In this document: piece after piece, positions 1 through 34,364 of the stretch | Position numbering within the stretch: position 1 is the first letter of the stretch | Layout of the letters: each line of letters opens with the position of its first letter | Assembly (NCBI GenBank): GCA_001724265.1 | Contig: MEDY01000322.1 | Coordinates: forward strand, 1 to 34,364 | Reading direction: 5' to 3' | DNA: 34,364 nucleotides | DNA from: Rhizaria sp. SCN 62-66 | Taxonomy: Eukaryota | Program-made: the position numbers and the translations under genes | The notes under the pieces: model-generated | What the model saw: only the letters and a program-made list of their open reading frames with translations | What the model was told of the DNA's origin: nothing | The model's database searches: none

Positions 1-552
1 CACCTTTATATACCCGCCCCGAAACGACCGTGGGTGGTGTTTGCCCCAGTCTGAGCCTGTGAGACTTGGTATTTTATGCTAAATGTCGGCGGTAACAATA
101 TTGTTGTCGAGGACAACTTCGAAGAAGCAGAATATCAATCTCTGAATGTGTGTTCTTACTGCATTTAATATCATTCGCACTATATCGAATCTACTAGTAC
201 TAGTAATGCCACAAACAGATTAGTGGCAATTATTTTTTCGGTCCAGTTCGCTCTCGATCCCATCCACAATTTTGCGGTCAGCTGGACCGCCAAACAAAGA
301 GATCCCAATTCTGCGGATTGGGGGTCGGTCTTCGTCCAGGAAACTGCTTGCAACGACTAATCCAGATAAGCCCGATGTTTTAAATTGAATAGAAACGCGT
401 ATCTAGGATGCATCAAGATATTTATTTGACGAAATTTCAATTGAACGGACAGGGTGAAGAATTATTTCACTCTAAGCGCTCCACAAAATGTTCCTCCCAC
501 TCTCACCCCTTTCGACCTCTCACCGTCCGCCCTCTCACGCCCCCTGTCCCGA

Positions 553-3500
553 ATGCATTGCGCTGTTTTACGCATCCCCGATTTGTTTCTGTCTTCGCGC
601 AGCGTCATGTTCCCTGTCGTCGGCGGCAGCGGGACAGGCGCGTCTGGTGGTGCGTCAAAAGATCCAGGTTCTCTGGCACGCACCACCCACTCGACCCCCA
701 ACGCACACAAAGACCCATTTAGCAGCACAAATGATTGTAAGTATCACAATACTGATACACATCAACAACAGAATTTTGGCTCCACCAAGGAAACATGTTG
801 TTTTGGCCCAATTCCCGCTCCCACATCCTCACCGAGCACTTTAACCTCCAATTCCAGCCAGTCAACACTAACACACAAGACGACCGCCAACTCCAGCTCA
901 AGCTTCAGCTCTAGCTCCCGCCCCGCGTGCTCCCGCCCCGGCACCAATACCGCCGCTTTCTACCCCTGTGTGAGCGTCAGCGTGAACGATAGCACTTTTG
1001 GCTTGGATAACCCTCCGCCCGACAAAGCTAACACTGCCTCAACCTTCGCCGCCGGAAATGTCACCCTCGCGGCCCCCTCGTGCATCGCGGACGCGCCCTC
1101 GGTTTTCGCCTTGGCCTCGGTTTCCGCGCCCACAACAATCGCGCCCTCTGCCTCTGCTTCTGCCTCCTCTGTGGCAAGGCTTGTTCCGGGCGTGGTTGCG
1201 GCGGCGCATTCTGTGGAGTTTTCGGCGGCGGAGTCCATGCTTGAGCACTCGTATGCCGACGATGATGGCGTTCACCACAACGACTACAGTGGCCCTAACA
1301 ACAATGTGTATAACTATTACTCGCACGAAGTGACTATTGCGAGTCATAATGCCGATGAGAACGGTCACCAATTGAATGCCAATGTCAAGAGTAGTATCAC
1401 TCCTGTTTACCGCGCACCCAACGCCAGCAGCAGCAGCAGCAGCAACATTGCAACTGCCGCGCCTGCTGCTGGCAAGGTCAGCCTCACGTGCTACACTCCC
1501 TGCGCCTCTGTGTCGACCCCAGTCGCCATACAGGCCGCCCCCGCAGCCAACTCATCCTCTCAGCTGCCCTTGGCGACCGCTGAATCGGTCGCGCGCGCCC
1601 AGGCGGGGCTGTCCGCGCTCGCGCTCGACGCGCAGGCACAGGCTCCGGGACACGCGGCCGGACACATGCCCTTGGCGCATGCGCAGTTGTCGCCGCAGTC
1701 GCTGTTGAGCTCGCGGTCTCTGTCGCGCGTCGCGCACGCCCTCTCCGGCAGCGGCAACGGCAGCGGCAACGGCAATGGCAACGGCAATGGCAATGAGAGC
1801 GCAAGGCGGAATGAGTCTGCGCGGCCGCTCGCAGTCGCCACTGTGCCGTCCTCTGTGAACCAGGGCATCAACAACGGCAGCGCAGGCGTTGCGGCCGCGA
1901 GCAGCGGGCGCACGGGCGCCGGCGTCAGCGCCTGCGCCAGTGCTGCTGCAAGTGACACCGCCGCCGCCGCCGTCGACCGCCTCGTCAAAGACACCACGAA
2001 CGCTCTGCTCGACGAGCTCGCGACCACACTCGCGCTCCCCAACTACAGCTACAGCAACAGCACCACGAGCAGTAGCAGCATCAGCAGTAACGGCAAGAGC
2101 GACGGCAAGAACGAGGTGGACGTGAAGGCTGAGGCCAAGGCCGCGGCTGAGAAGGCCGCGGTGGCCGCGTTCGCGACGCTGACGAACATCGTCCGGCACG
2201 GGCTGCATGGTCAACCCAGTGCCGACGGCTGCGGCGGTGCCAGCTGCGGCGGCCCCTTAGTCAGTCTAAGCCACCCCTTAGTCGGCGGCCCCAGCGCGCT
2301 TGCTCCCGGCACCGTCATCACCCTCTGCCTCCTCGGGCCCCGGCCCGGCGACAGGCCCGTCCCCCAAACCGCGGCCGAGACCGCCGCCGCGGCTGAAACC
2401 GACGAGTTGGCCTCCGTGCTGCGCGACGACCTGTCGTTTGTGCTCATCAACTCGCTCCGCGACGCCTCCCCGCGCCGCCGCGCCGCCGCCGCGCAGGCCG
2501 TCGCCGCCGTCGCCGCGGCGTCCCCCGCCTGCTTACTATGGGCCGCGCGTCTGGGCCTGGTCGAGCCGCTGGTGCTGATGGCGACGGACGCGGCGGCCGC
2601 GGACGCGCAGCAGCGCGCCTGGTGGCGCCACCAGCGCGCCGCCGCGCGCGGTGAGGTCTACGACAAGCCGGAGCGCTCAGCACGCGCGGACCCCGCGGCG
2701 CACGCGGACGCCGTCGCCAACTGCGAGCCCCAAATCCAGAGCGACAGCAAGGGCGACGGCAAGAGCGGCGGCCGCGCCTCGATCCGCGCGGCGACGGTCG
2801 ACGCCCTGGCCCGCAGCCGCGCGCTGCTTGGCCGCGAGCGCGCGCTCACGGTGCTGGCCGCGGCCGAGACCGCGGCGGCCGCGCTGCCCCTCTACGCCGC
2901 CGCCGCGGGTGCCGCCGCGGTCGACGAGGCCGCGGCCGCGGCGCGGGTTCACCGCTGCGACGCCGCGCTCGACGCCGACCAGGCTGACTGCACGCGCCGC
3001 CAAGAGGACCCTTTTTGTGTGCTCAACGAGTCGCTGCGCGTGTTGCCCGACTCAGCGGCGCCGGTACGCGCGGTCACCAGTACCGCCGGTGCTGCGGACG
3101 CGCGCGTATCGCTGCTGTATGCCACGCCGGAGGAGGCCGTGGCGGAGCTCTGGCGCGGCTGCCAACGACTTGTTACTGAGCTCGACAATTTCGCCCTCGC
3201 GACTCTTAAGACTGCGAAAAACAACAGTGGCAGTAGCAGCAGCAGCAGCAACAGCAACAATGACAACGACAAGAGCATGAACAGTAGCATTTCGATGCAG
3301 TCAGGTGCCGTTGTTGGCCCTGATTTCGACTCGGGCGCTTCTGTCTTGGCTCTCGATGACAGTGACGAGGATCTCAGCCGCTATTCCGCCGCCGCGCTGG
3401 ACCGGAAGCATGACGTTTTGACTGCGATGCGCCGCACGCATGCCATGAGCGCTTACACGACTGCGCGCGTCAACGAAATCTGGGCCGGCGTCGCCGCGTT

Positions 3501-3562
3501 CACCGCCGCGGACAAGAGCGCGCGCGCGATGGAAGACGACTGTGAGCTGAGCGACTCCGCCA

Positions 3563-3594
<32 letters not shown>

Positions 3595-3813
3595 AGCGAC
3601 GAGGGTGATCTTGACGATGATGATGACCACGATGACGATGACAACGTTGAGCCTGCGGCAAAGACTGAGACTGCGAGTCATGTTGGCTCCAGCAGTCGCT
3701 TTAAGAAGGCTGTATCGCTTTCACAGTCGCAGATGCCGTCAGAGTCGTTGACACAGATCGTTTCATAGTCCCTGGTTCATCACTTTTCGCGCTCGCAGTC
3801 GCGCTTGCAGACA

Positions 3814-3851
<38 letters not shown>

Positions 3852-4038
3852 CTCTCCCGCACAGTCGCTCCCGCAGTCGAAGACCGGCGCCCATGTGCCT
3901 TTCGTCGTGACCCTCAAGCCGCCGGTGGCGATCACGATGGCCTTTCACACCGCGTCGCTCCCCACTGCGTGCGACGACGGCCAGCAGCAGCAAGACGACG
4001 GTTGTGTCGGGCTGAATCTTCCGACTGCGTCAATGTAA
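553..4038 (+). CDS. Hypothetical Ala/Ser-rich protein (~1,160 aa) with a possible ARM/HEAT-like helical segment and an acidic tract. It has an in-frame TAG at 3766-3768, read as Gln.
   Basis: ORFs 454..3768 and 3805..4038 are in the same frame and separated only by one TAG (..LTQIVS*SLVHHFSRSQSRLQTQTQ..). GC-rich coding style persists to the TAA at 4036-4038 and AT-rich sequence follows. The first in-frame ATG is at 553, so the start is uncertain. The segment LINSLRDASPRRRAAAAQAVAAVAAASPACLLWAARLGLVEPLVLM looks ARM/HEAT-like (inference). Confidence 0.7.
3808..3849 (+). repeat. (CAGACG)n coding microsatellite encoding (Gln-Thr)n
   Basis: A tandem hexamer is visible directly downstream of the in-frame TAG. 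Confidence 0.9.
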
Positions 4039-4130
4039 GCTTCGCTGGGATTGAATCGTCGAGCTCCTCCTTTATTGTTTTAATTTTTAATTTTATTTTT
4101 GTTAGACTAATTAGTTAACGAACAATCGAC

Positions 4131-4165
4131 TAAGCGTATGTTATGTTTAGCATAACATACGCTTA
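4131..4165. repeat. Perfect 15-bp inverted repeat with a 5-nt loop
   Basis: TAAGCGTATGTTATG (4131-4145), loop TTTAG, then CATAACATACGCTTA (4151-4165), the exact reverse complement. Confidence 0.9.
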
Positions 4166-5730
4166 CTCTACATTCCATAAGTATTTGTGATATGTATCCC
4201 GATACTCTTCTTTTTTTTGTGCATGCCATATTATTTTATTTTATGCAAATCTGTGTACATGTCTGGTCCCACTGCTGGTACAGCTGTGGACACATGTATT
4301 CACCTTCAGTACCCAAACTCGTGGCGTACTGTATCATCTTGATTATGTGTACACCTACATCAACCTGGACTGGACAAGTCGTATCCAACTTTCAAGTAAA
4401 CGCCACCACCAACACGCAATGTCAAATAGCAGTGTGCATGTGGTACACTTGCTCTTAAAATGCCGTGCTTCCATCACAACACAAACACCACATCAACGCG
4501 ACAATGCGCAATGTCCACTCGCACAAAAAGGGTGTTGCAGCTGTCCTTGCTGCAACACGTGTCAACACGACTGACACTGACACTATCAGACACTGAACAT
4601 GTTCGTTCGCTGTCATTTTCACAGCCCAGTGCACTCATTAGCATTTGTGTCTGTATATGCGATCCCTTTTGTGGTGTAGTCTGTATCGCACGATAGCGTG
4701 TGTTAAGGTCGTTTTTAGCTCATTTCATTCTGGTTGGGTTTTTTTTTTTGCGCATCATATGTGCTTTTACTCGCTTTTTCCCCTTTATTTTGTGTGCTCT
4801 TCTCTGGAACATTTTATTTTTCTCGCCCGTCATAACCTGAAGTCTCAAGTTCACGCGCGCACAGCTCTTAAACAGCCCCCTTGCTTTTCTTTTCTTTTTC
4901 TTTTTTTCTCCTGGTGTTTTTGAACATTCGTACTCACTTTTGTACTGACTGTATCACCCAAGCTAATCCTTCTCATTCTAGCATTTTTAGTTGTCTCATT
5001 TCGGTATTTGTATGTAAACTCCTCTCGCAAGCCTTTAGTTGGCTTATCACTGAATGTGTTTCCTTTCATCATGTCATCGAATCACATCTCACAAATCGGG
5101 AAGCGAACTGTCAATTCACGACCTGTGCATGCGTCAGCGCAATCGCAAATATACGTACACACTCGTTTGTCTTTGACACGTCTTGACTCTTCCCCCCGCT
5201 GCTCTTTGCATCTGCATCAATTCTATTCATGCACAACGTAATTCTCGTCCTAATACATTCGAAGACTGCGCTACATGACTCATCATCGTTCTCCGTTTGT
5301 TTCGATTCTTCCCGAGCAACATTTGTCCTGAGATTACTTATCTCGATTTAACGATGGCATCAGAGATGTGGAATAAGTGTTTCATTATTATTCAACGACT
5401 CAAGACATACGCTAATGAGTCACTGTGAAGCCGATGCTGAAAACTTGAAGACTGCGTCTGCACTAGTCGTCGATATCATCAACAGGATTGTGGCGGTTCC
5501 GAACAACTTCATCACATGTGTTCATGTCGTCGTGGTGCTCGAACTCATTACGCTTGCGCGCGGCAACTGATCTCAGAGATAAATTCAAAATATAGTTTAT
5601 ACGAAGGTTGAACTTAGCTCTGTATTCCACAGCAAAAAACCCTCCAAAAATAGAAACAAATCATGTTGAATAAAATGTCCCTGGCCTCTGTCATCGTCGC
5701 ACCACCATCTAGTCGAAGCTTGCGCTGAGC

Positions 5731-8700
5731 TCAGTCGCTGTCGCTATCAGTGTCGGCGCCCGTGACGGTGTCGAACGGCGCGAACGCCGCCCGCAGCGCC
5801 GCCGTCGCCCTTTCCTCCTCCTCCTTCTCACTGCCGCCGCTGCCGCCGCTGCTCGCGTCGGTCGCCGCAGCGACGCAGCGGCGCCAGTCGGCGCGCTCGG
5901 GGACTCCCGCGGCCTCGGCCAGCAGCGCGCGCGGCAGCTCCAGCAGCGGCACGCGCGCGATCAGCTCGCTCACCGCGCCCTTGGCGTCGCCGCCCTCGGC
6001 AGCGCCAGCGGGAGCGCCTGTGCCGGAGCCAGTGCCGGAGCCAGCGCCGGCGGCGGTGAGGCTGATGCCCGTGGCGGCAGCGAGCGCCACGTCGCGGTCG
6101 CGTCCGCGCTCGCGGTCGCGCGCGGCCGGCGTCACGGCCCACAGCTGCTCACAGTCGCTGTCGCCCTCCTCCTCATCATCAGCAGCGTCAGCAGCAGCCG
6201 CAGCGTCAGCAGCGTCACCAGCAGCGGCAGCAGCGGCGGCGCCCTGCTGCTGTTGCTTGAGGGCGGCGATCTGGACCTGGGTTGGGAAGCGCCAGTAAAA
6301 GTACGGCGGCAGCTGCGACAGGTCAACCGCACTCGGATTGCTCTCGCCAGCGCCCTGCTGCTACTGTGGCTGCTGTTGCTGCTGTTGGTGCAAGGGTGTA
6401 CTTAGATCGAGCGCCGTGAGCATCTCCGCGATGCGCGCGCCCTGCCCACAGTCGCCGCGCACTCGCACCAGGCCGCGGCGACGCATTTCGCGCGCCACGC
6501 GCGCCGCGAACCCCGCCAGCTCAAAGGGGGCATTTGGACTCCCCGCAACAGCAACGCCGGCGGCGGCAGCGCCGCATCGCAGCGGGAGGCCGAGCGTCTG
6601 CACCTGCATGTGGTGTGTCGAGCGCGTCTTGTAGTAGCGCTCGCAAACCACGGTGCCCAGCCCCTGCGCCGCGTTCATGCCGCGCAGCCCGGCCAGGAAG
6701 CCCTCCAACTCACGCACCAGAGGCTTGACTTCCGCGCCGGGCCCAGTCGCGGCAGCGGCGACTGCGAGGCACGGCACGTGTGCGATGGGCAGCACGAAGG
6801 CATGCGAGCCGTTGATGGGGCCGCGGGGCAGCGCGAGATAACTTTCGTCGGCCACGGCGGCGACCAGGTGCGTCGCCGCGCGCGGGTTCGACAGACAAAA
6901 CCAGCAATCCGCGTCACCGGCCGCCACCGCACGTTCCTTGTCCCCGCGGCCGCCGCTGCTGGCGCGAGCGCGCTGGGCGGTCAAGACGGCGGCGGCCGCG
7001 GCGGCGAGCGAGAGCAGCGACGCCGCGGGCAGCGCGCGCAGCACGGCCGCCACCACGGGCGGCAGCGGCACCGCAGCAGCAGCAGTGCTGCTGTCAGCGG
7101 CGGCCTGCGTGTCAGAAGTTAGGCCGGCGGCCTGACTAATCGCGGCCTCCGCTGCGGCGAGCGCAGACGCGTGCGCGGCGGCGGCGGCGGCGGCGGCCAG
7201 CTCGCGGCTGCGCTCGCGCTCGACCACAGCAGCCACATCCTCCTCCTCAGCAGCGGCGGCATCGGTCGCAGCAGCGGTGGCGGCGCTGTGGATGCCGTTG
7301 CTATTACTATTGTTGTCGGCGCTCGCGTCAGAGGGCGCAAGCGGCAGCCCTGCGGCCGTGGCGGCGGCTGTCTCCCGTTGCAGCGCGCCGGCCAGCAGCG
7401 TCAGCACGCTCGACATCACGAACCGCGTCCGCTGGTGCTGCTGACCGTGGGAGTCACGTGTACCGTGCGTGCCGCTGCTCGAGGGGACGGGCTCGGTCTC
7501 GGGCTCGGCGATGAACTTGGCGTTAACAAGCGCACGCACCACGCGCATCAGCCCGCCCTGGCCCTGGCCCTGGCCCTGTCGCTGCTCACGGTCCCCCCGC
7601 TGCTCGCGGTCGCGCTCGCGCTCACGGTCGCGCTCGGCCTTGACGGGGCACATCCGCACATAGTGTTCGCCGCTGCCGCAGACCACGCACGCGTATCCCG
7701 CCGGCGGCGGCCCGTTATCACGCTCACGGTCACCGCGCTCCCGGTCGCCGCGCTCGCGCTCGCCGCGCTCGCGCTCGCGCGGCTGCTTGTCGGCGGCGCG
7801 CTGCTGCGCGACGGGGCAGTCGCTGATGTAGTGCGCGCCCGTCAGCCCGCACGCGTGGCACGAGTACCCCGCCGGCGGCGCCGCGCCCGGCGGCTGCGGC
7901 GCGCGGCGCTGCTGCTGCTGCTCACGGTCACCACGGTCACCACGGTCCGCACGGTCGCTGTGGCCACGGTCGCTGGACGACTCGGAGTCAGGCCGGCCGC
8001 GCTTCAGACCCCCAGAGCCAGAGCTGCCATCAGCGTTATTGTTGTTGTTGGAGGCGGCGAGGTGACAGTCGCGGATGAAGTGGCTGTTAGCGCCGCAGAG
8101 CCGGCACGCGTAGCCCGGCGGGGGCGGCTTGACTTCCCAGCGGCCCGCCACACGGCTGCCCGTGGCGGCGGCGCGCGCGTCGGCCTCCTCCAGCGACGCG
8201 AAGCGCAGCGCATCCACGCCTTCTTCGTGACCGAGACCGTGGCCGTGGCTGGCAGCGCTCGTGCCAGCGGCGCTTGCAGTGTACGTCGCGGGGGCCAGAG
8301 CGCTGCTGTTGCTGTTGCTGCTGTTTTGACTGATGTTCGTCTGCGCGGGGGCGCTACTTAGAATGGATGTAAGGGGGTATGGCGAGAGCGGCATCGCGGC
8401 CAGCGCGGCGGCCGTCTCGCCGCCGGCGTTGACCACGAAGCCAGAGTTCGCGCACATGGGCGTGATGGAGAACGCCGTGACGTCCTTTTGTTTAGCCGCG
8501 TTGCCCACGGGCGCCATCAAGTAAAGCCGCGTCACGACTGTACTCGTAGTACTTGTGCTGCCGCTGCTGGTGTTGACGATGTTGCGGTAAGGAGGCACGG
8601 CGGTGTAGGTGCCGCGCACGTGCGTGTAAGGGGCGCCCCTTAGACCGGCGTAGGTCCCCCCCGGCGCGTGCATCGACGACGAGATGTGGTACGCAGGCAC

Positions 8701-10125
8701 GACACTTACACTCGCACTTACATTCGTGCCAGCGGGAGCCCCGACACTCTGCGAGACGACGCCACGAAGCATCGGGCAGCCACTCAGCGCAGTCACGGGC
8801 GCAGCCGCAGTGCTCTCGGACGACTCGGCTGAGGAGTCTAAGGGGGTACTTACACTGGGCATGAGCGCGGCCCAGTTGTCTGGCGGCGACGACGACAGGA
8901 ACACGTCGCACACGCCCGCACCAGCGCTCTGACCGCTGTTTTGACCGGCGCCTTGACTGGTGTTTTGATCGAGGGCGGCGACGGCGCCCGTGAGCGCGAA
9001 CAGATCGGCCCGCGTGTAGCCAGACAGAGACAGGGACAGTGTCTGCGCCTGCGCGGGCGGCAGCGCGGCGCCCGAGAGGAAGGCCGCGCGCAGGCCGCAG
9101 GGCAGGATGCGCGCGCCCGCCTTACCCAAGTACAGCAGGTTGGGGGCGAGGGCCACGCCGACGCCGTCCTGCGAGACCGCGTCGGCGCCGCTCCCGCTCG
9201 CGCCACCGCTGCTGCTGCTGCTACTGCTGCTGGTGTAGAGAACTGAGGCGGGGAGGCCGGCCGCGGCAAGAACGGAGAGGGCGGGCCCGTCGCCGCCGTG
9301 GCCGTCGCCGTCGCCGGCGCCTGTTCGAGGGGAAAGATAGAACGAGTCAGGAAAAGATTGATTAGATTAAGCACGCCAATGAGATTACGAGCGAAAATCG
9401 TTTATAAATTCAATTAATTTTGATTTAAAAAAACAGCATGTTTAGTCTGATACAAAATCAATCATATATGACAGAGATACACAATCTAAAAGCTTCATCG
9501 CCTGAAGTACGCGGCACTCGTCATAGCGCAGGCTTGTAGCTGACTATATTCGAGTTGCTTGAGTGTGTGCAGGGACGTACCAAGGATAAAGTAGACCGGA
9601 ATGGGCAGCTTACGCTCGCCGCTCACGAGCGCAGCAAGCGCAGCGCCCGCACTCGCACTCGACGCGCCACTGCTAGCGCTCGCATTAGCATTGATGTTGG
9701 GTGAAGGTGCAAAGAAGGATCCGACGCAGAAGGCGCAGGCGAACTTGGCCTGGGCAAGGGCACGCGTAAGACGGGCTTCAAGCAGGTCGAAGCGGCCACC
9801 GACGTCGCCGAATACCAGACTGCGTTGCGGCGGCGTGCGCGCGTGGGCGGGCAAGTCGTGAGAAAGTGAAGGGAATCGAAGAGAAAGTTAGACAGATGAA
9901 TAGCGAAAGTGAAATAGGAGTTATGAAAACAAAGACATGGTATATCCAGACCATAAGTGTTGTTTGATGATACATTTGATCATCACCGCATTAAGTCTTC
10001 ATCACCGCTCGCAAGCGAGCTGCATGAGAACGATTGCGTGAGTCAACGATCAAGAGCAGTTGCAGGCGCGATTGTCAGTAGACGTACACCTTCACAGGCG
10101 CTGTGGCCGGGGCCGTAGTTGCCAT
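5731..10125 (-). CDS. CWF19L1: CWF19-like protein 1 (Drn1 family), 1,288 aa: N-terminal metallophosphatase-like domain, three CCHC zinc knuckles, and CwfJ C-terminal domains 1 and 2. Model: complement(join(5731..9320,9581..9819,10088..10125)), with an in-frame TAG at 6361-6363.
   Basis: The spliced N-terminus MATTAPATAPVKVLVFGDVGGRFDLL..FCVGSFF..PIPVYFILG and LAPNLLYLGKAG match the CWF19L1 phosphatase-like domain. CwfJ_C_1 is seen as DCWFCLSNP..HLV..YLALPRGP..H..VLPIAH..ER..HMQVQ. After the TAG come PYFYW and a CwfJ_C_2-like segment, LPRALLAEAAGVPERADWRRC..EEE..LRAAFAPFD. The gene ends at TGA 5731-5733, and exon phases are consistent. Confidence 0.93.
9321..9580 (-). other. Spliceosomal intron 2 of CWF19L1 (260 nt)
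   Basis: GTACGT donor, AT-rich body, CTAAT branch-like motif, pyrimidine tract and ACAG acceptor. The phase-1 join is in frame with ORF 6361..9156. Confidence 0.88.
9820..10087 (-). other. Spliceosomal intron 1 of CWF19L1 (268 nt)
   Basis: GTACGT donor and GCAG acceptor. Removal restores ..PVKV-LVFGDV. Confidence 0.8.
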
Positions 10126-10704
10126 AGCGGAAGACTAAACAGCAAGGATGTTATTAGAACCTCAACTACAGTGCAAAACAGAAAGAGATGGAAGAGAGCG
10201 AGAGCCTAGATCGGGGAAGCGAGGAGAGAGGACACCAACGGACAAGTCGAAACAGCGTGAGTGCGTACAGCCTGATGATGAGGTCCGCAAGACAAATAAC
10301 TGAAAAGGTTACGCATTTAGAACGTATTAATCGTCGATTCAAAAGGAATTCCCTATCGACGGAAGTTGATCTAACCTTGCATTGCGAACTCAATGCCCCC
10401 CTCGGCCCACCACCAGCGCCTGGCGGGAGCTGGCTGTCGACCAGAACGCCGAGCCACCACGCATTATCGCCTTCAACTCCCCTCAACCCACCGTCACTGG
10501 CTCTCCCGTTCATCATCCACGTTGAATTATCTCTTATCTCACTGATCCCTTTATTATCTTTGTCCCGCAGCAAACTACCCGGCCCTGCATATCCCGCACT
10601 TCCAGCCTCCCACTTCTCTCGATCGAGCCGCTCCCTGCCCCCGCCAGCCCGGCCTAACCCCCGTTCGCCCGCTTCCCGCGCCCTCCCGCGCTCGTTCCCG
10701 CCCC
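10126..10704. promoter_or_regulatory. Short divergent (head-to-head) intergenic region, likely a bidirectional promoter plus 5' UTRs
   Basis: The CWF19L1 ATG (10125, -) and the methyltransferase ATG (10705, +) face away from each other, 579 nt apart. No specific motif was identified. Confidence 0.45.
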
Positions 10705-13606
10705 ATGTCCGCGCGCGTGAACGACATCTGGACGCGCAAGGCGCGCTCGCTGGGCTTCCCTTCCCGCGCCGTGTTCAAGCTCATCGAGGCGCAACAGAAG
10801 TTCCGCCTGCTGCGTCCCGGGCAGCGCGTGCTTGACCTGGGCTGCTCGCCTGGGTCCTGGACGCGCCTCGCCGCGCGCTCTGTGGGGCGCAAGGGCTACG
10901 TGCTGGGCATAGACCTCACGCCGCTGGAGCACGACGAGGTGCGCGCCCTGGCCGCCGAGGTCGCGCCGTTGCGCATCGGCCAGGCGCCCCCCGCCGACCA
11001 AAGCAGCGCTGGCGCCAACAACAGCAATAAGCGCGGCGTGTCGAGTCTGTTCGGCAACGCGGCCGCGAGCGCCAAGGTGGGCGGCGCGGCCAAGGGCGAC
11101 GACGACGCCGCCGCCGCTGTGAGCATGGACGCCTACCTCAGCAAGCTCGAGCAGAAGCGAGTCCTCGCTGAGCAGCAGCAAGAGGAGCTAGAGGGGCAAG
11201 AACGAGAGCTTGAGCAAGACGGCGTTAGCACGAGCAGCGACGCTGACGCCGACGCCATCATGAACGACTCCACTCAAACAGCTGACGTCAACACTGCTGC
11301 ACCTGCTGCAACTTCTGTTGAGACGGCGACTCCTGGCGGCGGCAGCGGCCGCGCGTTGCTTAAGGCCGAGGCGCGGCTGGCCCGCTCGCGCGCGCCCGTG
11401 CGGCTGCTGTACGGCGACGTGACCGAGTGGCGGCCCGACGCGGTGCACCGGCAGGCCTTCGATGTCGTGCTCAGCGACATGGCGCCCAAAACCACCGGGC
11501 TGCCGTCGGAGGACGCGGCGGCCTCTGCCGAGCTCTGCCACGCCGTGCTCGACCTCTGTCCGCGCGTCATGAAGCCGCCCGTGCGCAAGTGGGTCACTTA
11601 CAACGCTGCTAGCGCTGACGCTGACGCCAGCGCCGCTGCCGGCAGCGCGAGCGCTCTCAGTGGACGCGACGGCAGTGACGCGGAGACTGAGGCTGACGCG
11701 AATGCGACTGCCGCTGCTGCTGGTGCTGCTGCTGGTGCTAAGAGCGCCAACGACAAGGGCGAGGTCGAGGAGGACGACGACGAGCGCGGCCTCCGCGACA
11801 TTGGCGCCTTCGCCCGCGCCGCCCCCTCGAGCGCCGGCGCCGCAGCCGACGCGAAGGTAAGTCGCGTGTCGGCGGCGACGGACCTGTACTCTGCAACGCT
11901 GCAGCGGCGGCTGGCCAAGGCCGGGCTCAGCGATGAGGACGCCGCCGCCGTCGCGGCCTCCGTGCGCGCCGCGCCAGAGGAAGTCACCGAGGTCGACGTC
12001 GCGGTTCTCAAAAAATCGCTCCGCACCGCCGCCAAGATCAGCGTCAACAAGCACAACTCGCGCTCTAGCGCCGCCGCGCCCGAGGGCGAGACCGCAGCGG
12101 CCGAGACGGCGAGCGAGCGGCGGCTGGAGACGTACTACCGCGGCGCGCTGCTCATGAAGGTCTTCCAGGGCACCGACTTCGCGCCGCTGCTTAAGCGTGT
12201 TAGGGTACGTGACATGCGCACTTGCCACGCGACGCACCGCGTGGAATGACTTGATTTGACGTCCATGTTCTGGTTATTAATGCGACTGTCATGTGACTAT
12301 GCTTGAAATAATTGCATGTTCTTTGCCTAAAATCCTATCTCACATCATCCTAACTTATCTATCTTTTTTTCATCCTCACTGATTTCTCTCCTCGACCCAC
12401 TGCTCTCGACAGGAGATGTTTGTGAGCGTCAAGTCGTTCAAGCCCGAATCATCGCGCTCGGAGTCGGTCGAAATCTTCCTCTTCGCCAAGGGCCTCCGCG
12501 TCCAGAGCAACAACAACAACCGCAACAATCTCTCTGACGGCGGCGACGCGAACATGAACGACCCCAGCGGCGGCCCCAACAGCAGCAGCGGCGGAGGCAG
12601 CGGCAGCGGCAGCCGGCTGGTGGGCCGCGCGAACGCGGGCTACATGACCGCCAGCGGCTTCGTGGCGCCCGCGGGCGGGTTGGGCGGCCTCCCCGTCGGC
12701 CCCGGCCCCGTCGGCCGCCGCCTGCAGCGCTCCCCGGTGCCCACCGGCTACTACGACAGCGACGACGCAGACGTCGCCGCCGCGCGCACGCGGCTCGGCG
12801 GCTATAACGGCGACGACAGCGAGGCGCATGCGCAGACGCAGGCGCAGGGGCGGCTTGACTTCGAGGGCATGAGCGCGGTGATGCGGCAGAACCTGGCGCT
12901 GGGTGAGAGCGCGTACTTTGACACCGTCGACGACAGCGTGCGCAACAACGACACCGGCCGCGGCGGCCGCAGCTACGCCAGTCGAGCCAGCCCTATCCCT
13001 AGCCCCAGCAACAGCAACAGCAACACTAAGACTCGCGATGGCAGCGGCGTGAGCGTGAGCTTCGGCACCGGCACCGTCACCGTCCCCGCCACCAAGTCCA
13101 CCGCTGCCGCTGCCGCTGCCTCTGCCTCTGCTGAGGACGCCGCAGTCGACGCCGAGCTGGCCGCGCTGGAGGCCGCCGAGACCCGCGCCCGCGCGCGCGC
13201 TGCCGCGAGCGCCGCCTTCGCCGACGAGGACGACGACGATGACTACCTTCCCCCCAGCAGCGGCAATAGCTCTGGCTCTGGCACTGGCAGCGGCAACAGC
13301 GCTGCGGAGCGCGTGGCGCGACTGCGCGCGCTGACGGGCCTGTCGCTGTCGCAGCCGGTCGCGGCGGCCGACGCGGCGGCCGCGGCCGCGGCCTTCAAGG
13401 AGGAGGGAATGTGGTTCGCGCGCCAGGTCTCGGTGCTGCGCGACGTGCCGCGCGTCGACATGGTCGGCGCGCTGGGCATCGACGACGATGAGGACGAGGA
13501 CGACGCCGCTGGCGCGGTGAAGAGGGTGAAGAAGACCGCGACTGCGGCGGCCGGCAGCGGCGTGATCAAGAAGAGGCGCCGCAGCAGCGTGCTCGGCGAC
13601 GAGTGA
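10705..13606 (+). CDS. MRM2: FtsJ/RlmE-family rRNA 2'-O-methyltransferase, MRM2-like, ~897 aa with long low-complexity insertions. Model: join(10705..12204,12413..13606).
   Basis: Motifs: D.WTRKARSLGFPSRAVFKLIE, VLDLGCSPGSWT (SAM binding), GIDL, GDV, FDVVLSDMAPKTTG, LLMKVFQG and, in exon 2, FVSVKSFKPESSRSESVEIFLFAKG. Together they give the full K-D-K-E tetrad. SDMAP-TTG is the RlmE/MRM2 type rather than the Trm7/Spb1 DGAP type. The gene ends at TGA. The true start may lie upstream, since there is an acceptor-like site at 10570. Confidence 0.88.
12205..12412 (+). other. Spliceosomal intron in the FtsJ/MRM2-like gene (208 nt)
   Basis: AGG|GTACGT donor, AT-rich body with CTAAC/CTGAT, pyrimidine tract and ACAG|GAG acceptor. 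The phase-0 join gives KRVR-EMFVSVKSFKP. Confidence 0.9.
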
Positions 13607-14014
13607 GCGTGCGGACAGTCGTTAAAAGATGTCATCAAGCACTGCAAAAGGACTTTTGTATCAGAGCTGAGGTGACGATGCTGGAGGTTGAGTGTATTTA
13701 TAGTATTATTTATCATCACAATCTGTGGATTTGGTCATGGTTTCAATAAATTAACCTAGTTTTGAAATCAAACAAGTGTATTACATCAAAATCTGTGTGA
13801 AAAACAAATTGGATGTAGGTTTCCAGTACGGTACGAACATGTAACCGTTAAGGAAAAATCAACTCAGCAATTTTGCTAAATTTTGAGTTAAAGGAAATTG
13901 TAGGTAAATCAACGAAGTGAATCATCTAAGTATTGTGAATTGTGATTCTAATTATGATTGAATGATGTAAATAATGAGTGTTATGCTGTTACAGCACTCC
14001 TGCACTGTTGTTGC

Positions 14015-17000
14015 TTACTCCAAGAGGAAAAAGCCAGCCCCGTCTCCAGCGTCGGCATCAGCGTTGGCGTCACCCTCTGTCCGTGACTGCGCCTGCGCCT
14101 GTGCGCCCTCGGCGTCCGCGTCAGAATCGGCGTCTGCGTCCGTGAAATCGATGAGACTGAGCGTCCTGGCCACGAAGCCCAGCCCCCGCCCCTTGCTCGC
14201 GCTCGCGCTCGCAATGCCGCTGCCGCTGCCACCACCGCTGTCAGCGCCGCCCTTGCTCTTGCTCTTGCTGCCGGCGCTACCGTGCGCGCCGGCGCCGGCC
14301 GCGCCGACCGTGGGCGTGGGCGGGAACGCTGACAGCATGTTCAGGTTGCTGCGCTGCTGCTGCTTCTTGCTGCTGCCCGCGCCAGCGCCCCCGCTCGCGG
14401 CGCCGGCGGCGCCGGCGGCGGAGGAAGACGAGAGTGAGACGGACAGCACGGGCCTGCGCCCGCCGCTGTTCTGAGCGTGGCTGTGGCCGTGGGCGCTGCC
14501 GCTCGCGCCCGCGCTGCTGATACTGCTGCTGCTGACCTGACCGCTGTAGCGAGAGGGTGTTGCGAGGTCTGCGGGTGTGCCGCTGTTGGTGTTGTTCGCG
14601 GCGGGTTTCGCCAAGAGAGGCGTTTCGGGGCGCGAAAGCGACGACGAAGTTAAGCCGTGAAAAGAAGCAGAAGCCGCGTTTGAGACAGATGCGGAGCCAG
14701 AGCCCACTGAGTGCGAGCTCGAACTGCTGCCAACGCTGCTGCTGTCAAAGCACGGCGTGCTGGTCCGCGTCACAATCCTGCTGACTCGGCCGCTGCCGCC
14801 ACCGACCGCGCTATGCGTGTTGACGTGCGCGCTCGGCTGTAACGGCAACTGCAACTGTGACTGAAGGCTGATGTCAAGTGCCTGCGAGTAGTGGCCGTGC
14901 GCAGCCAAGTGGCTGTGAGCAGAGAACTGACGGCCCTGGGCCCAACCGGCCTGGCTCTCGGGCGCGAGCGGCTGCGACAGCGGCTGAGCGCTGCCACGAG
15001 TCGTCATCAGAGCCGCAGTCGCAGCGGCCTCTCCACTTAGCGCGCCCGCCGCTGCGAAGCCCTCTCCGCTCTGCGCAACGCCTCCGATGACGCCGTGGAA
15101 GCGACTCACGCGCAAACCGAGGCCGAAGCCAGCGCCGTGGCCGTCGCCACCCTCGTCGTTTCCATGTGCGCGCTCCCCAGCGACCGCAGCGGCCGCAGCG
15201 GGGTCGATCTCGGCCTCGGCCTCCGTCTCAGTCTCGACCTCGGTCTCAGTCTCGGCCTCCGCCTCAGTTGCCTCAGCCTCAGCCTCGGCCTCGGTCTCGG
15301 TCGCCTCAGTCTCAGTCGCATCTGCCTCCGCCTCCGCCTCAGCCTCGGCCTCAGCCTCTGCGGCCTCGGCGACGACTGCGCGCAGGTACCCGCCGACGCG
15401 CCCGGCGACCGCGGCGACTACCGCGCCCGCCGCCGCGCCCGCCGACGCCGCCACGGCCGCGGCCGCGCGCGCGAGCGGACCCGCGCGCCGCGCCGCCGCG
15501 CGCTGCTGCTGCAGCGCCAGGTGGCGGCTGATGGCCGCGCGGACCACGCGCTCGCGGTCGCTGCGCTGGTGCTCGCGGTCTGCGCGGTCCAGCCGCTCGC
15601 GCTCGCGGTCACTCTGCCGCTGGAGCTGCTGCTGCTGCTCGCGGTCACTCTGCTGCTGGTGCTGCTTGCTGGTGCTAAGGTTGTTGCTGTTGCTGTTGCT
15701 GCTGGAATTGAAGCTCGAACTAGAGCTGTTAGTGCCGCTGGTAGAACCTGCATTGCCAAAGCTAGCGTTGTTCAAATGAGCGCTCTTAGACTCTGCAGCG
15801 GCGGCGTCGCATAAGTGCACCTTAGCCTGGTCGAAGTGCCGCTCCCCGTCCAAGTGTGACTGCTCGGCCCACAAGCTGCCGCCGGCGGGGGCCAGCGGTG
15901 AGCGCGGCGACAACAGTGCCGCGGCGCCCGCCCAGCCCTGTTGCGGGCTATGCTGCTGCTGCTACTGCTGCAGCTGCTGCTGCTGCGGCCGCTGCAGCGA
16001 GACCGCGTGCTGCAGCTGCAGCGCCTGCGCCTGCGAGTGCGCGTGCGCGCGTGCCCGCCCGTCGCTGCCGCCGTAGCTGCCAACGACGACCCCGCTGCCG
16101 GCGCCGGCGCCGTCGCCGTCGTCTTCGTTGTCTCTGGGCAGGAGCGCGGCGGCGGCGGCGGCGGCGGCGGCGGGCGACGAAAGCGCCAGCGCCAGCCGCG
16201 CGGCGGCCTTGCTTTCGAGGCCCGACTGGCGTCGGGGCTGCAACACGTACCCGCTCTGGCTCAAACCGAGACTGGAACTAGAGCAAGCGCCAGCAGCGCT
16301 GCCATTGCTGATGAGCCCTGTAACGAAACTGAATCGAGCAATGTTGTTATTGTTGCCGTTCGCGACAGGCGTGCGCCGGGGGGTGCGGCGCTTGCTCGGT
16401 GTCCGACCCCCGCTTGCGGCCGCAGAGCCAGCGCCAGCGCCAGAGTGGGCGTTCGGACTGGGGCTGGGGCTGGGGCTGGGGCTGGGGCTGGGGCTGGGGC
16501 TAAGATGGGACGTCGGCGTGAGCGTTGCTGCGGAGGCATCGCCGCTGCTGTAGTTGGGGCTGTGCTTAGGGACGCTACGATCGTCATCGTCATCATCGTC
16601 GTCTTCGTTGTTAAAATCGCCAACGTATGCGATATCGTCATCACAATCGCACTCGCTGTCGCCGTTGCAGCCGCAGTCGCGGGCGTGGCTGCTGTCGGCG
16701 ATGCTGTCGTTCAACGCGTCTTCGTCGTCGTCGTCGTCGTCGTAGTCGTCATCCTCCTCGCAGCTGTCGTCGTGGTCGTCGTGGTCGTTGCAGTCGTCGC
16801 AGCCGCCGTCGCCGACGCTACGCCCATGCGCGCAGCACGCGCTGCCGGCGACGGCGTCCTTGTCGCCCGCAACAGCGTGGTGATGGTGAGCGCCCCGACT
16901 CGCAGTCTTGGCGTTGGGGCTCATATGGTTCCTGAGCCGGTTGACGACGATGTCGTCGGCGTCGTCCTCGTCCTCTTCGGCCGCCAGCGCGAGCCTGAGC

Positions 17001-20000
17001 CCGCCGGCGCCGGCGATGGCGGAGCCCACGGTCACCTGCAGCGCGCTGCCCACGGTCGCCTGCAGAGCAGAGCCCACCGAGCTGCCCATGCGCGTCAACA
17101 ACCGCAGCGGCAGGCCCCCCTCGGGCTCGGGCTGCGGCGGGGACTGCGAGCGCAGCTGCGACTCAGACTGGGACTGAGACCGGGACTGAGACGGGGACTG
17201 GGTCTGGGACTGCGTTGGAGAAGACGACTGAGATTGAGACTGAAGCAGCCTCTGCTGCTGTTGCTGCTGTTTTTGATTTCGCTGTTGCTCCTTTTGTGCG
17301 CGTTGCAGCTGGCGCCGCTGCAGCTGGCGCCGCTGCAGCTGCTGCTGCTTTTGCTGCATCTGCTGCTGCTGCCTCTGCTTCATCCCCATCCTGCCGCTCG
17401 CACTCGCAGGGACGCTTACACTGGCGCCCTGCCGCTTGGCGACGCTTGCGGCGGCCAGATGCAGCCGCAGCTGTTTGAACGCGAAGGCCCCGACCACGCT
17501 GCCGACAACGGGGCCGATCGTGTACACGAGGCTGGTCACCACCAGCCCGTCCCCCCACTCGCCCGCGCCCTCACTCGCGAGACTAACCGCACCCGCACCC
17601 GCACTCGCGCTCGCGCGGGAGCCAGTGACGCGGATGCCAGCACCAGAGACGGCGCTGGCCGGTGCATTAGTGCTAGAGACCGGCGGCCCGTGCGCGAGCG
17701 CAAGAAGGACCGCGCCCAGCGCCGAGGCGGGGTTCATCACGGCCTTGCTGTACGAGTAGACGGCCACGTAGCAGCACTGGCGCACGAGGATGTTGGACAG
17801 CGTCTTGCGGACGGAGCCGCCGCGGTGCGACGTGAGCGACTGCCAGAAGGCCAGCACAGCGCACACGGCCAGCTCGAGCGTCAGCCCGACGACGGGCCCC
17901 GCGGGCGGCAGCGGCGGGCGCAGCGCGGGGTGGTACGCCGCGGGCGCGAGCAGCTCGAGCGTGGCCAGCGCGGCGGCGTGCGCGGCCACGTCCAGCACAA
18001 ACACCAGGAGCAGGTGCCGCTTGCGCAGGCGGCCATGGCACCAGTGCGTCACCGCGTTGGACGGGTTAATCAGCGCGCCCGTGCCCGCCTGCGCGAACGC
18101 GAAGGAGAAGACGCAGAAGACGAGGAAGTAGACGGCCGTGTCGCTGACGCCCAGGCTGCGCAGCGCGGCCGAGTGCGAGATGGTCGCCTTGGCTGCCAGC
18201 GCCAGCGACTTGCTCAGCAGGCAGTGCAGAAAGGCGAACACGAACTCGCGCAGGGAAACCGTGAGCAGCAGCTCCAGTTCCGCGAGGAACGTTAAGCCGC
18301 CTTGGGGCGCGGCGTCGGCGTCAGCGGTCACATCATCTCCGCTGCTCTGTTGCTGCTGCTGCTGCAACTGTTGCTCATGTTCGCGCTCGCTGACGACGCT
18401 TGGAGTCGAACCAGCGGCGATCGCGGTGTTTGAGTTCGACACGCCGTGTTCAGCAACGGCCGCACTGCTCTGGTGAACACGCTCTTTGCGCTTGATGTCG
18501 CTGCTGCTGCTGCTGCTATGGCTCTGCGCCGCGGTGTACTGCTTGAGCCGCAGCGCACGGGGCCCGTAGACGAGCAGCGCCGCCGCCAGCGCCGCCACGG
18601 CCACGCGCTCCGGCCGCGAGAAGTGCGCCGACAGCAGCGCCGCTAGCACCGGCGCCGCGCGCGCGCGCTCCCGCTCGGCCTCGCTGTGGGCGCCGTCAGC
18701 GTCGGCGTCGTCGGTGTCGTAAACGGAGGAATGCGGCAGCGAGAAGGCGGCGGCCGCGGCGGCGGCCGTCGCGGCGGCCGTCGCGGCGCCCGCGGTGGGG
18801 GCCAAGGCCAGATGCAGCGCGCCCAGTACGCGCAGCGCAGCGGCGGCGACTGCATCACCGACAGTCGCCGTGGCCGTGGCTGTGGCCGTGGCCGTGGCCG
18901 TAGCGGTATCCGTGGCAGTCTTAGTGGCAGTGCTCGCCGCGTCCGATGCGCGAGAGCTCTTGCTCCTGCGCTTGCCCTTAGCCTGGCCCTCGGGCACGCC
19001 AACGTGGGCTGATCCGGCGCCCGCGGTGTGGCCGTTGCGCGCGAAGAGCGCCGCGAGCAGCGAGCCCTGCGGCATGAGCGGGGCCAGCGCCGCGCCCACG
19101 GTCGCCGCCGCGCGATCCGCGGCGGCGCGCACTGAGCCGCGCGCAGTGCCGCGCGCTGAGCCGCGCAGTGCGCCGCGTGCGGTCGCGCTGGAGTCATCGC
19201 CGCTGCCGCTGGCACTGCTGGGGTCAGCGTCGATGTCGATCTCTGCGAGGCTGTTGTGGCTGCCGTGGGCGCAGGCGTAGGAAGTCAGGCCGCACAGCCA
19301 GTCCGCCGCGGCAACGAGCACGACAGCGGCGACGCCGCGAGCATTCGCGCCCGTGCTCTCAGCAGCAGCAGCGGCGGCAGCAGCAGCGCTAGTTGCACCG
19401 GCGGCAGCAGCAGCGCTAGTTGCACCGGCGGCTGCGCTGTGGTTGGCGGTGAGGCCGAGACTGACACCGGCGTCCGTCACCGTCGCGGCCGCACTGGCAG
19501 CCGCAGTCGCGGTCGCGGCGAAAGCCGCAGCCAGAGCTGTCGCAGTCGTGGCCGCCGCCGCCGTCAAACCAGCCGCGACCGCAGCCGCCGGGCCGTCTAA
19601 GTGCTCCTTCACGGCGTCTAAGTGCCCTTTGACGACGTCTAAGTGGGCCCTGACCGCGGGCCAGAGCGCGGGCGGCAGCAGCAGCGGCAGCAGTGGCGTC
19701 AGCAGCGCCGTGGCGAGCAGCAGCTGCGGCAGCCCCCAGGCCAGCAGCCGCGCGAACAGCGGCAGCCAGTAGAGCGTCGAGAAGAGCGCGGGCACGGCGC
19801 CGGCGCCGGCGCCTGCGGCGGGGTCTGCCGTCGCGGCCTCGGTCTCGGTCGCTGTTAAGGTCGGGGGAAGCACGGCGCGGCGGCGGCGGCGGCGCGGGGC
19901 GGCGGCAGCGGCGGCGTCGAGAGGCTGAGGCTGAGACTGCTGTTGCTGCTGCTGCGGGTGCTGAGACTGCTTGTGTTGATGCTGGAGTTCTGGAGACGCT

Positions 20001-21277
20001 TGCGGCAACAGCGCTGCGCTGTCATCACTAATGCGGGTGCTTGCGTCAGCGCTGGCGTCAGGAAGTGGGTACTTAGACCTCTGCGGCTTGATTTCCTCGG
20101 CGGCGGCTCCGTCGCCCTCAGAGTCTCTGTCGCCGTCGTCGTCGCCGTTGCCGGTGTAAGGGCCGTACTTGTCAACGCGATTCTTAGCGGGGGCGCCGTC
20201 AGAGGTGCGAGCGCCCACGGTGTGAGTACCCTTAGACCGGTTACGGACGCCCTCCTCCTCCGCGTGCTCCTCGTCAGTGCTCAGACGCAAGGCACCTAGA
20301 CTGAGGGCGCTCGGACCAGGTGCGCCCTTAGCCTCAGCATCAACACCTGCCGTCGTGACGTTTGCGTAGTTCGATAATGTCGCAGACTCTGCAACTGCGC
20401 TTTTGCTGTCATATTTGTCGTGTCCGCCGCCACCACCGTCGTGTTGGTGGTCGTGCTCGTGGGGGCTCTCGACGAACGTGGCCAGCAGCGGCGCCCGCTG
20501 CGCCGCCCGCAGCCGCAGCTGCGACCGCAACAGCGGCTGCGGCCGTGGTGGCGGCAGCACGCGCAACGCCGCGGAGGCAGCGGCAGCAGCAGCGGCGGCG
20601 GCGTCAGCGTCGGCTGTGCCGGCGGCATCGGCTGTGAGGTTCGCGTCGCTGCCGTCGCCGCTGCCGCCGCCGGCAGGCGCGCGGGCCGCGGCCAGGGCGG
20701 AGATCGCGCGCGCTGCGGCGGCGAACGAGCCGCCCCTGGTCTCGCCGCCGCGGCCGCCATCACCGTCACCGTTGTGGGCGCCACCGTGGCCGTGGTCGTG
20801 GCCGTGGCCGAGGCCGAGGCCGGGTCTGCTCTTGTCGTAGTGACTCTTGCTGCCGTCGCCTCGAGAGCCTTTCGCCCGGACCTTGGCCTTGGCTTTGTCG
20901 CTCTTGCTGCCGGCCGCGTCGCCACTCGCGCCCGCACTTGCGCCAGCACCCGCAGCCGCGCCGGCAGTCATAGCTAGAGCTACATCGCACGTGCGCAAGC
21001 CAGGAAGACTCGAACTGCTCGAACGACTACTCGAGCTTGCGGCAGGGCCAGAGACGGCGACGCGCGCTGGGCTGGTCTTGGAGCCCTCGCTGTAACCCGC
21101 GGCAAGCCTGTTCGCGTTCCTCGGGGACAGGAAGCCTGAGGCCGAGCCGGCGTTGGCGCCGGAACCGGACGCAGTGGCGGTGGCTGACGAGGCGGAGGCG
21201 GCCGCGGCGGCTGCGGTGGGTGAGAGCGCGATGAACGACCAGCTGCGCGTGTGGCGACCCACACGCGAGTCGTCCAT
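14015..21277 (-). CDS. Giant (~2,420 aa) low-complexity protein containing an unorthodox MIP/aquaporin domain, with an in-frame TAG at 15962-15964
   Basis: ORFs 15962..21277 and 14015..15913 are in one frame and joined through a single TAG inside poly-Gln (..QQQQLQQ*QQQQHSPQQ..). An in-frame TGA upstream (21359-21361) supports the ATG at 21277. The frame ends at TAA 14015-14017, or at a splice donor there. Confidence 0.8.
16458..16501 (-). repeat. (AGCCCC)n coding microsatellite encoding (Ser-Pro)n
   Basis: A tandem GGGGCT hexamer is visible on the + strand. Confidence 0.9.
17470..18290 (-). other. MIP/aquaporin-like domain (SIP / AQP11-12-like) with NPS and NPA boxes
   Basis: Hydrophobic helices with LREFVFAF, GALINPSNAV (NPS at 18059-18067), LTLELAVC, AVMNPASALG (NPA at 17726-17734) and LVYTIGPVVGSVVGAFAF. 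Confidence 0.8.
19594..19645 (-). repeat. 21-nt tandem repeat, ~2.5 copies (HLDVVKG HLDAVKE HLD)
   Basis: CGTCTAAGTG recurs three times at 21-nt spacing. Confidence 0.8.
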
Positions 21278-22701
21278 GGCGTGATGTGTGCAAAAAGGGT
21301 GTGTTAGTGGGGAAAGAGGTGCGCGGGCGCACGCAGGAGCGCCGGAAGGGCTGGTTAGTCAGCAACGGCTGAGCGCCTGGAAAGGTCTGCGCTCGGAAGA
21401 AACAAGGAAGACGAATGACGGGAAACAGCAAATGTAAAAAAGAAATATGTTCATGCTTAAATTATGTCAACCCGCCTAAATTGTCAATGACGGTCATTGC
21501 TCCGAGAAATTCCTCACCAAAAACAGTATCATTGGGTTAATACAACTCCGTTTTCCTTCCCACGGTTGTCATCGGTGATGGCCATGTTTGTGGTGTGTAA
21601 GAGTCGATTCAAAAACGTCGTCGTTGTCACGTTGGTGAGTGTCATGATTGCGTTTTTGATGTCGATGAAGATGTTCGGTGGTGTTTTTCTATTTGTAGGA
21701 GCTGGTATTGCCCTGTTTCTTCAGCGCCCTCCTTCAACATCATTATTACAGGTCCGCGGTTTGGCAACATGTGAGTTGGCGGTATTGTCAGCGATCCAGT
21801 CATGTCCCGGCCCGGCACTGCCCGTTGCCCGCAGGTTTGCTCAACAGCAAACGGCGCACTACCGCCGGCTCGGCGACGACCGTTGCTGTCACGGTGGCGG
21901 GGCCAGGGCCTGTCCCCGCGCTTAGGCTGGCCTCGGTGCACGACAACGCAGGCAGCGGCGGCGGCAGTAGCAACAACAGCGGCGGTGTTGTTGGTGTCGT
22001 TGGTGGCGGCCACATGAGTGCGCCGGGCAGTGCGCGCGTGAGTGCACGGCTTACGCCCGCAATGGCGGATGATCTAGAGGCCGGGCTGCCGAGTCTCCGC
22101 AATAAGACAGCGACGAACTTGTTATGGCACACGGTAACGAGTCTGCTTCTACTGCTGCTGTTGCTGCAGGGAACGCGCGCAGCGGGGATAAAAGCGCGCG
22201 TGGTGGCGTCCATGTCAGTGTAACTTCCAATGCGCCTGCGCATGCGGCACTGGCGACTGAGACGCCTCGGGGCCGAGTTAGTCTCGTTAGTTTGTTTGTT
22301 CGGCACTTTCTTTGTTACTTTAGTACGCGCGTCCTCAGTGAAAAAAAAATATTCGTTGTATGTCGTTATTTGTTGACTCATTTGTACTCTTTATTGTAGT
22401 TTTGCGGTCCGATAAAAGGTGAGTTAGCGTTCACACATAACAGACCTGAGCATATTTTTTCTTACCGTTACTAGTTAAGAAGCGTAAACTTCAGGTTTTT
22501 CTTCTGATTACTAGATATTTCGAGAAGCCACACGTTCTAGTATTGGCTTTGTTTGACGTTACTGATGCGATGACACTCGTCATGTTTGAATCGCGCTCTA
22601 AACTTACACTATAACTTCCCTGACTCTGTTGTCGTTATGAGTTACAGGGAATATCGACGCAGTCGTGCGCATAGACTTGCTGTCTCCACGTACTCTCTCG
22701 C

Positions 22702-25700
22702 TCAACTCAGGAAAAGCCTCTTGAATTCCGCTGTGCGAAACACTTCGAACTCCTTCGCTGTGTCTTTGCTGTTTGCAAAATACTCCGCCACTGCCCGCCG
22801 CTTTGACTGAGCAATTGCGTTGAACGCATCACGCACGCGCTTTGCACGCCGCTCAGTCCGCAAACGCGCGTAGTCACTTGGAGATGGAAAGAGGTTCTTT
22901 TGCAAGCCGTGACGCTTTGAACATTGAGAGACGTGTGTGTGCATTTCAGCCATGCCGTTCGTAACAACGTTAAAACACACGCCGCAAAAGCAGTGGTCAT
23001 ATGATCCTGTGTTGCACGAGTCGTCGTCCTGCTTCCGTTCGTTGTGAATGCACGACACAGCTGCGCAGCCTTCCCAGTCAATGACAAACCGCCGGCACGA
23101 AGGCTTGGGGCAGCGGTCAAGCAGGGCCTCGCGAACTGTAGCAATTTCCTTGGCATGCTGCTGCTCAAACACGGTTGAACGGGCAAACTCGGGATCACCC
23201 ATAGGGTAAGTGCACTTGCACGAAACGCAGCGAAAGTCTTTCCCTTTTATCGAGGCCTCTGTTTAAAAAATATTAATAGTACAGTGTACAGATAATGACA
23301 TGGACATTAAAGAAAACCAATGTGAGAAATTACCACAAATGCGTTTGCTTTTGGATTAAAACACAAATCACTCATATAGGTTATAGAACCAACGTTTTTG
23401 TTTAATGGTGCACAAATAAATATTTTGTTTGACGTACTGTTATCAATGAGATTTGTCGCGAGTTGAACCTCTGAACACTTGGTTGCAGGGCACTTGACAT
23501 ACTTGACTTCCTTTTGCGCAGCAAGAAAGTCGTCGCGAGACTTTGTAAGCATCGCGTGTATGTCGTCTTTGGAAAGTGCGGCCCATGGCACGTCACGTAA
23601 CTGGTATGGCTTCTTGCAGACGCCGCAGTGGCATCCGTCACGCTTGATGTTGGCAACAGCTGCCGAGAGGCAATCAACGCACACAACATGGTTGCACTTG
23701 ATGGGCGCAATGCCAACGTTAAAGCGAGTGATTGTGTCGCCGCAGACAATGCAGCTGTCGGGAGCAACAACGTTCAAGATGTTGCTTGGAGGTTGGTCGA
23801 CATAGTTCTCGGCTGTTCCTGACATTAAAGCAACAAAATCATCAACCTGGCTTTGAGTTCCAGAAAGATAAAACACTTTGTTGAGTAATGATCTTTCATT
23901 CACAGCTGCAGTGACGCTTGTAACGTCTACAGCAGCTTTGAGGACATCAACAGGAATATCATAAACTGACTCAAATTTGACATCAACACACTCGTAAGAA
24001 AGCACTTTCTCTTCAAAAGAGAGCACAGCAGCGCGCACGCGCTCGCACCGGTATGCGTTGCCGTAGAAGTAAACATGTCCTGATTGCGCACACAACTTGC
24101 CCCAGCACCTTTCGCTAGCATCACCACCGTTGCTGAAGCTGCCAACGGTGCCAGTAGTAATATCTGACGTAAAACCCTCGCCGTGTTGACCAAACAGAGC
24201 CGCGAGATGGGCACGCGCGGTCGGACCAGTCATGCGGGAGAGCGCATCGGGACGAGAAGTTGAGATTCTATGCTTGATAAAAGAGAATGTGTTGTGGAAC
24301 GCTTCTTGAGCGCGCATTGCTGCGTGCTCTCCTCCAACCATCACATTAATCTAGTACCGACGCAATTGAGTGCACCAGCTGTCCGAAACGCCAACCTGAC
24401 TCCGAACTCTCATGATATCAAGAGCCTGCTTCAGAAGATCGCACATGTATGACCCCACAGCATGACCGACATCTGGCGGCAACTCCACTGTCATACACAC
24501 CATGTCGCGATACTCAGTCACGTTTTCACCCCACAGTGCTTTGCGATCAAGACTATCTGGGACGAGACTTTCTTCAGTATCAAAAAAGAACAAATCCTCC
24601 TTATCTTTGTGTGTCCGGCCGTACCCGTACATTATTGGTACATCAGACAGCGTAGGATGGCTTGAATAGTAGGCTGATTCCGAGGGCACGCCCCACGTAA
24701 AGCGAGTGCATTTGCGCACGAAAATCTCAGAGGATGTGTAAAAGTCACCATGCTTAACGCATGTAGGAATCATCATTGGTTCTACGTATTTCGATTCATA
24801 AACAGATTTGATAGCTTTAGCATCCGAGTTAGAAGTGCAAAGAACCACGTCATGCACACGTCCTTCTGTGCCTGGGATTCGGGTGACAGAACGCGAGACC
24901 TGAGGCTCCAGTGAAGACAAAAACTGTGGTAGCAATAGGTGTTGCACGCCGCTCTGAGTTTCACCGTTGCACGATGAGGTATTGATGAAGACTGCTGCTG
25001 TTTTAGCGTCTTCGCCAAGCAGCAAGGTCTCTGCCACAAGACCTGCTCCACAGTGCAACGTTGTGCCACAGCCCAGGTCAAAGCAGTAGATCTCTTTCTC
25101 GATGTACCTTAGCGCTTTGACCATTACAGACCTCAGTCCCTCATCAATTAGGCGATTGGGATGCATTGCTCCCAGATAGCGAATATAATTCGCACCAAGA
25201 GAGTAGACACCTTGCCCGCTAGAGTTGTTGTTACAGTTCAATTTGTCTTCCAACTCCGCCTTTGACCCGAAGACTGCGCGAATGATTCCCGTTGAGTAAG
25301 GATTGTCTTCCACAAATATACTCTTCGGGTTGTTTTGGGTGCCCTTAGCCTCGTAGTCACGGAACTCGGTGCCGGCAAGGTTTTTAGCAATTGAGGTAAT
25401 TGTGTCGACAGTCTTGCCGGCGGCGGCCCTCAGTGCATGAACCCAAATTCTAGCGTCAACAGCGTTAAAGCTCGACACAATATCACGTTCAGCCGCGCTA
25501 GCAATCTCAGTAGCCTCTGAAGCGTCCCTAAAAAGGACACCCACCGTCTTCCGCAGATGCCAAAAACACATTAGTAACCTCACTGAGTTCTTGGTGTTAT
25601 TTATGCCATTGCGGTGCTGCTGCGCCAGGAGGGGGTTTTCGGGCTCTGCATCTGTCATGGCGGCCGAAAGCTCATTGCACGCATCAGTCTCGAGCGGGAT

Positions 25701-27974
25701 AATCGCATCAGCCTCCGCGCGCGTTGCAGTCTTTGCGGCACTAAGCGTGCTGAGTCCAGCCAACCGCGCAAAGTTTGCAGACTTGGGCACCACAGCAACA
25801 CTCTGAGGCGACGCAGCGGTTCCGACAGCGGAGGCGGCAGCGGACACAGCCAAACTGTACGCATCGAACGCCTTCTCAGCACGGTTCTTAGCGGAATGAA
25901 TCTTGATCCGAAAGACGATGACAGCATTTTCGAGTTTTTGCAACATGAGGTCGTTGCACGTGTGCGCTCGCAGCGCTAAATGGCAGAGACTGGGAATAAA
26001 CACAGGATTGGCGGAGTTGTTACGCCAGCGTCCTGCATCGAGCTCTAAGCGATCATGCATGGCTCCTCGCTCAGACGCCTGTTCAAAAATCAGCCCGGGC
26101 ACTGCAGCTGCGATCGCGTTCAGGCCAGCGTCATCACTCGGGTTGTCAATAAGTGACAAGAGATGACAGACCAGCACATGTGGTGACACACGCGCGGGGG
26201 ACAACACCGGAAGTGCCAAAGGAGGAGTTTCGGAATCATCGTCGGAATTCTTATACGGTAAAGGCGCCACCGGAGTCAGGGCAAATGCTGTCATCGGCTC
26301 ATCGCCGAACGGCAGCAGCTGCTTTGACGCCGTGCAGGTGCTCACAGAGGGCATCCACACTTGGCCTCGCTTAGGGGACAGCCACTCCAATACAGCTGCA
26401 CGACGAGCATTCTGGAGTCGCGCAATTGCCGCCTCGGCGCCGGGTTTAGGGTGATTAATGTCAAGCTGAAGCATGAACGCAGTGTCATCAAGGCTCAAAA
26501 AACTTACACGCCCAGTTGCGGCGGGATGCGCCCACACCGCAGGCACGCCTGCAACCGAGGGCTGCTTGAGCAGCGGGAGCAGCAGCGGCGTGAAGGCGCC
26601 GCAAGCACCAGCTGCGCTGTGCAGCTGTGTCGTAGTAGTATCTTCAGGCAGGAGCGGAGTCGTTTGAAGCCGTGCAATTACGGGATCAAGACAGCGACGC
26701 AGAAGCTGCAGTGCGCGGCGCTGGCGCTGACTGAGATGAGTGAACTCTGGACCGCTCTTGGGAACATCAAGAAGCAAGCTGAGGATGATCGTGAGAAGTT
26801 CGCTGATGACGCCAAAGCGCACCGTGCTTGAAGAAAACAGCGGAGTGAGTGAGTGCTCGATCCAAAGACCGAATGCGGGTGCGCTGGAAATGAGCTCTAC
26901 AACTGTCTTGGAGTTACCAGTCGCACTTGTAGTGGGATTGAGATGGAACTCCCGTTCAGCAAAGGCGTTCACATCAGCAGCCAGCGCATGTGCTAGCAAC
27001 AATCCCAGAGTGAAAACGCAATAGCTACTGTCGTCATGATGCGGTCCAGGCTGGATGATATTCATAGCGCGCGCTTCCCGATGAATGCCCTCGAAAAATC
27101 GAGAGCAGAACATTTGGTGATTGACTAAAGGAGTCGTCGCGTCCACAATGGAGTGGATTTTTGCGGGACGCGTGGGGGCACGCATGGCAAAGAAGGCGCA
27201 GAGCGCGAGGGACCATTGGCGCTCAGTGTCGGTAGCGGCAAAACTGGCGGCGACGACGGGCACTGACGCGTAATCTAATGTCACAAGAGGACCAACGATA
27301 GAGTCATCAGTGCGTGTAACACCTGCAAGCCAGAGTAATAGTGAAACGTACTCGGGTGAACGCATGGTGTTGAGGTTCTTCTTGGTGTATGCCACGACCA
27401 TTTGCGGCGTGACTTTACTCACATTAGTCACACTCTCTGCGGTGACGTCATTCTCGGCGTTGTAGCAGATCGACAGAAACGTCATTGTGCGGCAGTTCGC
27501 ATAGTTGACGCGCGTGAGCTGCATCAACGCAACTGCAAAATCGATGGCGCCCAGCGCTACGCATAACCGCAGTGCACGGGTGAGGGCTTCCAGAGCAGCG
27601 CCGCGCAGGGCGTGGCAGACTGAGAGCGATGCATCATCATCGTCTTTGGGCAGCGAAACAGCTGACGAGAAGATGCTGCGAACGGCGGCAATGCGCTCCT
27701 TTAGGGACATGCTCACGGTCTGGGGGAAGAGCTCAATAAAAGCCATGTTCCACCATTGCGCTGGAAAATTCTTTGCGTAAGCGATGTTTTCTGGCTTCAG
27801 GGCAAAGTTTAACCACGAAACAAGGTGCGTTGTCACTAGCTCTTGGACTATCTCGACGTGACAGTTCGCAGGGGAGTAGGCAAGTTGGATCTCGAGAGTT
27901 TGCAGCCGAATAAGAAGGTGCCACAAATAATGATATGCAGAAGCACAGGGCGGCATTGTGCTGACTCTGAGCAC
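22702..27974 (-). CDS. Large RBR (RING1-IBR-RING2) E3 ubiquitin ligase-like protein. Model: complement(join(22702..23258,23438..>27974)), with an in-frame TAG at 24351-24353. The 5' end is uncertain (first ATG at 27956).
   Basis: RING1: CIVC..CNHVVCVDC..CGVC. IBR-like: KCPATKC..(intron)..FRCVSC. RING2: RCPKPSC..EGCAAVSC..CFCGVC..H.HVSQC, with a putative catalytic Cys. ORFs 24351..27974 and 23307..24344 are in frame across one TAG. The gene ends at TGA 22702-22704. Confidence 0.82.
23259..23437 (-). other. Spliceosomal intron in the RBR gene (179 nt)
   Basis: A|GTACGT donor, AT-rich body and TTTTTTAAACAG acceptor. The phase-1 join gives NLIDN-K-ASIKGKDFRCVSC, in frame with ORF 22702..23202. 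Confidence 0.8.
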
Positions 27975-28575
27975 TTGCTAAAATAAATGTGCGGCGACTT
28001 CTTTGCGGCCGGAGGGTCTTTAGTAGGAAGTCGAAACACGAGTCAATGGCACGTGAAGTCCAAAGAATTTGGGATGAACAGTTTGATTGAAATAACCGGC
28101 AAAAAAATAACAAAAAAGGGGCGCTTTTGGAGAACATTTATATGTTTAAAAAAAAACAGTAATCTTTCATTCGACGATCTAGATCTGCCTCAGGAGTTTC
28201 TTGGACCTTTGACATGAGGAATATTACAACCTGCTGTTGCCACTTGAATACCATGTTGAAATGACCGTGACCATGAAGAATCATGTGAACGATGTTATTG
28301 TGTATTTGCTCGAGGCGTGTCATCAAATGCAGTACAAAACTGCCCAGACATTGGTAAACCGTAATTCTAATGTAACTAATCTTATCTAGTGGTATAAAAC
28401 ATTCATACAGCTAATATAAGCATTCACTTGTCATAGTGCTTGATAAAAACGGCGATTTGTCACCTAACTCGTTGACGCGCACTCTGGCAGTGAGGTCTGC
28501 AGGCCAGTCAGCCCCCCGCTCGATGCAAGTCGCTCGCGGCCACGACTCCGCGCCACTCAGAGGCGCTGGCGCGGC

Positions 28576-29110
28576 TCACTCGTAGCCCGGCGGCTGGTGC
28601 TGCAGCAGCAGCGCGCGCACGCGGTCTTCGAGCGCAGGCGGCGGCGGCGCGGCCGGCGCAGCAAGCGCGATCGCAGTGGTGTTGGAGCCGCCGCGGCCTT
28701 CGGCTCTGTCGCCTGCGCTATAATCGAGCCCGTGGTCAGGGTCGTGATCGGGGCCGTGGTCAGGGCCCAGCGAGGGCAGCGGCAGCATCTCCAGCTCCCC
28801 TGCGCGCGCAGAGCCTGGAGAGGGCGCGGAAAGTGGAGAGGTCGGCGCGCGGACCGGAGAGGCCGGGACGAGAAGGGGCGACTCCGCCGTCTCCGCGGCT
28901 GAAACCGGAGAGGTCTGCGCCCCTCCAGCGCCAGTGCGCGAAGCTGAGGGCTGCGCGGGCAGCGAGTCCGGACTCTGTCCGTGACTGTAGCCGTCGCAGC
29001 CGTCGCCGTAGCTGTTGTCGCCGAGGCTGTGGCCCGCACTGCCGCTGCCGCTGCCGCCGCCGCTGCCGCCGCCGGGACTGGGACTGGGGCTGCGGCAGTG
29101 GTGGTAGGGC

Positions 29111-29142
<32 letters not shown>

Positions 29143-32100
29143 TTGTTGTTCAGAGGAATCGCCATTCGCAGCGTTGGTGCTGTCGCCGTCGAAACTAAGC
29201 CGCATCGATGGCGGCTTAAGTTCTTCGTCCTCGCCCTCATCACCCTGCTGCGGCTTTGCTGCCGCACTGCCACTGCAACTGTGGCTGCTGGTGTGGCTGC
29301 CACGGCTGCTCCCGACGCTGAGGCCGTCTGCCTCCGAGTCCGTCGCCGCAGCGGCCGCCTCAGAACCGCCACCGAGCCCCGCACCGCCGCGGGGGATGCC
29401 CTGCAGCGTCGACGCAGACTGCAGCGGCGACTGCCGGTCCTGCTGCTGCTGCTGCTGCCTCTGCTTGCGGTGCTGGGCGTAGGCCGGCGAGGATGCCGAA
29501 GACGATGACGGCGACGGCGTCGGTGGGTCGTATAAATACATGTCCCCATCCCCATCCTTGCCGCAGTCCTTGCTCTTGCTCCCATCCGGACCGTGACTTT
29601 GGCCGTGGCCCTCGCGGCCGCGGTCGCGGGGCGGGCTGGGACTGAGGCTCACGGTCACTGACACGGCCGGGCGCAGCCGCGCTGGAGCCGCGGCGGGCGC
29701 AGCGCTGCCAGCAGCAGTGGCGGCAGCAGCAGTAGAACAAGGGGTCGCGCTGGCACCAGCGCGGTGGGGAGAGCCTGTCACGGCGGCGGCGAGCGCGGCG
29801 GCGGCGGCTGCTGGGGAAAACGCCCTGGGCCGGGACTTGGAGCCGCCGCCGCCGCTCGCACTGGCCGCCGCGGCCGAGCTTGCACTCGGATTGCCAGGCG
29901 CAGTCGCACGCGCCCGGGGACTAGCCCGGAGGCTGGTCTTGGCTGCAGCGGCAGTGGTCGCAGCAGGGGCGGCGGCGGCGGCGGTGCTGCTAGCCATGGA
30001 CTGTGGACTCTTGTCTGTGCTCTTGCGAACGCTCTGCGTCTTGATCTTGCTCTGTGCGCCCATGCTCGCTGCGCCGCTGAACGACGCCGCCGCCGACCGC
30101 AGCGGCGACGCGGACGGGGACGCGGACGGAGACACGGAGGAGTTGAGCGAGATGACGCTGACGTCGTCGTCGGCCATGCACGCCGCGCTTAGATGCTGGC
30201 GCGGGGTACTTAGATCCGGGCTCACGGGGGGACTTAGACGCTCGCTGGTCGCCTTGGTCTTGGCGGCCTCGGCCTCCGCAGCGCTGGCGTAGACGCGGGT
30301 GCGCGTGATGACCACGGCCTTGCCGCCGCCGCCGAAGCCGCCGCCGCCGAAGCTGGTGGCGTCCGGGTCAGATCCGTCGCCGTCGTCATTGTTGTTCGCG
30401 TGGGTGGTGTTGTTACGATTGTTGCTACTGGTGTGTCCGTCGTCGTCGTCTGCGTCAGTGTCGGAGTCTGAGAGGTAGAGGCTGGGCTCCGTGTCGATAC
30501 CCAGCACCTCGGTCGGCGCGGCAGCAGGTGCGGTTGCAGCGGCAGCGGCGGTGCGGTCAGCGGGCACAGCGGCCGCGCCATTGGCGGCGACCACGGGCAG
30601 CTGGGGCAGCCGTGGCGTCGACCCCAGCCCGGGACCCGCGGCGTCCGCGGCGGCGGCGTCTCCGACGTCGCTGCGGCCGCGGGCAGCAACTGTGGGCGCA
30701 GAAGCGACCGCGGGCGCCGCAGCGGCAGATGGCACCGCGGCGACTGTGGGCGCGGGGCCGGGGCCCAGACTGGGCCGGCTGAAGCGCGAGACTGAGCGTG
30801 GAGCAGACCGGTCAACAGCAGCAGTTGCAGCAGCAGTCGTCGCGGTTTCGATACCGCGAGCAGTGCCGCGGCTGGGGCTGGGACTGAAGCTCGCCCGGGC
30901 CCGGGGCTGGGGCTGAGGCTGGGGCCGAGGCTGGGGCTGGGGCTAAGGCCGGGGGTTCGCGGCGACAGCGACGCTCGCGGCGGCACTAGAGGCGCTGCCG
31001 AGGTTGGTGTGGGCGCCTGTGCCCGCGCTGCTGGGGCGGGGCCGGGAGCGGGACCGGGCGAGGAACTGAGACTGCTGAGACTGCTGAGATTGCGAGAGCG
31101 AGGGCGAGTGCAAATGGGCGTGGGCAGGGGAAGGGGGGGGACGCGCGCTACGTGGCGTTGCAAGGCCCTTAGACGAGGTGGCGGCAAGCCCCTTAGACTC
31201 GTCGGACTTGAACTCCACACCAGCAGCAGCAGCAGCAGCAGCACCAGGCACGCGCCCCTTGGACTGCGCGCGCTCCCCCCTAGAGGACATCAGAAACTCC
31301 TGAGCACAACTCCCCGCACCCGCACTCGCGCTCGCGCTCGCGCTCGCGCTCGCAGCTGCAGCCGCCGTTGCAGTCGCTGGATCATGTGCATGTGATTGCG
31401 CCTGCGCCCGTGCCTGGGACTGGGCCTGAGCCTGTAACTGTGACTCTGGTTGCGGCTGAGAGGCGGCCGCGCGCGGCGGCGGCGACTGCGGCCGCAGCAC
31501 GGGGATGCGCGACGGCGACATCGCCCGGTCGCGCTCGCGGTCGCGGTCACTGGATGCGTCGTTACCGCCACGGTTCTGGGTTTGCGGCGGACGCTGTGGC
31601 TGCGAATGTGACTGCAATGCAGCCTCAGTCTACGCCCGCGCCTTCGCCTGAGGCTTGGCCTGGGGCCTGGCCTGCGGCTTCGCCTGCATCGGCGCCGGCC
31701 GCGGGCTGGGACCGGGGCTGTGCGCAGCGCGAGAGCTAGCGCCAGAGCCAGAGCCAGAGCTCGGGCGGGCGCGGCCGGCGGCGCCAGGGCCAGTGATGTC
31801 GTAGCGGCTACGCGGCGTGGGGGGCAGTGCAGGCGCAGGCGCGGCAGCAGCGGCAGCGGCGGCGGCGGCGGCTGCTGCTGCGGCGGCGGCGGCGGCAGCG
31901 GCAGCCTCAGCCTTCCTGTTGGCCTCGGACGCGGCCTCCGCCTTGGCGACTGCGGCCGCTGCAGCCGCAGTCGCCGCCGCCGCCGCCGCCGCCGCAGCAG
32001 CCTCGGCAGCAACGGCCACGGCGGCGGCCTCGGCCTCAGCCTGTGCCTTGGCCTCGGACGCGGCGGCCGCCGCGGAGGCCGCGGCGGCGGCGGCGGCCCC

Positions 32101-32836
32101 CGCGGCAGCGGCGGCCTGCGCCTGCGCCTGCGCCTCAGCCTGGGCCTGGGCCTGGGCCTGGGCCTGGGCCTTGGCTTTGTTCTGTGCCACTGCATTCGCA
32201 GCGACAGTGGCAGAGGCGGGGCGAGGCCGCGGGCTGAAGCCTCGGCCGGAGTGACCGTGGGCCGCTGTTGCGGGCGACTGAGAGCGCAGCGCAGTGCGGG
32301 GCGAGTGCGAACGCACGGCTGAGCCGAAAGCAGTCTTTTGGGCAGGGGTCGGGACCGCGACTGAGCCTGCGGCTGCCCTCGTGTAAGAAGTAGTATTGGT
32401 GCTGCTGTTGTTGTTATTGTTGTTTTGTGAGGCTGCAGCGTCGAGCTCGCGGCTTAACTTCCGCGCGACGTCCGTCTGCGCCTCCTTAGACAGCGCCGCC
32501 CCCTTAGACGACGAGGGAGACAGCGCACGCGTGGCAGCGCTACCGAGCCCTTTAGACGCGGCAGCGTCCCCCTTAGACTGCGAGGCCTCAGCACCGCGAG
32601 CGCCCGCGCCCGCGCCGACGCTCGCGCTCGCGGCAACGGGAGACGGAGCTGAGGTCGCGACCGCGACAGGGGAATCAGCCGCAGACGCGGACGCGGTCGC
32701 AGCTGCGGCGTTTGGAGCGCCCGGCACGCGGGCGCCCGCAGCAACGGAGCCGGGGCGCGGGCTAGCCAGCGGCAGCGGCAGTGGCGGCCGGCGCTGCGAG
32801 TGCGCGTTTGACGGTGACGGCGAGGGCGCAGGCGCA

Positions 32837-32880
<44 letters not shown>

Positions 32881-34364
32881 TGCCACGGCAAACCGCGTGC
32901 CAGCGAAAGGCGCGTCTGCGGCCGCAACAACGCGGCCGCGGCCAAACGCAACGCCGCCGCCGCCGCCGCCGCCGCTGCCGTGGGGCCGAGGGCTGGGGCT
33001 CAAGCTGACGCGGGGGGACTGAGGGCGGACGCCGGCTCCGGCCCCGGCTCCAGAACCGGCTCCGGCGCCGGCTCCAGTGGCAGCGACAGAGCTAGAGCTA
33101 GAGCCGGAGCCCGTCGAGGTTTGCGGGCGCGGGCGTGACCGGGAGCGTGACTGCGGGCGACGGGCATCTGCACTCGCACTCGGGGTGTCATTGACACTAG
33201 GAGTGATAACGTGCGGCTGAACTTCCTCGACCTGCGGCTTGAATTCCGCCGCGGCCTGCGGCCTGACTTTCCCCTTGGGCGTCCACGCCGCGGGCACCGG
33301 GGTCCGCGCCAGAGCGCCCAGCGCCAGCCGCGGCACCGGGGTCGACGCCAGCGCCAGCGCCGCCTGTGGCTGCGTGTAGCCGCCAGCGCTCGCCAGCGAT
33401 GGGCGCACCGGCGACGGCGACCGCGACGGCGACTGCGTGTGTGGCTGCGGCGGTGGCTGCGCGAGCGTGAGGCGCCAGGGCCCCGCGTGCAGCTCGCGCA
33501 GCTCCTCGGCCGCCTGCAGCTGCAGCTGCTGCTGCTCGCGCTGCTGCTGCTCCGCGCGCGCGGCCGAGGCCGCCGTGGGCGCCGTCAGCGCGCGCGACGG
33601 CGGCCGCACCGCCACGCCCGGAGGCACGGCCGCGCTGGCAGACGACGACGACGACGATGACAACAACGGCGGCGGCGACTGCGGCCGCCCGGGAGAGCGA
33701 AAACAGGGACTCAGCGCGCGGCCGCCGCGGCGCTCGGCGTGGCTGCCGTCGGCGCGGCCGCTGTGCGCGGGAGCGCGAGGACTGCTTGCGCTGGTGTTGT
33801 TGTTGTTGTTGTTGTGATTGTCAAAGTGGAATGTCTTGCGGCCCTTAGACGTGGCTGACCGCGGAGGCGGGTACTTAGATGAAGACGATGTATCGTGATA
33901 GTCAAGCCGTGCCGGAGTAAGTGCTCCCAGCACGTCCCCCTTAGACCCAGCCGACATACCCGACGACGACGACGACGGGGGGATACTTACATTCCCCGCG
34001 CTTACACCACTTACACTGGCCCGCGCGCCCCGTGCAGACACTGCCGGCGAACCCGCCGGTGAGCCTCCACGGACTGGCGACCCGACTGGCGCCCTGACTG
34101 GGGAGCGAGCGGGCGAACTCAGGCGGCTGTAGACGTCGGGGCCCGGGCTGCCGCCGCGAGGTCCATAACGCTCGCGCTCGCGCCCGCGCCCGCGGACGCC
34201 TTCGCCGGGGCTGTGGCCGTGCTGCTGCTGTTGGTGCAGCAAGAGCTCCTGCTGGTGCTGCTGCTGGCGTCGCGCGCGCGCAGCCGCCTCGGCCGCCGCC
34301 GCCGCCGCCGCCGCCTCGGCCGCGGCCGCCGCCTCCTGCGCGCGCCGCGCCGCCGCCGCGCGCT
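28576..34364 (-). CDS. 5'-partial giant (>1,900 aa) Ala/Ser/Pro/Gln-rich, probably disordered hypothetical protein, with in-frame TAGs at 31630-31632 and 30943-30945
   Basis: ORFs 31630..34242, 30943..31617 and 28576..30735 share one frame and are interrupted only by two TAGs. The frame is open to the window edge and ends ..LEDRVRALLLQHQPPGYE-TGA. No recognisable domain. Confidence 0.75.
32824..32880 (-). repeat. (GCGCCC)n coding microsatellite encoding (Ala-Pro)n
   Basis: A tandem GGCGCR hexamer is visible on the + strand. Confidence 0.85.

Follow-up and report, generated by a model that had tools for sequence, protein, structure and literature searches.

A nuclear code in which UAG specifies glutamine while UAA and UGA terminate is the assignment formerly listed as NCBI table 15. 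Such a code has been described for Iotanema spirale, a member of the Fornicata (Panek et al. 2017, PMC5304391). The same report, which covers this anaerobic gut flagellate through a transcriptome, gives 204 UAG codons in 126 genes. UAG alone is likewise reassigned to glutamine in Phyllopharyngean ciliates and Protocruzia tuzeti, for which a GC content of 27.4–53.6%, UAA as the main stop codon, and an in-frame UAG in 78–91% of genes are reported (PMC11687900). In the UAR=Gln code (NCBI table 6), which is listed for many ciliates, hexamitin diplomonads, Dasycladales, Cladophorales, Streblomastix, and Amoeboaphelidium protococcarum (PMC11687900, PMC6299283), UAA is also read as glutamine and UGA is the sole stop. 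Changes confined to UAG but leading to other residues are described for the rhizarian exLh (leucine) and for Scotinosphaera (serine) (PMC5304391, PMC11687900).

We analyzed a stretch of 34,364 nucleotides (the window) in which UAG appears to be a sense codon, probably for glutamine, with UAA and UGA as stops. We give this reading a probability of about 0.7. As in Iotanema, most genes contain an in-frame UAG, UAA is kept as a stop, and glutamine is the probable residue. Iotanema never terminates at UAG, and none of the six genes of the window, a small sample, does so. In contrast to Iotanema, the window is GC-rich, in-frame UAG is rarer (six in 9423 codons), TGA is the more common stop (four of six genes), and an MRM2-like methyltransferase is encoded. 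The window shares with Phyllopharyngean ciliates and Protocruzia tuzeti an apparent reassignment of UAG alone, probably to glutamine, and a high proportion of genes with an in-frame UAG (five of six), but differs from them in its GC content of 63% and in carrying introns of 179 and 208 nucleotides. We saw no ciliate-specific features in it. The likeness to UAR=Gln codes is that a stop codon would be read as glutamine, probably through a mutated tRNA-Gln; here, however, two genes terminate at TAA. As in exLh and Scotinosphaera, UAG is separated from UAA, although the sequence context suggests glutamine, unlike in either of them.

The DNA derives from an uncultured eukaryote, sampled from wastewater and bioreactors. 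GC content reaches 70–80% in most of the six genes. Gene 1 (positions 607 to 4038, forward strand) has no assigned function, and our search found no homologues. It starts where the database gene call P0017 does, and that call stops at the in-frame TAG at 3766–3768. This TAG is codon 1108 (IVS*SLV, where the asterisk marks the TAG) and is followed by 90 codons without TAA or TGA. GC content is 0.59–0.67 for 270 nucleotides past the TAG and 0.30 directly after the terminator, a TAA at 4036.

The second gene (5731 to 9366, reverse strand, with 9366 as a provisional 5' limit) belongs to the CwfJ family according to Pfam and its homologues. Pfam identifies three zf-CCHC_2 knuckles and CwfJ_C_1 in its product, and it terminates at a TGA at 5731. 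Its TAG (6361–6363) lies in a CAG tract (QQQQQQPQ*QQ) and precedes 209 codons that contain neither TAA nor TGA. The neighboring gene (10705 to 13606, forward strand) encodes an FtsJ/RlmE-type, MRM2-like methyltransferase by Pfam, and is the only one of the six without an in-frame TAG. Its exons (10705–12204 and 12413–13606) flank an intron, read from the sequence, at 12205–12412 (GTACGT...ACAG, 208 nucleotides, GC 0.44), and it ends at TGA. The presence of this methyltransferase hints that the organism may have a mitochondrial ribosome.

Gene 3 (14015 to 21280, reverse strand) encodes a long protein of low complexity, one region of which weakly resembles aquaporins (MIP), scoring 24.2 bits in Pfam against a cutoff of 25. 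The TAG at 15962–15964 falls within a CAG tract (QQQQLQQ*QQQQ); 648 codons free of TAA and TGA follow, and GC content drops only at the terminator, a TAA at 14015. The RING-finger gene (22702 to 27956, reverse strand) consists of exon 1 (23438–27956), an intron (23259–23437; 179 nucleotides, GTACGT...AACAG, GC 0.29), and exon 2 (22702–23258), which ends at TGA. The TAG at 24351–24353 is codon 1202 (RRY*INV), beyond which 304 codons without TAA or TGA lead to the intron and the 184 codons of exon 2. A seventh in-frame TAG at 27978, located in low-GC sequence seven codons upstream of the first ATG, probably belongs to the 5' UTR of this gene.

Gene 5 (28576 to 34362, reverse strand) encodes a low-complexity protein that runs off the end of the window, and terminates at a TGA at 28576. 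It carries two TAGs. The one at 30943–30945 occupies the Q/R position of a Pro-Gln/Pro-Arg repeat (RP*PQPQPRPQ) and precedes 788 codons lacking TAA and TGA. The other, at 31630–31632 (KARA*TEA), precedes 228 such codons, within a frame of 1929 codons that has no TAA or TGA at all. An earlier note, made from the letters of this DNA, had listed the six TAGs in five of six genes, three of them in glutamine-type repeats, with 90 to several hundred same-frame codons after each. All six were recovered in frame at the positions it gave, the counts range from 90 to 788, and the repeats are as described.

Across eight in-frame segments totaling 9423 codons, TAG occurs six times and TAA and TGA never, whereas TAA and TGA together make up 0.25–5.4% of codons in the other frames of the same genes. 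When each gene is judged by the most lenient TAA plus TGA rate that its five other frames give, the open run following the TAG exceeds chance in gene 3 (P = 0.0017), the RING-finger gene (P = 0.0007), and gene 5 (P = 0.0002). It is not significant by itself in gene 1 (P = 0.3) or in the CwfJ-family gene (P = 0.6), so that continuation of the latter rests on homology instead. Codon usage is informative at every site: in six of six segments downstream of a TAG, the frame of the upstream ORF is the best of the six frames, with scores like those of the parts preceding the TAG. Four intergenic control pieces yield 24 frame scores, none of them above -0.59. GC content is 0.51–0.80 on either side of every TAG, and falls to 0.32–0.40 past the final stop, within 150 nucleotides for gene 1, the CwfJ-family gene, the FtsJ/RlmE-type gene, and gene 3, and within 300 nucleotides for gene 5. 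In-frame coding beyond all six TAGs is thus supported by codon usage. Since the genes clearly run on past these codons, the organism most likely translates UAG.

For two of the six TAGs, an internal position in the predicted protein is confirmed by homologues aligned across the site. The alignment of the database protein P0002 (475 amino acids) to the CwfJ ORF extends over both flanks of TAG 6361 (E = 6e-47). In BLASTP the piece downstream of this TAG, taken alone, hits P0004 (E = 6e-8) and P0003 (E = 3e-6) at their C-termini, and both proteins bear PF04676. CwfJ_C_1 is found upstream of the TAG (E = 1.3e-17); CwfJ_C_2, which the earlier note had placed downstream, is not called there by Pfam, which reports no family at E<=10, yet the BLASTP matches to the two PF04676-bearing proteins stand.

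For the RING-finger gene, a search of 1.84 billion representatives gave six proteins, and two of these are the window's own gene calls, P0001 and P0008, into which standard-code prediction breaks the gene at TAG 24351. P0009, P0010, and P0011 each span this TAG (query residue 383) in one stretch without a gap in the alignment, and an invariant valine lies five residues further. The C-terminal end of P0009 is matched by exon 2. The RBR module that had been proposed downstream of this TAG is not borne out: Pfam yields only a sub-threshold RING (E = 0.02–0.03, about 15 bits against cutoffs of 25–27) and no IBR in either exon. Because the Cys/His columns are invariant in five of five aligned sequences, the product carries a RING-type finger of a family without a name.

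Continuation past the TAGs could also arise under a standard code if UAG terminated leakily or depending on its context. As a near-cognate, tRNA-Gln(CUG) would then read through it in weak contexts, UAG might terminate elsewhere, and the code would be ambiguous rather than fully reassigned. We consider this unlikely, though less so than the other alternatives. A C directly 3' of a stop codon favors readthrough, so the C that follows several of the in-frame TAGs suits this explanation. Directly 3' of the six TAGs stands C in three cases, A in two, and T in one, with G at none of them, and thus never the GC dinucleotide that follows all six terminators. The rarity of in-frame TAG agrees with leakiness as well, and readthrough of stop codons by near-cognate tRNA-Gln is documented in standard-code organisms, where UAG is likewise read as glutamine with C or A 3' of the codon (PMC13192750). 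However, readthrough usually gives a minor product and concerns few genes, whereas most genes here have conserved domains downstream of a UAG, and five of six genes would need it for conserved C-terminal parts such as the C-terminus of the CwfJ protein and the RING domain. In addition, none of the six genes terminates at TAG, a sample too small to generalize from, and the proportion of genes with an in-frame TAG matches the 78–91% given for lineages with reassigned UAG (PMC11687900).

If UAG is a sense codon, its neighbors indicate that the residue is probably glutamine. TAG is a single transition away from CAG, which occurs 340 times in the 9423 codons (CAA occurs 77 times). Repeat context points to glutamine at three of six TAGs: two interrupt pure CAG tracts, and the third takes the Q/R position of the Pro-Gln repeat. 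At least three glutamines are found among the six neighboring residues for two of the six TAGs and for 24% of 416 glutamine codons, but for at most 4.2% of the codons of any other residue (lysine 2.9%, glutamate 2.1%, leucine 2.0%, serine 1.6%, tyrosine and tryptophan 0%).

A different residue, for example leucine, serine, glutamate, lysine, or tyrosine as in other lineages, seems to us improbable given these frequencies. Codes with UAG as leucine or serine do exist (PMC11687900), and the other three TAGs have no glutamine context. The earlier note had expected TAG to face conserved glutamines, and this holds in no aligned column: the column at TAG 24351 contains H, C, K, and N, TAG 6361 sits in an insert that is not conserved among the homologues, and neither favors any particular residue. 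The proposal that UAG encodes glutamine is supported in part: codon usage and homologues argue against termination at UAG, and glutamine is suggested by the repeat context.

The TAGs might instead be removed before translation, either by in-frame splicing or by U-to-C editing of the RNA. Introns are present in these genes, 39–214 in-frame GT..AG pairs span each TAG by chance, and among the RNA contigs listed none bridges a TAG. Nevertheless, this explanation is very unlikely. Both real introns (GC 0.29 and 0.44) share the donor GTACGT, whereas no 100-nucleotide window within 250 nucleotides of any TAG has a GC content below 0.43, with values of up to 0.8 around the TAGs, and three of the sites have no in-frame intron candidate with a plausible donor. 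Candidates with plausible donors at TAG 6361 and TAG 24351 were rejected, as their excision would delete blocks conserved in the homologues, and the alignment at TAG 24351 is ungapped. Differences in a poly(A) RNA run are largely the same as those in run X4 of the same study (the kind of X4 is not on record) and so look like strain differences rather than editing.

Could UAA also be read as glutamine, as in Amoeboaphelidium or hexamitins, with in-frame TAA too rare in GC-rich genes to be noticed? From the 77 CAA codons and the ratio of TAG to CAG only about 1.4 TAA codons would be expected, so their absence is uninformative. Amoeboaphelidium is a parasite in algal ponds, a habitat not unlike the labels of the samples with matching contigs. 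The terminators themselves make such a code highly improbable. In genes 1 and 3 the terminal TAA lies precisely where GC content drops from 0.65 to 0.32, and both TAAs share the GC context of the four TGA terminators. Reading past TAA would add 31 codons of AT-rich sequence before a TGA in gene 3 and more than 69 in gene 1, where the 69 codons read contain no in-frame TGA. A GC dinucleotide directly follows six of six terminators (P = 5e-8 against the flank dinucleotide background). Retention of UAA and UGA as stops agrees with these data from a small sample (two TAA and four TGA terminators).

Gene decay with nonsense mutations, minority alleles, and errors in the assembly are scarcely credible as sources of the TAGs: TAG would make up 61–66% of random single-base nonsense mutations at this codon usage (so that six of six being TAG has P = 0.05–0.08, and the 'TAG only' pattern by itself is weak evidence) and repeat tracts hold two of the sites, but five of six neighboring genes are affected, frameshifts are lacking throughout the 9423 codons just as TAA and TGA are, as the earlier note had stated, codon usage downstream of each TAG is undisturbed, and at both checkable sites contigs from two other studies are identical to the window, with no differences over 5515–7161 (run X3, including TAG 6361) and 23140–25440 (run X4, including TAG 24351).

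Under the reading we prefer, in which UAG means glutamine and termination is left to UAA and UGA, UAG would be decoded by a tRNA-Gln whose anticodon, CUA, is cognate to it. Such a tRNA could arise from tRNA-Gln(CUG) through one base change, and its anticodon would pair with UAG and not with UAA. Recognition of UAG by eRF1 would be weakened or lost. This combination of a tRNA-Gln(CUA) and an eRF1 change was proposed earlier for Iotanema spirale (PMC5304391, PMC9161772), the eRF1 of which is described as having an altered GTS motif (PMC9161772). The sole tRNA called in the window is a doubtful tRNA-Ala(GGC), no eRF1 gene lies within it, and scanning other collections found no additional contigs.

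More tentatively, the window may come from an undescribed GC-rich, non-ciliate eukaryote of engineered water systems that uncoupled UAG from UAA independently, using UAG for glutamine, terminating at UAA and UGA, and marking genuine stops by a strict GC 3' of the codon. This dinucleotide may help the release factor to distinguish stops from sense UAG. Reassignment of UAG with UAA and UGA both kept as stops is a rare type of genetic code change. The code itself is already known from Iotanema and some ciliates, and what differs here is the GC-rich organism. If this reading is correct, UAG would have been reassigned at a gene GC content of 70–80%, which AT-driven codon capture would not explain.

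The reading frames of the window are ended by UAA and UGA, and not by UAG. All six TAG codons to which the earlier note had drawn attention are present and in frame, at 3766 (+), 6361 (-), 15962 (-), 24351 (-), 30943 (-) and 31630 (-), and under the standard code they are precisely the points at which five open reading frames are interrupted. When the TAGs are read through, these frames occupy 445-4038 (+) in gene 1, 5731-9366 (-) in a CwfJ-family gene, 14015-21358 (-) in gene 3, 23307-28019 (-) in a RING-finger gene and 28576-34362 (-) in gene 5. The eight in-frame segments, 9423 codons in total, contain six TAG, no TAA and no TGA codons, as had been claimed, while in the remaining five frames of these genes TAA and TGA together make up 0.25-5.4% per codon. 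A seventh TAG in the frame of the RING-finger gene (27978-27980, -) lies in low-GC sequence seven codons 5' of the first ATG; it is most likely part of the 5' UTR and is left out of the count of coding TAGs. None of the six genes terminates at TAG: TAA is the terminator of genes 1 and 3, and TGA that of the CwfJ, FtsJ and RING-finger genes and gene 5.

Coding is continuous past the TAGs, and four independent lines of evidence (homology, codon usage, composition and terminator context) agree on this point. Each segment was scored in six frames with a codon model that took the pre-TAG portions of the other genes as its training set. In all six post-TAG segments the frame of the upstream open reading frame was the best of the six, with scores like those of the pre-TAG parts, and four intergenic controls scored -0.59 or lower in all 24 of their frames. 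GC content is 0.51-0.80 within 150 nt on both sides of each TAG. Past the final stop it drops from 0.65-0.75 to 0.32-0.40; this takes no more than 150 nt in gene 1, the CwfJ and FtsJ genes and gene 3, and no more than 300 nt in gene 5. The open run after the TAG, judged against the most lenient stop rate among the other frames, is longer than expected by chance in gene 3 (P 0.0017), the RING-finger gene (P 0.0007) and gene 5 (P 0.0002), and is within chance for gene 1 (P 0.3) and the CwfJ gene (P 0.6). Antisense to the CwfJ gene, one frame (5674-8832, +) has hardly any TAA or TGA (0.25% per codon) and is broken by TAGs only; long open frames alone thus prove little in such GC-rich DNA. The restriction to TAG is by itself also weak evidence, because random single-base nonsense mutations with this codon usage would produce TAG in 61-66% of cases, and six of six has a P of 0.05-0.08.

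Homology supports continuity at two of the six sites, TAGs 6361 and 24351. The CwfJ reading frame carries three zf-CCHC_2 knuckles and a CwfJ_C_1 domain (Pfam, E 1.3e-17 for CwfJ_C_1), and its relative P0002 aligns with it on both sides of TAG 6361 (E 6e-47, 36% identity). Conserved blocks include CWFCLSNPRAATHLV and THHMQVQ before the TAG, and LPxYxxWRFP, ARDRERGRxRD, LPRAxxAEAAGVPE and FAPxD after it. The earlier note had placed a CwfJ_C_2 domain in this downstream part, where Pfam finds no family. Nevertheless, a standard-code translation of the post-TAG piece alone matches the relatives P0004 (E 6e-8) and P0003 (E 3e-6) at their C-terminal ends, and both of these proteins contain CwfJ_C_2 in their precomputed Pfam annotation. 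A Protein Atlas query with P0002 gave no usable match.

A HMMER search with the RING-finger gene against 1.84 billion representatives returned six matches, two of which are the window's own gene calls. In P0009 (1506 aa, E 1e-36), P0010 (E 8e-36) and P0011 (E 8e-30) the TAG position falls inside one unbroken stretch. The alignment column of TAG 24351 is gap-free and lies five residues ahead of an invariant Val, with conserved blocks flanking it on both sides, and the Cys and His residues of a RING-type finger are invariant downstream. An RBR domain had been named here, which Pfam does not bear out, giving sub-threshold RING matches only. A structure predicted for 687 residues around this TAG from a five-sequence alignment has a mean pLDDT of 45, and below 50 near residue 383, the TAG position, and is unusable as evidence. 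The family, an unnamed one (22702-25499 in the window; P0009-P0012), was found only on metagenome contigs from ENA, Logan and JGI/IMG, of up to 172 kb. By eye, the N-terminal part of P0009 ahead of the shared region resembles a DEAH-type helicase. For gene 1, no homologue across TAG 3766 was found beyond the window's own gene call. Pfam found no families in the post-TAG segments of genes 1 and 3, and one chance-level match in that of gene 5.

The context of the terminators differs from that of the in-frame TAGs. The dinucleotide GC directly follows all six terminators, after TAA twice and after TGA four times (terminators with context at 4036-4043, 5726-5733, 13604-13611, 14010-14017, 22697-22704 and 28571-28578). 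Its frequency in the 3' flanks is 0.06, and six of six would occur by chance with a P of 5e-8. G follows none of the six in-frame TAGs, the next base being C, A or T. Stop-GC may thus be a termination-context signal of this organism. The main rival reading is that UAG is subject to heavy near-cognate readthrough or is ambiguous. The C, A or T after the in-frame TAGs suits readthrough; however, most of the genes depend on the part downstream of UAG, which counts against this rival.

The earlier note had assigned UAG to glutamine. Homology, codon usage, composition and terminators uphold its use as a sense codon, and the choice of residue comes from context. TAGs 6361 and 15962 interrupt CAG tracts, and TAG 30943 stands where a (Pro-Gln/Pro-Arg) repeat has either Q or R. 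Two of the six TAGs, like 24% of 416 Gln codons, have three or more Gln among the six neighbouring residues; the share is at most 4.2% for any non-Gln residue, and at most 2.9% for the remaining residues that are one step from TAG (Lys, Glu, Leu, Ser, Tyr and Trp). The homologues have H, C, K and N in the column of TAG 24351, and TAG 6361 lies within an unconserved insert. Since these columns are uninformative, Gln is favoured by the tract and repeat context rather than demonstrated.

A related question is whether UAA is also a sense codon, with both UAR codons read as Gln. The absence of in-frame TAA is uninformative here, as by our arithmetic a TAA used at the same rate as TAG would appear only about 1.4 times. 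However, the final TAA of gene 1 and that of gene 3 coincide exactly with the drop in GC content, and the GC following these TAAs is the same as at TGA terminators. Reading past TAA would add 31 AT-rich codons to gene 3 before the next TGA, and more than 69 to gene 1, with no in-frame TGA within the 69 read. We consider a code in which UAG is a sense codon and UAA and UGA are stops to be well supported for this contig; with Gln included as the residue, its probability is roughly 0.7.

Contigs assembled independently from other sequencing runs were compared over 5450-25440, with TAGs 3766, 30943 and 31630 outside this range. A piece from run X3, of another study, covers 5515-7161 with zero differences and so confirms TAG 6361. 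A piece from run X4, of a third study, covers 23140-25440 with zero differences and confirms TAG 24351; this confirmation rests on X4 only, because the X3 piece there has three unlocated differences. No difference was reported at TAGs 6361, 15962 or 24351, and no listed DNA piece covers 15962.

Two spliceosomal introns are evident from the sequence itself, which identifies the window as nuclear DNA of a eukaryote. One, in the FtsJ gene (12205-12412, 208 nt, GTACGT...ACAG, GC 0.44), connects two halves of the FtsJ domain. The other, in the RING-finger gene (23259-23437, 179 nt, GTACGT...AACAG, GC 0.29), connects exon 1 in frame to the next exon, whose product matches the C-terminus of P0009. 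They share the donor GTACGT and are far below the exons in GC content. In contrast to these AT-rich introns, no 100-nt window within 250 nt of a TAG falls below a GC content of 0.43. In-frame GT..AG pairs span each TAG by chance (39-214 per site), and at three sites only (6361, 24351 and 15962) do any of these candidates combine a plausible donor with a YAG acceptor. Splicing out of TAG 6361 or 24351 is unlikely, as the candidate introns would remove blocks conserved in homologues; the candidates at TAG 15962 have a GC content of 0.73-0.77. Poly(A) RNA contig pieces lie in several genes (14657-15206, downstream of TAG 15962; 8323-8598; 20177-20441), and none of those listed, all assembled contigs, bridges a TAG. 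The listed joints were rejected as introns, their sides being 19-24 letters long and within repeats.

The window has an overall GC content of 63% (34,364 bases) and alternates between stretches of 40-47% and of 65-80%, the latter being long open reading frames whose low-complexity products are rich in Ala, Ser, Gln and Gly. Most of its genes have 70-80% GC, and the RING-finger gene about 50%. The spacer that separates gene 3 from the RING-finger gene is low in GC except for an island (0.65) at 21900-22200, which overlaps open reading frames on both strands and may be a small exon or gene. ARAGORN calls a 90-nt tRNA-Ala(GGC) at 2662-2751 (-), within the GC-rich coding part of gene 1, which is probably a false call. 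Rfam gave no matches in the whole window at gathering thresholds. Gene 3 contains an aquaporin-like stretch (17309-18421, -) with NPS and NPA boxes; its Pfam matches to MIP (24.2 bits, cutoff 25) and PHO4 (24 bits, cutoff 33.7) are both sub-threshold. Atlas, where matches of its exon are at family level only, assigns the FtsJ gene (10705-13606, +) to the RlmE/MRM2 (mitochondrial rRNA methyltransferase 2) type (score 0.94); long low-complexity inserts interrupt its domain. The gene hints, as a weak pointer, at a mitochondrial ribosome.

Public runs that contain the window are labelled as bioreactor, wastewater, activated-sludge and microbial-fuel-cell metagenomes; 12 rows from seven studies match it in whole or in part, four of them with at least half of the sampled words. 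Pattern scans confirmed no relative among metagenome contigs (53 matches with P0001, a gene call of the window, and 594 with P0002) or genome contigs (30 with P0001), and viral contigs gave no pattern match with P0001. Telomere-like heptamer repeats, a lead to coccidian genomes, gave no matches. Aphelids, such as Amoeboaphelidium, are a possible lead to the lineage.

This kind of code is already known. The meanings of UAG and UAA are separated in the nuclear genomes of a handful of lineages, namely Iotanema, the rhizarian exLh, Scotinosphaera and a few ciliates (PMC11687900). UAG encodes Gln with UAA as stop in Iotanema spirale, Protocruzia tuzeti and two phyllopharyngean ciliate lines, Leu in exLh, and Ser in Scotinosphaera (PMC11687900; PMC5304391). 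For Iotanema and exLh, the proposed mechanism is a tRNA with anticodon CUA together with loss of UAG recognition by eRF1 (PMC5304391; PMC9161772). By analogy, a tRNA-Gln whose anticodon had changed by one base from CUG to CUA would read UAG and not UAA in this organism, and its eRF1 would have lost recognition of UAG. The ciliates with UAG as Gln have genome GC contents of 27-54% (PMC11687900), unlike the 70-80% of most window genes. The mitosome-bearing caviomonads would also differ from this organism if its MRM2-type gene reflects a mitochondrial ribosome, itself a weak pointer. Searches of full texts, in a library that covers few subscription journals and excludes supplements, turned up no account of a eukaryote from wastewater or bioreactors in which UAG is reassigned. 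The present occurrence is probably new, and its GC-rich setting is unusual.

In public protein collections, standard-code gene callers have cut these genes at the TAGs (23307-27956 and 607-3768). P0001 ends at TAG 24351, P0008 begins 12 residues past it, and P0017 ends at TAG 3766. The proteins of this organism are thus systematically truncated or split in metagenome catalogues. One more lineage in which UAG and UAA are separated, this time with a GC-rich genome whose long genes are rich in Gln and Ala, would put hypotheses of stop-codon capture to the test, and would supply a new natural pair of a tRNA-Gln(CUA) and a UAG-blind eRF1.

What the first reader, a model, noticed from the sequence alone, without database searches (positions are those of the whole stretch)
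5731..6400. TAG inside CWF19L1 splits the conserved CwfJ domains: strongest domain-level evidence that UAG is sense
The TAG at 6361-6363 sits in CAG CCA CAG TAG CAG CAG. Reading through adds 209 more codons containing PYFYW and the characteristic CwfJ C-terminal-2 end (P.RADWRRC..EE..F.PFD), then TGA. Termination at the TAG would delete a domain that is conserved across CWF19L1/Drn1 orthologues.
Basis: partly seen in the sequence, partly recalled or inferred. Interest (0 to 1): 0.85.

Follow-up and report, generated by a model that had tools for sequence, protein, structure and literature searches.

The report
Stop codon TAG read as glutamine
An uncultured, GC-rich microbial eukaryote seen in wastewater-type metagenomes appears to read the stop codon TAG as an amino acid, probably glutamine, because a conserved splicing-related gene can only make its essential last domain if that TAG is translated.

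Summary
A three-exon CWF19L1/Drn1-like gene lies on the minus strand (10125..5731). It has one in-frame TAG (6361-6363) in a polyQ linker, then 209 more codons and a TGA.

Pfam finds CwfJ_C_1 upstream but no CwfJ_C_2 downstream. That is a sensitivity failure:
- 125 of the 150 best homologues align colinearly to the post-TAG segment.
- A profile of 132 homologue tails hits only that segment among 601 six-frame fragments, E=1.3e-17.
- An AlphaFold model spanning the TAG superposes on C. elegans CWF19L1 to its C-terminus, Z 21.8.

The post-TAG segment has no ATG. The gene's real introns (260 and 268 nt, GTACGT...CAG, AT-richer) look nothing like the TAG surroundings.

Across the window's seven long ORFs, all seven in-frame stops are TAG. 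The ORFs end in TAA (3) or TGA (4), never TAG. Three TAGs sit exactly where CAG is expected in polyQ or (PQ)n repeats.

Best reading: UAG is a sense codon, most likely Gln, while UAA and UGA remain stops. This code variant is known from Iotanema and two ciliates, so this is a new member of a known kind. No tRNA(CUA), eRF1 or lineage could be examined.

The parts
10088..10125 (-). CWF19L1/Drn1-like gene, exon 1 (ATG at 10125-10123; ends in phase 2)
   Evidence: Read from the sequence and modelled. The joined N-terminus (MATTAPATAPVKVLVFGDVGGRFDLL...) aligns to the N-termini of homologues: 52 of 150 targets have a stretch starting in query residues 1-99.
9820..10087 (-). Intron 1: 268 nt, GTACGT...CAG, GC 0.48
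   Evidence: It has stops in all three frames (3, 2, 5).
9581..9819 (-). Exon 2 (239 nt)
9321..9580 (-). Intron 2: 260 nt, GTACGT...CAG, GC 0.39, with CTGAC about 25 nt before the 3' end
   Evidence: It has stops in all three frames (6, 4, 5).
5731..9320 (-). Exon 3, ending in the TGA terminator at 5731-5733. The whole CDS is 3867 nt = 1288 codons plus stop, with the TAG as residue 1079.
   Evidence: GC collapses after the TGA (positions 1-3: 0.48, 0.49, 0.38) and 7 stops follow in the next 100 codons.
7648..8106 (-). Three zf-CCHC_2 zinc knuckles (8065-8106, 7816-7860, 7648-7689)
   Evidence: Pfam PF13696, E=6e-19, 3 stretches. Coordinates.
6580..6924 (-). CwfJ_C_1 (HIT-like) domain
   Evidence: Pfam PF04677, E=1.3e-17. 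Human CWF19L1 chain 8ro2_L1, E=1.2e-18.
6361..6363 (-). In-frame TAG inside the polyQ linker HQQQQQQPQ[TAG]QQ
   Evidence: Identical in contigs of runs X1 and X6.
6286..6309 (-). PPYFYWRF, the first conserved strand of the post-TAG module
   Evidence: Aligns to YVLWRF / YVLWTF in P0005 and P0006. Strand E223-227, block pLDDT 92.
5734..5958 (-). Core of the CwfJ_C_2-equivalent domain (ARVPLLELPRALLAEAAGVPERADWRRC...FAPFD)
   Evidence: Tail profile 59.6 bits, E=1.3e-17; 58.8 bits without the closest relatives. The nearly invariant family columns R, P, W, C, E are all kept. pLDDT 82-96.
3766..3768 (+). In-frame TAG in ORF 445-4038 (IVS[TAG]SLV). 89 more codons follow, to a TAA.
   Evidence: GC3 is 0.80 after the TAG and 0.35 after the TAA.
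15962..15964 (-). In-frame TAG in ORF 14015-21358, inside polyQ (QQQQLQQ[TAG]QQQH). 648 more codons follow, to a TAA.
24351..24353 (-). In-frame TAG in ORF 23307-28019 (LRRY[TAG]INVMVGG), a context that is not low-complexity. 347 more codons follow, to a TAA.
   Evidence: No homologues were found, so the residue cannot be inferred.
30943..30945 (-). In-frame TAG in ORF 28576-34362, taking the place of CAG in a CCN-CAG (PQ)n repeat
   Evidence: CCT TAG CCC CAG CCC CAG CCT CGG.
31630..31632 (-). Second in-frame TAG in ORF 28576-34362 (AKARA[TAG]TEAALQ)

Best explanation
The window is nuclear DNA of an uncultured, GC-rich eukaryote with few introns. In this organism UAG is translated as an amino acid, most likely glutamine, while UAA and UGA still terminate.

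The CWF19L1/Drn1-like gene is one continuous CDS of three exons and 1288 codons. Its single UAG lies in a lineage-specific polyQ linker between the CwfJ_C_1 (HIT-like) domain and the CwfJ_C_2-equivalent domain. The ribosome must decode that UAG to make the C-terminal module, which folds together with CwfJ_C_1.

Shown here: continuity of the reading frame, homology and fold of the post-TAG segment, the window-wide pattern of stop codons, and the Gln-like contexts of the TAGs.

Inferred from known cases (Panek et al. 2017, PMC5304391, section 9): decoding by a tRNA-Gln with anticodon CUA, one base away from CUG, which would not read UAA; and an eRF1 with weakened recognition of UAG.
For: (1) The post-TAG segment is the family's C-terminal domain.
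- Of the best 150 of 850 phmmer hits, 125 have a colinear stretch wholly downstream of the TAG, at the homologue's C-terminus.
- The tail profile gives E=1.3e-17 against a next best of E=1 among 601 fragments. It is robust to removing the two closest relatives and to 1000 shuffles.
- The two closest relatives, P0005 and P0006, are uninterrupted across the region.
- The AlphaFold model has pLDDT 75.7 and pTM 0.77, with the conserved post-TAG blocks at pLDDT 79-96.
- VIA-align: 8ro1_L1 at Z 21.8, rmsd 2.1 over 198 residues, model 33..409 against chain 333..533. CWF19L2 chain 6id0_U at Z 21.3, model 16..408 against chain 667..894. Single-domain HIT proteins reach only Z<=9.6.

(2) The 209 post-TAG codons contain no ATG, so the segment cannot be made separately.

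(3) Window-wide stop pattern.
- In 9334 codons of seven long ORFs, the in-frame stops are TAG 7, TAA 0, TGA 0. Off-frame counts are TGA 327, TAA 115, TAG 84. If in-frame stops followed the off-frame share of 16%, seven of seven TAG has probability about 3e-6 (my arithmetic).
- The terminators are TAA x3 and TGA x4, with no TAG.
- The position-specific GC pattern runs on across each TAG but collapses after each TAA or TGA.

(4) Amino-acid identity.
- Two of the six internal TAGs lie in polyQ, and one replaces CAG in a CCN-CAG repeat.
- The mean number of Q among the six flanking residues is 1.67 at TAG sites and 1.44 at Gln codons, but <=0.38 for every other amino acid. Random-position P=0.0015.

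(5) The TAG is not an error: identical contigs come from two runs of different studies, and a JGI copy has the same truncation.

(6) It is not an intron.

(7) Residues shown to be needed for yeast Drn1 function, R459 and W474, are 15 apart (PMC4105757, passages). They match in spacing the nearly invariant R and W, also 15 apart, that lie downstream of the TAG. The mapping is inferred from spacing and conservation, not from an alignment to yeast.
Against: - Pfam's own CwfJ_C_2 model gives no hit.
- The evidence base is one 34-kb window with six internal TAGs.
- No TAG falls on a position conserved as Gln in homologues. The CWF19L1 TAG sits in a linker absent from relatives, and the only TAG in a context that is not low-complexity lies in an orphan gene. 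Gln therefore rests on context alone, and the statistic is driven by two or three sites.
- No tRNA(CUA) or eRF1 could be examined. No genome is held, and the only tRNA call in the window is a doubtful tRNA-Ala.
- No listed RNA contig bridges the TAG, so splicing or editing is not excluded by direct data.
- Zero of 7 TAG terminators is a small sample.
- Two of the six TAGs lie in a Q-TAG-Q context. In yeast that context alone raises near-cognate read-through (PMC13192750, abstract only).
Confidence: 0.8

Rival explanations
1. UAG is a sense codon in this organism but stands for an amino acid other than glutamine, for example Leu as in the rhizarian exLh and some phyllopharyngean ciliates, or Glu, Tyr or Lys.
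For: UAG=Leu codes exist in eukaryotes (PMC5304391 abstract; PMC11687900 abstract). Three of the six TAG contexts (IVS_SLV, RRY_INV, ARA_TEA) say nothing about identity. No TAG lies on a position conserved in homologues.
Against: Two TAGs interrupt pure CAG runs, and one takes the CAG slot of a CCN-CAG repeat. The flanking-Q profile of the TAG sites (1.67) matches only Gln codons (1.44), and every other amino acid is <=0.38. TAG is one transition away from CAG, the dominant Gln codon (337 CAG against 76 CAA).
Confidence: 0.08
2. The organism uses the standard code. These UAGs are leaky premature stops tolerated because near-cognate tRNA-Gln reads through them efficiently in Gln-rich mRNAs, with no dedicated suppressor tRNA and no change in eRF1.
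For: In yeast, a QXQ motif around a premature stop together with high Gln-codon content drives read-through with Gln insertion (PMC13192750, abstract only). The CWF19L1 TAG and the TAG at 15962 are Q-TAG-Q, and the ORFs are rich in CAG.
Against: Four of the six internal TAGs are not flanked by Q on both sides. Five of seven long ORFs carry a TAG, while none carries TAA or TGA in frame and none ends in TAG. An essential domain depending on partial read-through in most genes would be costly (inference).
Confidence: 0.06
3. The TAG is removed from the mRNA before translation, either by a very short in-frame intron or by RNA editing of UAG to CAG.
For: The gene does have introns. Two in-frame GT..AG spans of 24 and 33 nt contain the TAG. 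No listed RNA contig bridges the site, so this is not excluded directly.
Against: The candidate spans start CA|GTAGCA, have GC 0.67-0.71, and lack the GTACGT donor, the length (260 and 268 nt) and the AT-richness of the gene's real introns. Exon 3 has no GTAYGT at all. All six TAG sites in five genes would each need their own in-frame removal. The position-specific GC pattern is unbroken across them.
Confidence: 0.03
4. The TAG is a nonsense mutation, a pseudogene lesion or a sequencing or assembly error. The CWF19L1 protein really ends there, or the gene is dead.
For: CAG to TAG is a single transition and CAG runs are mutable. Public gene calls do cut the protein here (P0002 and P0153 at 931 aa; P0004 and P0154 as a separate 134-aa ORF).
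Against: The sequence is identical in contigs from runs of two different studies and in a JGI copy. The downstream 209 codons keep their frame, codon-position GC, family-invariant residues and a confident fold. Five of seven ORFs would be broken, always by TAG and never by TAA or TGA.
Confidence: 0.03

Closest known systems
Nuclear code of Iotanema spirale (Metamonada, Fornicata): UAG=Gln, with UAA and UGA as stops (Panek et al. 2017, PMC5304391; abstract and sections 7 and 9 read)
   Same: Occasional in-frame UAG in conserved genes. UAG is never a terminator. UAA and UGA are kept as stops. Gln is the inferred meaning. The predicted mechanism is tRNA-Gln(CUA) plus an altered eRF1.
   Different: That case rests on 126 to 730 transcripts with conserved-column statistics; this one rests on a single 34-kb genomic window. 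The coding DNA here is about 70-75% GC, and UAG is rare: 6 against 413 CAG+CAA codons. The lineage is unknown, and a relationship to Iotanema could not be tested.
Hartmannula sinica and Trochilia petrani (phyllopharyngean ciliates): UAG=Gln, UAA the preferred stop (McGowan et al. 2024, PMC11687900; abstract and Introduction read)
   Same: Only UAG is reassigned, to Gln, decoupled from UAA.
   Different: Those are ciliates. This window has GC-rich exons, 260-268-nt GTACGT introns and multi-kb ORFs on a contig of at least 34 kb. From my own recall that does not look ciliate-like; it was not tested. Four of the seven terminators here are TGA.
UAG=Leu codes: the rhizarian exLh (PMC5304391) and uncultivated phyllopharyngean ciliates (PMC11687900)
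   Same: UAG alone is made a sense codon, found by mining (meta)omic data.
   Different: The contexts here (polyQ, a (PQ)n repeat, flanking-Q profile) point to Gln, not Leu.
UAR=Gln codes (NCBI table 6: many ciliates, hexamitin diplomonads, Dasycladales and Cladophorales, oxymonads, Amoeboaphelidium; as listed in PMC5304391, and PMC2984419, search listing only)
   Same: A stop codon is reassigned to glutamine.
   Different: TAA is not a sense codon here: 0 in-frame TAA in 9334 codons, and 3 of 7 ORFs end in TAA.
[quoted passage not shown] 2014, PMC4105757, passages read; PDB 8ro1_L1 and 8ro2_L1)
   Same: An N-terminal Dbr1-like region, CwfJ_C_1 and a C-terminal CwfJ_C_2-type module. The conserved CWFC, HxHxQ, R...DW..C and F.PFD motifs are present.
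   Different: It is 1288 aa against 538 aa for the human protein. It has three zf-CCHC_2 knuckles inserted before the CwfJ domains, a feature shared with P0006, P0007, P0008, P0016 and P0017. It carries long low-complexity inserts, including about 100 aa inside the C_2 region, and it falls below the Pfam CwfJ_C_2 model.
QXQ-driven read-through of premature stops in S. cerevisiae (Leslie et al. 2026 preprint, PMC13192750, abstract only)
   Same: Gln is inserted at a UAG that sits among Gln codons.
   Different: That is leaky decoding under the standard code. Here most TAG sites lack the QXQ context and TAG is absent as a terminator.

Membership tests
CWF19L1 / Drn1 family | CwfJ_C_1 (HIT-like, CWFC...HxHxQ) domain | tested here: met
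   Pfam PF04677, E=1.3e-17, 64.2 bits against a cut-off of 21. Human CWF19L1 chain 8ro2_L1, E=1.2e-18.
CWF19L1 / Drn1 family | CwfJ_C_2 domain at the C-terminus (Pfam PF04676) | tested here: inconclusive
   Pfam gives no hit at E<=10. The segment is nevertheless homologous to the region that Pfam calls CwfJ_C_2 in 7 of 9 homologues, only 1 of them above the cut-off. The family-tail profile gives E=1.3e-17. The structure aligns to the C-terminal halves of CWF19L1 and CWF19L2 at Z 21.8 and 21.3.
CWF19L1 / Drn1 family | N-terminal Dbr1-like pseudo-metallophosphoesterase region, which separates CWF19L1/Drn1 from CWF19L2/Cwf19 | tested here: met
   There are weak colinear stretches to human CWF19L1 residues 79-117 and 197-247. 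The spliced N-terminus aligns to the N-termini of 52 of 150 homologues, for example P0008 at query 11-180 against target 7-144. No Pfam family reports the region.
Nuclear code 'UAG=Gln, UAA and UGA stop' (Iotanema type; NCBI table 15 pattern) | In-frame UAG inside conserved, intact coding sequence | tested here: met
   CWF19L1. Five of seven long ORFs carry one or two such TAGs.
Nuclear code 'UAG=Gln, UAA and UGA stop' (Iotanema type; NCBI table 15 pattern) | UAG is not used as a terminator; UAA and UGA terminate and are absent in frame | tested here: met
   The terminators are TAA x3, TGA x4 and TAG x0. In-frame counts are TAA 0 and TGA 0 in 9334 codons. The sample is only seven ORFs.
Nuclear code 'UAG=Gln, UAA and UGA stop' (Iotanema type; NCBI table 15 pattern) | UAG aligns with conserved glutamine in homologues | tested here: inconclusive
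   The CWF19L1 TAG is in a linker missing from relatives. Gene 23307-28019 has no homologues. Only context supports Gln.
Nuclear code 'UAG=Gln, UAA and UGA stop' (Iotanema type; NCBI table 15 pattern) | Cognate tRNA-Gln(CUA) gene | not testable with these tools
   No genome is held. The window has only a doubtful tRNA-Ala(GGC) call inside an ORF and no Rfam match. Three collection scans found no further contigs.
Nuclear code 'UAG=Gln, UAA and UGA stop' (Iotanema type; NCBI table 15 pattern) | eRF1 N-domain changes that weaken UAG recognition | not testable with these tools
   eRF1 is not in the window and no genome is available.

The most novel reading that the evidence does not exclude
The window comes from a eukaryotic lineage not yet known to have a variant code, neither a ciliate nor an Iotanema relative. 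That lineage would have independently decoupled UAG from UAA and is caught at a low-usage stage: UAG makes up only about 1.4% of Gln codons and sits preferentially in CAG repeats, where single C-to-T changes create it. It would then be a natural, GC-rich model of how a freed stop codon is first captured. It would also be a candidate type of host for the giant virus with the same TAG=Gln code noted earlier in this scan (e1-5483516).
Probability: 0.4. Interest if true: 0.75.

Novelty: new member of a known kind. Interest (0 to 1): 0.6.

Why it matters
Codes in which UAG and UAA have different meanings are described as rare and of special mechanistic interest (PMC11687900 Introduction; PMC5304391 abstract). 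Those two papers report UAG=Gln in Iotanema spirale and in two ciliates.

A further GC-rich organism, abundant enough in wastewater and bioreactor metagenomes to give contigs of 34 kb or more, would add an independent data point. It would also provide genomic rather than only transcriptomic material for finding the tRNA(CUA) and the eRF1 changes.

There is a practical side too. Public gene calls for this organism are cut at TAG: P0002 at 931 aa plus P0004 at 134 aa for CWF19L1, and P0152 at 1201 aa for the neighbouring gene. Its proteome is therefore systematically mis-annotated under the standard code.

Tried and rejected
- Pfam CwfJ_C_2 on the read-through protein and on the 209 aa alone: no hit. 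I treat this as a sensitivity failure.
- Whole genome: none is held.
- Earlier notes of this scan: nothing for this genome or sequence. One search gave only other genomes.
- More DNA of this organism or its relatives. The search for related loci in metagenome contigs with the window's C-terminus matched 594 pattern stretches, none confirmed. With P0006 it matched 185, none confirmed. In genome contigs with alignment A2 it matched 33, none confirmed. TAG use in relatives and CAG/TAG polymorphism therefore could not be examined.
- Homologues of gene 23307-28019, to read the residue at TAG 24351: only the window's own truncated protein was found.
- Suppressor tRNA: ARAGORN gave one doubtful tRNA-Ala(GGC) at 2662-2751 inside an ORF, and Rfam gave nothing.
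- Reads. All four runs are Logan contigs and the output is swamped by low-complexity cross-matches. No listed RNA piece bridges 6361-6363. The joints near 6387 are long-range CTG-repeat artefacts. RNA run X5 has no depth in bins 4003-5336 and has pieces at 8323-8598 and around 5905-6129. This shows only that parts of the gene occur in a polyA RNA library.
ORF 12416-13603 gave no usable match.
- Literature search for a wastewater protist with a variant code: none among the 15 papers listed of 60.
- The lineage of the organism could not be placed.
Full report
**What is at the coordinates**

The feature lies on the minus strand. The plus-strand CTA at 6361-6363 is a TAG in the frame of a long ORF, in the context CAG CAA CAG CAG CCA CAG TAG CAG CAG. 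The frame is open for 1001 codons upstream (9366..6364). After the TAG it is open for 209 more codons, to TGA at 5731-5733.

The base call is not an artefact:
- A 3376-nt Logan contig of run X1 (3863-7161) matches with no differences.
- A 243-nt contig of run X6, from a different study (6301-6543), also matches with no differences.
- No variant row falls on the TAG.
- A JGI-derived copy of the protein (P0153) stops at the same residue.

**Gene model**

The ORF has no ATG before the point where homology to CWF19L1 begins, so I read upstream. Two canonical introns restore the N-terminus:
- exon 1, 10125-10088
- intron 1, 10087-9820 (268 nt, GTACGT...CAG, GC 0.48)
- exon 2, 9819-9581
- intron 2, 9580-9321 (260 nt, GTACGT...CAG, GC 0.39)
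- exon 3, 9320-5731

The CDS is 3867 nt, with no internal stop except the TAG, which is residue 1079 of 1288. The joined N-terminus (MATTAPATAPVKVLVFGDVGGRFDLL...) aligns to the N-termini of homologues: 52 of 150 targets have a stretch starting in query residues 1-99.

**Family**

- Pfam finds three zf-CCHC_2 knuckles and CwfJ_C_1 at E=1.3e-17.
- The best solved relative is human CWF19L1 (8ro2_L1, E=1.2e-18). It shows weak colinear N-terminal stretches and one stretch after the TAG, over DWRRC against DWRQC.
- Drn1/CWF19L1 is the cofactor of the lariat-debranching enzyme. In yeast, conserved residues of its C-terminal CwfJ domains, including R459 and W474, are needed for intron turnover (PMC4105757, passages).

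**Is the post-TAG segment the missing domain?**

Pfam's CwfJ_C_2 gives no hit, even at E<=10 on the 209 aa alone. But the model is weak for this clade. Among 9 homologues it reported CwfJ_C_2 in 7, only 1 above the gathering score, and it missed both closest relatives.

More sensitive tests agree with each other:
- phmmer of the 412-aa C-terminus (TAG read as Q) against 1.84 billion representatives gave 850 hits at E<=1e-3. Of the best 150, 125 have a stretch wholly downstream of the TAG, colinear and at the homologue's C-terminus.
- The two closest relatives, P0005 and P0006 (47-50% identical in the alignments), are uninterrupted across the region. They align block by block (YVLWRF, QLW.V...ARDRERGR, LLDLPRA..AEA.G.PE..DW..CV, FAPFD).
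- A profile of the C-terminal tails of 132 homologues scores the 209-aa fragment at 59.6 bits, E=1.3e-17, among all 601 six-frame fragments of the window. The next best has E=1.
- Without the two close relatives the score is 58.8 bits, and 1000 shuffles reach at most 4.7 bits.
- The nearly invariant family columns R, P, W, C and E downstream of the TAG are all kept. The R and W are 15 residues apart, as are yeast R459 and W474. I infer the correspondence from spacing, not from an alignment.
- An AlphaFold model of the 412 aa (pLDDT 75.7, pTM 0.77) places the conserved post-TAG blocks at pLDDT 79-96.
- VIA-align superposes the model on C. elegans CWF19L1 (8ro1_L1): Z 21.8, rmsd 2.1 over 198 residues, model 33..409 against chain 333..533. 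It superposes on human CWF19L2 (6id0_U) at Z 21.3, model 16..408 against chain 667..894. Single-domain HIT proteins reach only Z<=9.6.

So the TAG splits one structural module. The 209 post-TAG codons contain no ATG, so the module cannot be made as a separate protein.

**Is the TAG removed by splicing?**

Only two in-frame GT..AG spans that contain the TAG fit between the conserved blocks. They are 24 and 33 nt, have GC 0.67-0.71 and start CA|GTAGCA. Exon 3 contains no GTAYGT. The gene's real introns are ten times longer, AT-richer and begin GTACGT. Direct RNA evidence is missing: the runs are contig sets, and no listed RNA piece bridges the site.

**The rest of the window**

Reading TAG as sense fuses the long ORFs into seven:
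- 445-4038 (+)
- 5731-9366 (-)
- 10546-12249 (+), FtsJ-like
- 12383-13606 (+)
- 14015-21358 (-)
- 23307-28019 (-)
- 28576-34362 (-)

Five of the seven carry one or two in-frame TAGs. In 9334 codons the in-frame stops are TAG 7, TAA 0 and TGA 0. One of the seven TAGs lies upstream of the first ATG of its ORF. Off-frame counts are TGA 327, TAA 115 and TAG 84. At the off-frame share of 16%, seven of seven TAG has probability about 3e-6 (my arithmetic).

The ORFs end in TAA (3) or TGA (4), never TAG. Codon-position GC continues unchanged across every TAG. For CWF19L1 it is 0.77/0.53/0.78 before and 0.81/0.56/0.75 after. It collapses after each terminator.

**Which amino acid?**

- Two TAGs interrupt CAG runs (6361 and 15962).
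- One occupies the CAG slot of a CCN-CAG repeat (30943).
- The other three contexts are uninformative.
- The mean number of Q among the six flanking residues is 1.67 at TAG sites and 1.44 at Gln codons, but <=0.38 at every other amino acid. Random-position P=0.0015.
- TAG is one transition from CAG, the dominant Gln codon (337 CAG, 76 CAA, 6 internal TAG).

No TAG sits on a column conserved in homologues. Gln is therefore likely but not proven.

**Comparison with what is known**

UAG-only reassignment to Gln, with UAA and UGA kept as stops, is reported for:
- Iotanema spirale (PMC5304391; abstract and sections 7 and 9 read)
- the ciliates Hartmannula sinica and Trochilia petrani (PMC11687900; abstract and Introduction read)

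UAG=Leu occurs in the rhizarian exLh and in other phyllopharyngeans (same papers). The expected mechanism is a tRNA-Gln(CUA), which cannot read UAA, together with eRF1 changes (PMC5304391, section 9). Neither could be looked for here.

A competing idea is leaky Gln insertion at stops in a QXQ context under the standard code (PMC13192750, abstract only). It fits two sites, but not the other four, and not the absence of TAG terminators.

**Origin**

The stretch is held by bioreactor, wastewater, activated-sludge and microbial-fuel-cell metagenome runs, including a polyA metatranscriptome. Three scans for further contigs found nothing, so I could not place the lineage.

**Verdict**

The finding is good domain-level evidence for a UAG-sense code, probably Gln, in an uncultured GC-rich eukaryote. 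That makes it a new member of a known but rare kind of code variant. The limits are one window, six sites, no tRNA or eRF1, and no direct RNA or peptide data.

Noticed in passing
window 9321-10087 (minus strand): The CWF19L1-like gene has two 5' introns (268 and 260 nt) that both begin GTACGTC and end CAG. They are much more AT-rich than the exons. So the organism has spliceosomal introns, although its other long ORFs look uninterrupted.
   Followed up: yes
window 23307-28019 (minus strand): This 1570-codon ORF differs in composition from its neighbours (GC3 0.55 against 0.76-0.89). It has no Pfam family and no homologue except its own truncated database copy. It ends in a Cys-rich stretch (CIVCGD...CNHVVCVDCL...CHCGVC). 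Its origin is unclear.
   Followed up: partly
window 5731-9366 and 23307-28019: Public protein collections hold these genes cut at the TAG: P0002 and P0153 at 931 aa, plus P0004 and P0154 at 134 aa with a GTG taken as start, and P0152 at 1201 aa. This is a systematic annotation artefact of calling genes with the standard code.
   Followed up: yes
window 7648-8106 (minus strand): Three zf-CCHC_2 zinc knuckles are inserted between the Dbr1-like N-terminus and the CwfJ domains. The same architecture occurs in several homologues (P0006, P0007, P0008, P0016, P0017), so it marks a subfamily of CWF19L1 proteins.
   Followed up: partly
window 2662-2751 (minus strand): ARAGORN calls a 90-nt tRNA-Ala(GGC) inside, and antisense to, the GC-rich ORF 445-4038. 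Rfam reports no tRNA there, so it is probably a false positive.
   Followed up: partly
window 5905, 6127, 6129: These are strain differences seen in contigs of other runs. 5905 T>G is a synonymous third-position change (GGA to GGC, Gly) inside the post-TAG domain. 6127 C>A is also synonymous (CCG to CCT, Pro). 6129 G>A would change Pro to Ser. There are too few sites for a selection test.
   Followed up: partly
window 445-4038, 14015-21358, 28576-34362: These are very long ORFs (1197-2447 codons) made largely of Ala/Ser/Gly/Gln low-complexity sequence, with no Pfam family. CAG-type repeats pervade the coding DNA.
   Followed up: no

Follow-up and report, generated by a model that had tools for sequence, protein, structure and literature searches.

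Nuclear genetic codes that part UAG from UAA are described as rare and limited to a handful of lineages, in which the two codons are reported to be mechanistically separable despite wobble (PMC5304391, PMC11687900). According to Panek et al. (2017, PMC5304391), the nuclear code of Iotanema spirale (Fornicata) reads UAG as glutamine and uses UAA and UGA as stops. UAG is also reported as glutamine, with UAA as the preferred stop, in Hartmannula sinica, Trochilia petrani and Protocruzia tuzeti (McGowan et al. 2024, PMC11687900). Both UAR codons specify glutamine in NCBI table 6, which is listed for many ciliates, Hexamita, Ulvophyceae, Streblomastix and Amoeboaphelidium (PMC11687900). Stop codons with a dual meaning have been reported too. 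UAA is given as both glutamate and stop in Blastocrithidia nonstop (PMC12153298, PMC12152300), and Condylostoma and the karyorelicts are further examples.

The window analyzed here is a 34,364-nt stretch of DNA (contig MEDY01000322.1). We put at about 0.7 the probability that it is nuclear DNA of a GC-rich eukaryote in which UAG is read as glutamine and UAA and UGA are stops. This variant code is rare, but already known elsewhere. The organism is intron-poor, with very GC-rich coding DNA (70–75% GC) and AT-rich spacers, and it recurs across wastewater and bioreactor metagenomes.

Genes and codon counts

Six gene models (g1 to g6) were examined. Gene g1 (445..4038, plus strand) is a stop-to-stop frame of 1197 codons, the start codon of which was not fixed. 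It is a low-complexity orphan and matched no Pfam family.

Gene g2 (5731..10124, minus strand; join(10124..10088, 9819..9581, 9320..5731)) is CWF19L1-like and ends with TGA GCT. Pfam matches were CwfJ_C_1 (1.3e-17) and zf-CCHC_2. The main frame matched residues 79–117, 197–247 and 324–428 of the PDB chain of CWF19-like protein 1, and the exon upstream of it matched residues 4–49. Intron 2 (9321..9580, 260 nt, GTACGTCC...GAACAG) lies between these two exons, which match CWF19L1 in the order of the human protein. Intron 1 (9820..10087, 268 nt, GTACGTCT...ACGCAG) is probable; it was placed by using the ATG at 10124, the reading frame and the motif at the donor, and the 12-codon first exon that it sets off has no homology.

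Gene g3 (10705..13606, plus strand; join(10705..12204, 12413..13606)) is FtsJ/RlmE-like, ends with TGA GCG and contains no TAG. Its first exon matched Pfam FtsJ (3.1e-25), and residues 2–27 of the second exon corresponded to positions 155–180 of the 181 in the profile. The product looks like a putative mitochondrial-type RlmE/MRM2 methyltransferase. The intron (12205..12412, 208 nt, 44% GC, GTACGTGA...CGACAG) is in phase 0.

Gene g4 (14015..21358, minus strand) is a low-complexity stop-to-stop frame of 2447 codons with one TAG and a central aquaporin-like (MIP) domain. The piece 17339–18421 matched Pfam MIP over positions 12–222 of 222 (E 3.6e-05) at 24.1 bits, the curated cut-off being 25. 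Gene g6 (28576..34362, minus strand; 1928 codons) is also of low complexity, is open at the end of the window, contains two TAGs and ends with TGA GCC. Gene g5 is described below with its intron.

Over 9126 codons the six models contained 6 TAG, 0 TAA and 0 TGA in frame, a tally that is partly circular for TAA and TGA as these bound the frames themselves. The window was therefore re-read with TAA as glutamine (table 6) as well. In this small sample of six terminators, four genes ended at TGA (5731–5733, minus; 13604–13606, plus; 22702–22704, minus; 28576–28578, minus), two at TAA and none at TAG. The four TGA ends, and the contrast of six internal TAGs with no internal TAA, had been noted in an earlier sequence-only reading, and both observations were borne out.

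No credible tRNA gene was present in the window. The lone ARAGORN call lay inside g1 and lacked Rfam support, and an Rfam scan of the whole window matched no family. No eRF1 gene lies within the 34 kb.

In-frame TAG codons

Five of the six genes contain TAGs that break an otherwise continuous frame. In g4, the TAG at 15962..15964 (minus) lies in a CAG run, CAG CAG CTG CAG CAG TAG CAG CAG CAG. In g2, the TAG at 6361..6363 (minus) is similarly placed, in CAA CAG CAG CCA CAG TAG CAG CAG GGC. One of the two in g6 (30943..30945, minus) stands where Q is due in a (PQ)n repeat, CCT TAG CCC CAG CCC CAG; the other is at 31630..31632 (minus). The remaining two are in g1 (3766..3768, plus) and in g5 (24351..24353, minus), the latter in a non-repetitive context with 304 further codons of exon 1 before the donor at 23437. 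Thus, three of the six TAGs fall within CAG runs or a PQPQ repeat, and the glutamine assignment is well supported by this placement. Glutamine is the most likely sense meaning of UAG.

Coding-like stretches continued in the same frame past the TAGs for 648, 347, 228+788, 209 and 89 codons. The shortest, the 89 codons of g1 between TAG 3766 and the TAA, scored +21.9 bits in codon usage, with a GC3 of 0.81. The g2 frame past its TAG showed a faint match to residues 488–517 of CWF19-like protein 1 (1.3 bits, individually non-significant). Pfam gave no match for the parts of g1, g2 and g4 that follow the TAG. None of the TAGs was aligned to a conserved glutamine of a homologue; that of g2 lies in a poly-Q insert, and that of g5 has no relatives covering it.

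The TAGs might instead be assembly errors, pseudogene lesions or programmed read-through sites under the standard code, and the small share of TAG among the glutamine-type codons (CAA 75, CAG 335, TAG 6; 6/416) would fit such a reading. On the other hand, TAGs are spread over five of the six genes and are each followed by long coding sequence in the same frame, frameshifts and TGA or TAA lesions do not accompany them, and no gene ends at TAG. In addition, two of them were identical in other assemblies: an X1 contig covering 3863–7161 showed 0 differences from the window across TAG 6361, and a 1250-bp contig from another metagenome collection (locus L001) was identical over TAG 24351. The standard code is therefore highly improbable here.

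The two probable TAA terminators

The sequence-only reading had placed both TAA terminators inside the string G-TAA-GC, and the letters confirmed this. The stop of g1 (4036..4038, plus) reads ATG TAA GCT. That of g4 (14015..14017, minus) reads TTG GAG TAA GCA ACA and appears as TTA on the plus strand. The accompanying claim that both coincide with a drop to AT-rich sequence also held. GC3 fell across the TAA from 0.78 to 0.25 in g1 and from 0.68 to 0.35 in g4, and overall GC fell at both.

Codon usage changed at the same points. In g4 the log-likelihood was +42.0 bits for the 89 codons before the TAA and −26.5 and −48.1 bits after it. In g1 the 89 codons past the TAA scored −46.0 bits with a GC3 of 0.31. 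The collapse of codon score and GC3 was located exactly at both TAAs, as it was at the four TGA ends.

No coding sequence was seen beyond either TAA. The g1 frame contains four further TAAs in the next 186 codons, within a spacer of 41% GC that reaches the convergent g2. Downstream of g4 all three frames are stop-rich and each is closed within 45 codons, up to the point where g3, which is convergent, has its 3' end; no open frame was found there, and the next GC-rich block is that 3' end, on the other strand.

Contigs from other runs supported the letters at both sites. X1, X4 and X7 contigs matched the window over 3863–4213 or more, which spans the g1 TAA. An X4 contig (13524–14184) and an X6 contig (13952–14277) matched it over the g4 TAA, and the sole difference was at 14115. 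In the comparison of runs, low-complexity repeats gave 1542 joints, of which 15 were listed.

A word-indexed search with the C-terminus of g4 found no homologues. All-against-one HMMER gave one low-complexity match (E 6.8e-04, residues 206–293), which was uninformative. Genes g1 and g4 are low-complexity orphans, their C-termini having no homologues for comparison. From the evidence above, the TAA at 14015–14017 is the genuine stop of g4, and that at 4036–4038 is the genuine stop of g1.

Stop context and splice donors

GC comes directly after each of the six terminators, whether TGA or TAA, and after none of the six sense TAGs. Of all the TAA triplets in the window 8.2% have GC next to them, as have 9.9% of the TGA triplets, and the share of GC among the dinucleotides in the 3' flanks is 5.1%. 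This suggested that GC is a shared termination context at positions +4 and +5. The GTAAGC appearance would then arise from the final G of a G-ending codon, the TAA and the GC of the stop context, with no donor involved.

The sequence-only reading had raised the possibility that GTAAGC is a splice donor. If so, each TAA would be part of an intron, and g1 and g4 would have their real last exons and stop codons further downstream. GTAAGC does look like a eukaryotic donor of the generic kind, introns do occur in the window, and the g5 intron carries an in-frame TAA 42 codons past its donor. However, the donors of the introns predicted in the window are GTACGT in four of four cases (GTACGT[CG]), from which GTAAGC differs at two positions. 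The GC after the TAA is common to all four TGA terminators. The short closed frames past g4 and the AT-rich spacer past g1, both running into a convergent gene, offer no last exon.

RNA evidence at 14018 (minus), a check that the earlier reading had proposed, pointed the same way. A contig of the poly(A) RNA run X6 (record 19; 13952–14277) was unspliced over 14015–14018 and continued for 63 nt beyond. It is a single contig of 326 nt at a depth of 2.64; contigs of this kind cannot show transcript ends, and carry-over of DNA is possible. At 4035 (plus) the covering contigs were probably DNA, with no RNA contig among them. Among the 32 X6 pieces listed (21,556 more exist), none covered the g5 intron or any of the TAGs at 3766, 6361 and 15962. 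The GTACGT donors, the GC after every stop, the lack of coding sequence downstream and the unspliced RNA together largely removed the donor interpretation, which we consider very unlikely.

The g5 intron and a third TAA

Gene g5 (22702..27956, minus strand; join(27956..23438, 23258..22702)) is about 50% GC and ends with TGA GCG at 22702–22704. Its spliced frame is open apart from TAG 24351. The intron (23259..23437, minus) is 179 nt long, 29% GC, and reads GTACGTCA...AAACAG.

This intron holds a third in-frame TAA (23307–23309, minus), which follows the long g5 frame and was absent from the list in the sequence-only reading.

Weak, sub-threshold RING matches were found in exon 1, and IBR/Rcat-like Atlas features in exon 2; these are leads by which g5 may be predicted to encode an RBR protein. 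No zinc-finger or RBR protein came up when exon 2 was searched against PDB sequences. Relatives of g5 in the protein database were limited to fragments of the window itself and one cluster that was 56% identical over residues 37–690. The metagenome collection yielded only the identical 1250-bp contig, and the genome-contig and viral-contig collections yielded none.

A candidate reading of g5 straight through the intron, which would take TAA 23307 and TAA 23247 as sense, was also scored. With a codon table made from exon 1, exon 2 gave +41.4 bits spliced versus −0.4 bits unspliced. Among the 179 residues of the unspliced frame there was a single Asp, and Glu and Tyr did not occur. On the other hand, of the 10 single-base differences listed for a second haplotype in exon 2, 7 were synonymous in the unspliced and 3 in the spliced frame; this haplotype also carries a 5-nt deletion and a 6-nt insertion. 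On balance, the haplotype pattern was outweighed by the codon score, the residue composition and the IBR/Rcat-like features of the spliced frame, and the unspliced candidate was rejected.

Alternative meanings of UAA

If UAR is glutamine throughout, as in table 6, TGA is the sole stop and g1, g4 and g5 extend to the next TGA. This is reported to be the commonest variant nuclear code (PMC11687900), and the 200-codon unspliced continuation of g5, with its haplotype pattern, is open as it demands. Re-reading the window in this way, however, added sequence that did not look coding. The continuation of g1 was AT-rich, with 5 TAAs in 187 codons and −77.8 bits; that of g4 was AT-rich, with 2 TAAs in 32 codons and −30.4 bits; other additions scored −66.7 and −14.0 bits and were non-coding. 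The g5 continuation had the poor score given above and was nearly without acidic residues. GC follows the TAA stops of g1 and g4 just as it does the four TGA stops, and TAA is absent from the 9126 coding codons, a count of low power. The strict form, with TGA as the lone stop, is contradicted by the window and was rejected; we left it almost no probability.

A dual meaning of UAA is harder to dismiss, though still unlikely. UAA would stop g1 and g4 and elsewhere at times encode glutamine, through a UUA-anticodon tRNA or wobble, sense UAA being too rare in a GC-rich genome to show in 9126 codons. With usage like that of TAG, the expected number of internal TAAs is 1.34, which makes a count of zero unsurprising (P(0) = 0.26), and Blastocrithidia nonstop provides a reported precedent (PMC12153298, PMC12152300). 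The reservation of the sequence-only reading about rare UAA as glutamine thus stands. Against this, nowhere in the window does a TAA connect coding-like blocks, no positive evidence for sense UAA was seen, and a CUA-anticodon tRNA suffices for every TAG.

The uniform GC after the stops allowed one more, improbable, interpretation: the termination signal may be extended to TRA plus GC, and UAG may be glutamine because it lies outside that context. UAG-GC, or UAA and UGA outside the context, could then carry the opposite meaning. The code would be context-dependent, in a new GC-rich, TGA-dominant lineage unrelated to the UAG-only ciliates and fornicates.

The reading of UAG as glutamine with UAA and UGA as stops was thus preferred. 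It had been favored from the sequence at the outset, and the codon scores, the GC3 collapse, the introns and the stop context support it. In line with the remark in the sequence-only reading, the published accounts (PMC5304391, PMC11687900) treat reassignment of UAG alone as the rarer case.

Proposed mechanism and significance

A tRNA-Gln with a CUA anticodon would decode UAG alone. The release factor would drop or weaken its recognition of UAG, yet retain that of UAA and UGA. As a UUA-anticodon tRNA is not required, UAA would be free to remain a stop.

The window suggests one further case of UAG-only reassignment, in an uncultured eukaryote. It is set apart from the known cases by very GC-rich coding DNA and by TGA, not TAA, as the main stop. 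In the literature searched, no GC-rich wastewater eukaryote with UAG as glutamine and UAA and UGA as stops was found. UAG is still a minor glutamine codon, which could mean that the reassignment is young. Codon-capture logic would not predict the loss of the UAG stop in a GC-rich genome, and thus the case could inform models of code origin. In practice, gene callers that use the standard table cut such genes at every TAG, and the database proteins of this contig are such fragments.

Comparison with known codes

Iotanema resembles the window in that, as reported (PMC5304391), UAG is the sole reassigned stop, encodes glutamine and ends no gene. Its apparent in-frame UAAs are attributed to retained introns (PMC5304391), as TAA 23307 is intronic here. 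On the other hand, Iotanema is described as an endobiotic anaerobe in which 119 complete transcripts end with UAA in 104 cases and UGA in 15 (PMC5304391), whereas TGA outnumbers TAA four to two in the window. UAG is reported to be frequent there, at 204 in 126 genes (PMC5304391), in contrast to the 6 of 416 glutamine-type codons here. The 70–75% GC of the window coding DNA is another difference, and a mitochondrial-type methyltransferase, as putatively encoded by g3, would be unexpected in a fornicate such as Iotanema.

The three ciliates have the same code, deduced from genomic data, and a CUA-anticodon suppressor tRNA blind to UAA is likewise invoked as the mechanism (PMC11687900). In these, UAA is given as about 87–92% of stops and UAG as 18.5–31.8% of glutamine codons, and the GC range given for the Phyllopharyngea is 27.4–53.6% (PMC11687900). 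In our judgement, the window is unlike a ciliate macronucleus in its 180–270-nt GTACGT introns, its multi-gene 34-kb DNA and its TGA-dominant stops.

Table 6 codes share UAG as glutamine with the window, but in these UAA is also described as glutamine and UGA as the sole stop (PMC11687900). Here two of the six genes end at TAA, and coding never continues through one. In the dual-meaning codes, sense use of stops is reported to be abundant and to involve other amino acids (Glu and Trp in Blastocrithidia), whereas the window shows no sense TAA or TGA. A stop codon that serves both as terminator and as sense is conceivable here as in those codes, and the GC after all six terminators, a fixed downstream context, could in principle mark the true stops.

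Reading frames and source of the DNA

Along the window, GC-rich blocks (70-75% GC) alternated with spacers of 41-50% GC. With TAG taken as a sense codon, stop-to-stop reading turned the GC-rich blocks into very long frames: g1 (445..4038, +, 1197 codons), the main frame of g2 (5731..9366, -), g4 (14015..21358, -, 2447 codons), g5 (23307..28019, -, before splicing) and g6 (28576..34362, -, open at the window end). The strand of the g3 block (10.5-13.6 kb, +) was assigned by a codon-usage scan. The composition of g5 was about 50% GC (GC3 0.55) against 70-75% (GC3 ~0.8) in the adjoining genes, all within 34 kb.

The predicted products were mostly of low complexity and rich in Ala, Ser and Gln, with recognisable domains in g2, g3 and g4. 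Pfam detected CwfJ_C_1 and three CCHC knuckles in the g2 product, an FtsJ methyltransferase domain in that of g3, and an aquaporin-like MIP domain in that of g4 (24.1 bits, just below the cut-off of 25 bits). In a PDB sequence search, g2 and human CWF19-like protein 1 (CWF19L1) matched collinearly. Since CWF19L1 associates with the spliceosome and the genes contain spliceosomal introns, the window is eukaryotic nuclear DNA. The sequence recurred in metagenomes of seven studies, taken from bioreactors, wastewater, activated sludge and microbial fuel cells. ARAGORN reported a 90-nt tRNA-Ala(GGC) at 2662-2751 (-), antisense inside g1, where Rfam gave no tRNA; it is probably spurious.

TAG as a glutamine codon

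The six gene models (9126 codons) contained six TAG, no TAA, no TGA, 335 CAG and 75 CAA, the zero for TAA being partly circular, as the frames had been delimited by TAA and TGA. Four genes ended at TGA, at 5731 (-), 13604 (+), 22702 (-) and 28576 (-). The other two ended at TAA, at 4036-4038 (+; TCA ATG TAA GCT) and 14015-14017 (-; TTG GAG TAA GCA). The recount bore out what the sequence-only reading had listed, namely two TAAs in G-TAA-GC, four TGA ends, six TAGs and no internal TAA. Both TAAs and the TAG at 6361 had the same letters in contigs of other runs and studies, and the TAG at 24351 was identical in a contig from another metagenome collection. These codons were therefore not assembly errors.

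Three of the six TAGs lay in unmistakable glutamine contexts, each a single C-to-T change from CAG: CAG CAG CTG CAG CAG TAG CAG CAG CAG in g4, CAA CAG CAG CCA CAG TAG CAG CAG in g2, and CCT TAG CCC CAG CCC CAG within a (PQ)n repeat in g6. Every TAG was followed in the same frame by 89 to 788 codons of coding sequence. The shortest such stretch (g1, 3769-4035) scored +21.9 bits in frame, whereas its other frames gave -53.2 and -20.3 bits. After the g2 TAG, residues 488-517 of CWF19L1 aligned faintly, in the expected order. A protein search gave no g5 relatives reaching across its TAG. Judged from these contexts, TAG is most likely a glutamine codon in the window, accounting for only 1.4% of the glutamine-type codons.

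The public protein predictions for this contig were fragments split at TAG (24351-27977 and 23307-24350; 1201 and 336 aa). The organism is thus mis-annotated by standard-code gene calling.

Introns and the end of g5

Four introns of 179-268 nt were found, always with the donor GTACGT(C/G) and the acceptor (A/G)CAG; otherwise the genes were intronless across thousands of codons. The g3 intron (12205..12412, +; 208 nt; GTACGTGA...CGACAG) split the FtsJ domain: exon 1 matched the profile from position 2, and the first 27 residues past 12413 corresponded to positions 155-180 of 181. One g2 intron (9321..9580, -; GTACGTCC...GAACAG) separated two CWF19L1-matching exons, the upstream exon (9581..9819) covering residues 4-49 and the main frame matching from residue 79. 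A second, probable one (9820..10087, -; GTACGTCT...ACGCAG) joined a 12-codon first exon, with ATG at 10124.

The g5 intron (23259..23437, -; 29% GC) had GTACGT at 23437 and AAACAG at 23259. Unspliced, the long frame continued beyond this GTACGT to a third TAA, at 23307-23309. Directly past the acceptor, a frame of 186 codons with many Cys and His residues opened. Scored against the codon usage of exon 1 of g5, the spliced frame reached +41.4 bits versus -0.4 bits for the unspliced continuation, which contained no Glu, one Asp and no Tyr among 179 residues. In a protein atlas the spliced-frame peptide had features like IBR/Rcat (scores 0.92-0.94, in clusters with 13-42% such members) and an atlas model with pTM 0.69; this predicted likeness offers leads, not proof. 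Exon 1 gave weak RING-type matches just upstream (E 0.03-0.5, under the cut-offs), and an RBR ligase identity was unconfirmed by Pfam or PDB sequence search. We judged the third TAA to be intronic and g5 to end at the TGA at 22702. If g5 instead ended at 23307, that TAA would be a third TAA terminator; in neither case is it a sense codon.

A second haplotype, in contigs of three other runs (X1, X4 and the poly(A) RNA run X6), differed from the window at many positions, in 21875-22236 and in g5 exon 2 (22785-23088). In exon 2 there were at least 10 single-base differences; the contigs also lacked 5 nt at 22963 and carried 6 extra nt past 22998. Among the differences listed, 7 of 10 fell at third positions of the unspliced frame and were synonymous; in the spliced frame 3 of 10 were synonymous and 7 of 10 hit first codon positions, although these seven changes were conservative (D>N twice, E>K twice, E>Q, T>S, F>L). 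This pattern favours the unspliced frame, against our main reading; if that frame were the coding one, the TAAs at 23307 and 23247 would be sense codons. We judged the codon score, amino-acid composition and fold-like features of the spliced frame to be stronger; the second haplotype could represent a degenerate allele, a paralogue or an artefact of the alignment.

A further GTACGT at 22688-22693 (-), 8 nt past the g5 TGA, might serve as donor for an intron in the 3' UTR or have arisen by chance (the window has 10 copies of this hexamer, with 8.55 expected). The sole g5 relative found, an unnamed protein cluster, was 56% identical over residues 37-690. Its C-terminal part differed, with no RING/IBR-like end, and by eye appears to resemble a vWA domain. 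Its presence in the protein database indicated that a related organism is in public assemblies.

Stop context or splice donor

The sequence-only reading had also noted that GTAAGC is a valid splice donor, an ambiguity now largely resolved in favour of stop codons. GTAAGC differs at two of six positions from the GTACGT shared by all four donors. GC followed all six terminators: TAA GCT (4039-4040), TGA GCT (5729-5730), TGA GCG (13607-13608), TAA GCA (14013-14014), TGA GCG (22700-22701) and TGA GCC (28574-28575). This was far beyond chance, since GC came directly after only 8.2% of the TAA triplets in the window and 9.9% of the TGA triplets, and made up 5.1% of dinucleotides in 3' flanks. None of the six sense TAGs was followed by GC, and of the 380 TAG triplets in the window just 11 were. 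The GC after both TAAs is thus a feature of the organism's stop codons and may belong to an extended termination signal; the G before them is simply the third position of ATG and GAG.

Past g4, all three frames were shut within 45 codons (33% GC), and GC-rich sequence resumed only at the 3' end of g3, a gene of the + strand. Past g1 lay spacer up to the convergent g2. A 326-nt X6 contig from the poly(A) metatranscriptome covered 14277 to 13952 in one unbroken piece, reaching 63 nt beyond the TAA, and was thus unspliced at 14018 (-), the g4 site for which splicing had been considered. The X6 run had zero or near-zero depth in AT-rich spacers that DNA runs cover. As a single contig of depth 2.64, this was weak evidence against splicing.

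Probable role of TAA as a stop codon

The window was re-read with table 6, and every stretch added by sense TAA was scored by codon usage. Those at the 3' ends of g1 (187 codons, 5 TAA) and g4 (32 codons, 2 TAA) scored -77.8 and -30.4 bits, as non-coding sequence does. The stretch at the 5' end of g2 (137 codons, 5 TAA; intron 2 plus an out-of-frame part of the upstream exon) scored -66.7 bits. That at the 5' end of g5 (49 codons, 2 TAA) gave -14.0 bits, an uninformative value as the first 49 real g5 codons also gave -9.7 bits. The 89 codons leading up to the two TAAs scored +21.9 and +42.0 bits, and stretches of 89 codons past the terminal TGA of g2, g3 and g6 scored -74.1, -54.7 and -20.2 bits. 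By the scores on either side, the TAA ends behaved just as TGA ends do, and for this window a code whose sole stop is TGA was rejected. The earlier preference for UAA as stop and UAG as glutamine was supported.

Rare or context-dependent sense use of UAA may nevertheless occur in this organism. With CAA scaled by the TAG/CAG ratio, 1.34 internal TAAs were expected and P(0) was 0.26, so that finding none was unremarkable, and the earlier reservation about rare UAA=Gln stands.

Comparison with known codes

According to PMC11687900, a tRNA with the anticodon CUA reads UAG only, and one with UUA would also read UAG by wobble. The pattern seen is exactly what would result if a tRNA-Gln(CUA), which is a single base away from tRNA-Gln(CUG), were combined with an eRF1 no longer competing at UAG; neither gene was in the 34-kb window.

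The same paper gives UAG-only changes to Leu and Ser in a rhizarian, uncultivated phyllopharyngean ciliates and Scotinosphaera. The first record of UAG as glutamine beside the stop codons UAA and UGA came from Iotanema spirale, as stated in PMC5304391. The code of the window fits this kind but differs in detail, with coding DNA of 70-75% GC, more TGA than TAA stops (4 to 2), TAG at just 1.4% of glutamine-type codons, and GC after every stop; literature searches gave no description of such an organism.

Follow-up and report, generated by a model that had tools for sequence, protein, structure and literature searches.

Can an in-frame TAG that takes the place of Gln in a Pro-Gln repeat tell us which amino acid the codon stands for? 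The question is raised by a long reading frame in the window analysed here, a stretch of 34,364 nucleotides that makes up the whole of contig C322 in an assembly of 34.9 Mb and 714 contigs. The genome is GC-rich and has the features of a eukaryote, namely a eukaryotic SSU rRNA and genes for eRF1 and Pelota with GT-AG introns, and because a dynein heavy-chain motor was matched at 11 loci, we infer that the organism is a flagellate. At least half of the window's words were found in 4 of 17 listed sequencing runs (runs with small word shares were left out of the read comparison); three of these four are labelled as bioreactor, wastewater or activated-sludge metagenomes and belong to three studies, one of which is marked as the possible source. 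In the eRF1 tree, the organism lies on a long branch shared with sequence P0001 (84% identical) and has no named relative.

A TAG codon in a Pro-Gln repeat

The focal TAG (30943..30945, minus strand) is codon 1140 of a low-complexity, Ala/Ser/Pro/Gln-rich frame of 1,929 codons (28576..34362, minus strand) that contains no TAA or TGA, ends with TGA and has its 5' end past the end of the contig. It occupies a Gln slot of an imperfect (Pro-Gln)n repeat (30901..30957, minus strand) reading N-P-R-P-X-P-Q-P-Q-P-R-P-Q-P-Q-P-Q-P-R, where X is the TAG. From 30951 to 30907, the minus strand runs CGG CCT TAG CCC CAG CCC CAG CCT CGG CCC CAG CCT CAG CCC CAG, exactly as the original prediction had quoted it. 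Pfam gave no match for this frame. The trained coding model placed one coding segment (28536-34364) around the focal TAG; it kept the frame and showed nothing resembling an intron or an intergenic gap at the codon. The TAG is real, in frame and no assembly error, since a contig from DNA run X3 (record 15; study P2, an independent sequencing and not the possible source) spans 29155-31072 with no other letters and no gaps. RNA run X4, represented by low-depth contigs only, leaves the focal TAG uncovered in the listed pieces. The second in-frame TAG of the frame (31630..31632, minus strand; context K-A-R-A-X-T-E-A-A) is covered by a polyA-library contig of that run (record 23) with one unplaced difference in 257 letters. 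An intron acceptor at the focal TAG was ruled out by the lack of an AT-rich segment and by the unbroken coding score; the same score and the tally of gene ends given below rule out two genes parted by a true stop.

The repeat had been taken to identify the residue, and this step is unsupported: an unconstrained repeat tolerates substitutions, as can be seen from CGG (Arg) standing in two neighbouring Gln slots of the same repeat. Among 71 P-x-P-Q contexts, x was Q in 21, P in 10, L in 6, R in 5, E, S and A in 4 each and TAG in 2, the rest being others; in the 11 P-x-PQPQ contexts, the counts were Q 7, P 2, R 1 and TAG 1. The slot is Gln-biased and takes other residues too.

Four further long frames of the window each hold one TAG within coding sequence. 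Two of these TAGs lie in poly-Gln tracts on the minus strand. The first tract (TAG at 6361..6363) belongs to a Cwf19-like gene with a CwfJ_C_1 match and zinc knuckles (frame 9366-5731, ending with TGA), and the second (15962..15964) to a frame of 2,448 codons (21358-14015, ending with TAA). A plus-strand TAG (3766..3768) falls in the tail, rich in Ser and Gln, of a frame of 1,198 codons (445-4038, ending with TAA). The remaining one (24351..24353, minus strand; context L-R-R-Y-X-I-N-V-M) lies in a frame of lower GC (28019-23307) that has no family match, and contigs of runs X1, X3 and X5 cover it. One more TAG (27978..27980, minus strand), which follows a T-rich stretch and precedes the first Met, was left out of the codon count; it is probably an intron acceptor or non-coding. 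A tRNA-Ala called by ARAGORN in the window was set aside, being inside a coding frame.

UAG within genes and at gene ends

Codons were counted in 869,701 sampled bases, taken from the window, from search loci and as tiles from 12 contigs, after segmentation by a coding model that neither favours nor penalises any of the three stops. Ten sampled regions and the eRF1 locus had been chosen for holding TAG, so the TAG rate is, if anything, too high. The 142,501 internal codons included 41 TAG, one TAA and no TGA, beside 4,940 CAG, 922 CAA, 4,735 GAG and 687 GAA; a second filter gave 36 TAG, 3 TAA and 4 TGA, or 24, 1 and 0 at a stricter margin (>2). The in-frame excess of TAG is beyond chance, because non-coding DNA has fewer TAG (5,014) than either of the other two (7,620 and 10,838). 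Gene ends were placed by the coding model, not by transcripts. At all 217 segment ends, which include exon ends entering introns, the first stops were 101 TAA, 98 TGA and 18 TAG, while the 62 convergent gene ends had 40 TAA, 22 TGA and no TAG, and the 78 ends before gaps of at least 400 without a donor-like site had 44, 34 and none, respectively. As judged from these tallies, UAG no longer terminates translation in this organism, and UAA and UGA do. That UAG is a rarely used sense codon of this eukaryote is practically certain, and on this point the earlier reading of the locus is borne out.

The codon is nevertheless a poor one. Its density is 0.29 per 1,000 codons, and it reaches 0.7-0.9% of CAG or GAG, compared with 15% for TTG relative to CTG and 22% for AGG relative to CGG, so that its rarity goes about 20-fold beyond GC bias alone.

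A modified release factor

Besides Pelota, the assembly has a sole eRF1-type match. Compared with 120 homologues, it carries T32S, G57S, L124M and K130Q (0/120 each), T58K (1/120) and L126M (7/120), in residue numbers that we take to be the human ones, fixed from the GTS motif. The GTS motif thus reads GSS (T32S); Glu55, NIKS, Leu69 and Ser70 are intact. The relative P0001 also has T58K and keeps GTS. Thr32 is described in PMC5304391 as bonding to the G of UAG, and the same source gives Gly at this site in Iotanema. The changes at its stop-reading motifs, among them the exchange of Thr for Ser in GTS, should weaken the reading of the G of UAG.

The eRF1 gene has an in-frame TAG of its own, and a second metagenome contig (L182) has the same one. 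A metagenome scan for eRF1 returned four loci, one of the same organism and three unrelated. Given the density of 0.29 TAG per 1,000 codons, the chance that a gene as long as this holds one is about 12%.

A tRNA with a Glu-type body

A search for the pattern of a CUA anticodon loop returned 16 matches, among them one real tRNA (C84:76008-76080, minus strand), followed by a T-run. It scores 58 bits with the Rfam tRNA model and has all 21 stem pairs intact, five of them differing in both bases from tRNA-Glu(CUC). ARAGORN labels it 'Pyl' by its anticodon; the anticodon stem has the ordinary five pairs, the body is Glu-type, the Rfam match is to the generic tRNA, and there is no long variable arm. 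Over 62 aligned positions, it agrees with Glu(CUC) at 43, Glu(UUC) at 35, Lys at 32, Gln(CUG) at 29 and Gln(UUG) at 24; pairwise identities, of 73, are 47, 40, 33 and 29 for Glu(CUC), Glu(UUC), Gln(CUG) and Gln(UUG), respectively. Seven positions set the two Glu tRNAs apart from the two Gln tRNAs; six of these are Glu-type in the tRNA-CUA, none is Gln-type, and the seventh is anticodon base 36.

Its anticodon loop has C32-A38, and both Glu tRNAs have C32-C38. In PMC12204705, the C38-to-A change, giving C32-A38, is reported to raise suppression by a human tRNA-Glu(CUA) more than 20-fold, and mass spectrometry of the C32-A38 form found Glu at ~95% of UAG sites. The same source describes U31-A39, also present here, as decreasing suppression. 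Such evidence leads us to propose that one dedicated tRNA, derived from tRNA-Glu(CUC) and tuned by its C32-A38 loop, decodes UAG. Because the Glu acceptor stem is retained, charging by glutamyl-tRNA synthetase would be most likely, so UAG would mainly mean Glu.

A Gln meaning would need another route: the Glu-bodied tRNA captured by glutaminyl-tRNA synthetase, a Gln-type tRNA-CUA missing from the assembly, or first-position wobble by tRNA-Gln(CUG). Charging with Gln has some precedent in an E. coli amber tRNA-Glu, which inserts 17% Gln (cited in PMC12204705); against this, the part of PMC12204705 consulted reports no Gln with the human Glu-bodied amber tRNA, and the tRNA found here has none of the seven diagnostic bases in Gln form. 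As to a missing gene, no Gln-type CUA tRNA occurred among the 16 and 34 pattern matches or the five matches to tRNA-Gln(CUG); Rfam scoring covered 63 of 506 candidates, and a Gln-type gene lost to assembly gaps or overlooked is possible. With regard to wobble, tRNA-Gln(CUG) has five identical gene copies, all with U28-A42, the pair that makes the yeast tRNA-Gln(CUG) a UAG readthrough tRNA (bioRxiv 2023.06.19.543857). Since Py28-Pu42 occurs in standard-code species too, according to that preprint, the pair proves little.

For UAA, no tRNA-UUA was found in 30 of 34 pattern matches; the other four are copies of the Glu(CUC) match. When metagenomes were scanned by pattern for related Glu-type CUA tRNAs, none was found, which is not evidence of their absence.

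Origin of the TAG codons

The flanking codons of all TAGs, which the original prediction had proposed to tally genome-wide, are Gln-like. Over the 41 sites, flank scores (in log units) are +39.4 for Gln, the top of all residues, +16.8 for His and -36.4 for Glu, and at least two Gln lie within four codons of 14 of the 41 TAGs. When contexts are divided into Gln-rich, acidic and other, TAG is found in 14, 2 and 25; the expectation is 17.4, 3.8 and 19.8 under Gln (p 0.24), and 1.8, 12.9 and 26.3 under Glu (p 3e-20). This three-way fit speaks for Gln, and the unlikeness to real Glu codons speaks against Glu. An even inflow from CAG and GAG predicts 9.3, 8.1 and 23.6 (p 0.03). For the GAG-derived share of TAG, the best value given by a classifier was 0; a share of 0.3 was borderline (p 0.10), and one of 0.4 was rejected (p 0.04). 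If UAG were Glu, that share should be 15-30% going by strain differences, or ~48% by changes in codon runs, which again tells against Glu.

Since the flanks are Gln-like and the classifier leaves GAG a share of 0 to ~0.3, most TAGs arose, by this measure, from CAG. The focal CCT TAG most likely came from CCT CAG by the C-to-T change that had been proposed, and the genome-wide flanks (Gln +39, Glu -36) agree with it. Within Gln runs, TAG stands to CAA as 3 to 253, and there are 5 GAG. However, flanks inform us about origin and not about meaning, because within the 38 TAG-bearing segments (49 TAGs under a looser filter) an even inflow from CAG and GAG fits as well as Gln does (lnL -42.9 vs -44.2). 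A CAG-to-TAG change in an unconstrained tract would persist if it were silent or if it turned Gln into Glu. In the same way, the repeat context shows where the codon came from, not what it means. The caveat that a CAG origin alone does not prove decoding as Gln, already attached to the original prediction, matters in view of the Glu-type tRNA and of the domain sites described below.

TAG in conserved domains

Ten TAGs fall in known domains, few of them at well-conserved sites. None of the ten is in a Gln-dominated column, two are in Glu-dominated columns, and two are in columns where Asp is on top. In eRF1, the column has Glu in 108, Asp in 11, Val in 1 and Gln in none of 120 homologues. At the hinge of a protein kinase, 34 of the organism's own kinases have Glu (25), Asp (6) or others (three) and no Gln. 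The UBE2J1 column holds D35 N33 H16 T14 S13 E7 G2 and no Gln among 120 sequences, and the Suv3 column D100 S10 E8 Q8 and others among 150. The columns of a MORN site and of five further kinase sites are variable. For calibration, real Gln occurred in columns with at least 70% Glu in 0 of 249 cases in the organism's own kinases and 0 of 17 in eRF1, UBE2J1 and Suv3, and such columns held 18.9% of the 492 real Glu in the kinases. In eRF1, UBE2J1 and Suv3, Gln-top columns contained 11 of the 17 real Gln and none of the three TAGs.

Pfam bit sums over nine TAG sites (the domain-edge site L119 stood outside them) were 487.8 for Glu, 485.1 for Lys, 484.3 for Gln, 478.8 for Ser, 472.7 for Tyr and 471.6 for Leu. 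The lower sums led us to reject Leu, Tyr and Ser. Lys was also rejected, having no tRNA support (32/62 positions) and poor flanks, though its sum lies between Glu and Gln. Thus, of the residues over which Gln had been favoured in advance, Leu and Tyr are indeed disfavoured and Trp is so by flanks only, but Glu is not.

The domain-site count leaves out six of 11 TAG-bearing kinase matches (L115, L116, L117, L118, L122 and L123) and three of five later regions (L175, L176 and L178) as intronic or intron ends, and TAG-bearing matches C208, C505, C132 and C390 are outside it. Read as codons, the TAG of L175 would be Gln-like and that of L176 Glu-like. Pfam scans of 40 fragments placed a TAG inside a family match for UBE2J1, MORN and one kinase only. 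The standard-code gene call of the hinge kinase (P0396) ends exactly at the TAG, and a homologue search with this kinase returned only the organism's own protein, cut at that codon; standard-code gene callers cut such proteins short.

Overall, the domain-column TAGs, few as they are, lean to Glu. This lean has its weak sides: the margin of Glu over Gln is 3.5 bits, the MORN site prefers Gln by 0.8 bit, at the hinge site RAF and KSR, the solved relatives nearest to this kinase, carry Gln and Ser, Val stands at the eRF1 site in the nearest relative, and there are ten domain sites only, in an assembly that may miss a Gln-type tRNA-CUA.

What UAG may mean

Weighing these lines together, we consider Glu somewhat more likely than Gln; the Gln assignment drawn from the repeat is not established. 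Our preferred reading is that UAG mainly means Glu, to which we would give a rough probability of 0.45 (here and below, the odds are a matter of judgement, not of computation). That UAG means Glu wholly or in part seems to us fairly probable. Under the Glu reading, UAG would be inefficient and therefore kept rare; TAG would enter conserved domains silently from GAG, and unconstrained Gln-rich tracts, such as the focal repeat, from CAG as a tolerated Gln-to-Glu change.

The first alternative is that UAG means Gln, as in an Iotanema-type code. Besides the flanks and the five U28-A42 tRNA genes, it can appeal to the UAG-only reassignments surveyed in PMC11687900, which are mostly to Gln or Leu. 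With no domain site dominated by Gln and two dominated by Glu, we regard it as somewhat less likely than Glu.

We may also suppose that UAG is ambiguous, being read as both Glu and Gln through competition of tRNA-Glu(CUA) with five wobbling tRNA-Gln(CUG), or through charging by both synthetases. Cognate tRNAs normally outcompete near-cognate ones. Nevertheless, ambiguity would cover both data sets, i.e., the Gln-like flanks and the domain sites, which keep clear of invariant Gln columns; where Glu dominates, it can be replaced, by Val in the relative's eRF1 and by Gln in RAF. It would also explain why TAG is very rare though its tRNA is old enough to show 19 differences over 62 positions with intact stems, because TAG would survive only where either residue is tolerated. 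In yeast, a near-cognate tRNA is reported to put Gln at UAG (PMC4150775). The idea, however, comes from reconciling the data sets, and the rarity is also explained by a single tRNA gene copy and leftover eRF1 activity; we find it rather improbable. A further extension, in our eyes highly doubtful, would make the TAG of the eRF1 gene a feedback gate acting with an ambiguous UAG and the weakened eRF1: more eRF1 might cause more premature stops in its own mRNA. Autoregulation of plant eRF1 is reportedly the subject of a published study.

It is very improbable that TAG is still a stop, with its in-frame cases explained by errors in the assembly, intron acceptors, nonsense alleles or leaky programmed readthrough. 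Intron ends do occur among the TAGs in family matches (6/11 and 3/5), in a genome rich in GC no nonsense change arises more easily than CAG-to-TAG, and partial termination is compatible with the DNA data; but TAG is absent from the 62 convergent ends and the 78 ends before long gaps, stands unchanged inside eRF1 in contig L182, was confirmed at the focal site in run X3 and has a well-formed tRNA-CUA. A residue other than Glu, Gln or their mix is very improbable too.

Place among known codes

The code belongs to the UAG-only class (Iotanema, exLh and some phyllopharyngean ciliates) by four features, all found here: in-frame UAG, none at gene ends, a tRNA-CUA without tRNA-UUA and an altered eRF1. 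According to PMC11687900, UAG-only cases specify Leu, Gln or Ser; UAG as Gln with UAA and UGA as stops is described for Iotanema spirale (PMC5304391), and UAG as Gln also for Hartmannula, Trochilia and Protocruzia (PMC11687900). As far as Iotanema spirale is portrayed there, it resembles our organism in having UAG alone as a sense codon, UAA as the main stop and UGA as the second, and in an eRF1 changed at Thr32 of GTS (Gly in Iotanema, Ser here; PMC5304391). The two differ in the hyperconserved columns with UAG, of which 22 of 28 are Gln in that account, compared with 0 of 10 Gln-dominated domain sites here. UAG is also far rarer here, and the tRNA-CUA is Glu-type, with no Gln-type base at the seven diagnostic positions where an Iotanema-type code would have a Gln-type tRNA.

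The rhizarian exLh and phyllopharyngean ciliates from TARA likewise have UAG decoupled from UAA, with UAG as Leu and UAA as a stop (PMC5304391 and PMC11687900, in the parts consulted); here, Leu scores worst (471.6 vs 487.8 bits), and the tRNA has no long variable arm.

The known codes with UAG as Glu share with ours a tRNA-CUA derived from tRNA-Glu. In Oligohymenophorea sp. PL0344 (UAG as Glu, UAA as Lys; PMC10553269), tRNA-Sup(CUA) is described as closest to tRNA-Glu, and UAG is at Glu columns. The same source, however, reports UAA as reassigned, UAG as abundant and ten tRNA genes, whereas here UAA is the main stop (one internal TAA in 142,501 codons), there is one tRNA gene and the genome is GC-rich. 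Blastocrithidia and peritrichs (UAR as Glu; PMC12153298, PMC11687900) also use a tRNA-Glu(CUA) from tRNA-Glu for UAG. In the accounts consulted, UAA is Glu in them too; in our organism no tRNA-UUA or in-frame use of TAA was found, and eRF1 Ser70 is intact.

The literature searched, mostly open-access, yielded no report of UAG as Glu with UAA as a stop, nor of this organism's code. Among the codes covered by the sources cited, nuclear codes that part UAG from UAA are few, those with UAA as a stop give Gln, Leu or Ser, and Glu at UAG is so far described only together with a reassigned UAA. If true, Glu at UAG alone would make this a new genetic code. If UAG proved to be Gln, then either a Glu-bodied tRNA has switched synthetase or near-cognate reading carries a whole codon; if its meaning were mixed, the organism would be a living ambiguous intermediate. 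With a GC-rich genome, a barely used codon, one tRNA gene and few eRF1 changes, it allows the order of steps in codon capture to be tested.

Architecture of the contig

In the window, the non-coding stretch at 21,880–23,090, diverged second copies of which are present in several sequencing runs, is a dispersed repeat. The tRNA-Ala(GGC) called by ARAGORN at 2662–2751 (minus strand) lies inside the coding frame 445–4038 and is probably a false call. A gene for an FtsJ-like methyltransferase (10,546–12,249, plus strand) carries long low-complexity insertions. The long minus-strand frame 23,307–28,019, containing one in-frame TAG, has a much lower GC3 (0.55 vs. 0.76–0.89) and ends in a Cys-rich region that looks RING-like by eye; a Pfam search of this frame returned zero matches, and the coding model did not pick it up.

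SSU rRNA gene and in-frame TAG and TAA codons

The SSU rRNA gene, putatively the organism's own (L042:1501–5945), is 4.4 kb long, AT-rich and very divergent, with four matches to group I introns. Its first insertion contains ~500 extra bases with a frame that appears His/Cys-rich by eye, perhaps encoding a homing endonuclease.

In-frame TAGs cluster in certain genes of the sampled loci L110, L150 and L153, the last having three within a 65-codon span of one gene (L153:5107–5301, plus strand). The sole internal TAA detected (L120:3449–3451, minus strand), preceding a Met and a Gln-rich tract, may represent a nonsense allele, a short intron or a gene boundary.

eRF1 and its closest relative

The N-domain of eRF1 itself contains an in-frame TAG, at a Glu column (L039:1594–1596, minus strand, contig C63 of assembly G000). 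It is possible that this codon serves as a feedback gate; however, chance alone would give a gene of this length a TAG with a likelihood of ~12%. The closest eRF1 relative, the metagenome protein P0001 (84%), shares T58K and L126M (human numbering) with the organism's eRF1, K130 being changed in both, but P0001 keeps GTS and G57. The genetic code of the P0001 lineage would date the change.
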